Origin: Proteromonas lacertae
Lineage: Eukaryota
Assembly: GCA_002245135.1 (NCBI GenBank)
Contig: NGBS01000583.1
Span: 310,001-374,000 of the forward strand
Length of the DNA: 64,000 nt
Direction of reading: 5' to 3'
The position numbers and the translations under genes were made by a program. Under the pieces are notes generated by a model. That model was not told the origin of the DNA and made no database searches. It worked only from the letters and a program-made list of their open reading frames with translations. Of this stretch, positions 1 through 64,000 are shown one piece after another (position 1 is the first letter of the stretch; each line of letters begins with the position of its first letter).

Positions 1-219
1 TAAATTCTTGGAATTTTCCTCTACAGTGTAATCTGCATCTTCGATCATTGTAATATTTCTATCGTTCGGATCATCAGACAGTATATTTTTACTGTTCTGG
101 TCTCTCGTTTCGGTTTTGATAGAGTGAATTATATCTCGTAGAGGCTTTTTACTTTTGTAATACAACATAAAACTTAAGAATAGAAGAATGCAGACAATAA
201 GCGGCTTTGAAAGCTTCAT
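1..219 (-). CDS. 5' part of a probable type II membrane or secreted protein; runs off the window
   Basis: ATG at 219 gives MKLSKPLIVCILLFLSFMLYYKSKKPLRD..., open to position 1: N-terminal hydrophobic anchor followed by a polar stem. Confidence 0.6.
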   Translation of the reverse strand, partial: MKLSKPLIVCILLFLSFMLYYKSKKPLRDIIHSIKTETRDQNSKNILSDDPNDRNITMIEDADYTVEENSKNL

Positions 220-331
220 TGATGATGAAATAAAAGTTTAATAATAAAACAAGCCTGGCTTGAGAGTAAGTTTTATTTTTATCAACGTATTATAAGTAAG
301 AGTTAGATTATTAAGTAATTTCTTTAAAAAA

Positions 332-2992
332 TCAATTTAAATAATCAAAATCGTCCTCAAAATCGTCTTTTTTCTCTGGTTCTTGCTTTTTATTACTATC
401 AATTGGATCTTTACTTGAATTCAATGGCTTATTATCTCCATCTTCCATCTCTCCTCTTTTTGATTCACTTAGAATTGATCTACTAGAATTCAAGTTATCA
501 GATTCTTTTGGTTCTGTTTTTGACACCCTTCTCTTTTGTATTGTAATTTTTTTCTTTGATCTTTTTTCGAATTTTTTCTAAATTACAATATATATCATTC
601 ATATACATACTCTTGCTAATTCTTTCTTTTTCTCCTCCTTCTTTCCCCTTTCTTGCTCAATTCTTATCTGTAAATCAATTCTTCTCTGTAATTCTTGATG
701 TCTCAACTATTTTCATTATAAACAATACAATAAATAGATAAATACTTCTGGTGGAATGTATTTCAAATCAATCTTTTTATTCACATCTTCTTCCACATAA
801 TCATCACCATTATTAATATTACTACTATTATCTCCACCACCATTATTCTTTCCATTGTTCTTTGTTTCTTCTAAATCATCTCCACCATCATTATTATCAT
901 TATCTCCAAAATCATCTTTTGTTTCATTCATTGATTTTCTACTCTTTATTGTATCATTATTATTTGTATCTGGTTCTTTCTTTCCTGTTGCCATTGCTTT
1001 TATATTCTGTTTTCTTCTCTTCACTTCAGTTTTTAATAGGCTTTCTTGGATATAATGTTCTGGATTTGTTAGATTATGATAATATTCTTTTCTCTCTAAA
1101 AATAATTTGTGGGATTTTTCTTTCTTTTTTAATTCTTCTTCCATTTCTTTCTTTTTTATTTTATCATTCTCTTCAATCATTTTCTATATATTTATATTAT
1201 CATTATTATATATAATATTACTTGTGTTTGTGAAGATAATAATTTAATTGATTTTGTTGCTTTAGGAAGTACTGTAGCACTTGAAGTAACAATTTTCTCG
1301 AATTTCTTTGTTTGTTGTTCTTCTCTTCTTCTTTCTTCTTCGATTAATGCTCTTTCGTATTTCATCTGTCTTTCTATATTTTTAGCCTTCAATGTCTTTA
1401 AAAATACATATCTCTCTGAAGATGGATTATCAAAAGAAAATGGATTGATTTTTGTTGTTTTAACTTGAACTTTGTCATTTATAGTTGTCTTGTTATTCTT
1501 TGTTTTTCCAAATAAATCATCATCATTTTTATAAATAGACTAGTTTAATATTATTATCAATAATATATATATATACTTCATCAATTTTTTTCTTCATTTC
1601 TGCAAATTCTTGACGAGATGGAGCATGAGCTTCCTCCAATAATATTTGAGCACTATTCAACATTATATATTATATACTGTGCATTGGCTTTTATCTTTCT
1701 TTGCAACCTTTCAGTTTGTTGAGTTTTTAATACTTCACCATTTGCTATTTTAGTGAGTGGATCAACTGTGTTAGCTTTAAATCTTGATTTCTTTTCTTCT
1801 AATTCTTTTTCTTCTTCTTCTTTTTGTAATTTTACTGTTCTCTTTACTCTACTTTCAAATAATCTCTCTTCCATTCCTTTGAATGGTTTAATCATCTTCT
1901 TAATCTTTTCTTTTGATTTTTCTTTTCTTGTTCTTCTTTTAAACTCTTCTATTTCCATCATTTCATTGAATAAAGGTTCTTTTACTTCTGGTGGTACTAA
2001 ATTTGCTTTAAATGGCTTAGGTTCTTCTTTTTCCTCTTCATGTTTACATCTCTAATATATTAATTAATAATATAACATATAAATATATATACAGTTCTTT
2101 TACTAAATGAAAACTCTTCTATTTTTGTTGGAGTAAATTTCTTTGGTGAAGATTTGTAAGGAGAATCTGAGCTTTTATTCTTCTTCGATATTTCATATTC
2201 ATCATTATTATACTTATTGTTATAATTCTGTTTATAGATTTCATCATATAAATCATCATCGTAATATGTCTTTTGAATAGGTTGTTGTTGAGATTGTGGT
2301 GGTGGTGGTTGTATCATATTATTATTAATAAAACTCTGGGTAGTATTAAAAAGAGTTGAAGAAGGTGATGATATATATGGATTAGTATATGATGATGGAT
2401 TAGATGAAATAGTATTCATTTGTGGTTGCTCTATCATATTATTATTATCATTAATATAACTCTGATTTGTATTGTAGTATGTAGATGATGGTGAAGATAT
2501 TTGATTTGGATTAAAATGATTTGAAGAGTGTAATTGTGGTTGTGGTTGATTAACATATGGTTCATTATAATAATTATTATATTTATCATCATCCATTAAT
2601 TCATTCTGTCGTTTATTCTTATCTTTGTAATTATCATCATCATCATCATCACTTGGGAATAAATAACTACTTAAATCTGTACTGGATGTTCTATTATCAT
2701 TGTCAGAATATGACATTTCTAATGGTTCAGAAAATGTGACTTGTTTATTATTTGTCCTTTTAGGTGAAACTACTGGACTGATTCTATCATTAAGATTATT
2801 CCAAGAATCACTTAGATTGGTTCTATTTGGATAATATGGATTATTATCATCATAAAATCGGGTTGGAGGTCTAAAAATATATTATAATATTCTTTAATAA
2901 TAAATAAAAATACTCATATTTCTGATATTCATTTATTTCTTCTTTAAATTCATAATATGTATTATTGATATAATTTCTTTGTTTATCTTCAT
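332..2992 (-). CDS. FAM161/UPF0564-like centriole/cilium microtubule-binding protein, paralog 1 (multi-exon; start uncertain)
   Basis: Exons join in frame via short GT-AG introns. KPFKANLVPPEVKEPLFNEMMEIEEFKRRTRKEKSKEKIKKMIKPFK plus repeated F-S-F and FKA motifs resemble FAM161A/B. Confidence 0.7.
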
Positions 2993-3538
2993 TATTTATA
3001 CGATATTGTTCATAATCATTAGATCTATAACAAATCAACAATTATAAACATAAAAACAATCATACGACATAAAAACTGGAGCTGCACCATTTCCTTGTTC
3101 AATATATGGATCTCTTATTCTTGCATCATTACAATATCTACTTGCAGGATTTGAAACTGGATTAAGTTCATTAATAAATTCCTCATCTATAAAAGTATCT
3201 TCATTTCGTCTTGAATTATTAGTCTTATATCTCTTTGAACTGACTAAAAATTGTGATTTGATTGTTCCATCACTATTAAACTTTTGAGAATCTTTCATTT
3301 TGGCTCTAAAGTTATAAGGAAGTGATCCACTCCTTCTGACTGCACTAGAATCAGGATGATGTTCTCCCCACTATTTTATTAACAGAAAAATATACTTTGT
3401 AAGGATGACCAGCTGGGTTTACATTCTCTTTAAAGTTTTTCTTCAATTCTTTGTAAAAATGTTTCTATATCGTTTCAACATATTGATCTATACTTTTACA
3501 TCCAATTCAAAGTTTTTTTCATGATATGAATTACTCAT
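2950..3538 (-). CDS. Hypothetical protein (MSNSYHEKNFELDVKKHFY...); may be the N-terminal part of the FAM161-like gene
   Basis: Three GT-AG introns restore the frame. It ends at TGA 2950-2952 unless a 25-nt intron at 2977-3001 is spliced. Confidence 0.55.
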
Positions 3539-3702
3539 ACAATGAGTAATCAACTAAAAATAAAAATAAAGCTTGAATGTTTGATTTAAAAATAAAGTCG
3601 TTATAACTGGCTATATATTTAATAATCGAATATTAGTATGTAGTTAATATATCAAAATAATCCCAACACAAAAATGTAAATAAAAACTTCTATATAATCA
3701 AT

Positions 3703-4404
3703 TTAAACTGGAACTGAAGATGATGGTTTCATTGAAGATTTAAAGAACTGAGAAGCCATTTTAGTTGAAGCTTTTGTGAATAAAGATCCAGCAGCAGAAG
3801 AATATGGAATATTTGTATTGGTAGCTCTTGAAGCTTTGAAAAATCCATACATATTTGTACCATGTAAAATTAATGCAGTTAATACAACTGGAATCCATCT
3901 GAATGATAATGCAAATGTTGAAAACACTAAAAATAAACCCCACAATGATATAGAAATCACTAAAACTCCCCAAAACACATAACTATCCCACATTCCAACT
4001 AAAGAACGATCCTATTATAAGAATAACTTAGATATTATTAATACTGGAATAGTTTCATACATCCATGTACTATCACCATTTTCGTTTATTTTATTCCACC
4101 ATCTTAAACCAACCATATATCGGCCTGTTATATTTTTCACTGTCCAAAAATCAAATGCAAGGCACAATTCAATTAATACAAATAATATGACGAAATTGCT
4201 TGTAATCCAAGATCCAAACATGTAAAGAGTTAAAGCAAGACATTTAAATAATAGATGAAATAATCCTGCAGTAGGATGTTTCATTGACTTTACTACTATC
4301 TGAATTGCACCTTCTTGTCTATTTTGATTAAATAGTGAAGAAAAATCTATATACTGATTTGGTGGTTGAACTAAATCTCCTTCTGGTATTTTTGAATAAT
4401 CCAT
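3703..4404 (-). CDS. TVP23: Golgi apparatus membrane protein TVP23 (FAM18 family)
   Basis: HPTAGLFHLLFK, AFDFWTVKNITGRYMVGLRWWN and NMYGF motifs; one intron. Confidence 0.95.
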
Positions 4405-4509
4405 ATTTTATTTTATGCAAACAGAAGCGAAATAAGGAAATTGAAAATGAATTTAAAAAATACACTTTCAATACAGTATTTCTTTGTATTTCATAAAGAA
4501 GTGTTTATT

Positions 4510-5568
4510 ATGGATATATCACCAGAAATATTACAGCAATATATTAAAATTGTGGATAAAAAGACAGAAACACTATATAATTCTCTCAAAATAACAGAGC
4601 AAGAGATTTCAGAGATAAGAGCAATTCAATCAAAAGTATACTTGTTGCAACTATTTATAACAGATAAAAAGCGAAACAAATGAAATTCAAAAAGAAATAG
4701 AAGAAACATCAAACATTCCAAATGACGAAAATTGGTATTGTTTATTAAATTATGTAAAATAGGGATGAAGAAACTAGAAATATCATTACTCAATATTACA
4801 AAGTAGCGAAACAGGAAAAGAGAAACATTCGAAAATATGACACAGCTATATCCCACTTAACAACATCGATAGAAAATGAAAAGAAACTAACTGAAGATAT
4901 TGATGAGAAGAAACTACAAACAGTCTCAGATCTCCATGATAGTATTATAGAAAAATATGAACAAATAAAACAAAGTATAGTTAAAAGAAACACAACAATT
5001 GGTAGATTAGAATTGATGATAGATTCTGTACCGAGTGCATCTGAACTAATACAAGTATGTTATTATTATTATTATTATTCTAAATAGTTTGAAAAAAGAT
5101 TCTTAGAATTAGGAGTTGAAAGTCAATTCAAAGTGGAAGAAACAAAGTCATATTATTCTAAATATAATATGTTACAAAGCACTTATACATCTTGTGATAA
5201 GCAGTTGATATGGATTAATAGTTTAACTCCATTTTTAGAGTCTGATATTGTTGCTAAGTTCTATAAGAAAGGTATTTTGACTGAAATTGAAGATGTTTTA
5301 ACAAGTATATTTTTTATTTTCTATTTTATTGTTTTATTTAGAACTTGATGTTTTATTAATTAATCAGAGAAAGAGTATTGCTGATAATGAAGCTGCTAGA
5401 AATAAAGCAGAAGATGAATATCGATATGTTTTGGATCAGCAGAGAAAATATTATGTTGTATATATAATATGTTTTACTTTAATGTAGTTGTTAAAAGAAT
5501 TCCAATTAGAATGCTCTAAAAATGAAAATTTGAGAAAGAAACTTCAGGAATTACAGCATGAAGAATAA
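4510..5568 (+). CDS. CCDC93: CCDC93-like coiled-coil protein (C-terminal domain only)
   Basis: Spliced IDSVPSASELIQFEKRFLEL...ETKSYYSKYNML and LLKEFQLECSKNE match the CCDC93 C-terminus; five introns. Confidence 0.75.
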
Positions 5569-5666
5569 TTTATATGATATTTATTTCTTATTTAGATGTT
5601 TTATTGTGTTTATCTAAAGAAAGCTTGAATATCTAGTTTGACTTTTTTTTCATTTTTTTCTGAATT

Positions 5667-7725
5667 ATGTATGAATACAAAGAGTATATGATTTAATTAT
5701 TGATCCAATAGAAAATTAGATTCTGATAATTCATATAGAGCAATAAATAGAGATTACAGATGGTTTTCATCATCACCTCAGCACCAAAACGCGTATTATA
5801 GATATTCAGATGAACCAACGGATAAATTACATACATCTCAGCTAAATGAATCAAGCAGAACAATATCGCCAATAATATCTCCGTCAACAAAGAGAAGTAC
5901 CTATTATAATGAAAACAGATCACCAAAGAAAGTGGTATTGCCAGGAAAAATGTTAGAGGATTGTATGTTTATTCTTGTTTGATAAATTTCGTTTAGTTTA
6001 TGATGATAATTTATATGATGCTGATAATAATATCATAAATCAAATAGAAATAACACCAAAAGTTGCTTTTGAAGAAGAAGATTCTATTCCAGAGTATTTA
6101 TTTGATGAAAGAAATGAAAAAGAAAATCAACCTCTAGTTAAATCATCAAATCCAATTCAATCACCAAATAAAAACAAAAATAAAACAAATAATAAAAGTT
6201 ATGATGATGATGAAATACCTTATACATCTAAAGCGAATTTATATAAAGCAATATTAAGAAACAAAGAACTAAAAAGAGATAAAAGGATTGTTGAAAGAAT
6301 AACAGAAATATCTTTTTCATTTTTCATTCTTGATACATAGTTATCTTGATTTCTATATCTTGAAAATCAAGTCAAGCCATTTAAAGGGATAGAAAGACAT
6401 CAGAAAGATTCAAATCGTAAAAGATTACTGAAGGAAATAGAAGATGAAAGGAAAGAGGAAGAGGATGAAAAGAATTATCGTTTTTTAGCTAATCATGTTG
6501 ATCCATTAACAAAAGTAACAAATATAAAGGAACATTATGTAAAACAAAATATAGTAAGAAAGGTGAAAGCCAATAAAAAGTATTATTTTGAATATAATCG
6601 TTCTAGTGCACAAATGATTTTCAAAGAATCGAAATATCCAAATCTCCATGATGTATGGATTTATTCAGTTATATTATATAGAAAGATGAGTATATTAGTC
6701 ATTATTATGATGATGAATTGTTTGATGTTATTGTATATACTTTGTTTTTATATTTTTTTATAACACTTAGAATAAAGCTAGAGAAACTGATGAAGTATTT
6801 ATAATAATAAGAATATTTCATTGTTATAAATATAGCCTCAAAAACCCTATACTGAAGTGAAACCATTTTCATTTGATAATCCAAAATCTAGACACTTCAA
6901 AGAGATCAGAGAGATGGAAGAGAAGAAAGAGAAGCGAAGAAAAAGAGAAGAAGAAAAACAGAAACAGAAAGAGGATGAATTAAAAAGGAAAGAAGAGAAA
7001 GAAATGAAAGCAATGATAAAGATTCAACCTGATATTATACCAATAGCTACAAGGGCATTGAAGAAGAAAATAGAAAAACAATTCGTATTTTTCATATAGT
7101 TGTATAATTGTTAAAATAGGAAGAAAAAGAAATACAAATTAAAAAAGAAAAGTTGGAAGAAATAAAGCAGAAAAGAAAAGAAAAAAGACTAAGAGAATTA
7201 TCAGAGAAGAAGAAAGTGAGTTACAATTTATTAGGTGAATTGGATGAATTATTAATGCAGAAAGATGATTCAGAAGAAGTGAAGAATATATACAATGAAA
7301 AGTTAAAACAGTTATTTACTGAAGAAGTAACAAATAGAGTGAATTATTTCAATAAGAAAGAAAAGAAAAATGTATGCATTTGTTATATTTATAAATAGAA
7401 ACCAAGAAAAGATTTAGATGCTAAATATATTCCTCCAGAAGTATATATATTTCTACTAATATTTCATTAATTATAGTTGAGATATAAGTATAGGTTAATT
7501 GCAGCACAAAATGCTTTGAAGAAGAGAAAAGAAGAAGAAAAACAAAGAAATGATAATAAAGCTAATAAAAATAAAAGTAAAAAGAGTAAAAAGAATGAAG
7601 AATCGAAAGTAGATAAATCTAAAGAAGAATCAAAAAACATTAAAGAAAAATCGGGAGAAGAAGAAAAGAAAGATGATTTTAAAGATGATTTTGATGAATT
7701 TGATGATTTAGAATTTTTAAATTAA
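5667..7725 (+). CDS. FAM161-like protein, paralog 2
   Basis: Colinear with paralog 1 (KPFKG, AN.VDPLTK, PFSFDNP, KYIPPE|LR with a shared intron, KKDDF..LN terminus). Confidence 0.65.
6308..6358 (+). other. U12-type intron, AT-AT termini (51 nt)
   Basis: Donor ATATCTTT, branch-like TTATCTTGAT, in-frame stop inside. Removal gives exact length colinearity with the intronless paralog 1. Confidence 0.75.
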
Positions 7726-7793
7726 TTGATTTAGCGTTATTTATTCTTTTATCCAAATTTTGAAAATGGTGTTCCAAAAATAATCAAGCAAAA

Positions 7794-8370
7794 ATGTTTA
7801 GTTTGATTGATTTTTTCTCATCTAATAAAAAGAATAAAGGAATATTAAACAGTGAAAACGTATAAATATACTATGTTACTGTGAATAATAGGATGATGAA
7901 AGCGAATACAATACAATTTATGTAAAAGGTGTAGGTAGTTGGTTTCCCTTTGGTCCATCAAGTAAATATGATACAACATATCCTAAAGAACTTGAAAATA
8001 TTGTATATATTTAGTTATATAATTGTTTTATTAGATGAGTGAAAGAGCTTTCGAAGAAGAGATGAGAAGAATAAATAGATTTGCAGGAGGATATTTTCCT
8101 TGTAATTTTTGTTATTATGTTGGGATTTTAGCAATGTTTGTCACATTTGGAGCTTCTTTGATGTTTCCTAGAATATGTATTAATGATTGTCTATATTTTT
8201 GCAATGAAGAGCTCGAGAGATTAAATGATCACCCAGAATCAGTGAAGAAAGATATGAAATGGAATTTAAGAAATGGATTCTTTAATTCATATATTGAAAT
8301 TCGGTATGCATTACATCCCCCAAACAAATATCCTAAAGATTCTATATACTATAAGAATTTAGATGATTAA
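7794..8370 (+). CDS. Erf4/GOLGA7/CHIC-family protein
   Basis: SKYDTTYPKELENIMSERAFEEEMRRIN, a Cys/hydrophobic middle segment and a terminal YIEI strand; two introns. Confidence 0.7.
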
Positions 8371-8384
8371 GTTATGTAATTATG

Positions 8385-9108
8385 TTAATTTAATGTTTTA
8401 TAAATATCCAAAAGCTCTTTTTCTCTTTTTGTCAATAATTTTGGGTCTTTTTCCTTCAAAGAAGATATAGTCTTGTTTTCATCAACATTCTGGAATGAAT
8501 TAATAACTATTATTAGTTTAATATAATATAATATATACACAATTGAATTCCTTCATATGTAACAGATGATTGAGCAGATATTTCATTGAAATACGAATCA
8601 TAATCATTATTGTATTCATAATAAGCAATCAAAAATAAATGCTCTATCTCTTCATGATTTCTATCTTTTGACCATGCTAAACCTTCGCTAAGAAGAAATG
8701 GAAGTTGAAAATAAAATGCAAGGTATATATGCATGTTATAATTACCATAAACAAGAAGATATCTTGACTAGTTTATCGTTTAAAAAATAGAAATATATAC
8801 AGCTGCAATTAATTGATTTATATAATTCTGAACTTCGGATTTATCTGACAATGACTTGGTTATTTCGCAAACATAGATTGAAAATTGAATCAACATTTCT
8901 ACATTTTGATTCTATCATATTGTAAATCAATAATAATCATCATACCTCCTTCAAATAGCAAAATACAATCGATACTAAACAATACAGATCTTCAAACACT
9001 TTAGTATTTTTTGTCTGGAAATGCTAACTATATAACAAAAATTCTTACATTAATTATAGTTTCAATCTCTCCTCTGTTCAAACAAGAAATCAAAGCGTTC
9101 AATTCCAT
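8385..9108 (-). CDS. Hypothetical helical protein (MELNALISCLNRGEIETIIN...)
   Basis: Four GT-AG introns give a continuous frame to TAA at 8385-8387. Confidence 0.6.
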
Positions 9109-9144
9109 TTTGAATTATTGCAATTATTTATTCCTTAAGCCAAG

Positions 9145-12100
9145 ATGGACTTTGAAAGGTGGGATAAATACAATGATGAAGATGATATTGATATGATAGA
9201 TAGAAACATTGAAGTATAAATACGTTATATAGGAAATTAGAAAGATGAAAGAGAAAGAAAGCTTAAAGAGGATGAAGATAAATTATTAGCTGAGATTAAA
9301 AATAGTCAAGAATGTTTCGAATCAAATTACGAGTTTGCTAAGTATGAAGCTAGTGAACCACAACTAGAATACAAGTATATTATATATGTTAATTGAAAAT
9401 AGTTCTTTCTCAGAAGAGGAACAAAATCTATTGAAAGAATTAGCTAATCAAAAAGTAATTTGGTATGAAGAACGAAGTAAATTGTTTACTGTAATATTGG
9501 GAATATGTAACAAGCTTGCTAAGTTTAGAAAAGAAATAAAAGAATTAAGCCCAAAAAATCATTCAAAACAAATTATAGAAATGTGTAAAAGCATTGAAGA
9601 ATATCTCTCCCAATTTGAAGTATATAATTGTAAAATATAAAATTTAGGAAAAAATCGAAGATGTAAACAATAAACTAAAACAAGAAGATGACAAAACAGA
9701 AAGCAAAGAAGAAAATAAAGAAGAAAAAGAAATTTCATTAAATGAATATAATAGTATGAAACAATATTTGGATATAATCAAACTAATTTACTGTATATCA
9801 ATGAGTAATAGTTATTATGAATTGGAAGGATATAATATATCAATGGAATATATATTGAAAGGTCAAGAAATAGAACCACTAAATAGTGAATTATGGATAT
9901 TAAGATTGAAAATAGCAATAAAATTAGAATGTTATTTATTATGCTCAATTTTGGTAGAAGAAATAGAAAGAATATATAAAAGTGATAATAAAAGAGCAAT
10001 AAAAGAAGCAAAGTCCTATGAAGATGAAATAAATAAAATACAATTTGATGAAAATAAAATAAAGCAGATTAGTGAGAATATACTTAACAAATATAAAAGT
10101 GAAAATGTGTTAGATAATTATAATAATTTATTGTTCTATGCTAAAAGATATTATAATGAAGGTGTTCTATTATGTAATGTATATATATATATATAATATA
10201 ATTATTATTATATATTTAAAATAGATGAATTTTTATAAAAGTTCTTTATTAAAACATAAACTGTCATTGTCATTATTAGATGATGTTAAAATCAGACTTT
10301 CAGAGTTTTATATAAATCATACAGCAAGTAATGATAGTTTAATCGAGAAACATGAGTATCTATTGAGTTTATATGAAGATAATTATATTGAAATGATGAA
10401 ATGTTATAGCGAGATAAATAGTTCTGCCTTATATGATGAAGCTATGAAAATACGTTCATTATGTCTTTCTATTAAATATGATAATGCTTATTTATTCTAT
10501 TATAGTGGGTTAATCTTTTATCAGAATAATTTCTATATTCGTGCTTATTATGAAATGAAAATAAGTCAGAAATATGTTGTATTGAACTGGTGATAAATAT
10601 AAAGATATTGAGGATAATGTGAATAGGATGTTGGATAGAATTAACTTTAAATATCATGAAATATACTCCAAATATTTGAATGAAATGTTTACTACTGAAC
10701 CAAATATATTATTAATATTCACAACAGGTGAAAAGATCAATACTTCTGATAATAATTTACAAAATATTCTACCAATTCAAAACTCTGATAAAACAAAGAA
10801 AGAAAATGATAATCAGCCAACAATCATTACTTCATCTAATAATAATAATAATAATAATATTCCAAAATTCGATCCAGTACAATCACTCAATAATCAAACA
10901 TATTCCTATAGAAAATGGTTAATTGATCATGGAACGTTATTCAAATATCATCGTACAAGTGTTGGTGGTACTTGTCCAGGAAGAGCAACTTTATTAACAG
11001 GTCAATACAGTAAGGTACATGGTGTAAATCAAAGTGACTTTGGAATGAAGAATATCTCTGATAAGTATATGAGATATCTAGAACCAAATGGTGTAGCTAC
11101 GTTAGGAAATTATTTATCAGATAGTGGATATGATACTGTGTTTAAAGGATTATGGAATTTAAGTTATACTACTCCAACTAAGTTGAATAGATCAAGTAGT
11201 GCTACAAATATGAACATTTTGAATAGTGAAAATGAAAAACAAGAACCAACAAAAACATTAGGTATAAAACGAAAGAGCAATTCTGATGGATTAAATCCAT
11301 TTGGTTTTGGCCAATGGGATGATGATAATAAGTTTGAAAGAGGTCCTGAAAGAGATATAGATACAACCAATAAAGTAATAGAATGGTTACAAGATAGAAA
11401 TGCAGTAGTATCAATGGAGAAAACAAGAGGCAGTCAAATTAATCCGTTTCTATTGTGTGTTGGATTATCAGGACCAGGAGATACTTGGGATTTATTAAGA
11501 GGAATTCATAGACAGAATAATGACAAAGGAAATGGTCAATTACCATGTCATGATATAAATAGTAGTTTAATGAAGACATTATACAAGACAAGACAAAGTG
11601 CTTCATTTTATGAGAAGAGAATGAGAGAAACAGATGATTGTATTGGTAATATATTACACTGTTTATTTTCTACACAATTTGCAAATGATACTATTATTAT
11701 TTTTACATCTGATTGTGGTGAAATGCTAGGAAATCATGGTATATATTATATATTTATATGTATTAATAGATTTGTATGGTTGCTGTTATAATGGATATGA
11801 AGAATCAATGAGAATTCCACTGATATTTGCAGGAGGTCCACTCAATTGGTCAAAGCATTTAATAGATAAAGATTGTTATACATCTTCAATTGATATTGCA
11901 CCTACTATATTATCGTTATGTAGTAGTAATGGCAATAAAGATAATGGTAATGGTATTGGTAGTAAAACAACTAGAAAGAGAGTATATATTTAATTGATTT
12001 ATTTATATAGTCTTTATCATTTACTGAGTTGCCTGGATTTCCTGGTCATGATTTGTCTTATTCACTTTTAACAGGAATAAAACCTGAAATAAACTCTTGT

Positions 12101-12696
12101 CATTATTATTCAAATGTGGAAGAACCTTATAGATGTAGTAATTTTGATTATTCTTCTTTGAATATTACTGAGAATAATCAATTTCCCTATTTTGGTAATA
12201 GATTTGTCAGTTTGATAATTGAAAAAGTCAATTATAAGAATAAATTTGAAGAATATAAACTAGTAAGTTATAGTAATGTAAGTCCATTATTTGGTACAAG
12301 AGATTCGACATATGCGTATAAGAATACCAATTGGGAATTAGTATCAATTCCAAACGAACTTACAAATATAGAGAATGATTATGAACTATACAATCTAACT
12401 GAAGATCCTGAAGAGAAACATAATTTGATGAAATTAGTAGGTAAAGAAGAACAGACAAATTATATTTTCCATACACTTAAATTAAAGTTGAGTAAGATTG
12501 AACAGAAATATATTCCTGTATATTTGCTATTGTTATTATTATTATTATTTAGAATGAAGATGATATAGATAAAAATATAAAGGCAATTACTAAACCAAAT
12601 ATAAAACCACAAACCTTTCTATGGAATCACAAAAAGATGATCATTTTTGTTGGAATTCTATCAATTATTATGTCATTCTTTTACATATATAATTAG
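9145..12696 (+). CDS. TPR-repeat + degenerate sulfatase domain + C-terminal transmembrane anchor
   Basis: TPR-like repeats at about 9800-10570; sulfatase motifs PNILLI, PGRATLLTG, IIIFTSD.GE, YELYNLTEDPEEKHNL; ends KKMIIFVGILSIIMSFFYIYN*. The junction near 10580-10626 needs an intron whose exact ends are ambiguous. Confidence 0.7.
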
Positions 12697-12802
12697 ATTA
12701 TAATTAAATTTTGTTATTTCTTTTTGTTTTGTTGAATGTTTAGTTAGATTTATAAGAAAAAAATGATATTAAAGATAAAAAATAAATAAATATTAGTTTA
12801 AT

Positions 12803-13660
12803 TTATTCTTTCCCAAATACTTTTGTTACTATTTTCATATAATATAATGACAAATCTCTCAACAATTCCATTGGAAAGTATTGAACATCCATTGTATCCA
12901 TTGATATTTCATCATTATACTTACCAAATAATGCATAAAATGCCATACGACTAGCTTCATCATCATCATCCTTAATACCATTCTTTTGTAGAATGAATTT
13001 TATTGCTTTATAAATTTCAATTATTTCTCCTGGATTTGATGTTAATTGTTGAAGTGACAATTCATTCATATTCATATCTTTCAACTCATTGTGTTCTAGT
13101 AAATCATTCAATTCATCTATATTCTATGATTATATTCAATAAAACACATATAATACAATAATTGAACGAAGGGCATAATCAATTGAAAACAATTGACATA
13201 CTTTAGCTTTTGTAACATTATCAATGATTGAACATATTCCGCAAGTTGCTTTCTTTAGAACAGGTCTACAATCAGAAGATACTTCATTAATATGACCTGC
13301 TGCACAACATAGAATGATGAATTTAGCAGTTTTCACTACTTCTGCATTATCATATCTACAATCTACTCCTTGAGTTATATATTGCATTAATTTTTCTGGA
13401 TGTCTCGTCGATACGATAATCTGTGTTGGTTTATAACCTGATTCAATTAATTGAGCTAGAATTGCTTCTCCCATATCACCACATCCTAAAAATCCTATAC
13501 GAAATGTTGGATCTTGTGCTAGTCGTGTATTCATCAAGCAACCACAATAAAACAAACATTGACTTACAATTATTTGTTTTATTGATTTTCTCAAAGTATA
13601 CTGTGTTCTAACTTCTTCTGGTAGAAATATTTCACCTGAAAAATCTAAATTCTTGAGCAT
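12803..13660 (-). CDS. NOXRED1: NOXRED1-like NADP-dependent oxidoreductase (P5C-reductase-like Rossmann fold)
   Basis: IGFLGCGDMG...IIVSTRHPEKL...GVDCRYDNAEVV...IILCC plus the N-terminal extension match NOXRED1 better than ProC; one intron. Confidence 0.7.
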
Positions 13661-13729
13661 TTCACACAAACGTTTTTAAATAAGCTCGAGAATGGCTTGA
13701 ATTAAATTAATTTGTTATTTTATTACAGA

Positions 13730-15797
13730 ATGGAACAAAATAGTAAAGAAAAAAATCAACCAATATTAGAACTTCCAGATTATAAATTAATTTATAGACA
13801 ATTAAAAGAGAATAATGTTGATAATCTAACTCAGATTGAATTTACTGAGTTTTTTGTTAATAATTACAATTTGGATTTAGTTGGGAGATTAAATCAGCTA
13901 AATTTGTTAGAATATTGTATTATGAAACACTTTTTGTATTTCAATCTGTTATGTATATAATAATAGAATTACACTACAAAATAATCAAGAAATATTTATA
14001 ATTATTTCAAAAATAATCTATAAAAGCCAATATTCTATAGTAACAGCAAAGGTATATTGTTAAATATATTATATTTTTGTAGTGTTATGAAATAATATCA
14101 AAATTAATGCCAATAAGTGAAATATATGCTTCTTCAGCCATGTTCACAGTTATGCTAGACAGATATAAACCTTTATTTCCAAGTAAACCACAAATTCAAA
14201 TTGTATATATAAGTTTGTAACATTTATAGAATGCAAATGCCAATGACTATCCATACGTTGGATTATTCATTAGAGGAATAGAGCATGAATCACAGGAAGT
14301 TCGAATAAATGCTTTAAAATGTATAAAAGCACATTGTCTGAAATATGATTCGCTCTTTTCCAAAATAATTGAATATATACTTGATTTATTGAATGATTTG
14401 ACAAAAGATGTACAAATATTTTCAATGTCATTGTTATTGCAAATATTAAAAGAGTATTAATGTATAATATATTATTTTATAGGAAAAGTGATATGATAAA
14501 CATACAATCAATTGATCTGTCTTTCGCATTTTCATTTATCAATCATAGAGATAAGGAATTACAGTATATATTAATCTTTCATTATGTTTTATTTAGAATG
14601 ATGGCTTTTAAGTTGTTTTCATATTATACTGTGAGAAGTAAAGAAGAATTGATAGATATATTTCAACAGCTAAGTGAATTGGAGAATATAAGTGATAAAT
14701 ACAAATTATATAAATACATATTCAAATTCAGTGTAAAGAATCAAAGAATGTGTAGAGAAGTATCTTCAGTATTTATTAATTCATTAAAAGGTAGTTATGA
14801 TGTGTATATAAATAGACTAATTGCATCAATATTAGCAGGTTGTGAATCAATAACAAATAATGATGCAATAAATTCAATGATAAGAGAACATTGGTTAAAT
14901 TTCATGATAATAAATAAGTCAATTCTAACTCCATTTTTAGACATATATAAATCATATAGTTTTCCTGAAGAATTGACTATGGATAGTTTATATTCATTAT
15001 ATTCATGCTTTAAACAAGTTTCACAACTTGATATTTACAAATTTACTGCATTGAACAGATATTTTAACATAGTTATAAAGATATTAAATATCTTTCAGTT
15101 GATTAATATCAGAATTCCAGATGAAAATGAAAGACTTGAAATAAGTAATGTTGTATGTGAAGTGATTGTAGAGATGATTAATCTATTATCTCAGTACATA
15201 AAGTTGAGTGATAATTTCGGAAAACAGCTGTTGTATCTGGTTAATTCCATGCTGATGTTATACAATTCAATGCCATATAAAACAAGATCAATTTCTGTTG
15301 ATGAAATAGTAAAAGGTTTGAGTAATATGTTTGAGATTGAAATGAATTTGTCTCAAATAGCATACAACACACCTCAAGACATTAGTGAACTGATATTAAG
15401 AGAGTATAATTTCTCTTTTGTAGATTTTGTTGGTATTTCAAATAGGGTAATTAACAATCTATCATTAAGAATAAATGAATTATCATTTGTTACATTTCAT
15501 TTCAACAGTAAATATCCTTTGGACGTTATAGTTATATACGAAAACAAATATTTATTAAAATTTAATTGCCTACTACATATATTTACATCAGATGATCAGC
15601 TTAATATAATTGATTCAATTAATACAATGAATTTAAGAAGAATCGAGATGCCTTTTTACCTTTCATTAAAACAAAGAGAAAATCCAATTACCGTTACTTG
15701 CAATTTAATACCTTATTTTCCTCAGTGTATCAAAAATATATCAAATTTAGATAATTTCAAAATATTTAGTTGTAGTTATATAATTAAACCTGATTAA
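13730..15797 (+). CDS. HEAT-repeat protein, possibly Integrator subunit 4-like; a last intron may extend the end to 15863
   Basis: GLFIRGIEHESQEVRINAL...IIEYILDLLNDLTKDVQ resembles the INTS4 pattern GAFVHGLEDE..EVR...LDFLVDMFNDE. Confidence 0.45.
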
Positions 15798-15869
15798 TTT
15801 GTTATAGAACTTGTTTTAGATAAAAATAAGCAAAAATACATAACAAAATATAAAAGAAATTAAAATGAG

Positions 15870-16438
15870 TTATATATAATGCAAATATACATTCCATCTT
15901 GTTGAAAAGCATATAAACATAAACGATTGTACTACTTCTATTAGAAATGGAATAAACCTATTAACGAACATAGAAATAATGATAAATTATACGTAAAAAT
16001 CCAGAAAATAACAAAATACGATGAATAATGTAATGCTTTAACCCAGAAAAAGAACAGCAAAAAACTGGCTATAGTATGTAATATTGAATCTATTATTTGA
16101 GTATAATGTGAAGAAAATACTCAACAGATTGGCTGAAATAAAACCAGTACAATTGTAAACTAATAAAAAGAATTCAACAACCATAAAAATCATTGTAAAC
16201 ACGAAATAAGTATCAAGACTAAATTATAAATTTATAATATAATACACTTTTTGTGCTTCACTATAGTCTTTATCGTGATCTGGATGAAATGGTCTTGTAT
16301 CAACTTCTATATTCTCTGAATAGCATGCCCACGAAAAACACTAGCAAATATGAAAAGAAATGATTATACAACCAGTAAAAAGTGAACTATATATGTAGTT
16401 AATCGAATATAAACTAAAGATTTGGGAAATGTATCCAT
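15870..16438 (-). CDS. TMEM107: TMEM107, ciliary transition-zone membrane protein (5 exons, about 148 aa)
   Basis: Hand-spliced MDTFPKSLVYIRLTTYIVHFLLVCFSWACYSENIEV...MVVEFFLL...HTIASFLLFFFW...YFVIFWIFTFIPFLIEV; four TM segments with conserved R, H, E, H..AS and P...E positions. Confidence 0.85.
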
Positions 16439-16891
16439 CTATAAAGAGATAAATGGATTTTAAAATTCAAAAAAAATAGTCGTTTTCTTCAAACAAGAAT
16501 CAAACATAATTTTGTTTCTTGATTTATTTCTTCCTACAAATAATATTTTATTTATTTAATATTTTTTATATGTTCAATACAGTATCTGCTCTCCATATAT
16601 ATATAATTTAATCCATATATTAGATAAATTTACTACTATATGGTTTCTCATTGACCTGTTTAGATTAAAATGTACTAATAGTATTATTCGTATTTTATTT
16701 ACTCCAATTATTATTATTTGTGCAGATGTAAAGCAAAATTATTGTTCATATTGAAATGTTCATTATTTTAGGAGTATTTTATGATTACATTATGTAATCT
16801 GTATGGATATGATGATAAATGTTTTAATATCTTCAAGATTCTTTTGACAGAATGAAATAAAACACAAAGAATCTCTTAGATTCTCTATTTA

Positions 16892-19800
16892 ATGTTAATC
16901 ATAAGTACATTATTATTTGCAATTTTTGTCTCAGTTACTGTAGCTGAAAAAGGTTATGTTAATGTTGGTATAATAGAGAGAAATAGAAGTGATGCATTCA
17001 TTTCAAATTATGTGAAGAAGTCTAATTTAAACAACTTTTTAGGTTTTAAAATGAATCTATATAGACTAAACAATAAAAGAATATTAAGAGAACAGCCAAT
17101 AAATTACGAGTTAATAATTAATGGCCATTCAGAAGAAAAAGATATATGGTATAAGTATTGTCAATTAAGAAACACTCTTTACATCAGAAATTATGATTAT
17201 TATGAAGAAATTCCAGATTACTGTGAAAATAATGTCTTAATACCTCCCACACTCTCTACTATGGTAAATCAAAGTATAAATATATTGTATTATTGTTATA
17301 GCTATTAAATACTACTTAAATATAGATAAAACATATTCGTTCATGTTAATCACTGAATCACACAACCAACAAATTCAATAAATGGAATTATTTGCTTATA
17401 TTCTCCAGAAATATCGATAAAAATATCAAATATATCATCTATTGATACTTTAAATATTCAATCTAACACAATTTTTCTGATTATCTCCAAATATTCATTA
17501 ATTAAGGATATAAACCCAATTTTGTTTATTACATTATCTTATACAAATGTACATGTTGTTATTTTAAAGAATAATCACCATTTAATATCTCAATTAATGT
17601 CATTGAATAATCCTTTTTCTGTATTTTATTCCAGACCATCATATGAGATGCAATCCAACTATTCTGAAGATGATAATGGTATTCTATTTGCAATACAAGT
17701 TTACCTTTATTCATTAAGAAATACAAAGCCAAATAATATATTGTCATTTTTAAGAAGTAAATCCAATCACAATATATCCAATATTAATGTTACGGTTGAT
17801 AATTGTAATAATATAATAGTTCCAATAACAGTAGAACCAGTAATATCATCATTAGCTATTCCATCATCAAAAGATAAACATGTTAATATGATAGAGAAAA
17901 GTAATGATATTTCAGTGTCAATTGGTGTAATTTATACTAAAGATAAATCTATATATAAACTATCATCAGCTCAGTATCGGTTAGTAAAAGCATCTTTAGA
18001 ATATATGATTAATAACACCACTCTATTTTCATTTAAAGTTAATGTATACTATGAATGGTCAAAAAGCTTGATTGATGTTCGAAAAGCAACAGAAAGATTG
18101 ATAGATTCTCATTCTGTTGATATAATCATTGGTGGAAGTGTTGAACAAGAGAAAGATGATATTATGTATATTATAAATAAGATAGATGAAGAAGTAAGGC
18201 CTTATTTATTTTATACTGGAATGATATATAAACCAGCTTGTGATTCATATTTATTTATTTCAACAGCAACTGTAAATCAATATATCACGTCATTACTACA
18301 TTTTTCATCAATTTTAAATGACCAACTGATTTATATATTCTCTCTAGCAAATGATGACTCTAACTCTGTTTATAATCATTTGTTAAGTGAGGTGTTTGAT
18401 GGATTATCATTATCATATGTTAATCATAACTTCAACAATATAAATGATCATATTGAAGCAATCAATAAAGAGTGTAAATATTCAATAAACTGTTTGATTA
18501 TTATACCAACAAGTATGAATCAAATAAACCAAAAGATAACTGAACAGTTAATAAATGAGAATGTTACAGTTATGACGAATATCAAAATATTGCATTTTGA
18601 TGATGATGTATTATTTGATGATAGTTTCTCACAGAATGATTTAGAAGGTCAATATTTCATTACATCATATTATTACCCATATAAAACTGAGGCAAATAGT
18701 TTACCATTTTATTATAAGCCTTTTTTAGATTTCAAATCTGATGATATTAATTCCTATGTTTTACCAACTACCTTTCTTAGTGTGTTATATGTTACTTTAG
18801 GTATTAGTTATTCCACTTCAAATAATATGACTTACATATCTTCATCATTATATAGAGAACCAATCGCATTTCTTCATAAAACAGTTTATTTAGAAAGATC
18901 ACATTCTACAGCAATGCCTTTTTATCTAATACAAATCCAGAATGAAGAGAAAATAATAATAAATGAATTAACTTCACCTTTATTACCAAATCCATACAGT
19001 CCTTATGATAGTAATAATTGGAAAATGGTATGTCAATTTGATTATGTTTATGATAAATGGAATGATGATTTTATATTATATTTTATATTCTTCATAATGA
19101 ATTTTAAAAAGTCTTTAGAAAATTCATTGAAATTAATACTACCATTACAAATCCATGTTGATGAAATAAATCTGAATATGAAAAATAAAAGATATCAATT
19201 CATTGTAATTGATTCAAATAGAAATGAAAGTTTTATTGAAAATTTAATAAGAAAATATGAGCCAATATCAATTATAGGTTGTTTAGATGAAAGAGAATGT
19301 TATAAAAAAGTATCAAATATAGCAGAAAAGACAAAGACAATATTCTTTTATCCAGATACTATGTATGATAATGAATGCTCTGAATGGGTTATTAATTCTG
19401 GATTGCATTTTCCAACTTACATCAAATTTTTATTGGATTATATTGAAGGATTATCATACACTAATTTAATCATTATACAAAACACAAAGTATATATATAT
19501 AGTTTTATATATATTTATAATGTAGTATTTTACCGTTAGATAATAGTATAATAAAACTATTACAGAATAAAGAACTGAATTACACTACATCATTTTATCT
19601 AGATCATGATGAAACAAATGCATTACCTATTCAAATTAGAACAGCTTTAATATCAATAAATCATTATGTGCAAAATACTGATCTTAATTACATTGTTCTT
19701 TTTGCAGGAAATGAAGCATCAACCAAACAATTAGTTCTTCAGTTAAAGAAGTATAAAATACCATTATCACGTCTATTATTTGTGTTTCTAAACATCAATG

Positions 19801-21461
19801 AACAATGGCTTACAGTAGAAGAAAGACAATCAATTACAAGACATTTGTTGGTAACATATGATGATGGTTTAATAATGTCACACCATTATGGACAAAGTTT
19901 ATTAAACAAAATAATGGCAAAGTATTCTACTTGTAATGAAACTTTTTCTAATGGTATAATTCCTATATTCAATTCATTCATGATTACATATGAGTCTATG
20001 ATATATTTGAACGAGAATTATGAATCATGCAAAATAACAAATCATCTTATAAGAAGTGCAATGTATGAAATAAAATATGATGGTCCTGTAGGAGAAATGC
20101 ATGTTGAATACAATAATATACTCTCTCAGCCATTTCATGTAACAACATTTTCTTTATTAGGAAAAAAGATTAGTTTATATCCAGGTAGTTTATCATTACT
20201 AATACCAAAACCTATAGTTGATGGTTGTTATTATGGTCCAAAATATGAATATCAGAAGTTTGACAATAATTTGGTTATTGGATGTGTAATATCTACAATT
20301 GCAACAATATTATTCTGTATTGGAGTGATTATATTCGTATATATTAACCGTAAGAATCCAATTATAACATCGACAAGTCCAACATTCCTTTATTGTACAT
20401 TGGGTGGATGTATTTATACTTCAATAGCAGCAGCAATGTTTGCAATAGAACCAACACCAAGCAATTATATTTGTACAATAAGAATATGGTTATTAGCTCT
20501 AGGTGTTACTTTTATATTTGCAGTAATATTTACAAAGACTTGGAGAATCAATAAATTGTTTAATAATACGAAGATGATGAAATTGAATTTATCAAATAAA
20601 CTACTAATGAAAATTATTTTATATTTTATGACAGCTGTAGTATGTTTCTTAGTGTTCTTAACATTTGTCAATGAAAGCAAGTATATTTATATTCTATTTA
20701 TATAATATTCCACAATAGATTTTCACCAGAAATTAATGAAGAAAATAGTACAATTGAAATACATTATTATACATCACAATGTACAAATCCACCAGTTCAA
20801 GAGTATATATATATATATATATATATTTGTGATTATTAATGTTATAGTACAATGTTATTCTTATTCTTCATCATTATTCTGTTATATGGAATGTATGTAT
20901 CTTGGAAAGCAAGAAATGCATTTGATAAATACAATGAATCTGGAAGTATATCAATGAGTATTGGTGTTGTGTTTTTCTTCAGTGTAATTATAGTTCCACT
21001 GAATATAATAATAACAGATATGAACTCTTTATTGACAATTAGAGTGTTTGGAATTGAATCTGCAATTGTGTCGTTGATATTGTTGTTATTTGGACGTATA
21101 TTATAACTATTTGTTATTACTCATAGCTAAATATGCAAAGATATATTTGGTTGTAGATAATGAAAGTAGAAGTGAATCTGGAGGAAGTATAAGAAATAGT
21201 GGAAGTTTAAGGTCTTTAAGTCAAAAAGGAAATACTAGTGGAGTATATAAACTAGTACCAAATCAACCAACAAGATTAAGTACAATTAAAAGCAGTCATA
21301 GAAATCAATCATGTTTAGGAGCTAATTTGGAAAGAATTGATAAAAGTTCAAGAATGGACTCAGATGGAACATGTGGTAATGCAAAATGTTGCGTATTAAG
21401 TCCAGTTTCAAGAGGATCTCATCATCCATTAAGTCCAACTCCACATGCTATATCTGAATAA
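16892..21461 (+). CDS. Class C GPCR-like receptor: signal peptide, about 3 type-1 periplasmic-binding-like domains, 7TM
   Basis: RKNPIITSTSPTFL, CTIRIWL, FTKTWRI, YNES and FGPKY are 7tm_3 motifs; IIGC...FFYPDTMYDNECS is UrtA/AmiC-like. One unresolved frame break at about 17360-17381. Confidence 0.8.
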
Positions 21462-21567
21462 ATGTATTTAATTAATTGTATGTGTTTATTTGACTTTAAA
21501 TTTACATTTTTCTATTTTGTGTTTATATCCGTTTCAAAGGTACTAATTTGTTATTTAACTTTTTCTC

Positions 21568-22704
21568 ATGTCTTGTCCAACTCTTAAGCTTAATACTGGT
21601 TATGAAATGCCAATTATTGGATTAGGGTATTAGTAATACAATTTAGAATATAGAACATGGCAACCTGAACAAGGAGGAACAAAAGAAGCAGTTATTGAAG
21701 CAATTAAAGCTGGTTATAGACACATTGATACTGCTATGATCTATGGTAATGAAATGGAGATAGGTGAAGCTTTAAAAGAGTGTATTCCGAAGTATGTGAA
21801 AAGAGAAGAATTATTTATCACCACTAAATTATGGTATATTTATATGATGATAATATACTATTTATAGTGTTCATGATTATGAAGAAGTAGAAAATGGATT
21901 AAATTGTTCTTTGAAACGTTTAGGATTAGATTATGTTGATTTATATTTAGTATAATGATAATATATACTATATATAATATAGATTCACTGGCCAATATAT
22001 AGAAAACCAGTAAATGTGAAAAGAGATCCAAATGATTATGTGAATTGGATAAAAGGAAGAGATATGCCTGCAGAAACAGTACTGTATAAATAAAAGAAAA
22101 GTAATTATGATAAATAGATTTGAGAAAGGTTGGATAACTCAAACATGGAAGGATTTAGAAGCTTGTAAAGCCAAAGGATTATGTAGATCTATAGGAGTGA
22201 GTAACTTTAGTATTACAAAAATTCAAAAGATATTAGAAACAGCCAAAGTGGTTCCAGCGGTGAATCAGATTGAAATACATCCTACTTTAAGCAATAGAGA
22301 AGTTGTTGATTGGTGTCATGGAAAGGGGATTCAAATAATGGCTTATTCACCATTAGGAAGTGTTGTTAACTTCCAATTGAAGTATTTTTATTATTATAAT
22401 AATATAATATTTAACTAGGAGTGTAGAAACAAATGAGTTAGCCAATCCAGTCATTGTTGCTATTGCTAAGAAGCATAATAAGACACCAGCTCAAGTAATA
22501 TTAAGATGGGATATTCAAAGAAACATTTGTGCAATTCCGAAAAGTACAAATAAAGATAGAATTCGTCAGAATTTTGATGTATTTGATTTTAAATTAGAGG
22601 AAGATGAGATGGAAAAGATATTCACTTTGAATAAAAATGCTAGAATGTATGATGGATCATATAATTTGAAAGGTGCTTGTTCTACAGAAGAATTATGGAA
22701 GTAA
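21568..22704 (+). CDS. Aldo-keto reductase
   Basis: [59 protein letters not shown]; the D-Y-K-H tetrad is intact; five introns. Confidence 0.95.
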
Positions 22705-22823
22705 ATTAATAATATTAATTATGATATGGATGATGATAATATTAATCTCCACTTTATTCTGTTTTTTATTTCAAAAATAAACAAATACATTTTAATCAAA
22801 AATAATACAAAAAATATTTATCC

Positions 22824-24923
22824 TCAATTACTTAAATTGAATTTTTTAGAAATAGAATCTTGTCTTTTAATCATACTCTTTATCGTTCTTTCTGAAGCAG
22901 CCATTTGATTCTTTTTAATAACACGTATTTTCTCAAACTCTTCTTCTCCAAACAACTTTGGACCATATTCCTCAACATATTTCTTCATTTTAATAACCAA
23001 ATCATCTCTCAAATCTTTCACAAAGTTATTTCCTTCAGTTAATACCATCGACAAAATCAATGACCAAAGAATTCTCAATTTCTGAATTCCTACTTCAGAG
23101 AATCTTACACCAGCATACATTATAAATGGTTGAATTGATATTAAACCAAAAAATTGATTATATGTGATTTCTTTATGCCCTAAAAATACTCTATAACTAG
23201 AATAAATAGCAGCATATAAAACAAAGAAAAATGGGAAAACTATAACAGAAGCTGCCATCTATAAAGCAATATTAATATAATAACAAAAATACTTTTGTTG
23301 ATAACATAGCATCTTTACCTGATATTTTAACTAGACTCTCTTCTACATTCTTTTTAGCATTCTTCTTACCTAAAAATGAACAAATATAACCAGGAATCAA
23401 CATCAAAATACCACCAGGTAATGCAAACAAACCTAATAATAAAACATACACTAGATTCTGTATAATCATTGACAATTTCACTTTTAATGGAATATAAGCC
23501 CCATCTCTCACCATACTGTCTCTTATACCAAATGCATTCAATATTTTACGATATCTTTCACATTCTTCTTTAAATGCAATTAATTCAGGATATTCATTAA
23601 TCTTTTGATATGCTTTTGAGAAGTTAATTGTAAGCTGGACCTTATCTAATAAATTCAAATTAATATTCTTAGGAGAATATATTTGTCTAGCAATCCATAA
23701 TAAATCGTAAGTAGTTTCACCTCCATACATTTGTACAATAACATTCTTTAAACATAATTCAATATGTTGTAGTAATTGCGTGACTATTTCTTTCTTTGAT
23801 TCACTATCTTGACTGTATTTATCAACAATATCCTGAGATATTTCTATTGGATCACCGACAATGACTGTTGCTCGACTTCTGAAACGATGACCGTTAAAAT
23901 AATTCATTCCTACAGGTAATATAGTGATCTTTTTATCAGGATACTATCATTTATAATAAATTACAAAGTATATATATACTAATGATTTAAAACCTAATGG
24001 AATTACAGCACAACCTGCTTTCAATGGCAATAATTAAAATATATATTAAAGATTCATTTTATGTATTATTATATAAAATGATATTGTTGTTCTATCATGC
24101 GAACCACCTTCTGGGAATATACCTACTACTTGATCATTATTTAAACTAGCATAAACATGTTTGAATAAATCTGAATGGTTTAATTTTGGTTGAGTTTGAT
24201 ATTCTATATCTGTTATTTCATCATCAGATACTTTGTCTTTGAGTATTATTTCTGTATCACTTAATACTTCTTGAATTGCTATTTAATAAATAAAAATTAA
24301 ATTGATAATAAATATACGATATTCTTTCTTTTCAATAATTAAGAAATCTCTTGTTTTTAGTGTGGTGAAATTGGTATTTTTACCTGTTACTTTTTCACCT
24401 TCCACTGATATTGTTCCTACTCCCTTTTTAATATGATCCATTTCACGATCTATTGGGATAATTGAATTCATTCCTCTCATAAAGAAACCAATCACTGGTG
24501 CTTCAAGTGAAGCTTTTGCTCCTATCAGCCATAACTTCCGTGGGAATAATTGACTGAGTAATATTCCATCTGCAAACTGATTTCCATGTGGAGCAGCGAT
24601 TACAAATACAGGCCCTTCGTCTGGTACTTTTTCAACTCCTTGTATTTTGACTTCTACATATACAGTATAATAATGCTAAAATACCTCTGAAGAATAATGT
24701 AATTTCAATCCAATAAACCATATTGATCAGTCTTTCAAGTATTACATCGCCCATTAATGGATTAAACATAATTATAATCATAAAAACTATAAATATTTTT
24801 AAATTATTCATCTATACTAATAAAAATAGCAGGCAATGTCGAACCAATTTTTTCTAAAATGTTTCCAAGATGTACATCCCAAGAAGTCCATGTTTCGATT
24901 ATATAACTCTTAATTGAGTCCAT
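22824..24923 (-). CDS. Glycerol-3-phosphate/DHAP O-acyltransferase (Sct1/Gpt2 type)
   Basis: AAPHGNQFAD, IFPEGGSHDRTTLLPLKAG, PVGMNYFNGHRFRSRA and SLVKISGKDA motifs. Confidence 0.9.
24034..24084 (-). other. U12-type intron, AT-AA termini (51 nt)
   Basis: Donor ATATCATTT, branch-like ATCTTTAAT. Removal restores the conserved PEGGSHDRTTLLPLKAG; no GT-AG solution seen. Confidence 0.75.
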
Positions 24924-24995
24924 TTTTGAATTTGGAATATCAGAAGAACACGCGTCAGTTTATAAAAACAAAATTAAATGAAAATATTATACTAA

Positions 24996-25068
24996 TCCCA
25001 TGTAGTCTAGGTGGTTAGGACGGCTGGCTTTCACCCAGCCGACCCGGGTTCGAGTCCCGGCATGGGAA
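24996..25068 (+). tRNA. tRNA-Glu (anticodon TTC)
   Basis: Acceptor stem TCCCATG/CATGGGA, anticodon arm GCTGG-CTTTCAC-CCAGC, T-arm GGTTCGAGTCC, downstream T-runs. Confidence 0.97.
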
Positions 25069-25073
25069 GTTGA

Positions 25074-28000
25074 TTATTTTTTAATTTTTCTTTTTTTTTT
25101 TCTCTTAAAAACAAACAGCAGAATCATATTATGAAAGTTTAGATAAGAAGCTTTTCCAACTGGATCAAGTATTGATATGATTTGGTTTGCTTTCATACTG
25201 ATTGTTTCTGATGAATCATTTCTACAAATCTGCATTATTAATACCAATTTCTTTACAAATTCAGAATCTTTGATGATATCAGTACAACTTTCAATCAAAT
25301 TTAGGAAATATATTGAACTATTGTTCAATCTGTAAGTTGATACGCATTCGTCAATATAACCTACAACCAGTTTCAAATAAATCAATATATCTATCTTTTC
25401 AACCTTCTTAGATGAGAATAGATACTTCAACAGTTGATAAAATGAAACTGTAATCAATCTATTCTCGCTTATCTTTATTATTCTAATCGACATTTCTATT
25501 ATCTTTTTAAGTATTTGTGACTTGATTTCTTGTTGATCAGTAATAATCTTCAACAGATTTACAATCAATGAATTCTCTGTTTCTATAATATGATCTATAT
25601 TGTTATAATTATCTTCAATATTATTGGATATTTCCATTAAAGTCCTTTCCACTTTTTGAAAGGAGGAGAAATCTAATGCAGCTTGATCTATTAGCTTCTT
25701 ATGAGCAACTTGTTCATTATATTGTTCTTCAGTTAATATTGGCAAAGGCAATAATGTTAAGTCATTATTCATATAAGAATCAATACTTGTCATTATTGTG
25801 CTTCTCACTATTTAAAATATAAAATATAAAATATGGTAATAAATATACATTGAACTTGACATGAATCAAGGAATTCTATCAACTCAATAATTATGTCTAA
25901 ATAGTATTCAGTTTCTTCTTTTATCATTTGAGGTAATGTTGATAATAACAGTGTATAAATATGAGAATAGAATAACAATAATTCTAAGTTAGAATCTGTA
26001 ATATTTTGATTCTTGAATTCTTGATATAAAGATAAGATTTTATTGTAATAGAAATTAATCACATTTGTTCCTAATTCTTTATTACTCTCAAATATCAATG
26101 ATAAAATAGGAATTTCACATTTGTCAATCATTTTATTAGCTACATAATCTATTTGATCTTTACTTATGGTTTCTAAGTCACTTATATTTCTAATGTCATT
26201 TATTGTATGGTTTTTACGACCAACAGTTTGAGGGTTCAATCCATATCTATGACAGTAATACAAATATCGATTAGAATTCAAATATTCAGCATTGAATATA
26301 TCATTATTTACTAGCGGAATTACATAATCAGAACCCATTTTATTGTTATTACTATTATCACTATTCTCTTTGCTGTTATTATTCTCTTTATTCGATTCTT
26401 TGTTATTCTGTATTGATAGTTCAATATTTGCTTCAAAATCTATTTTTTTAATCAATTCGTGATTATTCTCATGGATTATTTGATTATACAACTTTGGAGG
26501 ACATATACTCTTGTTTAATAGAATACTATACAGTTTCTTTCTAACAGTAACACTAGGATCACACAGAAACTGAATGAAATAATTCAACACAGTTTGCTCT
26601 GGTAATAAAGGTATAAGAATCTCATACAATATAATCGATATTAATCTTTCACTCTCATTGGAACTAGATGTTTTATCTTCAAAGTCTTTTATTGTTATTG
26701 AAATAATTGGTGAATTCTCTGGTAATTTGTTGAATAATATTTGTAACTGATGAGCAGCAACATCAGCAATTGGCGAATTAAACTCTAAACTGTTAATATA
26801 ATCAATGATTGATTGTATTATTTCAGTAATATCATCAATCTTATAATCAGATATTAATATATGTAAAATATCAAAGATAATAGTTTGAACAGGAAATGAT
26901 GATGTTGGTAATAACTCTACTAATTGTTCAATTATTTCCTATTGATAATATATTTAGTAAAAATTAATAATTATACTTGAATATTCTCTTTTTCTAACAA
27001 ACTAAACATACTTGTTTTACGAATAGATTTTAAGAATGTCAAATAGTAATACAATCCTCCACTTGTTGTCTATTAATAAATAATAAAGATATAAATATAC
27101 AGTTGTTACTAAGTTATATAGATTCTTAGCATATAACAATATTTCATTATTATTAATGTTGAATAATATTGTTAAACCAAGTATTAATCCTTCTAAATCC
27201 CATGTTAAAGTACTTAAATTCAGTTTCTTAATAGATCCATATATTTCATTTATCATATTGGTAATTACATTAACTGTGATCATTTTGTTTTGAAATGATA
27301 AATATCGAAGTTGAGATAATACTACAATTGTGGCTCCTTTAAAACCTTTTTGATTTCTTAATTTTTGAATATAATATTCAATTTTATCCATAGTTTTAGG
27401 GTTAAACTTAACATCTTTGTATTTCTCATTGATTATTTCATATATCTTATTCCAATTATCTTCATTTACATCTGTAATAGATTTGATTATTCTATCATCT
27501 AGATTGGGATTTTCATTAACATCTAATGAATAAGTGGATGATATTAGATTGAATAATTCATTTATATTACTACACGAATGATCAGCATGAATTGATTTAG
27601 TAATTATTGAAACTTTATCAGTATATAAATCAAATAATGACTTTTGTTTTACATCAATATTCTTAATATCAATTTGATTCCTTAAATTTTCATAACTACA
27701 CATCATAAATGGCAATATTGAATATAATATATTGTATTGATCTTCACTTGGAACATATGGGAATAAATACAATATCGAATCTAACACATAATTCTTAATA
27801 TCATTTGAAGGATGTACTAATACTGGTAATAGAATATCATAAAGTATTGACATTGAATATTCTTCGTTTGTGAGGTATTTGATTGATTGTATTGATGTAT
27901 AAACATAATATTCATATTGACGATATGTTAGTGACGATAAAATTGGATCTAAAGTGTAATTATTCTTCAATGATAAGATATCAGCTTTTAAATAATCATA

Positions 28001-30867
28001 TATTTCTTTCACTTGTTCTGGATTTCCATATTTTCCTATTGTCGATATTATAATTGGATATAATAAAGACATATTCATATTTATATTCTTATTGTTATTA
28101 TGAAATCCATCTTTAATTGCTAAATGAATAACATCGAAATATGATAATGCTAATTTTGGTTCATAAACGAAGAACAATTGTAAGAAATTGATAATATATT
28201 TTGAATATTTATCATTCAACAAATATACTAACACTTTCTGATTGATCTTTTCCATTATTTTCTCCATCAAATTATCTATTTTAAAAGGTAATAATAATAT
28301 ATAGAAATGAAGATAAACAACAACATTATTATTGTTGTTAAATTGACTGTTACAAAACTCAACAATTGACAATAATTTATCAATATTAATCTTATCTTTT
28401 ATATATATCAAAGAGAATAATGAAATTGATAATGATAATTGAGAAAATATATTTGTTACTTCCATTTTATTCTTCAACATATTATCAATAATGGTAGAAA
28501 GGTTCTTCTTCTCTTTTTCATCATTTGTACATAATTTACTAAACATAATCAATATGTAATTGATATTATAGGATGGAAAACAGGTAGAAGATGATTCTAA
28601 GGGTTTTATCATTATTTCATACAATCCAGAGTTAAATAAACTATCTGATATTACTTTATTACTATCTTTGATGAACAATTCATTGAATATATTAAAAAAA
28701 CTATTAGTTTGAATGAATAAATTATCAGATAATAAGTTCTCTTTATATTTTTCAAATAATGATACTACATTTTCATATTTTTTATTCTTCTGTAATAATG
28801 TTATGAGCATTTTATGTATATCATTTCTTAAAGCCAAATTATTAATTCCTAATGCGATTATTATTATGTTTATAACATATATAAAGTCATTTTCATTTTT
28901 AATCCACAAATCAATATGTTGATAGATATTTTTTACAATTGAATAGATTCCATCATTATCAGTAGTTAAGACCTTATATAATAAAATATGAATTAAATTC
29001 TTCAATTTTTCATCACCTAAAAGGTTATATGGGAGTGAAAATATAATATTTAATATGATGGAAATGTTATTATTCTGCTTTTGTAATGAATCTGTTAAAT
29101 ATGCTTCTAATGGAAGTAATGTTTTTATTGTAGCTTCAGAAAGTGTTGGAATTAAACTCTAAATGAGATATAAACATAATACTATATACTTGTAAAATTA
29201 ATTGAATATGATATTGAATAACGCTATTGTCACTTAAAAATGGGTATAGTTTATTCATTAACAAGTCATCATATTGATTTACATGTTCGCATAATATATT
29301 AATTAACTGCAAATAATGAATCTTCATATTCTATACAATAAATAATAATTCTAATAATATTACTATACTTCTTTACAAAAGTTTATGTTATTTAACAGTT
29401 TTCTTATATTCATCGTTGGTACTTTTATGTTGAACAATTTGAACATAAAATTAGCCAGTAAATGGAAATCATCATAATTATAAACAGAATTGCCTACTAT
29501 TATACTATTACTAAGATTGATTATGTCTTTATTTTGATATATTTCACCAACTGTTAAAAGGCATTGTAAAGATAGACTTCTTGTTTGATATGGAGAAATG
29601 AATATATTACAAATTAAATCAATTATTATCTCTGGATATTGATTTAATAATGATTTATTGAAAATACATAATAATACACGTATTAAATGTACTATTGTAT
29701 TTTGTGTAATTGGAGAATGTGTATTTTGTATTTTTAATAGCGATGATACTAAATTAGATAATTCTGAAGGAAATTCATTAGCTGTATATTTTTCACTTTC
29801 AATAGTAAGAATTGATGAAAATAAATCATTGTAATCAACATTATAAACATTGTTATTTATTTCATTTTTATTTTGTTTTTGTAATATAACTGTTTTAATA
29901 TATTCATTTAAACACCATGATAATAACAATGTACACTCTTGATTCTGATTGGTTATTAAAGATAATAACACTTGCACAAATAAGGTTTGATCATTGGTTT
30001 GATTTTCAACTATTAAATTGAAATATGATAGAATATATTGTTGAATCATTTTTATTTCTCTATTTGATGGATTTTTAATTGACAATAAAGTATATAATAT
30101 TTGATACACTAAAGACTGATTAGAAGAGGTAATATATATTGGATTTAAATATAACAATGAATCAATTAAACATAGAGAATGACCAATTATTCGATTGGAT
30201 TGAGATAAGTTTGATTCTAATACGAAATAAACATTCCACACTGTTGATAGTTTATCTTCAATAATAAACTGTTGTGAATTATCTATAATTAATTGTGTTG
30301 CTATTTGTAATGATAATTCTTTCATTTGATTAATTGGGGATTGATAATATCCTTCTAATGCTGAGATTAAGCCATTTACCATTAGTTTTAATGATGGTGA
30401 TAATAAATGGAATAATGAATGAATTCCTTTGGATTGCTTATCAGGGTTTTGTAATTCATTAAATATTTTCTGCAATTCTTCAAAAGATACTTCATGAAAT
30501 ATAGATGCAAACTAAATAACACAAAATTGATAATTATAAATACTTTATAAAGTAAGTTCACTGTATCCCATCTGATAGAAGAAGAATAATGTTCTAAATA
30601 TGGTATGATTTTGACAAACAGTTGAACAGTAAGTCCTTCAAGAACATCTCCCTAAAACACATATTAACAATATTCTAAATACCAAATTCATGCTTTCATC
30701 TAGATAAGATTCTTGATTTTGATTTATTTTATTTAAAAATACTTTCACCTCTTCAATCCACTAGATAATAGATCAATATTAGATACTTTCTTAACAGATT
30801 CTCTATAATTCTCTGGTAATTCAAAAAATGTATTATGACTCAACAAATTCGGTCCAGGAGCTGACAT
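25074..30867 (-). CDS. Large ARM/HEAT-like alpha-solenoid protein (about 1,800 aa), unidentified
   Basis: About eight GT-AG introns join the long minus-strand ORFs in frame; HEAT-like segments such as FLCDPSVTVRK and LVHPSNDIKN. Confidence 0.65.
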
Positions 30868-30962
30868 TTTTGAATATTTCAAAATAGAACCGTTTCTAGC
30901 TTGATTGATTTGAAAAAAGCTCGAGCGTTATTATTTTTTAAAATTGAAATAAAGATAAAAGG

Positions 30963-31315
30963 ATGCCTACAGCAATAATAAAATCGGTAGATATGGAAAA
31001 GCCTATGGAAGAAAAAGCTATATCAACAGCTAAAGCGGCCTTAGATGAATGTAATACACCAGATGTATAGATTTTTATTATATATAACTTATATAGGAAA
31101 TTGCTCAATATATGAAAAGCACATTTGAAAATACATATGGTCATTTGTATGAATAATGATAATTATTTGAATAGATGGCACTGTTTTGTAGGTCGACATT
31201 TTGCTTCATATGTAACTCATGAAAAAGGTAAATACATGTATAATTATCAAAAATAATCATGCTTAGATACTTTTATCTTGGTCATACTGGTATATGTTTG
31301 TTTTCTTCTGGATAA
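30963..31315 (+). CDS. Dynein light chain, LC8 family (divergent)
   Basis: Spliced AIIKSVDM...EIAQYMKSTFENTYGHLWHCFVGRHFASYVTHEKGKYIYFYLG...LFSSG; three introns; absent from the ORF track. Confidence 0.92.
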
Positions 31316-31413
31316 TTTATTTTTTAATGTTCTTATTATTTAAATTTGTTTATATGAGATGAAATCAGGTTTATAACAAACAAATCATTACTATTTAACA
31401 ATAAATATACAAA

Positions 31414-32089
31414 TTAATAATATCGAGAAGTTTTATTCTCAGTCTGCACAAATCTCTTAAGTGTACCACTCTTAAATGCTTGTGTAGCTTGAACAAATGG
31501 TGGTTTATCGTAACACCAAGTCTTTTGAGCTTCTGTATCATATTTAGGATCTGTTTCATAACGATATCTTTCACCAATTGCTCCAGATGTTCCTTTGAAA
31601 TAATGTGGTTGATTATAATCAGGATGAGGAATAAGTCCAGCATTATCCATTTTCATTCTTTCTACAAGTCCATGTACTCTCTCTGGATATCCATATGAAT
31701 CTCTATTAGTTGTGTGAAAATAAGATTTATCGTAACTTGGATCAGCTTCGGCATGTTTACTATATTCTATTTCTTGATCATGAACTTTTCTTGGAATTAA
31801 AGTCTGTTCACCAAAATTTTGTAATGTTAAAGCTTTTGTATGGAGACTTTGACCTAAATTAACCATTGGTGCTTTTGGTGGATATCTTTTATAATCGCCA
31901 TATGTGGTAGAATAACTTCTCTATAATATTAATATAATTATTATTTGGAATACAGTTCCATAATCTGGTAGAACTTCCTGTTTGAAAGGAGGACATCTTT
32001 CTTCATACCAATTGGCTATTGATTATTACTTAGTGTTATATACAATTCAAGGTATATGGTGTATATGTTCTTATGCCACTACGATCCAT
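31414..32089 (-). CDS. NWE-motif protein, candidate axonemal microtubule inner protein
   Basis: Spliced N-terminus YTPYTLNSNWYEER followed by SYSTTY and FHTTNRDSY, as in CFAP95/CFAP107/CFAP68-type proteins. Confidence 0.6.
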
Positions 32090-32393
32090 AGGTAACAATT
32101 AAAAGCTAAAAAAAGAAAAGAAACGCTCTTTTTTGCTTGAAAAGCTTGATTGATAAAATGATTGAATTATGTTGAGTAGTGGAATAAAATGATATTTTAG
32201 AAATATATGGCTCATAATAAGATAAATGTATATATGAAAAAGAATATTTCTAAAAACAACATCATGTAGTGTTTTCATGAAGATTCTATACTTATATGAT
32301 GTTATAAAACATAATTTATTGAATTATGTTTATTTTTATTTACATTTTGTAATTAAATTAAAATTAGCCGTTTTAGTTTTTTGAATTTTTAAA

Positions 32394-35300
32394 ATGCTAT
32401 CTCATCAGCTAGTGAGGATCGAAGCTAGCGAACAGGTTAATTTACAAAATTACTCTGATTGCATATGTTATGGAGGTATAAAAACAAAATTTACTACAAA
32501 TAGAAGATCATATCACTCAAGTTAATATTGGTGGTTGTGAAAATTGCCTATTTGTTTTTAAATGGTATGAAAATAGTTAATTATGCTTTATAGCGATGAA
32601 TACCAAATTTCAGACTCTTTTAATTGTACAGCGGCTTTATACGATGATAGTACTTCATTCAATTTAGAAAATACAAGATCACTTAGGATTATACCATCTA
32701 AAGTATATTTATTTCTTATAATTGAAATTAGTCTGGAACAGGGAATATTGTTGTTAATAACAATGATAATAGTTCAAGTTTTGAATATTTTTCACCAAGA
32801 CATCCTTTATACGAGGATGGAAGCTATACAAAGTTTGGAGAAGAAAAAATTAGAGAGATATTCTTAACATTTGATAAGCAACATCAATACTTTATGAATT
32901 ATATTGATATTAAGAATATGATAAAAGTTTTACGTTTAGATCTCCCTTTATCACCAAATGCACTAAAACAATCATTTCAAAATCTCAAAATAAACTTATC
33001 AACTGATGCAGAATCAAGGATAATAATGACTTATCAGGATTTGCTCAAATATTACTTCGCTCAAAGTCCAGATGTATTAGAATCGCATTTGCAACAATGT
33101 AAAATTAGTACAACAGCATTACCTGATTATTTTCAAATAATACCAAATTATTTGAATAGAGATCCGTTTGATAATTCAAATACCTCTCTATCAGTCGCAT
33201 CTGATGAATCAAATCATATTCCAGAGCCAATTCCTTCTAAGCCAATAGAACAACCAGATTTACATGGTGAAGATTCATTTATTGATGATTATGATGATGA
33301 TAAATCAGATAATGAGAATGATAAGAAAGAAAATAATAACAATAACAATGATAATAATAATGATGAATTTGCTGAAGAAGAAAACGAAGAAGAAAATGGA
33401 CAACAAAGAAACGTAGAAGAAAATAAAGAAAATGAAGAAATCCAACAACAAATTCGTATATTACAACAACAACAACAACGACATCAAAAGAATAACAAGA
33501 ATTATAAGAATGAGATAAAAGAAGAAGATGATTTTAAATATTTCTCACATATTGATCCTTTATCACAACTAAAATCAACATTCTCAGTAAGTTCATCATC
33601 AGATTCAGCATCAATCCCTGAAACTGATTTGCCCTATTATATTCCAAATGAAAAAGAAAAAGATGAAGATTTTAAAACCAAACCAACCAGTATAAATTCT
33701 CAACCTACTTCTTATGGATCAGTAAAACCAACCTATATTCCAAGTGATGATGTATCCAGTGAAGCAACATTAAGAAGCATTCCTCCACCAAATATGATTA
33801 ATGATAGTTTACCTTTTCCAATGATTGAATGTCCAAATTATATATTGAATTGTGAATGTCAATTGAAAGTTCAGTTATCAACAGATCCAAACCTGTTTGG
33901 ATTATTCCATAGACTATTTCCTGTTTCTAATGCATTAACAGAGAAAGCAGAAATATTAAGAAAAGCTCTACAATTAACATCTTGTACAATGAGAAAAGAA
34001 AAATGTCAATTAATTATTCAAGAGTTAGAGAAATATGATTTGAGTAAATATAGAAACATTGATCAATACATTTATGATGAAATGTGTGGATTTAGACCAA
34101 CATTAGCTGAAGAATGCGATTTAAAACTAAGCAATCCAAACTATACAAAATTAGCAGAGATATTATCATATTTCTATAGAGAAAAAGTAAAAACTTCAAC
34201 TAAAAGATCAGTTAGTAGAATATCAAAGAGAATGAGTCTTAAGAATACTGAAACAAATAATAGTACAGAAAAACCATTAAAAACTACAAGAAGTATATCA
34301 ACACCAAAATATTTCAAATACGAATCATTAGCAAAGAAGATAAATATAACATGCTTGACATGTGAAGGTGATGAATTAACAATGGAAAAATATAGAAAAG
34401 ATTATAGACAACAACATGATTCAATAATGTCAATTAAACTATTAAAAGAAGGATTAGATTTATGTGGAATTGAATTTGAAAATGATAAACAATATGACTA
34501 TTATTTATACTATATTAAATGTGCATTAAACAATATAAAGCCTGATGATGAAGGTGTATATCAGAATAATTTAACTTGTTTACAATTCCTTGCTTATGTT
34601 AAAAAAATAGCATTTAATACAAATACCTCACAAGATGAATTACATAAAATTACTGATTTAGAAAAAATGTATTCTCCTGAGAAATGTATGCCTGAAAGTG
34701 TAAAAGCTAGAAATATGTTAAGAAGAAATCTTTGTCCAGGTAAAAAAGCACCAAAACCAATAGATTATGATGTAACTGATATGTATGACTTTGAATCAGA
34801 ATTAGTGTCAATATTTAATAGAGATTTTAACAAGTTTATTAAATTCAGACAAGTATTTATTTCAGATAAAACTCAAAGGTTTATTATTACATTGATTAAT
34901 AAAGGATTACTTTGTATTGGTGTAAGACCAATAAAAAGTAAAAACAGTAAATCAATTCCATTAGCTCCAATTATACTAGAAATTATTAGAAAACTAAAAA
35001 CTAATAAAGATGAAAACATGAATGAGAAAGACTTTGTTATTGAAGAATTACACAAAGATGAAGTAATAGAATCATCAAAATATAATGCAATTTACTATCT
35101 TATAATGAACATATTCTTAAATAGAAATTCAAAATTCATTACCGCTGAATATATTAAATATTTCTATGTAAAGAAAGTAAAATATGAACTAACTAATGTA
35201 GAAGCATTTGATCTTTTGACTATAAGAAAAGACTTTAAAAAGTTGTTGAAAGTATCTTTATATACTCAAAGTATGAAGAATATATTATGTTCAAGATTTA

Positions 35301-36681
35301 TAAAAGGTATAAGTACAATTCAATATAAATGTCCATTGATTAATGTTAAACAATACATACAGTTCTTAACAGAAGTTCATAATATCGTAGCATTAGATGA
35401 TTTTGTAAAACATATTACAGTAAGAATTAAAAAAGTAAAGCATTATACAAAACCATTAGATTTTGATATAGAGAAGCAGCAAATAATGGAAGAAATATTA
35501 AGTGGTACATTATTAAGAGAGAATATGATCAATCCATATGAATGTATAGTGAAATATTATGATATTCCTGAGAATTATTTATATTCAGAAATACTGTTTC
35601 AAACAATTCAATACATGTTGACTTCAGCATCTGTAAAAATCATACAAAAACTACAGAATGAAAAGAAATCTAAGTTTAGAGCAACAAAAGAAGCATTCCA
35701 ATGGAAAAAGAAGAATAATATATTAGAAATCTGGGAGAATTTGAGAAGTGAAAGGAGTATTTTAATTCCAATATATTTGGGATTTAGAAGGTGGATAACT
35801 TCAGGTAATTCAGGTACAATTGATTTATACTTTGATTTAAGAATTGAGACATTAAAAGGAAATACAATCAAATCAAAATACTTAAGACAAATTGATCTTG
35901 ATATTTTAGATGGTTCAAAATCATTAGAAGAGTATAGAAAATCAATAATCAATTCCATTGAAAATCCAAAAACTTCAGGAAATGACACAACTGAAATAGA
36001 TGATGAAAAAGGAGGAAGTAATGATGATATTGATGAATTTAATGAAAATAAAGAAAAAGATGAAGAAGGAAGTGAATTAGAAGATGACTTTGATAATGAT
36101 GATGAAAATGAAATAAAAGAAGAAAAAAGTAAGAAAAAGGAATTAAAAGAAGAAAAAAATGAAGAAGAAACAGATAATTATAGTGGAATATGGTCAGAAG
36201 AAGAAGAAGATAGAATAGTAACAGAAAGAGAAGAGAAAAGAAAACAAAGAGCAAAAGAATATAAAGAAAAGAAAGCATTAAAAGAACAAGAAGAAGCTGA
36301 TAGGAAAAAAGAGGAAGAAGAGTTAAATAGAAAAGAAAAAGAAAAGGAAGTGAGAAAAAAGATTAAAGAGATGGTTAAAAGGAATAAGCCATGTATCCCA
36401 GCATATAAGAAAATAGAAATGGAAAAGAAGAAAGAAGATAAGGTAATAAATAAAGAAAAAGAAAAGAGAGGTAAAGAAATAAAAGATGTATATAACATAT
36501 TCATATATATTCTTTGATATAGAATAATCCTGGAATAGACAAGAAGGTAAATATCAAGAAGAAGTACTATAATTTGAAGAAGAAGAAATGGATGTATAGA
36601 CCACCTTACCATCCAGTGCAAAGATCACCCGAAGAAGATTGGAGACCAACGGCGATCATTAATGAAAGTTCATATGAATAG
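32394..36681 (+). CDS. Large protein: N-terminal TBCC/RP2-like beta-helix, EF-hand-like segment, acidic and coiled-coil tail
   Basis: QVNLQNYSDCICY...QVNIGGCENCLFVFKCDEYQISDSFNC has beta-helix periodicity; IREIFLTFDKQHQYFMNYIDI is EF-hand-like; four introns. Confidence 0.55.
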
Positions 36682-37126
36682 TAATTTAACTTAATTATTG
36701 AATAAAAATCTACTTTTAGATGAGTTTTCCTATATTTTCTATCAAAAATAACATATAGATAATGAGGAATAGGATAAAAATATAATATACTTGATAATCA
36801 AACATTAGTAATAACTAAACATTTCAAAAATGATTTCATCTCTAAAATGAAAGAAACAAGGTATGTATAAACTCCAATTCTGCATTTTGTTGATTACATT
36901 ATGGCACTATTGCATTCTTATTTGTTAGGATGTAATTTACTTTCTTAATGTAAAATCAAAATAATAATGCAAGTGGAGATATGTTTTTTTTTTATCTACC
37001 ATATTTTAATATTATAACATTTTTATAGATTGATAAACTGATGCATTTAATGAGAAAACTATAGAAATAAAGAAAATGAGAAGAAGATAAATAGATTAAG
37101 TGTTATTTTATTTAAGAATCGCTTAA

Positions 37127-39495
37127 TTACTCACGTACCTCAACAGCAAATATCTTTATCTTAGTACTATCAAACAAAGGAATGATTTGGTTTCTAATGT
37201 AAATAATTCCCCATAAATATTGTGTGAACCATTGATTTGTGTATTGATTGGGTGAATAACGTTGTATTTCAATACCATGTACCGGTAAAATACCAACTAA
37301 CGTAATTCCATTTAAATATTCTACAACAGCTTCTTCATCGATAATTCCACCTGCCTTTGTACAAAGTTCATCTACTTGAGGTAATACATAATTCAAAGCT
37401 TTCAGAATCTATAAAATAGTGAAATCAGTATAAATATACAATTTCAAAAGCTTCCATTTCTTGTTTGAATGAATTATACCATTCTTCTGTAATAGCAGTT
37501 CCATTAGCAAACTCTTTTGGTTTGAATTGCTCATATGCCATATTCAAATAATTCGATAATTTATGAAACAACCCTCTTCTTACTAATATTGAGTAGAGCA
37601 CATGCATATTACCTTCATAATGGAAAATCAATAAATTAGCCATTGTTTTAATCAACAATGCTAATTTATGACATTCAAATTCATTTGCTAAAATACTGTT
37701 TTTCTTTGATAATATTTCAAATAAAGTTAACAGTTTTTCAGATGCAAATAATGACAGTTTCATAGTATAAGAAGAGATATTGAATAATATTGTAATGAAA
37801 ATACTATGTAATGGTTTGATTTCTTCCATTGATTCTGTTACCATTTTGTAAATAATAATAATCACATAATCACTAAAACTACCAGTAAAAAAAAATGGAA
37901 ATTAAAATAAAACTATTTAAATAATATAACATATATATGCGTAAAAAAAAAGGATATTAAAATGAAGGAATATCCAACGGTAATCTCTTTTTAAAAGGTT
38001 TATTCAAATTCACAGCATATTCTCTTTCACTTGATAACAACATCACAATAAAAGTAACCATATGAACTAAACCAACTTTATGATGGTTACTTCTCCCTTC
38101 ACACATTAAATAAAACAACGGTGTAGTATAATCAACAGCATAATGACTAGAAATATAACTTAGAAAGTCATTATTTGTATCTAATAATCTCCATAAGAAT
38201 AAAAGTATTTCTTGTTCACATAAGATAGTATGTTGAGAACCTGGAAGTATTGTGTTATTACTATCAATTATTGAGTTTAATATTCTCTGAATACTATTAT
38301 AATAATATTATATATATATACTTTGATGCAATCAGTGTAAAATCATTCTTTTTATCCATATCATTGATATATTTATAATATATATTATCATTTATATTAT
38401 CAGGTCGATAATTCAATAATACATCCATCAAATGTAGACAAGCTACAACTAAATCTTCATCAGCTGTACCTCCAATTGTACTGAAATAAGGAATACCATA
38501 ACCACAAGGATCAAATGAACATAGTATATTTACTATACTATAGAAGAAAGTGTGTGTTAATGAAGTATCTTTTGATGTAAGATATTGAGACATTGTATTA
38601 TCACATTTAATCTATAATAATATAATATATATATACATCGTATAATTCACTACTACAACAAGTAACTAATAATTTCAACAATTCTATTCGATTATTATTG
38701 ATTTCAGTTGCACTTGTATTAGGAAATGTATCAGGAACATTATCATTGAGTTGGGATGTATAATATTCAACATATTGTGGTAATACTATTCCACCTCTTT
38801 GAGTAAACCATATTAACATTGTATCCACTATGTCTGGACTGATTTTGTTGATTATCTCATTACATCTCATTGAATGTATATAACAGTTACCAGGTATCTA
38901 AGATTTTTATAATAACATATATTAATACAGTAAAACCAGGTAAGAACAAACATGACATTAGAGAATTTACTAATCTTTGACCAAATGATATTTTTATCTC
39001 TGTTTGATTATCTCCTTCTGCTTCTTCCACTTCTTCTTTTTTCTACATGCTATATATAATGATAAAATACTTTTGGATATTGAGGAGTGTAGAAATTATT
39101 GGCTAAAAAGTTATCTTCATCTGTTTCCAATAGAAATGGTATTGTTCGAGTTAGAACTCTAATTGCATTTATTAACTTTTTAAAATTTAATGAAGTTGGA
39201 GATGAGACAGCTTCTTCGACAATCTTAAGACACTAGCAAAAATAAAATTAATATTCAATACTATATTTAATAATGTAACAAGATTTTCTGGATGAGATGC
39301 TCTTATATCTCTTGTACTGCAAGGTTGGATGGAAGAAAAAAGTTCCTTCACATAATAAACTCAATAATATACTTCACAGGTAGTAGGTGTTTCGAATAAC
39401 TCATTCCAAAATGCGTGCTCTGAAGCATCTATGGTTTTCTTAGATAGATCAATTATTTTGTGAATTAATTGAACTTTGCTTTCACTTGATCCCAT
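37127..39495 (-). CDS. HID1: HID1/Ecm30-family Golgi protein
   Basis: MGSSESK (myristoylation-like start), NNNRIELLKLL, FDPCGYGIPY, LLSSEREYAVNLNKPF, GITLVGILPVHGIEIQRY, YLWGIIY. Confidence 0.93.
37885..37957 (-). other. U12-type AT-AC intron (73 nt) in HID1
   Basis: Consensus donor ATATCCTTT and AC end; removal gives PLDIPSFYGSFSDY, colinear with HID1. Confidence 0.88.
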
Positions 39496-39573
39496 ATTTC
39501 TATTCAATAATATTATTATTTCTTTTAAATACTATCTCTAATACAATTTAAAGAAAGATGAAAAACAAAAACT

Positions 39574-39591
39574 AGCTTGATAATTCAAGCT
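39574..39591. promoter_or_regulatory. Inverted pair of the recurrent GCTTGA motif in the HID1/receptor bidirectional promoter
   Basis: AGCTTGA-taat-TCAAGCT lies between divergent ATGs at 39495 and 39620. Confidence 0.5.
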
Positions 39592-39619
39592 TTCTAATTC
39601 GTTATTCAAACTTTATTCT

Positions 39620-42600
39620 ATGTTTAATTCGAACTATTTATTAGTATTTATATTATGGATGTGCTATATTGGCCGGTCATTACAAAATGATATAACTATA
39701 TTTTACTCTAGTGATTATTCAATTACTTGTCCTTCAGACGCTGATATAAGTTTTACTTGTGAACAAGTTGATTCGGATTTACTGTCAAAGGTTAAAGGTT
39801 TATCTACTACTCCACCCATCATATTAGTGTTGCTTTATAGTAATGTAAATAGTGATGTTATTTCTGAGATAAGTGGTAATAGTGTAGTTTATTTTTCGTT
39901 TATTTTCGTGCCACAACAAACTGTTGTAGATAATCGTTTAACCCTTTCAGTTCCTTGTGTTACAGATGATATTATTTATTGTATATTTATATATGTTAAA
40001 TTTATATAGCTATTGATTATTTCCTATTACAGGAAAAGTACAAATTTGTTTTATTCGAAACTGGACTTGATCAATCAGTTCAAGATTCAGTTAAATCATA
40101 TTGTGATGCACTTAGTGTTAAAATAACCATATTAGATAATATAGGTAGTATTAATTGTGTAGATTGTGTTGTAATATTTTACAAATATGATGGTAGTGTC
40201 AGTATACCATCAGCTCCTACTTATTCAGTGGTATTTATTAATCAACCATCATTACCACCTTCATTTCCTTATTATTACTTATCATTAACAAATAAGTCAA
40301 AGAATCAATATGATGTAATTATGTATAATATTATACATATAATTATTAATTAATATGATAATAGAGAAGATTTTATAAAAGAGTGGAAAAAATCATTGAC
40401 AGATGGAAGTAGTGTGTTGGTGGGTAAATACTTTACTCCTTTACAATTATTCAATAGTACTGTGATTAATTTCATAAATAAGAAAGTAATTTATGATAAA
40501 TACATTATGAAATATGAATCTACATCATCATCTACAGTAGTTGAAGCATCTCACACTAGTTACTATAATCCAGTGAGAGTGTATATAAATCAATACACGA
40601 AATATGAACTAAACAATTATTATGTTGGGTTTATATGTGAATCAACATATAATAAGAAAGAATATTTATCATATCTTGTTACATTAAAGTATTTTAATTA
40701 TCGTTCGAATAATGAAAAGAGAGTTTCTAAATTGAGGTTATTGTTCAGGAAATATAGTAATATTGATGAATTAAAGACAATATTTGAGTCAAATCAAATT
40801 GGTTCATTTATTATATTTGATGATTATAACAGAATCACTGAAATAGCTAAAAGTATATTATATATATTTTTTGTATTAGAATATCCAAAATTATTTTTCA
40901 TAACAGATTCAGAAGCATTGCCAAAAGAAGAATGCAATTCAAATGTTTATCATTCTTCAGTATTAAGATTTCATGATTTCATTTATTCAAATGAGGATCC
41001 ACTTCATCCTCCTGATGTTGTTATTTATAATGAATATGATATGTATATTAAAATATACTTATTAAATACTTATAGAGATAATATTAAAATATATCAAATG
41101 GTATGTGGCACAATGTTTTGTAAGTCACAATTTATTACATATGAACAAGCGATGAAAGATACAACTGGTAGTTTTAATGTTACAGATAATGGTAAATTGC
41201 TATTATTATTAAATAATGAAGATCAAATAATCAAATTTCATGATAAATTAGGAGGTAATCCAAAGGATATTGAAGTTTACCATACAAGAGTAGTTAGAAG
41301 TAAAAAAGAATATGTATGCTATAGTTATAGTTTTTATTTTATTAGTTGAAAGGCCATATTGCTATTGTACCATTTATTGTTTATGGTTATCATGATTATT
41401 TTAAAGATATAACAGGAGATAGTCAAGCAGAGTATTATTATGGTAGAGAATATACAATATTAAGAATAGTGAAGAATATATATGAAGTATATATATATAT
41501 ATATATATTAATGCTATTATTTTTATAATAGAATTTTCTTACAACAAATGAAACAAGTTATGAATCAATAAGAGAGTATATATACATATATATTATGTTT
41601 TAGAAAGTTAATATCTCAAATGTACTGTAAACCAAATTATTGTTTATTTCCTCTAATTCATTTTACTGTATGTTTAATAGTATGTAATACATTGTTTAGA
41701 TTGATAAAACTACATCTAATATAGTACAAGGAGATAAAGTTCCAGTGTATTCTTCTTCTGGTTGGTTGGATTGTTACTGTTATGATGATAATAATTATGT
41801 CACACTTGGAATAATGTATGAGAATAAAGAATATTATAAACATAAAATACTTCCCAGTTTAAGTAGTATTACTGTTGAAAATACTTTATTATTACCAATT
41901 ATTAATGTAAAATTTTCAACAACAGAAATAAATGAAACAATGAATGTGATGTATGAGAAATTTGATGTAAGAATATTTCTTGTTTCAGTAGAATATCTTT
42001 TTTCTTTTTTATAAAATATTTTTAAATGATTATATTTTCTTTAATAAAATATACAGATATTGTTAGTTATTATGAAGAATCTTTCAAAAGTTGGTTGAAC
42101 AATAAGGATGTCATTTTTATTGATATAAAAACTACGAATGTGAAGGATTGTGATTATACTAATTTGCTTTATTATTCAATTCCATCTATGTTATTATCGT
42201 ATTATAATCCATTAATGTTTTATAATTACACTTTATATTTGATATATGATGAGTATTTTTATCATTATTATTATATTTTATAGTATATCTAATGCTGTTT
42301 ACAAGCAATATATTGAAGAAATAAAACAGTTAGGTTTATCATATACAGGAATAGAATATAAAACTTTATCTACAAGTATACTAGGTGATGCAGCAAAAAC
42401 AAGGTATTTTTACATTTTAAATGATAATAAATTGTCTGATTTTTACGAATTTGTATCAACTCATCCAACTTATATTTTTATATCATGTAAAAATGAATTT
42501 CCTGTTACCTCAATGAAATTGCCAAATCTTCTTATTCCACAACTTATTCCTGATATATTTATATCAGATAGACAGATTGAGTTGTTAATATATTACAATT

Positions 42601-45600
42601 CACCAGTGGATGTTACATTGAAACTATATTCTGCTATGAAGAATTATTTATATGGTAGAAAGTTATATGGTAATAAAATTGAAAGGATATATGAATATAT
42701 GAAATTTTCCTTGTTAGAAAGTTATTATTGTATATATATATATATATATAAATATAATTGTATTTTAGTCTACCAATTTACTTATGTTAATAATTTTGTT
42801 ACAGATTATACTCTTTCAAGAGTATCATCATTAGGAATTGCCTTTGAGAAGATCGAGAATAAAGATTTGGCTTGTAGCTATTATAATTCAAATTATGGTG
42901 AAATGAATATTGGAATTATATATTACATATTCGATCAAAATGATGACTTAGATGCTATTAATTATATGTTGAGTATTTTGTATGATATCAATATAAATAT
43001 TCCAGTTAATTTGTTTTTTGTATAAATAATTATGTTATATATTTTTTTTATTAATAGAAACTACAACCAGTGAAATGTGCAAATTCTGCATGTGTATCTG
43101 ATCTATTAGGAAGTGATGATAGTACTTCAAATTTTTACATTCTTTCTTTATCATTTTCTTATACCAGATCCAATAGTTATTTGTTTAAGGTGAAGAATTT
43201 AAATGAACCATCATGCACCAATAATATGTATTTATTTGTTCTATATAATGTATAGAATTGATTTTTCTCCATCAAGTGCACATACATTTGATTATATATT
43301 TAAGAACGCTATAAAGACACATGCTAATTATATCATATTCTATTCTACAGATTCATATATGGATACTATTAAGGCATTGATAAAGAAGTACAAATATGAA
43401 CCTATAAATTATATTGAAGTTACTGGTAAACATTACTCTGTAATATTGAATTTTGCATTAGTAAACTTACCAAAAGGTGGATACATTTTGGATTATAGCA
43501 ATATTGAAGATATGAAGAAGTATATTGAACAAATTGAATCGTTAGTTACAAAATATAGTGATTATAAACACCTTATAATGAATTATACATCTAATCTTGA
43601 TATAGAGTTTAAGTCTCAACATCAATATTCATATTATATTAGTCCATTTCATGTGAAAGATAAAATACTTAGGCATACAAAGAGAATATCATCTTTACTA
43701 TCAATTGCTGCAATAGATGCTATATATGAATGCTTAAAAATGTTTGTTTTTGATAATAAAAGAGTTTATAATCACCTTATTAATAACAATGTTAATACTG
43801 ATATTGGTATTATAAAAATCAATACAATAAATCATATTGAATTAGGAGTATCAATCAGTTTAGGAGATAAGATAATTATTGATATAACTGAACCACTATC
43901 AAATGCTAGGTTTTATTATATGTTTGATGAATATGATTATGGAGGTTTATTTAATGTAAAAGTTATTGAAATTGGTTTTATACATAATATATATGGTGAT
44001 GAAGTTGATCGGGAATTTATACATTTAGATTTTGAAACTTCAATTATTTCTAGATTGAATCATGATTATAAGTCAGAGTTAGTGATAAAACCGAAGATAT
44101 TTTTAATTCATAGTATTTCTGAATTAGAATTTAAAGCAAACGATCCACTGTATTATCTTGCTGGAAAATATCTTTTTATTTATTAGTATATATATCAAAT
44201 CTAAATTGTTTCTTTAACTTATGTTTTTTTTTACTACTGCTATTAGTGAGTTAGAAACTGTGTTTAATGAGAAGAGCAATAGAGTATTATATTTTACAGG
44301 CCAATATGTTGAAGATGAATGCTCATCAAATATACTATTTGCTGGAGGTAATTATGTTTCAATTGTATTTTATCTTATTTATTTGTTTCTGTTCTAATAG
44401 ATCAGTAGTATTACAGATTTTCTTAGATCATTTCAGGATGGTTCAATTAAAATATATTTTTCATCAAATCAACCCTCTCTAAGAGAGTATGCACATTTAG
44501 TATATAATACATTCCACAACTACAACTATGATGTTTCTATATCATCTTATTCAGTTGATATGAATGATGTTTCATCTGCTGCAAACATGTTTTGTTATCG
44601 TGTTGTTTCGTCAAGTGATGAATTGGTGTTTATCAGTTTTCTTATAGCTGAAGAACAAAAACATTTCTTTGAAGAATTATCAACTACGTCATGTAATCTC
44701 TTTACTGTTTTATCAGTAACTCCAAGCTATGAAAAACTATATGATTTTAAGGTAGTTCCTAATACATATTTCATTGGTAGATCATCTCCAGATGAACAGA
44801 CATATAATGATATATATTTAACTATAGAGTTTGTTTTGTATTTATTACACAATATTACTTATAAATTAACACCAGAAGAAATGAAATTAATGACAAGTCA
44901 AAACTTTATTGAAATGAATTATCTTAAACATATTGTTATAAATGATGATGAATGGTATTTTGAAAATAATAATAATGTTCATTTACCAATTAGTTATTAT
45001 TATTATGATGGAAAGAATTATTCTTTATACAATAAACCACTTATTAGTTTCACACCATATAATAATTCAAGCCCTTATGTTTGTTTACCATTTGGTGGAG
45101 AAAAATTTGAAGATAATTCTATTGATATTCCAGTGTTTTTCAATTTATCAGGTGATAATGTAATAAGAGAAAGATTGATTTTAGATGCAATTTCAACAGG
45201 TTTTGATTATCTTAATAAAGTTCAAAATGGAATAGCCAAACGAAGAGTGAGACATAAGTTGTATGACATTTCAAAACTTAATGAATATTATGAAAATCAT
45301 AAGAATGAACAAATTGTGTTGTTTGGTGGTGATACATATGACGATTTTAATACTATTTATAGGTTAATGGAAGGTAAAAATAATATTTTGTATTTAGAAA
45401 CATCTGATATGGTTGGTAGAAGTTGTTATAATAACGTTATCTTTACAGGATTAAGATTACCAGTTTATATTGAATCTTTAATGTCAGAATTTATATATAG
45501 AAAATATACTTCCGTAGTAGCTTATATTGATGAATCAACATATCCAGTTTCTGATTTTAATAATATTATGGAAAAAGCTTATGCTAATGTTGTGAATATA

Positions 45601-48600
45601 ATGTTTATTAAAGAGGTTAAAAGTACGGAAGATATAGATGAAGCAATAGAAAATGATTTAGATAGAATATCCTATTCAGTAGATGATCCAGATAGAGTAT
45701 TGATTTTATTGGCATTAAATCCAATTTATATTAAAAGATTTATTATGTCGTTTAGTAACTATTATTACAGAATAGCTATCCTGAGATCTAGTATAAATGA
45801 ACTTTCATTGATTATGGATACTAGTTATTTAAAAGACGTTATTTTTATATCAAATAATATAAATAACCAAGATAGTTTTTATGATAAACAGATAAGAAAG
45901 TATAAAGTGAATGGATTATATTCTAATCAATTTGTTTCTACAATAGAAGCAATTGGAGTGTTGTATTTATCAATCAATCAATGTAAAGGAAAAATTGATA
46001 TTGAATGTATGAAAGAACAGATTCCTGGAATGAAAATTGGATCTCCAGAAGGAATAATTGTTGGAACAAGTTCATTTTATTTTGAAAAACATTTGTCAAT
46101 TGTTTCAATGAAAGATGATGGTTTTGATGTTTTAGTTGATAGTAGTGAATTATCAAGACCATTTATTTATTCATTCGATTTGAAGGATTATTCATTATCT
46201 AGATGTCAAAATGAAGTTATTAAAGGTAAGAGGAAAGAATTTAATGTACTTATTTTATTAGATATATCAGGAACAAATTCATTGGGTCAATTGGAGTTAT
46301 ATCGAACTTACATTATTGCATTTGATAGAATTAATAAGGAGAAGAATGAAAATGACTTTTACTATTACTACAAGTTTTTCAATTCTGAATCAAATGCAAT
46401 TTTGTGTAAAGATAATGTTCAATCTATACTGCAACAACATCATTTTGATGTAATATTCTTTTCTTCATCTTCATCATGTAGAAAACAGTTGAATACAGTT
46501 GAAGAAGCTAAAACCATACCAATATTTGTAGTAACGAATAACGATGGAGAAGAGTGTAAAGAGAATGTATTTTATGGAGGATATACGCCTTATGTAGCTG
46601 TTTCAATTCTATCTTCGTATATTGTGACAGAATATCAGAATTATGAAGCTGTTATGATTATTGAAGGAATAAACAATTGGAATTTGATAAGTGAATTGAT
46701 GAAAAGAACAATTCCTTCATATATTATTCATCTTTCTGCAGCAATTAATGTTCCTAATGTCACAGTTAGTCAAGCATTTACAATTGCAGAAGAACAATTC
46801 AATAAACATCCACATAAGAATAGTTTAGTTATATTTTTAGCAAGTGAATATTATATTAATGAATATGCGAAAGTTGCAAGTGCAGATCCTAATTATAGTG
46901 AAAGTAGAACTGATACAGAAAAAGTGTTATTTTGTTTATGGTGTCAAGTGTTGAAACTATATTCTTTCCCTTTTACTCATGTTGATTATGTGGCAGAATT
47001 TGAATATCCAGAAGATGTAACTGATGATATAAGAGACTATTTCAAATCAATAGTACAATATAGTGATAATTATTTAAGTGACAAATCATTCTTTGCATTT
47101 GGTATTTTATATTATTGGTCTGATATTGTTTCTAAACTTGGTAATAGTCAATTATCTTCAATTCAGAAGGTTATATACAATGAAGATTATAATTTTCATG
47201 GGTTTAGAATCAGATTTGGATCAAATAATCGTCAAATAAAAGCAGTTTCATTAATTAGGTCATTTTCTGGATTAAGAATAAGAGTAGTAAAACATTCTTT
47301 TCAGAAAATAGTACTTCCATATCTAAAAGAGTATTATTATAATTCTAAATACTATCAATGTGATTGGGTTAGTAAAAAAAGTGAACATTTCTTAGTAGAT
47401 TCAAAACATATTGGTTTATTCTGTTCATATGGTGATTATTATACAAAAGCAATTGTTAGTTCATGTGAATTGCTGTTAGTATATATTAACTATGTTAATA
47501 ATAGAGAAGGAGGTATTCTAGGTAGATGGATTATTCCTGTGTATTTGTCATATGGATCAGTTGATTTAGACGCATTTGATATGACAATTAAAAGTCACAG
47601 TATTGATATTATTATTGGAACGTATGCTCCTTCTGGTAAAATAAATGCAGATGAATATTTGAGAGAGAATAAGATACTATTTATACAAACAGGTCATAAT
47701 TATGGAGATAGTTGTTCACCATATAAATTTCATACTGGTCCAACATTATCACAATATATGAGTCCATTAATGTTATTGTTAAGTCAGAAAGATTATCATA
47801 TTGTCGTTGTTGGAAATGATGAATATTATCATCAGTTAATAACAAATTTCTTTAAAAACACACTAATGTCTGTAGGAATGGAATTATCTGGAGATTTAAT
47901 ATATGATATTAATAATCAATATATTAATGGATCAATAAATGAATTAATGAAGAAATGCGTTAAACCATGTGCAATTGTGAGTCACTTGTTAGGTGATTAT
48001 AATGATTTGCTTTTTGATTATTTATATCGTAATAATTTCACTACTAAATTCGGATATCAACCTTTTTCTATTGGATTAACTGAAACGATTTACAAGAGCA
48101 ATAGAGATATATACAATGGAACAATTATTATACAATCATTTTTTGAATTGATTCAATCAGAATTTATAGATTTTTCTACTATTCTTTCACAGATTGAAAA
48201 TGAAGCAGATTATATTGATACTATGGTTCCTACTTATTTTACATACCAGTTAATAGGTGGTTTTATAGCATATAAGAAAGCTGTCCAAGAATTATCTGAT
48301 TTTAATACAACTATTCTTACGAGATATATAACTGATGCATTTAGTACAATGAATATTGATGAAACTCATTATGCTTCATTAAAGCTATATGGAATTCAAA
48401 TCTTTAGTGATGATTATGAAAAAGTTGTTTATAATGTTAAATTGTCTGACTCTCCCAAGCCTGGTTATGTAATCAATATAGCAAACAATAAACCACCATT
48501 ACCTACAGTATGTAATGTTAAAGAAAATAATATGACATTTACAAAGCTAATTATAGTAACTGATAATTCATTTACATCTGCAACATCAAATTTGAATAAT

Positions 48601-51045
48601 ATGATAATAATTAATGCCTTATTTGAACAGCTTAAAAGGTCAAGAAATATAACATCATTTGCTTTAAGAGTAATCAATTATTCAAATACTGCTCATTTTA
48701 AGTCACAATTAATAAGTATTCAAGAACATATTAGTGAATATGCTGCAATATTTGGATGTAAAACTATCAGTTGTTATAATGTCATTAATCAGTACTTGGG
48801 AAAAACAGATTTACCATTCTATTATTTAGGTTATTCATTTGAAGAATATGTGAATATTAATTCATATTTTATGGCACCTACTCCATATCAATTAATTGAA
48901 TTTACACTGAATTACATAAAATATTTGAAGAATCAATTGATAATGGACACTCCGACAGTAACAATGATATATGATGTTAATTATCCCAAAATATTAGATT
49001 TATTTAGAGATGAAGCTAAGCATTATAATTATGAACTAGTCAATGAATGTCAAGTTAATCCAGATGATGAATTAACACCACAATTTCTTGATTGTCTAAC
49101 AGCATGGGGTGATACAAACATCTTTCCAATTCATGTGTTATATCTACTACCAAATGGTTATGATGATTTCTATACTCTTCATCTTAATAATCCACAATTT
49201 TCTTCATTATTTAATTATTATTTCTTAACCTATGATGGAGATCAAATATCACCATTACAATTAGCAATATTTGATCATTATTTTATTATCCATTCTCAGA
49301 CTAACAGTTATGAACATGCAAAATCCATTTCTTACTTATATTTATTGCAATCAACATTTGGTACATTATGGAGTAATTCATATTTCAAATCTGGATTTTA
49401 TGCTGCAGTAAATATGTATGGTGAAGTATTGGATAATGCAATGTCATATATAAAAGAGTTTCCATCAGTAGTTGAAGTTCAATCAATGACTCAATTAATG
49501 AAATTCAGTACTATATTTGGAGAATTAGTCCCAACAAAATCGAATTATTTTGTAAGAACCCTTTGTGCTTCACAGGTTGATATAAATTCAAATGATTATG
49601 TGAATGTATATAGACTAAAGAATTATTCAATCCAACCATTTGATGTATTACCAACTGGATTTGATATACCAGTTACTATATTGAAATATCCATCTGCTAC
49701 TCAAGGTTTAGTATATGGTTTTGCAGGAGAGACAACATTTATGATATTGCTATTTATGTATTTGTTATATAAACAAAGAAGAAATCCAATAATGAGAAAA
49801 GATTCAATGAATTTATTGCAAACATCAATGATTACTTTACTATTTGCACCTCTTACTGCTATATTCTTTGTAATAGAACCAAACGAAAAGAATTTCATCT
49901 GTATGCTTAGAATTGCTATGCTTTGTGTCACTTTAATGTTTCAAGTTTCAATTGTGTTTATGAAGGCTTACAGAGTGAAGAAATTATTGTTTAATCCAAC
50001 AAGAGAAAAAGTTGCAATAAGTGATGGTGTTATATTTAGAAATGTGTTTTTAGTAATGACAGTTGAAGTGATATATTTGATATTATGGGGGTTTCTAGAA
50101 CCATCAGAATTGAATTATACAAAAGATGAATCTGAAAGTCCATTAGAAATTCAAAAATATCCGATTTGTAGAACACCTTATTTGATGTTTGGTATTCAAT
50201 GTGCAGGAATTGGATTATACATAATATGGGGTGTATATAACATCTTTAAATTAAGACATGTTGGAAGAGATATTATGAATTCTACTAGTTTAGGATGGTC
50301 TGCATTTGTATTTGCAATTGTTGCCATATTATTTGGACCTTTAGCTTTTATATTAGGAAAAGAGCCAAAGATATTGATAATTGTTCAAGGTTTAGCTATT
50401 ATTGTAACAACACATGTGTTTTTATTCTCATACATCGGTAGTAAGTTGCTATTATTATGGAAACATGATGCAGAACAAGATATATCTGATAGTGAAGATG
50501 AAGGATTAACAACACAAGCTCCATTAAAAGCAGGAGGTGGTAAAGGTAGCTATATTAACACAGGTTTATTCAATACAGGCTTAAGTGCAGTAAATACTAG
50601 AACTAATAATAATAATAAGACAAAAATAGTACCAGAATATACTCAAATGTATGGATATGTTATTTCAAGACCAGGTAGACAGAATGGAAGAGGTTTATCT
50701 CCAGCTATGGTTGGTTCTCCCGTTGTTGGACCTTCTCCAATGATTGATGGAAGATTACCATCTGGTGCAGGAACATCCAATCAACAGTCACCTGCTTTAC
50801 CATCACCTCCTAGTAATGCTGGACTTGGTAAAGGATTAGATACCAATATGTTGATGAAGAAATTGGAAAATTTGCAGTTTTCTCCTGATTCTACAACTGT
50901 AGGAGGTGATTCTATATCATTTGGGCAGATGAAGCCAGCAAGGAGTAGAAATATTCCTGGATCAATAAATGGTACTGTATTAACAGAAACAAGTAGCCAA
51001 GCATCTTATGCATCATTTAACATGGGTGGAGCTAAAAATACTTAA
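39620..51045 (+). CDS. Giant class C GPCR-like receptor (about 3,600 aa) with about 9 tandem UrtA/AmiC-like binding domains
   Basis: About 14 introns join all ORFs in frame. Signal peptide; repeats of about 1.1 kb, most with a CxxN motif; 7TM motifs RRNPIMR, CMLRI, FMKAYRV; Ser/Pro/Gly-rich tail. Confidence 0.82.
41993..42054 (+). other. U12-type AT-AC intron (62 nt)
   Basis: Donor ATATCTTT, branch TTTTCTTTAAT, ends ATAC; phase-2 join GA|A restores the frame. Confidence 0.8.
44168..44234 (+). other. U12-type AT-AC intron (67 nt; the end could be 44237)
   Basis: Donor ATATCTTT, branch TTTCTTTAAC, AC end; phase-2 join restores the frame. Confidence 0.82.
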
Positions 51046-51185
51046 TTATATGTTTGTGTATGTTTTTTACAGAATATTCTTGGGAATTTCTTGAAATGTC
51101 CATAATTTTCGAGAATTTTTTAAATAGGATTTAATTCAATACTTAGTATTCTAGAAATATCTAATTTTTGATAAACTTAAACCTA

Positions 51186-52195
51186 ATGAAATACACATCA
51201 ATTTTTGTTATTGTCTGTTTAATTGGTCTTGGTATAACTTTTCTATTCATCTTGAAATAGCTTTTTCAGCACCAAACTCAGATGATTTATCTCAAGCATA
51301 TAACGCCGCTCAATCAGCAGCACTAGATGAAGGTCTATTGATGCGTCTTAATAAAAAATACCCCAGTGTTGATGGTAGAGCTGTTTTCACTTGTATGCCT
51401 GATAGAGGACTTTACACATTTCCAGATGCTTTATTAGCTACAGGAGCTTTGAAAGAAGTTTTAGATGTATTTATTGTATTTTTATCTTATAATTAGACAA
51501 ACAAATTGTTGGTAGGAGGATTACAATTCAACACAACTGATGGTGATTATTTCCAAGATCCTCCAGTTGGATTTTGGCCAGAATATCTTGATGCAGTTGT
51601 TGCTAAATTAAACGAATTCTATAGACCATTAGGTACTGACGCAAAGATTCAAATAGTAAGAAAATATTACAAATCATCAGATGCTACACTTGATGGATTA
51701 GAAAATGGTGAAGTTTATCTTACTGAACCATATTATGTTCTTGGTGCATTTTACAAGGATCAACCAAGAATAGAATCAACTCGTTTAGCTTGCACTTCTA
51801 TGGGATATGAAAGCAATTTTGTAGTTGCTGATGCTTCAGGCGTTAGTACAACTGCTGAATTATATGACTACATTGAGAAGAAAGCAACCAATAAAAAAGT
51901 AGTTACAATGTCAACTGGTGATTTTTATGCTGCTGAATCTTTATTACCACCAAACACTGACAATTTCGTTGTTTCAAGTTATGATGATGTTATTAAAGCA
52001 GTGAAAGATGGAACAGCAGCAGCTGGACTAACTTCTGGAATTATTACAGGAGATGGAATACACACATTTAAAAGTGGAATTATATCTCCAAGAGGATCAA
52101 TGTTTTTGAAACAGAGTCCTTGTTTGCCAAAAGCTGCATCTACAGCAACAGTCGCTTTAGCATTGCTCATTTTTACTCTATTATTAATATTGTAG
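51186..52195 (+). CDS. Secreted, probably GPI-anchored type-2 (family 3) solute-binding-protein-like protein
   Basis: Signal peptide MKYTSIFVIVCLIGLAFS; LKEVLDTNKLLVG, PVGFWPEYL, DVIKAVKDGTAAAG; hydrophobic C-terminus; two introns. Confidence 0.7.
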
Positions 52196-52252
52196 AATAA
52201 TATGTTTTCTTTTTTTAAATGGGGGAGTTAAGCAAAATATATTAGTGTTAAT

Positions 52253-54131
52253 TTATTTATTTCTAATAATTATATTATTTATATAAACAACTTCATTTCC
52301 ATTACCTTCTGAAGAGTAATCATAAAAATCACCTCTAATCAATACTTTCTCAAGGTTATTTAATAGCAATATCCAGTCTTCTTCTGTAGTAGCTTGACCT
52401 GTTATTTCATTAATCCATAAATCTGTTTCCCACAGTGGAATACTGAAATAAGTCCAATTACCTGTTAATTCTGTAATTTCCGATTTGTAACTGAATCTAA
52501 ATGGCAAAGCTGTTGAATTATTTATTCCTCCTTCCAATATAACGAATCTTTCTGGATTTCTTGGAGAACCATATGCTTTCCCTCTCATCATTTTAAACTG
52601 TAAATATCCTCTATAATAATCTGTTTTATTACCTTCATATTCTTCATTTGCTCTGAAATACCATCTATTTTAAGAATAATCATCAATATATATATAATAA
52701 TATACATATTCTCTTTTAGTGTTGCATTTACTGGTTTAATCTTTTCTATTTCTATATCTGCTTTATATCCAATCTCTAATTCATCATTACTAGAAACATC
52801 AATTACCATATCACTACTTTCATCTTGTATTTGTGCTCTATAGAACAAATATAGATTACTATTCACGTTGGAATAATGATAATTATATTTCATATCATTA
52901 AAAATATCATTCAAAGAAAGAGAAGATTTAAACAATTTAAAATCTTCAATTTGCACCCACAAATTGACCATAAGTATCACAAAATACAAATTCACATTTT
53001 CCATTTTGTCCTGAACCAATAATCAATGAAACTGGTGAATGAAATACATAACTAGAACGATAAGGTCCTCCAGTATACACTTCATGACCATCAATATAGA
53101 ATAATACTTTACCATCTCCACTTCTCCATGATAAACCAATATGATGCCATTCATTGTCAACTATATTAATATCTGTTTTTATACCAACTTTATAATTATC
53201 ATTATTATTATTCTATTACATTAATATTAATGATAATATATATATATACAATAGATTCACCAACTATTATACTGAGGGAATAAGGATTGTAGAGAATAAA
53301 TTCATTTGAAATAACCTCTGAACTTGATATTGATACAATAACAGCATCGTCATTAACATCTTCATCACATTTGATCCACATTGTGATTGATAGTATTCTT
53401 GGATCGATTTCAAAATCAGTTGTTAATATATAACTATCAATATCACTAAATCTAAAATATCCAAAATCTGGTGATTTACTAATCATATAAAATGAAATAA
53501 ATAAAATAAAATACATTACTGGATTTTCTTTAAAATTATCTTCTTTTCCTGTAATTTTATCCCACATAAAGAAACCATGAGAATCAACAAATAGAGATTC
53601 GTCACCATTATTACCATTAACACTCCAACCTTGTGTTTCATTGCTTATTCCATAATATAGTGAAGATGATGTTTCTGTTATAATATCTCCTTGTCCGTAT
53701 GATCTGATTAATAAATTTGCTTTAGAAATTGTTCCAATATCACATTCGAAATTGTCTGATGTAGCAGATATAATAGTGAGGTTGAATACAACATCTTCTC
53801 TACTAAAATCTATAAAATTACCTAATTGCCTGAATTTCGTATATTTCATAATTAGAATTGGGTAAAAATGCTAGTTCATAATCGTTATTAACCTCTAAAA
53901 CAGATCGACTATAACCTTGAATATTGAACATAACTGTTGTGGTAGATAGTATTCCTAAGTATAGATAGTAACAATGAACTTTATACCTCCTTCTCTGGTC
54001 AAAGAAATTCTGATCTTTTCATCTGCTAGTGTTGATAAAAACAAATTGCGATCAAATGATACTGAACCACATCTTAGATCAGCCAAAGAATATGACAATA
54101 AAATACCAAACAGCAGAAGAGATATTGACAT
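52253..54131 (-). CDS. Secreted protein: Calx-beta-like, LamG/pentraxin and laminin-B (domain IV)-like domains
   Basis: Signal peptide; LSITMWIK and DNEWHHIGLSWRSGDGKVLFYIDG (LamG/pentraxin); WYFRA...GNK...LLNNLEKVLIRGDFY (laminin B). One apparent +1 frame break at about 52954. Confidence 0.7.
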
Positions 54132-54471
54132 TTTAAAATACCAACCCCAACGGATATATTTTTTTAATCTAAGGTAAAGAAATTAATAGAAGTTTTTAGT
54201 GTTTCAAAAAAATAGATTAGACCAATACCATAGAATAAATACTTTAATCAATCATTTATGGACTTCGCAAAATATAAGAGAGTTACAGAAGAAATCGCGA
54301 TTTACATTGCAGAGTTTATATGATTAAATGAAATAATAACAATGTCCCACTTATTTTGAAAAATAAAAAAAACACAAGCCTGTAACTTACTCAAGCCATA
54401 TTTTATTTTTTTCTTTAATAATTCGTTGTAGAAGAATAAATTCTCCATTTTGAAAGTATCATTAGCACAAT

Positions 54472-57102
54472 ATGCCTGAATTCCGTTCAAAATGGTCAAA
54501 AAAAGTGGCTGGTTACATAACTACCGTTTTATCTGATAAGAAAAGCATCGAAAAAAGAATGGAATCTTTGGAAGCATTACAACCATATTTAGCAATAAAT
54601 CAATTAGGTATCTTAAACTTTATATTGATAGATTATTCATCACCTGAAGAAGAGGCAGTAGCAAAAGATTTATTACTCCAGTTGTGGGATAATTTAGTAA
54701 CAAATGTTTTTATTGTATTATACATAATTATTGTGTGTATTATTTAAATTCTTTAGGTTGACAGTGATTATAGAGCTACATATTATCATTCTCTATGGGG
54801 AATAATAAATCACAAAGAATTAGAAATGACTGCAAATGGATATCTTCATGGAGATGATAAAATTGATCCAGATACTCCAGGTCATAAAATAATTATAAGA
54901 TATAAAGAATTGTTAGTAAAAACATGGAATATATGTTCAGGAGTGTTTGTAAAAGCAGCAATGGCACTACAGGATGAAACATTTTGTTCACAAATGTGTG
55001 TTGTTTGCTATACCTCATTTGAAGCAGTAAGATCAGAGTTTAATAAATATTTTTCATCTCAAACACCGCTTTGTGATGATGATTTAACTCCAATTTGTAG
55101 ATTAAAAGATGTACCATTTGAATATGAAGATAAAATGAAAGAAGATCCATCAGAAAAGAACATATTCTTCATAAAACATAAAGTAGATAAAGCACACTTT
55201 CCTAAGTTGAGTGATCTTTGTGAATATTGTGAAATTGGTTCAAAGAAAGTATCTGAATTACCGTTATTCCTTGAATCATGTGATAAATATAGAAGGTCAA
55301 ATCCAAATCTATTTTCTTGGGATAATATACCATGTGATTTGAAATTAGATTTTAAATATCTTGATGAATTATTAAACTTGTATAATTATCTATATTATTT
55401 AATTTAATTAATAGTGTAAAACATAAACCTCATTTCTGTTTTGGTTTTGTAAGAGTTATGATGGAACATTATAAGTTTCGATTAGCAGAACCAATACAAT
55501 GGGAGTATTTACCATCGTATTTCCTTATTCTAAGATATATTTTACCACAAATACAAGAATCAATAGTTGGTAGTTATTCAATTGGTCAGTTATATAAAGA
55601 TATCCCGTCCAATACATATCTATCAGCCAATCGTTGTGCATTAGCATTATTAAAGAATGTTCCATTATTAAATGTGATTATTTCAATTGCATTTGAACCA
55701 TGTTCAATAAAAAGAGTAAGTGATGTAGAATCTGCTATGCATACATTAGAATTATGCTTTGAAGAAATTAAAGAAAAATATGATAAAAGTCATTATGAGA
55801 AATATTTAGAAATATTAAATAAAATTGTAGATGATATTGAGAATGCAATTACACCAACGCCAAGATCACCTTCAGTCGTTGAAAAGAAGAGATTGCAAGT
55901 ATGATATCTATTATATATATAAATAGTTTATTGCTGTGTTATGTGATATTCCTCAGTTTTCATTCCCATTTTATATGGTGAAGATTAAAAATGGAATATA
56001 TCCACGATGCTTTGATATTGATAAAGCTATTGAATGGGCAGTACAGAACAGAGTTGCTGATAATGAAGAGGAAGCTACAGTGTTAATGACATCTTTTAGT
56101 CATTCAATACATGTAACAGAATGTATATATTAATATTATACAACAGTTATGATATATAATATAAAATAGTAAAAACTACTGAAAATCCTCCTCAAACATT
56201 TTATTATGTAAAAGAACATCGCCATCACCATACTCATAGGTTTAAGTATTTGGATGAAGGTAAATGGAATTTACCCAAATCATTTAACTTTAAATATTTC
56301 TATGATATAGTTAGTAGATTACTTTCTCAAGATCAATATCAAATAGCCATTCGTGTAATTACTTTTTTATATCATTCAGTTGATGCTTTTCATAGTTCTC
56401 AAAGAGTTCAAGTATATATATTTATTTACATCATAGTTGTTGGATGATTTAATACTGGAAACTCATTTTTGGTCGTTATTTACTCATTGGTATTTCTTAG
56501 TAAGAGATGCTTTTATGACATTTTTAGTATATAAATTGTTCAGAACAAAAAGAGCCAAATTACCAACATTAACACCAATTCAAATCATTGAAATGATGGA
56601 TATGAACGAAGAAGAATATGAATTACAGAAAGTTACAAGCGGTAATTTAAATTCAGCATCACCAATAACCTTACCTCATATGATGTCTTCTAATTCATAC
56701 CATTTTCGTAATAACAGTTATAAGAATAGCAGAAGTAGCAGCAGCAGTAGAATATCTCGATTAGCATCTCATATTTCTACTGTATATAATACAATAACTG
56801 GAAATGAAATTGGTGAATATCCAGAAATATTTGTTGAAGCATTGGATCATGAAGCTATAGCAATTGATATAATGATTAGTAGTAAGTTAGATTCATTGAT
56901 TCAGACAGCTTGTGACCAGTTAAATGATCCAAATGCTGATTTGGTTCCTAAAGAATGTAGAGTGTATATTAAAGATGCTTTAATACAGTATGTTGAAAAA
57001 CTGAAAAAGTACTTTGTAGAAGCTAAAAAGGTTGGAAGAGATGATGAAGTTCCTTGTCCCAACCTTGAATATGTCTCACCTAAGCTCAGAAATGATATAT
57101 AA
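54472..57102 (+). CDS. DUF1765-like helical protein with an inserted DEP domain
   Basis: FWSLFTHWYFLVRDAFMTFLVYK (DUF1765-like); IYPRCFDIDKAIEWAVQNRVADNEEEATVLM (DEP-like); about six introns. Confidence 0.65.
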
Positions 57103-57235
57103 GACTAACTTAAACATAATTATTATCTATTATTTACGTTATTACTTTCTAACAGTTTCTATTATAAAATTTAAAAATTTGTCTCAAACAAGAATCAAAC
57201 GTAATTCAGTTAAAATCTTTTCCTTTATCTATTTA

Positions 57236-59975
57236 ATGACTAAAATATATGGAATAGATTTTGGATCAACCTCAATAGTGATACTCTAGTTGTTTTATTG
57301 AGCCAAATAAAAAATATCCACTGATCAAAATAGTTAATTCGTTACACGGAAAATCTAGTACACCGTATATATTCTATGTTGAAATGTAGGTTGTCTTTGT
57401 CTTATGATGGTAAAAAACTGGATTTTGGTGAAAGTTCGACACATCAAGTATTTTTGTGATAATATCTAATGATTAGGAGGTTAAAGGATATGATCATACT
57501 ATTTGCTGTATTAACGATTTATTTGGGAGGAAATTTCATGACCTACATAGCGATTTAATCAAGAGTCACTTCCCAGAAGAATTAATTTGTGGAGATAATG
57601 GTAGAATCCACATTAAAGTATAATGATATTTTTAATAGAGTTTTTAGTTTGATAAATTATCATTGTCAATAGATGAAGTTATTTTGTTAGTAATGAAAGA
57701 AATATCTGCAATAATAGAAAAGAGTGATGATGAAAAGAGAGAAACTATACCATGTGTTGTTGCTGTATACTGATTATTATTAATTTAATGAATAGTTACC
57801 TTCATACTACAAAGAGAGTACTTTCTTTCGGTTTAATGAACTGTGTAGAGAATGTAAAAGTATTTAATTTTATGAAATTTTAATAGAATTGACTATTGAG
57901 CATATTATACCTTCGCATTATGCTTTGGCTTTGACATATTCTTACCAAAATTGTAGATCACTTATACCAAATACAACACATTATATATTATTAGTAGACT
58001 GTGGATATACACAGTTGACTGTTAGTTTAGTGTGTTATAAATTTGATGGAATGGAAGTAATAGATAGTAAAACAACTACAGAAGTAGGTGGAAGAATTCT
58101 TGATTCTGCTTTAATTGATGATTGTTTGGATAAAATTAGAAAAGAAGTAACAGATTTAGATGGAATAAATGAATCTAAACTGTATTTGAAGGTAAAACAA
58201 GCCATAATTCCTGTCAAACATGCCATTGCACTACCTGGATGTGATGAAGTATATAAATAATACTATTATTTATTTATAGAAAACATTCACAATTAGTGAA
58301 GTAAATGGAGAAGATGATTATGAAGGTATTTATACAAAAGAGAACCTTGAGGACATTATGGATAAGTTGCAATTTGACAAAAAACTATCAGAGTTAATAG
58401 AGAGTGTGTTGAAAAACACTGTGCAAATAATCTACCCAAAAATTGTTCCTGTTATTCATGGTGGTTCAATGAGAATACCATATATGAAGAGAGTGTTATT
58501 ATCAACATTTAGTAACATAACAGGACAACAGTTTCCTGAATTGAATCAAACTCTCAATATGGATGAAAGTGTATCAAAAGGTGCTTGTTCATATTATTTA
58601 TGTTCAACAATACCAATCATTTGGGATTATACTGTGGAACCTGCTGTATCTCGTATTATATTTATTATTCTATTATAATCATTGTTTAGAATCAGCAGAT
58701 CTAAGATTGTCATTATCAAGAAAAACAATAATTGCATTATCAAATGCAGCAGATGAAAAAATAACAGGAAATTCTGCAATTAATCAAATAATTCAAACCA
58801 AAAATGAAATAGAATCAGATTTGTATGAATATAGAAGATCAGTTAAAGAGATAAACGAACATATGCATCAAATAGAACAAGAGATAAACAGTAGAATTGA
58901 GTGGTTAAAATCTCATCAAAAAGAAACAAAAGCTGTTTATGATAATGAACATTCAATTAATAGAGATAATTTTTCAAGTCTATCAGTTTTATTAGTATAG
59001 AATTTATTAATTTATGTATTTTGTATAGGATGTATTGAAGGGAAATCCCTTTGATTTACAAATTGCTTTATCAAAGCTGATGTATATTGTTGTCGTTATT
59101 ATGCTATTGTATAGAATTGAAACAAGACAAAAATTAGATGAAATACCTATATCTGCTCAAAAGAAATATCTACCCACTATTCAAGAGATAGAAAAATGGT
59201 ATTTAACATCTGATAATATATCATCCAAAATAATTGAAGAAAAAATACAGTATAAATATATTATAGTTATTCTCTTACCATAATTCAATAGAAAAATTCA
59301 AGCTATACTTCCAGCAATTGATGAAGAATTACCACTAGAAAAGCTTGAAATGAGTGTTATTAAAGGAATGTATATCTATCTATCTATATATGTTATACAT
59401 TCTCTAGTCAACAATTAGAAACAGATGTTCATAATTCACCAGTAAAAGTCAAAATGCAATCAGGGATTGATGTTCTGAAAGATGATTATGCGAATACTAT
59501 TAAAAAGTGTAAAACTCCTACAAAAAGAGATTTGTTAAGGTTGAACCATCATATTTCATCTTCGAGAAAATCATTGAAAAATGAATTATCACAAGCTGAA
59601 TATAGTAAAGGAATCGAATTGCTTATCAAGAAATTGTAATATTATATCTATAATAATTAATAGAAACGATATTCAGAAGAGTTTATCTTCATATACAACA
59701 GTCACTTCAAAAATAGAAGTTAGTGTCAAAGATATAAAAGAGTACATTACAAAGTACACTTGGAATGATGTAGAAGTGAAAGGATTGAGTGAAAGGTTAG
59801 ATAAAATTGTAGTATGATATACATTTTATTTTAATCTTACAAATAGAAAAGAATCGAACATAAAAAACCACATACAGAGGAAGAAGCTGTTCATATTCTG
59901 TATAAATCAATATTATCAATTATTATACATAGAAGTCGTTTTCTTAAGCATTATAAACATAGTTTACCTACTTAA
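57236..59975 (+). CDS. Divergent Hsp70/Hsp110-family protein without the substrate-binding beta-sandwich
   Basis: GIDFG, STP, VDCG, VGGRILD, HGGSMRIP, TLNMDESVSKGA; lid-like KNEIESDLY follows about 50 aa later; many introns. Confidence 0.8.
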
Positions 59976-60075
59976 ATAAAATAATATTAGGCTTTATTTC
60001 TTTCATCATTTTTTTATATGGTGCGAAAAAAATATGTGGGTGCGAAAATTAGAGTAAACTAAATTTGAGTGAATA

Positions 60076-63000
60076 ATGGACCAGCTTCAAAAAGACCTAA
60101 AACAGGTGGAGGATTATTTAGGAATAAAAGTATATCCAAAACGAGTGGCTACTCTGATGAATACTTCACATAGTGACAAGATAAATGCTTTTCGGTCTAG
60201 ATTACCAGTATTAATATTTTATAAAATATATTAGACAATAAAAAAATATGTAGTTAAGAGGAGAATGTGTTTGGATGTTGCGTATTTCTGTATTTTTTTA
60301 GTTTATAGCAATAAGATATATAACATCAAAAAAACAGATGAACTAAACATAATAATAAACGAATATAAGGATAATGTACTTCCAGATGGAGTTGATGAAG
60401 AGGATGTGAAAGATTTGACGACAAAGATAAAAGATATGTTTTCAGAAGATAATATACCAATTTTAATAAAGTTTTATGAAGATAAAATGTATTTTAATTC
60501 TATTTATTTTGATAATTTAGAAATGATTTTCACAATCACTATAAAAGCTGTAATTTTTATGGTGCATCGATCAGTGATGATATAAAAGATTATTATGAAA
60601 CTAAAATGAAAATGGAATTCAAAGCATGTACTGAAGTTCCACTGAAAGAATGAGTTTAATGAGTTATATAGAAACATCTTTACAATTGAATCAGTAGAAA
60701 GAATTGAAAAGATACAATATAATGAAGATAATTTAAAATATATAGATTATATTGATCTATACAGAAAAGAACTGAAGATGTTGGATTGTAGTGTAAATAC
60801 AGGAAGAACACCATATAATTTATCTCGTAAAAGTTTTAACAATGTTCACACATCTCCAAAAGATGCTTATAATAAGTTATGTCATGATTTCCCAATTCAA
60901 GGAACAATATAGGGAAATATTTAAATGTGTAGAAGAAGCATATGAAAATGTTATGGAATCGATGAAGAATGATGATATAAGAAGGAGGTATAATAGATTA
61001 AATGAGTTTAAAATTAAATTACCACCTACACAAAAGCAATATGATGAATTAGAAGGAATAAGAAAAGAAATTACTGAATTTAGTGATGAATTAAGTAGAA
61101 TAAAACCTCCTGATGGATATTGTAATTATAAAAATGAAGTGTATAAATTGTAAAATCTAATAAATAGAGAATCATTTCAATCAAAAATAGATAGAGTAAA
61201 GAGAAATATAAGAGAATCATTATCATTTTTAAAAGATATGTTTGATAGATTTGAGAACGAGAAGAGAATATCTAATGAAGCTTCAGAAAATCCTACAAAA
61301 TATAGTGATAGAGAATATCAAGAGAAGATTGATCGAATCAAAGAAGAAAAGGAGGCTTTATCAGTATATTATATGATTCTATATTGGGAATAGATATTCT
61401 ATGGATATTATACCTCCATCACACAACTCTTAAATACTATGAAGAACATATATCCAAATAGTAAAAAGAATAAAGAGTTCTTTCCTGAACATAGCAATTA
61501 TTTGAAGAAAACTACTGCAGAAAAGATATTCAAAATGAATGATAAAAGCTATAAGAGTATATATGAAGAAGGAAATGATATTAATTCTTTACTAAGAGTA
61601 TATTAATATTTTATCATATTACATAGCAAAGATTTGAAGTTATTAATAAGATATATAGGGAATTGTATAATTATATTGCATTATATATATATATATATAT
61701 ATCTTTAATAGTGAAGAAATGAAAAAATCATTCAACCATTTAAAGAATCAACCAATCAGAATTCTTGATTGGCAGGATCTACCTGAGAAATATGCAAAGT
61801 TAGAGGATAATATAAATTCTCTAAAGTCATATAGTAGAATAACAGAGCAAAATTTGAATCAATTATATAACGATTTGCTTTATCTTACAAAAAGAGTAAA
61901 TGAAAAAGAAGAAACAATAATAAAGGCAATAAATACAAAATTAGAATCAATTAAGAATTTGTTGTATAATAATAAGTGAATATATACTTATACAATAGAT
62001 TATCTGTTAAGAATAAGTTGGAGTCAAATAGTTCGTCTATTGATACATCTGTATATGTAAATATTTGTAAGGAAGTAAAAGATTGGTGTGATACACATTC
62101 AACTGAGAATACTAACTATGATGAAGCTGATGTAATTCAAGCTAAGATAAAAACTACAGAAAAGGAATTAAGAATTAGTATACAGATCAGTGAATTGAGA
62201 AGCGAATTGTATTATATATATATCACTTTTATCTTAATAATAGTGATAAATTAAAGAATGAAGTTAAACAAATTAATGATATTGATGTTAAAGAATATAT
62301 TTTTAACATTGAAGATAATGAAAGAGAATTGAATGAGATGAATGTGAAAACAACAACAATAAAAAAATGTAACGAGTGTATGGAAAGAATAGAAAAAATA
62401 AATAATGATCTTCATTTGTACATTAAAAAAATAAGGGATATAAAAAAGGATTTTGATTCATTACATTCAATCTAGTATGTCTATTTGTATTATATTGATA
62501 AATAGTAATGAATATGATAATCAGCTGAAATTATGCCCAAATAATTACAGTTTAACTGATTATCGTAACTTATTAGAAGAAATGAGTCAGTGGATTGAAA
62601 AGCACACTATCTATAATTGTACAAGTGAAGAAATCAATAAAATGATTAGAAGATTAAAAGAAAAAAGCGAAACATTACCATCAGAAATAGATAAATTGAA
62701 TGAAATTAATGATTTAATCACTCAAATCAAGTTTTCAATATCACAATTGAATAATAGGATAAAAGAGAATAACAAACAATACGACTTATCTGATTTTGAA
62801 GAATCTTTTAAGAGATTATATAAATCTGTTGGGAAATTGAATGTGAACAAGTCAGACATTGATAAATGTTATGAACTACTATCTAGTATTGATGATGAAA
62901 ATGAAAAATTACTGTCTTATTTGAAAGACAAAGATACAATTTCCTCGATTATTAATTCTATTGAAGCAGTGATTATATCATGTGAATCTGATTTGACTGA

Positions 63001-64000
63001 AGGCAGATACAAATCATTACAATCATTTGAGGAGAAAATAAGCACAGTTTCTGGTTGGATAAAGAAGAATCCTTTGAAGAGTAAAACTGCGCTATCAGAG
63101 TATTCAAAAAGGTCAGAAGAAATAGAAAGAATAAGAAATGAAATGGATTCGCAATTGGATGTGTTGGATCATCAAAATAAGATTATTAATAAATTGTATA
63201 TTTATTGTAAATTAAAATTAATTATTCAAAATAGGAATGGAATGAAAAAACAAGAAGAATATAGAGATTGTGTTTCTTTTGTTGAATATGTAAATATAAT
63301 TATCGATAAGGCTGGAAACATAAACAATTTGACTGAAGTAACAAAATTATATAATGAACTACCTAGATGTTTTAATCTACATCAGCAGATAAATAACAAT
63401 TTGTATATAATATACAATGTTTTAATATGATTTAGAGAAAAGTACAAAGTATTATATAACAACTTAATTAAGATGATGAAAAAGAATAAAACTAGCTACA
63501 CAGAAATTGATAACTTTTATCAAGAAATTGTATCAAAAACTAATCCTTTTCAGTTTAAAACAACAGCATTATCACAATTCATAGAAGTTGATCAAAGATT
63601 CACAATAATGTTGATAAAATTAAATGAAAAAATAGATGAATATAGATATTACCTTCTAAATTCTATTTATACAACTCAAATAAATGTATTCACAAGCGAT
63701 TTAAAAGCAGTGAATAAATACTCTGATGATTTGCTTCGATTTAATTCACAATTAACAATGAGACAAACGACAATGTCAACGATGAGGAGAACTATTAGTT
63801 CATTAAATGTAGAATCATTATATTCTTCACTTAGAATATTTAATAGATTATATGTATTATTTCTATTACTATAAAATAATTATAATGTATATATAGATTA
63901 TATGGAAATCTTCATTTGATGAAATAGTAAATAATATACAGTGTTTACTTTCCAATTCTCATTCAAATTATAAAATATATAGTAAATATGTATCCTTTCC
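60076..64000 (+). CDS. Long helical-repeat protein with Hsp70-lid-like W-containing repeats; runs off the window; contains frame breaks
   Basis: Spliced ORFs; repeats EVKDWCDTH, EMSQWIEKH, TVSGWIKKN each followed by a K..ELE-like helix. Confidence 0.5.
63990..64000 (+). other. Probable U12-type GT donor (GTATCCTTT); intron cut off by the window end
   Basis: Consensus minor 5' splice site at a codon boundary of the open exon. Confidence 0.55.

Follow-up and report, generated by a model that had tools for sequence, protein, structure and literature searches.

Five short AT-starting introns, likely removed by the minor spliceosome, in a 64,000-nt window of AT-rich protist DNA

Identification of the candidate introns

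The 64,000-nt stretch of DNA analysed here (the window; coordinates are positions within it, with the strand given for each feature) raises the question of whether segments that break its protein-coding frames are introns, and of which spliceosome would remove them. Five such segments were identified (Table 1). All begin ATATC(C/T/A)TTTT, and, as read from the sequence, the frame is broken at each and resumes 51–73 nt further on. They are likely to be short introns of an AT-rich protist that are removed by the minor (U11/U12/U4atac/U6atac) spliceosome. An earlier sequence-only reading had proposed six U12-type introns. The U12-type identity is supported, and the five complete introns were recovered with donors at 6308, 24084, 37957, 41993 and 44168 (24084 and 37957 on the minus strand) and with the frame restored in 5/5. 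The count of six was not borne out. At the remaining proposed donor, GTATCCTTT at 63990, the frame is open through the site to the end of the window, and 49 of 100 shuffles contain such a sequence (chance level of 0.63 per window); the site was thus rejected and the count is five.

Table 1. Positions and signals of the U12-like introns and related features of the window.
Feature	Positions	Strand	Length (nt)	Ends	Phase	Branch box	Predicted branch A	Remark
U12-like intron, FAM161-like gene (5667–7725)	6308–6358	+	51	AT-AT	0	TCTTGAT	6349	
U12-like intron, fungal-type glycerol-3-phosphate acyltransferase (GPAT) gene (22824–24923)	24034–24084	-	51	AT-AA	0	TCTTTAAT	24046	A at donor +6
U12-like intron, HID1 (37127–39495)	37885–37957	-	73	AT-AC	2	TTTTAAT (weak)		Perfect ATATCCTTT donor
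U12-like intron, class C GPCR-like gene with periplasmic-binding-protein repeats (39620–51045)	41993–42054	+	62	AT-AC	2	TCTTTAAT	42044	
U12-like intron, GPCR-like gene (39620–51045)	44168–44234	+	67	AT-AC	2	TCTTTAAC	44217	Second AC at 70 nt
Rival GT-AG intron overlapping the 44168 intron	44186–44246	+	61	GT-AG				Frame also restored
GTATCCTTT at window edge	63990–63998	+						Open frame; excluded from intron count
FAM161-like paralog, 3' part of model 332–3538	332–2051	-						No intron at the codon equivalent to 6308

A self-trained gene parser with a free 3' end picked exactly these five from 109 donor-class sites (gain of 59.3). Thirty permuted motifs gave five calls in total, one being a slid copy within the 24084 intron and four lying at a single spot with a gain of at most 2.1. 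With no splice motif at all, the parser made three calls, all of which landed on these loci. Neither the donor-class nor the motif-free parser returned further non-canonical introns across the window. Among the 36 sense-strand, in-gene donor-class sites, a U12-like box follows the donor in 4/5 introns vs. 1/31 other sites, and the donor combined with the box occurs three times in the window (0.03 expected). The donor 10-mer, identical at 6308, 41993 and 44168, is not enriched on its own (9 observed, 6.8 expected), and the evidence therefore lies in where the donor falls.

Frame repair alone is little proof, since the assembly also carries frame breaks lacking an intron signal: three frameshifts at 17358, 60649 and 60909, and more near 52940 and 53820. 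Those near 17358, 52940, 60649 and 60909 look like small indels and were rejected as introns. Such breaks lend something to the reading that some of the five are not introns; they could come from errors in the assembly, from genes or pseudogenes that are separate (41993), or from an ordinary GT-AG intron (44168, where a 61-nt alternative begins at 44186). We consider this quite improbable. An insert of 51–73 nt in conserved GPAT, HID1 and FAM161 motifs is beyond a small indel, and at an estimated one error per 10 kb of coding DNA (54,197 nt in the parse), errors at both odd ends would be very unlikely.

As had been anticipated, a parser restricted to GT-AG introns cut the GPAT, HID1 and GPCR-like genes each in two; with GT-AG-only annotation, three of the four host genes are split and the fourth is shortened.

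Intron signals and size

The five introns form the separate size class that had been claimed for them, the 128 well-scored GT-AG introns of the window measuring 25–47 nt (median of 32). The description of four clear TCTTTAAY/TCTTGAT boxes and a weaker one in HID1 also held: the box is present in 4/5 vs. 3/128 major introns, and HID1 has only TTTTAAT. The enrichment (Fisher p = 1.4 × 10−5) is to be read with the pattern having been borrowed from that first description and with the greater length of the five.

The extended donor consensus [G/A]TATCCTT, as printed in a Physarum preprint (bioRxiv 10.1101/2020.10.12.336362), is matched at 9/9 in one intron and at 8/9 in four, with all mismatches at +6; the consensus is thus perfect in only 1/5. 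Matches to the branch consensus TTCCTTRAC number 6, 6, 6, 7 and 8 of 9, a value of 6 also being reached by 31/128 major introns. The branch A lies 9–17 nt from the intron end. In all five, the A-N nearest downstream of the branch A at a distance of 9 nt or more is in frame and is the 3' end, at a threshold chosen after seeing the data. Distance from branch to 3' end is described as a U12 determinant, with an optimum of 11–13 nt (PMC3584512).

The introns could be real and yet have relaxed ends that the major spliceosome handles, as in U2-type AT-AC introns or the like; their U12-like signals would then be conversion relics or chance in T-rich DNA. Major donors here are nearly all GTAT (T at +4 in 127/131), one base away from ATAT; the branch boxes are degenerate, and U2-type AT-AC introns are known, with 24 of 610,067 given in Table 1 of PMC1557818. 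A U2-type AT-AC donor would keep the major consensus save for its first base, whereas C at +5 plus the T run is found in 5/5 here, with C at +5 in 1/128 major introns. Furthermore, 0/5 end in the near-invariant TAG, and both the box frequencies and the distinct size class speak against the major spliceosome, which we regard as an unlikely agent.

Under the favoured minor-spliceosome reading, the donor would be read by U11 and U6atac, and the branch box by U12, where the C-to-T changes would pair as G-U if the snRNAs are unaltered. The 3' end would be measured from the branch point, at the earliest A-N to end 9 nt or more beyond the branch A, with any last base; selection by distance with the last base ignored would explain the AT-AA and AT-AT ends. 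The longer size class may reflect the room required by the U11/U12 particle. For Proteromonas lacertae, Table S5 of PMC12129017 gives domains of U11/U12-25K (2), U11-48K-like CHHC (4) and RBM41/RNPC3 (4), which would be relevant here only if the host does belong to that lineage.

Support from protein homology

Three introns had been described as backed by conserved protein motifs or paralogs, and homology does set the length of those in the GPAT, HID1 and FAM161-like genes. For the GPAT intron, 17 homologs score its length at 117.7 vs. 102.1 for the next-best end. Motif spacing is identical in 77/80 GPAT loci, which also fixes the length, and all GT-AG rivals at 24084 remove at least 12 aa of conserved motif.

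In HID1, the spliced model is stop-free over 698 aa and the Pfam Hid1 match is continuous over the junction (344–456, then 457–576). An HMM built from 114 homologs placed the 73-nt intron at the top of 16 open ends (140.2 vs. 136.7). Slid forms of the boundary score 1–2 points above, and on homology alone both the GPAT and HID1 boundaries may slide by a few bases. Tyr is uncommon at the junction column (3 of 77 parsed sequences; 37 of 114 were not parsed). In relatives at 87% and 75% identity, the ORFs begin at the same Met just beyond the junction, an indirect sign of the kind expected if these genes are also interrupted there.

The 6308 intron contains in-frame stops. In the Pfam FAM161A_B register, upstream-exon residues 14–52 correspond to profile positions 37–75, and paralog residues 3–60 correspond, ungapped, to 37–94; five residues are thus left, exactly the yield of the 51-nt cut. 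A paralog-only HMM scores the 51-nt and 60-nt forms equally (49.6 each). The sole nearby GT-AG rival is 87 nt long, scores −14.7 and costs 12 aa. The paralog exon covers aa 436–560 and spans aa 485, equivalent to the 6308 site, so no intron is present there; another intron position is common to both paralogs.

For the two introns of the GPCR-like gene, colinearity with paralogs and repeats involves sequences too diverged to decide. The motif-free parser begins an interruption exactly at 41993, and joining across it supplies the 7TM part with a hydrophobic N-terminus, of which the 7TM part alone has none. GT-AG rivals at 41993 are at least 116 nt long and lose at least 18 aa; homology leaves the acceptor unfixed. 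The 44168 intron was called by the parser at a cost of −6, not at −10. A GT-AG-only parser picks 44186–44246 instead (score of −0.9), and protein homology is compatible with that reading, as a repeat-based HMM gave 15.5–16.1 bits to the variants with no separation. The rival exceeds the length of all 128 well-scored major introns, and the contested first 18 nt score +2.9 as intron and −2.4 as coding.

Intron density

The earlier estimate was of 6 in roughly 140 introns, or about 4%. Our recount of 5/133 (3.8%; 95% interval of 1.2–8.6%) upholds the percentage without the sixth intron. Compared with Blastocystis ST1, this density gives p = 0.010 against 0.98% and p = 0.003 against 0.71%, for a window picked for the trait and with two introns in one gene; when 44168 is left out, p = 0.04, under the same caveats of window choice and shared gene. 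An excess over ST1 is suggestive and not established, because the window was picked for the trait. The genome-wide minor fraction is probably at least 1%; a value of 4% is not established from one window.

There is about an even chance that these minor introns are nothing unusual, with a true density like the 1% of Blastocystis, and that the window is a lucky draw, an explanation that concerns density only and is compatible with removal by the minor spliceosome. At the ST1 rate, at least five would turn up in roughly one of every 100 windows with 133 introns, the window was flagged for the trait, the interval starts from 1.2%, and two of the introns share a gene, U12 introns being described as clustering on genes (PMC1557818). 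The p values above weigh against a lucky draw, as would any GT-starting minor introns, which would raise the count and are hard to spot here among major donors that share the GTAT start.

Comparison with known minor-intron systems

The window holds two FAM161-like genes, two 7tm_3 genes, HID1 and laminin B. FAM161, 7tm_3, HID1 and laminin B domains number 0 in eight Blastocystis genomes and 3, 116, 2 and 2, respectively, in P. lacertae. Blastocystis is marked by loss of flagellar and signalling genes, which this gene content does not show. Blastocystis had been taken as the frame of comparison; this is probably wrong, as eight Blastocystis genomes lack HID1, FAM161, class C GPCR and laminin IV, all of which Proteromonas has. 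On gene content the host is probably a Proteromonas-like flagellate, with Blastocystis as its probable sister lineage. A HID1 tree of 88 sequences gave no reliable placement, with Diphylleia as the neighbour; the closest named HID1 proteins by identity are from Pythium and Aureoumbra (36–37%).

Blastocystis ST1 has 346 U12-type introns in 35,412 (~1%), 77% of them AT-AC, with a mean of 42 bp (PMC5608401; PMC10639083). As here, they are very short, mostly AT-starting, longer than the 30-nt major class and little conserved in position, and phase 0 is not avoided (49% in ST1, 2/5 here). They differ in length (mean of 42 vs. 51–73 nt) and density (0.7–1.0% vs. 3.8% in the window), and, unlike ST1, 2/5 here have non-AC ends and donor +6 is often T or A.

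Physarum polycephalum, with 20,899 U12 and 154,299 U2 introns supported by RNA-seq (bioRxiv 10.1101/2020.10.12.336362), shares the +6T donors, a degenerate branch site 9–12 nt from the 3' end, the AT-AA and AT-AT ends (accounting for 27% and 8% of its U12 introns with non-canonical termini), and the occurrence in young genes at unconserved positions missed by GT-AG-only annotation. Its perfect donors are mostly GT (3021 GT, 627 AT), whereas the five introns predicted here from DNA all start with AT; the box also differs, being TCTTTAAY rather than TTTGA in three introns.

Among the non-canonical U12 ends of animals, AT-AA and AT-AT are the most frequent (PMC10639083), and they are described as swapping with AT-AC between human and mouse (PMC1557818). 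Non-canonical ends make up ~4–5% of animal and plant minor introns, as given in PMC1557818 and PMC10639083, vs. 2/5 here (p = 0.015 at 4%, with small numbers and a base that includes GT-starting introns). The novelty had been placed in density and relaxed termini. It is weaker than stated, with ST1 already at ~1% and both end types already known.

At the GPAT position, neither an intron nor a U12-like donor is present in any of 80 loci, and HID1, FAM161A and FAM161B are missing from the human/mouse minor-intron gene list, in which 3/3 control genes are present. Retention of position in distant eukaryotes, typical of ancient minor introns and not defining, was thus not seen. The testable positions look lineage-specific, which is compatible with a recent gain, as in Physarum.

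Minor introns are generally regarded as old and hardly ever gained, Physarum being the one clear exception. Recent gain in Blastocystis was suggested by Larue and Roy as a possibility still to be settled, for which more genomes of the clade are needed (PMC10639083). Tentatively, and with the chances against it, this lineage may follow Physarum as the second instance of minor introns newly created on a large scale, with 2–4% or more of introns, nearly all AT-starting, lying in young genes (the expanded class C GPCR family), and with the 3' end set by branch distance irrespective of the last base. If so, the question of recent gain would become testable through such a set, dense, AT-starting and lineage-specific, in what is probably a sister lineage, and the density of the set would be the highest outside Amoebozoa named in the text of PMC10639083 (Basidiobolus, 0.554%; ST1, 0.7–1.0%). 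At a genome-wide value of ~1%, it would extend the range of a known system only modestly. No published account of Proteromonas minor introns was found in the literature searched; they may be discussed by Zahonova et al. (2023), whose description of the P. lacertae genome lay outside that search. Proteromonas is absent from the part of the PMC10639083 supplement that was searched.

Other features of the window

An Rfam search over the window returned a single tRNA and no minor snRNA. The Blastocystis downstream element TGTTTGTT was exact at 2/23 gene ends, and every model ends in an ordinary stop. The segment 31417–31920 resembles CFAP95/107/68 (ESM Atlas, 0.94), under the recognition mark, and is noted as a lead.

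Gene parsing and detection of the introns

The analysis drew on the 64-kb window, homologs and the literature, the latter compared as excerpts of PMC5608401, PMC10639083, a Physarum preprint, PMC12129017, PMC1557818, PMC3584512, PMC6717393 and PMC5953543. The window has a G+C content of 26% (27.0% for the P. lacertae genome in the PMC12129017 excerpt), with densely packed eukaryotic genes. A small self-trained gene parser called 130-131 GT-AG introns, in agreement with the ~140 introns counted by hand in the sequence-only reading. The 128 that scored well were 25-47 nt long (median 32), nearly all GTAT...TAG. The major donors were near-invariant (A at +3 in 129/131, T at +4 in 127/131); as GTAT is also the start of the GT-type U12 donor, class switching could be easier.

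Candidate introns and other features of the window
Feature	Position	Strand	Remarks
U12-like intron	donor 6308	+	FAM161-like gene; 51 nt, AT-AT
U12-like intron	donor 24084	-	glycerol-3-phosphate acyltransferase (GPAT); 51 nt, end AA
U12-like intron	donor 37957	-	HID1; 73 nt
U12-like intron	donor 41993	+	large GPCR-like gene
U12-like intron	donor 44168	+	large GPCR-like gene; AT-AC favoured
Frame breaks in coding sequence, no intron signal	~17358 (+), 52940 (-), 53800-53950 (-), 60649 (+), 60909 (+), 10590 (+)		
Class C GPCR-like gene	39620-51045	+	tandem periplasmic-binding-protein repeats before 7tm_3
Class C GPCR-like gene	16892-21461	+	tandem periplasmic-binding-protein repeats before 7tm_3
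Solute-binding-family-3-like protein	51155-52195	+	hydrophobic C-terminus; directly after GPCR gene; Atlas 0.87, lead only
tRNA gene	24996-25068	+	TTC anticodon (Rfam alignment)
CFAP95/107/68-like axonemal protein	31414-32089	-	weak Atlas lead
Dynein light chain gene	30963-31256	+	adjoins CFAP95/107/68-like gene
Sulfatase domain gene	10586-12696	+	

All five intron donors claimed in that reading were present once the strand was added. GT-AG-only prediction split genes, as had been anticipated: a parser so restricted cut the GPAT, HID1 and large GPCR-like genes in two, and forced an 87-nt intron at 6308 (score -14.7) and a 61-nt intron at 44186, near 44168. Allowing every [AG]TATC[CTA]T[TC] site to open an intron, with the 3' end left free, led the parser to call exactly these five introns out of 109 sites at a cost of -6; at -10 four were retained and 44168 was dropped. 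The gain for the real motif was 59.3, compared with a control of 30 permuted motifs that yielded five calls in total: four shared a single spot, with gains of at most 2.1, and the fifth was a slid copy within 24084. A parser without any motif made three calls, all on 24084, 37957 and 41993. The donor 10-mer was not enriched in the window (9 vs. 6.8 expected); the donor together with TCTTTAAY occurred three times (0.03 expected).

The proposed sixth donor, at 63990 on the window edge, was left out of the count, as the frame is open there and the motif is at chance level. The assembly also shows frame breaks without intron signal, which are most likely single-base assembly errors. Frame repair by itself is therefore weak evidence, and the homology tests carry the weight.

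Intron boundaries

In GPAT, a 51-nt intron scored 117.7 and the next end 102.1 (17 homologs), and the motif spacing was identical in 77/80 metagenome loci. With the 24084 donor fixed, the intron end is AA. The remaining three loci (L032, L038, L066) carry a GT-AG intron that lies 2 nt upstream of the equivalent position, a near-coincidence and not a shared site. For HID1, 73 nt ranked first among 16 open ends with an HMM of 114 homologs, and the Pfam positions continue from 456 to 457 across the join; slid boundaries scored 1-2 points higher but had no recognisable ends. The HID1 ORFs of close relatives (84-87% identity) share a start Met located beyond the junction, which indirectly supports a shared interruption.

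At 6308, neither pairwise nor HMM scores against the second FAM161-like gene of the window separated 51 from 60 nt; in the Pfam register, with the upstream exon and this paralog gap-free, five residues remain, which is the 51-nt, AT-AT cut. The 41993 intron is required to join the hydrophobic N-terminus with the 7TM part, and homology left its acceptor position loose. The 44168 segment may instead be a GT-AG intron (44186-44246), an alternative that restores the frame too; scoring with the repeat HMM did not separate the two. However, the length, the intron-like first 18 nt, the donor shared with 6308 and 41993 and a TCTTTAAC box are sequence features that favour AT-AC.

Splice signals

The donors of all five introns read ATATC(C/T/A)TTTT. 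The branch-like box described earlier in four introns was recovered, a U12-like box being present in 4/5 compared with 3/128 major introns, although against the full U12 branch consensus the boxes are just modestly above background. Each of the five introns uses as its 3' end the first A-N to finish 9 nt or more beyond the predicted branch A, and this first A-N is in frame in all five; the chance of such a rule holding is ~0.4% at a fixed threshold, or a few percent as the threshold was chosen after the data. This fits what is known of U12 introns, whose 3' end choice depends on how far the branch point lies from it (PMC3584512, excerpt). Selection of the first such A-N by this distance would explain the AA and AT ends, with no new mechanism needed, and U11, U12 and U6atac would pair with these signals. 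No snRNA was found within the window; the minor-spliceosome domains U11/U12-25K, U11-48K-like and RBM41/RNPC3 are listed for P. lacertae (PMC12129017 Table S5). The five segments are likely to be real introns of the U12 type.

Density and evolutionary reading

The likely minor introns make up 3.8% of the introns in the window (5/133, not six; 95% interval 1.2-8.6%), which upholds the earlier ~4% locally. The comparison with the Blastocystis sp. ST1 rate (346 of 35,412 introns in the PMC5608401 excerpt) gave p = 0.010, or p = 0.041 without 44168. The true genome rate may still be near 1%, as in ST1, since this trait was the reason for flagging the window and one gene holds two of the introns; however, GT-type minor introns may be hidden among the major introns, whose donors also begin GTAT, and be missed in the count.

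In the excerpts compared, ST1 is already known for short, AT-dominated minor introns (PMC5608401, PMC10639083), and those of the window are likewise short and AT-starting. AT-AA and AT-AT ends are on record there in animals, plants and Physarum (PMC10639083, PMC1557818, Physarum preprint), which weakens the novelty first proposed. No report of Proteromonas minor introns was found in the literature searched, the P. lacertae genome paper lying outside that search; these are likely minor introns in a lineage that probably has no earlier record of them.

The GPAT position was shared by 0/80 loci, the FAM161 paralog is without the 6308 intron, HID1 and FAM161A/B are not among the human or mouse minor-intron genes in the PMC6717393 supplement excerpts, and two of the five introns (41993, 44168) lie in a receptor family expanded in Proteromonas. 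Judged by these comparisons, the positions that could be checked are not ancient, and the picture is that expected from recent gain. Loss in other lineages could be responsible instead, as it predicts the same position pattern. Large-scale gain of minor introns in this lineage is thus far a doubtful proposition.

Gene content and relatives

The window genes include two FAM161-like proteins, two 7tm_3 receptors, HID1 and laminin B, whereas eight Blastocystis genomes have none of these families; the P. lacertae counts are 3, 116, 2 and 2, respectively (PMC12129017 Table S5). This gene content points to a Proteromonas-like flagellate and probably not to Blastocystis. A HID1 tree gave no resolved placement of the window's HID1. 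Two groups of relatives (84-87% and 46-75% identical; P0020-P0035, P0037, P0082, P0184-P0192, P0195) were noted on dozens of public contigs and are a widespread AT-rich protist clade. The ORFs in both groups stop where introns would start.

The larger GPCR-like model (~3,600 aa) has at least five periplasmic-binding-protein repeats and the smaller has two. A gap of 5 nt separates the tRNA gene from the stop codon of a convergent LTN1-like gene (25074-30867, minus strand). The sulfatase domain is apparently linked across a frame break to an upstream coiled-coil/repeat region, as a fusion or two genes. The CFAP95/107/68-like and dynein light chain genes likewise point to a flagellate.

What the first reader, a model, noticed from the sequence alone, without database searches (positions are those of the whole stretch)
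39620..51045. Giant class C GPCR with about nine tandem UrtA/AmiC-like Venus-flytrap domains
Seen: a signal peptide, repeats starting near 39680, 40615, 41795, 42900, 43960, 45115, 46235, 47400 and 48540, then a 7TM domain. Most repeats carry EECNSNVY, DECSSNILFAG, GRSCYNNVIFTG, GEECKENVFYGG or GDSCSPYKFHTG, and some carry NLSG/DISG and GGILGR, as in bacterial urea/amide-binding proteins (SLSG, GGVLGR, YEG.E.S.NVFYTG). Established: characterised class C GPCRs have one flytrap domain. Inference: a receptor family built by serial duplication of a probably laterally acquired bacterial binding domain, acting as a multi-ligand sensor or long antenna for urea, amides or amino acids in a gut protist. 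Best candidate for an undescribed system in this window.
Basis: partly seen in the sequence, partly recalled or inferred. Interest (0 to 1): 0.9.

Follow-up and report, generated by a model that had tools for sequence, protein, structure and literature searches.

The report
Giant receptor with nine flytrap modules
A single-celled eukaryote, likely a Blastocystis-type gut protist, carries a predicted 3,600-amino-acid surface receptor whose outer part is a chain of six clear and likely nine copies of a bacterial urea-binding module; look-alike receptors from other sequence collections keep the urea-gripping residues and would be urea sensors, whereas this copy has lost them and likely senses something else.

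Summary
The observation largely holds. Window 39620-51045 (+) models as one 3,618-aa gene with 15 short introns, two of them AT-AC (U12-type). It encodes a signal peptide, about 3,150 aa of tandem type-1 periplasmic-binding-protein units, and a GABA-B-like class C 7TM domain (Pfam 7tm_3). Units 5-9 are firm and unit 4 is good. Units 1-3 are decayed and have only weak support (motif position; a partial fold of an orthologue). No RNA was available to prove one transcript. Three uninterrupted ORFs from other collections (3,745-4,080 aa) show the same plan of nine units plus 7tm_3. Of their 27 units, 20 keep all eight tested urea-binding residues of UrtA, and the membrane-proximal unit is degenerate in all three. 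Sequence and structure searches rank UrtA and AmiC above mGluR/GABA-B flytraps. G-protein coupling is untested. My ten paper searches found no such architecture. Verdict: new variant of class C GPCR, interest 0.75.

The parts
39620..39679 (+). ATG and likely signal peptide (about 20 aa)
   Evidence: Hydrophobic N-terminus read by eye from the model; no signal-peptide predictor was run. Relatives P0079 and P0080 also begin with hydrophobic leaders.
39680..40614 (+). Unit 1, shortened (288 aa), likely a decayed type-1 PBP
   Evidence: No sequence signal. Orthologue P0082 is 56% identical over model residues 118-386; its model (pLDDT 45.5) matches PBP-I C-lobes, best Z 9.8.
40615..41794 (+). Unit 2, likely a decayed UrtA-like PBP
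   Evidence: HHalign E 1.4e-3, score 29 vs shuffle maximum 17; Cys..Asn motif in place; SW z 0.3.
41795..42899 (+). Unit 3, possibly a decayed PBP
   Evidence: Motif in place; SW z 3.6, borderline; HHalign at control level; no usable Atlas hit.
42900..43952 (+). Unit 4, UrtA-like PBP (degenerate)
   Evidence: HMM E 1.8e-5; HHalign E 1e-4; SW z 11.
43953..45108 (+). Unit 5, UrtA-like PBP
   Evidence: HMM 21 bits, E 7.5e-9; SW z 16.5.
45109..46230 (+). Unit 6, UrtA-like PBP
   Evidence: HMM 87.6 bits.
46225..47391 (+). Unit 7, UrtA-like PBP
   Evidence: HMM 107.6 bits; AlphaFold model matches UrtA 7S6F, Z 33.8, rmsd 3.8, 375 aligned.
47392..48540 (+). Unit 8, UrtA-like PBP
   Evidence: HMM 138.8 bits; PBP-I secondary structure in the model.
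48541..49660 (+). Unit 9, membrane-proximal PBP with a degenerate pocket
   Evidence: HMM 39.2 bits; 1 of 8 pocket residues, as in unit 9 of P0011, P0079 and P0080.
49687..50445 (+). Class C 7TM domain, GABA-B-like
   Evidence: 7tm_3 92.8 bits; best PDB hits GABA-B1/B2, E 2e-5; 230 of 256 residues identical in orthologue P0002.
50446..51045 (+). Ser/Pro/Gly-rich cytoplasmic tail (about 195 aa) and TAA stop
   Evidence: 146 of 191 identical in P0002.
51051..51058 (+). TGTTTGTG, a near-match to the Blastocystis polyadenylation motif, 5 nt after the stop
   Evidence: motif described in PMC5608401 passages.
41993..42054 (+). AT-AC (U12-type) intron, 62 nt
   Evidence: One of only 2 matches to a U12 pattern on both strands of the window (0.6 expected); restores frame.
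44168..44234 (+). AT-AC (U12-type) intron, 67 nt
   Evidence: The second of the 2 matches; restores frame into the UrtA-like motif of unit 5.
39981..44400 (+). Thirteen GT-AG introns: 39981-40009, 40323-40364, 40853-40879, 41043-41075, 41314-41345, 41487-41531, 41576-41603, 41668-41699, 42253-42283, 42730-42768, 43020-43057, 43228-43255, 44365-44400
   Evidence: Three (40853, 41043, 42730) are in frame without a stop and so are optional. P0002 is contiguous across 44365-44400; the P0082 ORF has an insertion at the 40323 intron position and ends at the 40853 position.

Best explanation
This is a predicted single-gene class C receptor with a GABA-B-like 7TM domain, whose outer part is a chain of six clear and likely nine UrtA-derived flytrap units, and which likely senses small solutes other than urea and would pass the signal to the membrane domain through a pocket-less last unit. 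Shown: 7TM family, fold and UrtA ancestry of units 4-9, loss of the urea pocket here, and intact pockets in nine-unit relatives. Inferred history: a eukaryote took up a UrtA-type gene (closest sampled kin are picocyanobacterial), fused it to a class C 7TM and multiplied it long ago, since units within one relative are only about 35-55% identical. The ancestral form is likely a multivalent urea sensor. In the AT-rich lineage of this window the family expanded into paralogues and the pockets diverged unit by unit, most strongly at the far end. Inferred mechanics: two Cys residues, one after strand 4 and one in the C-terminal tail, likely form a disulfide that pins each tail to its own N-lobe. 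The tail runs straight into the first strand of the next unit, so the chain would be a semi-rigid arm. Closing of a cleft would bend the arm or shift its packing in a dimer, and unit 9 would relay this to TM1. Coupling to a G protein is assumed from family membership and is untested.
For: 7tm_3 and Peripla_BP_5 in one ORF. One-frame gene model with uniform introns and two U12 introns exactly where GT-AG splicing fails. Single ORFs with nine units plus 7tm_3: P0011, P0079 and P0080. 20 of their 27 units keep 8 of 8 urea residues defined in PMC10392092, unit 9 keeps 1 of 8 in all three, and the window units keep 0-2. None of the 46 units from AT-rich relatives keeps more than 4. Both Cys are kept in window units 6-8 and in most relatives' units. 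The AlphaFold model of u7-u9 has three PBP-I domains, pTM 0.64, and the u7 tail strand runs into u8 strand 1; best structural match is UrtA. The 20 well-kept eukaryote-type units form one clade inside the UrtA family (SH-aLRT 98). The 7TM is 90% identical in an orthologue whose units are 66-75% identical, so the gene is under selection.
Against: No RNA shows one transcript. Units 1-3 score at or near control level by sequence. Cleft positions of the window units are not clearly more conserved than the rest between the window and P0002 (u6 4 of 8, u7 6 of 8, u8 7 of 8), so a new ligand pocket is not shown. The acidic TM6 residue of the class C ionic lock (motif recalled) is Ser here, opposite Asp of GABA-B1, and the TM7 Pro is Ser. 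The window shows no positional match to the nine-unit relatives (p 0.13-0.42), so its count of nine may be independent. The sister relation to picocyanobacteria has only 88 support with thin bacterial sampling.
Confidence: 0.55

Rival explanations
1. In this lineage the units no longer bind small ligands. The ectodomain is a long structural stalk or adhesion arm that contacts bacteria, mucus or other cells and signals by force or clustering.
For: Pocket residues are lost in all nine units, and decay and shortening grow toward the N-terminus. Structural Cys pairs are kept while clefts differ between paralogues. The ectodomain has 21 N-glycosylation sequons.
Against: Units 6-9 keep the full two-lobed fold and 66-75% identity with an orthologue. 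Relatives keep intact pockets in most units, so the array began as a ligand binder.
Confidence: 0.22
2. The locus is two genes or yields two transcripts: a secreted N-terminal protein (units 1-3 or 1-4) and a receptor with five or six units.
For: No RNA support. A TGTTTGTT motif lies at 43741 inside unit 4. Orthologous pieces were found as separate ORFs (P0082 for u1-u2, P0002 for u5-tail). Units 1-3 are weak.
Against: Every stop in the model frame lies in a canonical-looking intron, and 15 of 16 exons favour the model frame. Two U12 introns restore frame. No second hydrophobic leader appears in the hydropathy scan. The motif is expected 5.5 times by chance and seen 9 times, and another copy (45078) lies inside the exon that is contiguous in P0002. 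Unit 4 runs into unit 5 within one ORF (43203-44186). Three relatives have nine units in one ORF.
Confidence: 0.12
3. This copy still senses urea or short amides.
For: UrtA and AmiC are the closest solved structures by sequence and fold. Urea is plentiful in the gut (general knowledge).
Against: At most 2 of 8 pocket residues per unit are kept; single mutations at Trp120, Ser122, Gln144, Tyr190 or Asn246 cut or abolish urea binding in UrtA (PMC10392092 passages).
Confidence: 0.08

Closest known systems
GABA-B receptor and other class C GPCRs with one ANF flytrap (mGluR, CaSR, T1R, Dictyostelium GrlE)
   Same: 7tm_3 domain, best PDB hits GABA-B1/B2; type-1 PBP ectodomain; no nine-cysteine domain, as in GABA-B.
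   Different: Six to nine tandem units instead of one; the units are UrtA-derived, with no ANF_receptor hit in P0001 at E up to 1. Ectodomain about 3,150 aa against 31-621 aa in human receptors (PMC3251606 passage).
Non-metazoan class C GPCRs with bacterial binding domains: Dictyostelium Grl (BMP), chytrid and gut-fungal receptors (SBP type II, OpuAC, SBP_bac_1)
   Same: A bacterial solute-binding domain fused to a class C 7TM, probably several independent fusions (PMC5168858, PMC3251606, PMC3971589, PMC10445921 passages).
   Different: Other donor families; reported N-termini reach 1,600-1,667 aa. The passages read mention no UrtA (Peripla_BP_5) units and no long tandem array; figures and most supplements were not seen.
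UrtA urea-binding protein (TIGR03407; PDB 7S6E, 7S6F, 8HIC) and AmiC (1PEA)
   Same: Fold (Z 33.8, rmsd 3.8, 375 aligned). The Cys motif and C-terminal Cys tail are shared with picocyanobacterial UrtA and missing from the Paenibacillus, Azospirillum, Klebsiella and Ensifer proteins sampled. Relatives keep the whole pocket.
   Different: Stand-alone bacterial transport or sensor proteins. The window's units are 10-18% identical to UrtA and lack the pocket.
Entamoeba EhVFT and Plasmodium PfVFT1
   Same: Bacterial-type flytrap domains on protist surfaces (PMC12965686 passages; a PfVFT1-like gene lies just downstream here).
   Different: EhVFT is GPI-anchored with no 7TM; neither is reported as a long tandem array in what I read.

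Membership tests
Class C (glutamate) GPCR | 7tm_3 domain above the Pfam cut-off | tested here: met
   92.8 bits vs 33.5, profile 3-251 of 251; GABA-B best in PDB; Atlas top clusters are 7tm_3 (0.97).
Class C (glutamate) GPCR | Cys at the top of TM3 and Cys in ECL2; Lys in TM3 (motifs recalled) | tested here: met
   Aligned Cys pair and TM3 Lys in the window, P0002, P0011, P0079 and P0080.
Class C (glutamate) GPCR | Acidic TM6 partner of the ionic lock and TM7 Pro-Lys motif (recalled) | tested here: inconclusive
   Window has Ser at both the acid and the Pro position, Lys kept; the three nine-unit relatives keep Glu and two keep Pro. A variable feature in the family.
Class C (glutamate) GPCR | Large N-terminal PBP-type ectodomain | tested here: met
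Class C (glutamate) GPCR | Constitutive dimer | not tested
   No complex prediction was run.
Class C (glutamate) GPCR | Couples to a heterotrimeric G protein; G-protein genes in the genome | not testable with these tools
   No whole genome is held.
mGluR/CaSR/T1R or GABA-B subfamily | A single ANF_receptor flytrap (with NCD3G in mGluR/CaSR/T1R) | tested here: not met
   No ANF_receptor or NCD3G hit in P0001; several Peripla_BP_5-type units instead.
UrtA urea-binding protein (TIGR03407) | Model score above 492.75 bits | tested here: not met
   57.4 bits for P0001; the relatives total 2,892-3,608 bits over 9-10 stretches.
UrtA urea-binding protein (TIGR03407) | Pocket Trp120, Ser122, Tyr141, Gln144, Glu146, Tyr190, Asn246, Ser274 | tested here: not met
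   0-2 of 8 in each window unit; 8 of 8 in 20 of 27 units of P0011, P0079 and P0080. Columns for units 1-4 are poorly aligned.
Type-1 periplasmic binding protein fold | Two alpha/beta lobes with hinge, units 7-9 | tested here: met
   AlphaFold pLDDT 69, three PBP-I domains by secondary structure; unit 7 aligns to UrtA at Z 33.8.
Type-1 periplasmic binding protein fold | Same fold in units 1-3 | tested here: inconclusive
   Low-confidence orthologue model for u1, best Z 9.8 to PBP-I C-lobes, no Foldseek hit at E 0.001; u2 and u3 were not folded as whole units.

The most novel reading that the evidence does not exclude
An undescribed family of protist GPCRs uses a rod of about nine UrtA-derived flytraps as its antenna. 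The well-kept members (P0011, P0079, P0080), with five to eight intact urea sites each and a pocket-less relay unit at the membrane, are the first eukaryotic urea-sensing GPCRs and count ligand over many sites. In the gut lineage of this window the family has expanded into many paralogues whose pockets all differ, a combinatorial chemosensory repertoire in which one receptor reads several metabolites.
Probability: 0.4. Interest if true: 0.88.

Novelty: new variant of a known kind. Interest (0 to 1): 0.75.

Why it matters
In the class C GPCRs I know and read about, one flytrap closes on one ligand and a dimer rearranges. A receptor with nine flytraps in series asks how a site up to 3,000 residues from the membrane could signal, and why eight copies of the same pocket are kept in one chain (avidity, a wider dose range, or local ligand capture). 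The relatives give a directly testable ligand, urea, for a eukaryotic GPCR. The degenerate family gives a first handle on how a Blastocystis-like gut protist senses its surroundings. It also records another bacterial donor (UrtA) for GPCR ectodomains.

Tried and rejected
No whole genome is held, so G-alpha, beta and gamma genes were not searched. The RNA-run search listed no RNA holder; read laying was not used. Two scans of metagenome contigs (window 7TM; P0080 7TM) found no locus, so no relative's DNA was seen. The genome-contig scan with P0025 returned only near-identical, almost all picocyanobacterial UrtA (80 kept of 526); 11 of 40 listed plasmid hits were fetched for breadth. A GT-AG-only model gave awkward 61-69-nt introns and lost coding sequence at two places and was replaced by the AT-AC model. 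A reassigned genetic code was considered and dropped: the model reads through under the standard code and ORF 44401-51045 has 2,214 open codons. A pseudogene was rejected (7TM 90% identical in an orthologue). The Atlas gave no usable hit for the unit 3/4 stretch. Foldseek gave no hit at E 0.001 for the P0082 model. The first SW control used unmatched panels and was redone. The FastTree of 117 rows groups the window's units with other long branches, so their exact place is unsure. The IQ-TREE run is the quick tree; it left out all window units, all AT-rich relatives' units and eight degenerate units of P0011, P0079, P0080 and P0081. No mGluR or GABA-B flytrap sequence was in either tree. Three look-ups of earlier findings returned nothing. 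Supplements of PMC5608401: 3 of 33 files were searched for G-protein terms, with no hit. No complex prediction was run.
Full report
Setting. The window is 26% G+C, gene-dense and eukaryotic. Introns in the gene are 27-45 nt, two are AT-AC, and the stop is followed 5 nt later by TGTTTGTG. Blastocystis has introns of about 30 nt, U12-type AT-AC introns and a TGTTTGTT polyadenylation motif (PMC5608401, passages), and low-GC lineages exist (10.1101/2023.11.20.567959, passages). A Blastocystis-like organism is therefore my inference, not a tool result. The motif itself is not clearly enriched here (9 seen, 5.5 expected). No whole genome is held.

Gene model. The last exon is a 2,214-codon ORF (44401-51045) with 7tm_3 (92.8 bits) and Peripla_BP_5 (76.5 bits, 3 stretches). 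Upstream, a Viterbi model with GT-AG introns joined ATG 39620 to it but was awkward at two places. A scan of both strands for a U12 pattern found 2 matches in the whole window (0.6 expected from 30 Markov shuffles, maximum 3). Both lie at those two places, 41993-42054 and 44168-44234, and both restore the frame. The final model has 16 exons and 3,618 aa. All 13 GT-AG introns begin GTAT and end TAG, with GC 8-22%; three are in frame and optional. The model frame beats the five other frames in 15 of 16 exons under a coding model trained without this gene. Orthologues support three junctions: P0002 (73% identical over model residues 1379-3611) runs across 44365-44400, and P0082 (56% over residues 118-386) has an insertion at the 40323 intron and ends at the 40853 intron. 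No RNA evidence was available.

How many units. A profile of 57 sequences without the window, P0002 or P0010 finds units 4-9 (9.9 to 138.8 bits) and not units 1-3; 51 control sequences gave no domain. HHalign with profiles that include the orthologues gives u5-u9 E 1e-6 or better, u4 1e-4, u2 1.4e-3, and u1 and u3 at shuffle level. Matched SW z-scores against 67 repeats are 0.0, 0.3, 3.6, 11.0, 16.5, 43.6, 79.1, 44.5 and 18.5 for u1-u9, while 8 unrelated window proteins gave -1.6 to 3.1. A Cys..Asn pattern, written after seeing the sequence, hits u2, u3, u5, u6 and u7 at 97-107 aa from the unit start, with 1 hit in 12,467 aa of background. AlphaFold on u7-u9 (15 sequences) gave pLDDT 69 and pTM 0.64, with three alpha/beta two-lobed domains. 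Foldseek ranks urea-binding proteins and AmiC in the first ten rows and GABA-B at rank 14. VIA-align gives UrtA Z 33.8, AmiC 32.0 and the best eukaryotic chain 29.8. The P0082 model is poor (pLDDT 45.5; first 100 residues 56-82). Its wide structural search is led by type-1 PBP C-lobes (Z 9.8, rmsd 2.1, 116 aligned), and most of the 50 rows are PBP-I-type folds; Z 7-8 is the tool's background, so this is modest support for u1. So six units are clear and three are likely but decayed.

It is a family. A search of 1.84 billion representatives with u7-u9 gave 38 hits, of which 25 were scanned with Pfam. Twelve are multi-unit fragments from Logan or similar sources; the 11 whose composition I measured are AT-biased like the window; P0013 and P0017 carry 7tm_3 above cut-off and P0016 below. 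P0011 is one 3,745-aa ORF with 9 Peripla_BP_5 stretches and 7tm_3, and it starts mid-unit. Searching with it gave 3 more hits among 2,189 candidates scored: P0079 (4,080 aa, ENA), P0080 (3,909 aa, JGI) and P0081 (EukProt; the accession names Pfiesteria piscicida). P0079 and P0080 have hydrophobic leaders, nine units and 7tm_3; P0081 has UrtA units with ephrin-like repeats and no 7tm_3 hit. The taxa of P0011, P0079 and P0080 are unknown; I infer they are eukaryotic from the 7tm_3 domain. A second gene in the window (16880-21458) has two clear units and 7tm_3.

Ligand pocket. PMC10392092 (passages) names eight conserved urea-pocket residues of Prochlorococcus UrtA, and their numbering matches P0025 exactly. 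Of 27 units in P0011, P0079 and P0080, 20 keep 8 of 8; unit 9 keeps 1 of 8 in all three. The window's units keep 0-2, and none of 46 units from AT-rich relatives keeps more than 4. Two Cys residues, one after strand 4 and one in the C-terminal tail, persist in most units including u6-u8; a disulfide is my inference.

Origin. A profile of u7-u9 with 14 AT-rich relatives only ranks UrtA (E 1e-62 to 1e-53), AmiC (1e-25) and LivJ-type proteins (1e-12 and weaker), with no mGluR, GABA-B or natriuretic-receptor chain among 40 hits to E 1.4. In a quick IQ-TREE of 45 rows, the 20 well-kept eukaryote-type units are one clade (SH-aLRT 98) inside the UrtA family and sister to six picocyanobacterial-type rows (88, not decisive). 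The Cys tail is present in picocyanobacterial UrtA and absent from four other UrtA-like proteins sampled. Window units group with the AT-rich relatives on long branches in a FastTree of 117 rows. Units within one relative are mostly 35-55% identical, so the duplications are old. Same-position units of P0011, P0079 and P0080 resemble each other more than chance (units 1-8: exact p 0.042, 0.006 and 0.0004; with degenerate units dropped: 0.008, 0.19 and 0.002), which suggests an inherited array. The window shows no such signal against them (p 0.13-0.42).

The 7TM. Best solved matches are GABA-B1 and B2 (E 2e-5), and Atlas neighbours are 7tm_3/ANF clusters, commonest in diatoms (0.95-0.97). The TM3 and ECL2 Cys pair and the TM3 Lys are kept; the TM6 acid and TM7 Pro (motifs recalled) are Ser. 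It is 230 of 256 identical in P0002 against 66-75% for units 5-9.

How it likely works. Shown: architecture, fold, ancestry and pocket states. Inferred: the units are joined tail to first strand with almost no linker, forming a semi-rigid arm. Cleft closure would change the arm's shape or dimer packing, and the pocket-less unit 9 would relay this to the 7TM, much as a non-binding flytrap does in GABA-B2 (recalled). The well-kept relatives would sense urea at many sites. This copy likely senses other solutes (0.55), may be an inert or adhesive stalk (0.22), may be split into two transcripts (0.12), or still binds urea or amides (0.08).

What is known. Class C receptors outside animals recruit several bacterial binding domains (BMP, OpuAC, SBP_bac_1, type II SBP), with N-termini up to 1,600-1,667 aa (PMC3251606, PMC5168858, PMC3971589, PMC10445921 and PMC12716839; passages only). 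EhVFT is a GPI-anchored flytrap protein without 7TM (PMC12965686, passages). Ten searches (listings only unless read above) showed no report of a class C GPCR with tandem UrtA-type units. The two Blastocystis genome papers have no 'G protein' in their main text, and the second also lacks 'GPCR' and 'periplasmic'. Figures, most supplements and subscription journals were not seen, and domain-architecture supplements may list such proteins.

Verdict. A real feature and a new variant of class C GPCR. Interest 0.75.

Noticed in passing
window 16880-21458 (+): A second class C GPCR: hydrophobic leader, an unrecognised N-terminal stretch of about 330 aa, two UrtA-like units (about 17900-19058 and 19109-20223) and 7tm_3 (83 bits).
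   Followed up: partly
window 41993-42054 and 44168-44234 (+): Two AT-AC U12-type introns in one gene; the only two matches to the pattern in the window.
   Followed up: yes
window 51155-52195 (+): The gene directly downstream resembles Plasmodium PfVFT1 (PDB 5JKQ, E 2.7e-6) and ends in a hydrophobic, GPI-signal-like tail: another flytrap protein next to the receptor.
   Followed up: partly
window 44365-44400 (+): This intron is absent from orthologue P0002, which reads straight through: an intron gain or loss between close relatives.
   Followed up: partly
protein P0081 (EukProt, Pfiesteria piscicida by its accession): UrtA units (one with 8 of 8 pocket residues) alternate with ephrin-receptor-like Cys repeats before a membrane region with no 7tm_3 hit: the same module on a different receptor type.
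   Followed up: partly
proteins P0029, P0047, P0024, P0032: UrtA-type domains fused to a histidine kinase with receiver (P0029), to a glutaminase (P0047) and to pentapeptide repeats (P0024, P0032).
   Followed up: no
protein P0079, residues about 3051-3152: An insertion of about 100 aa splits unit 8, which still keeps all eight pocket residues.
   Followed up: no
window 43741 and 45078 (+): TGTTTGTT motifs inside coding exons of this gene; probably chance in AT-rich DNA, but 43741 could allow an early 3' end.
   Followed up: partly
window 52256-52669 (-), 37428-38307 (-), 10586-11788 (+): Neighbours: a Laminin_B-domain protein, a Hid1/dymeclin gene divergent from the receptor, and a sulfatase.
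   Followed up: no
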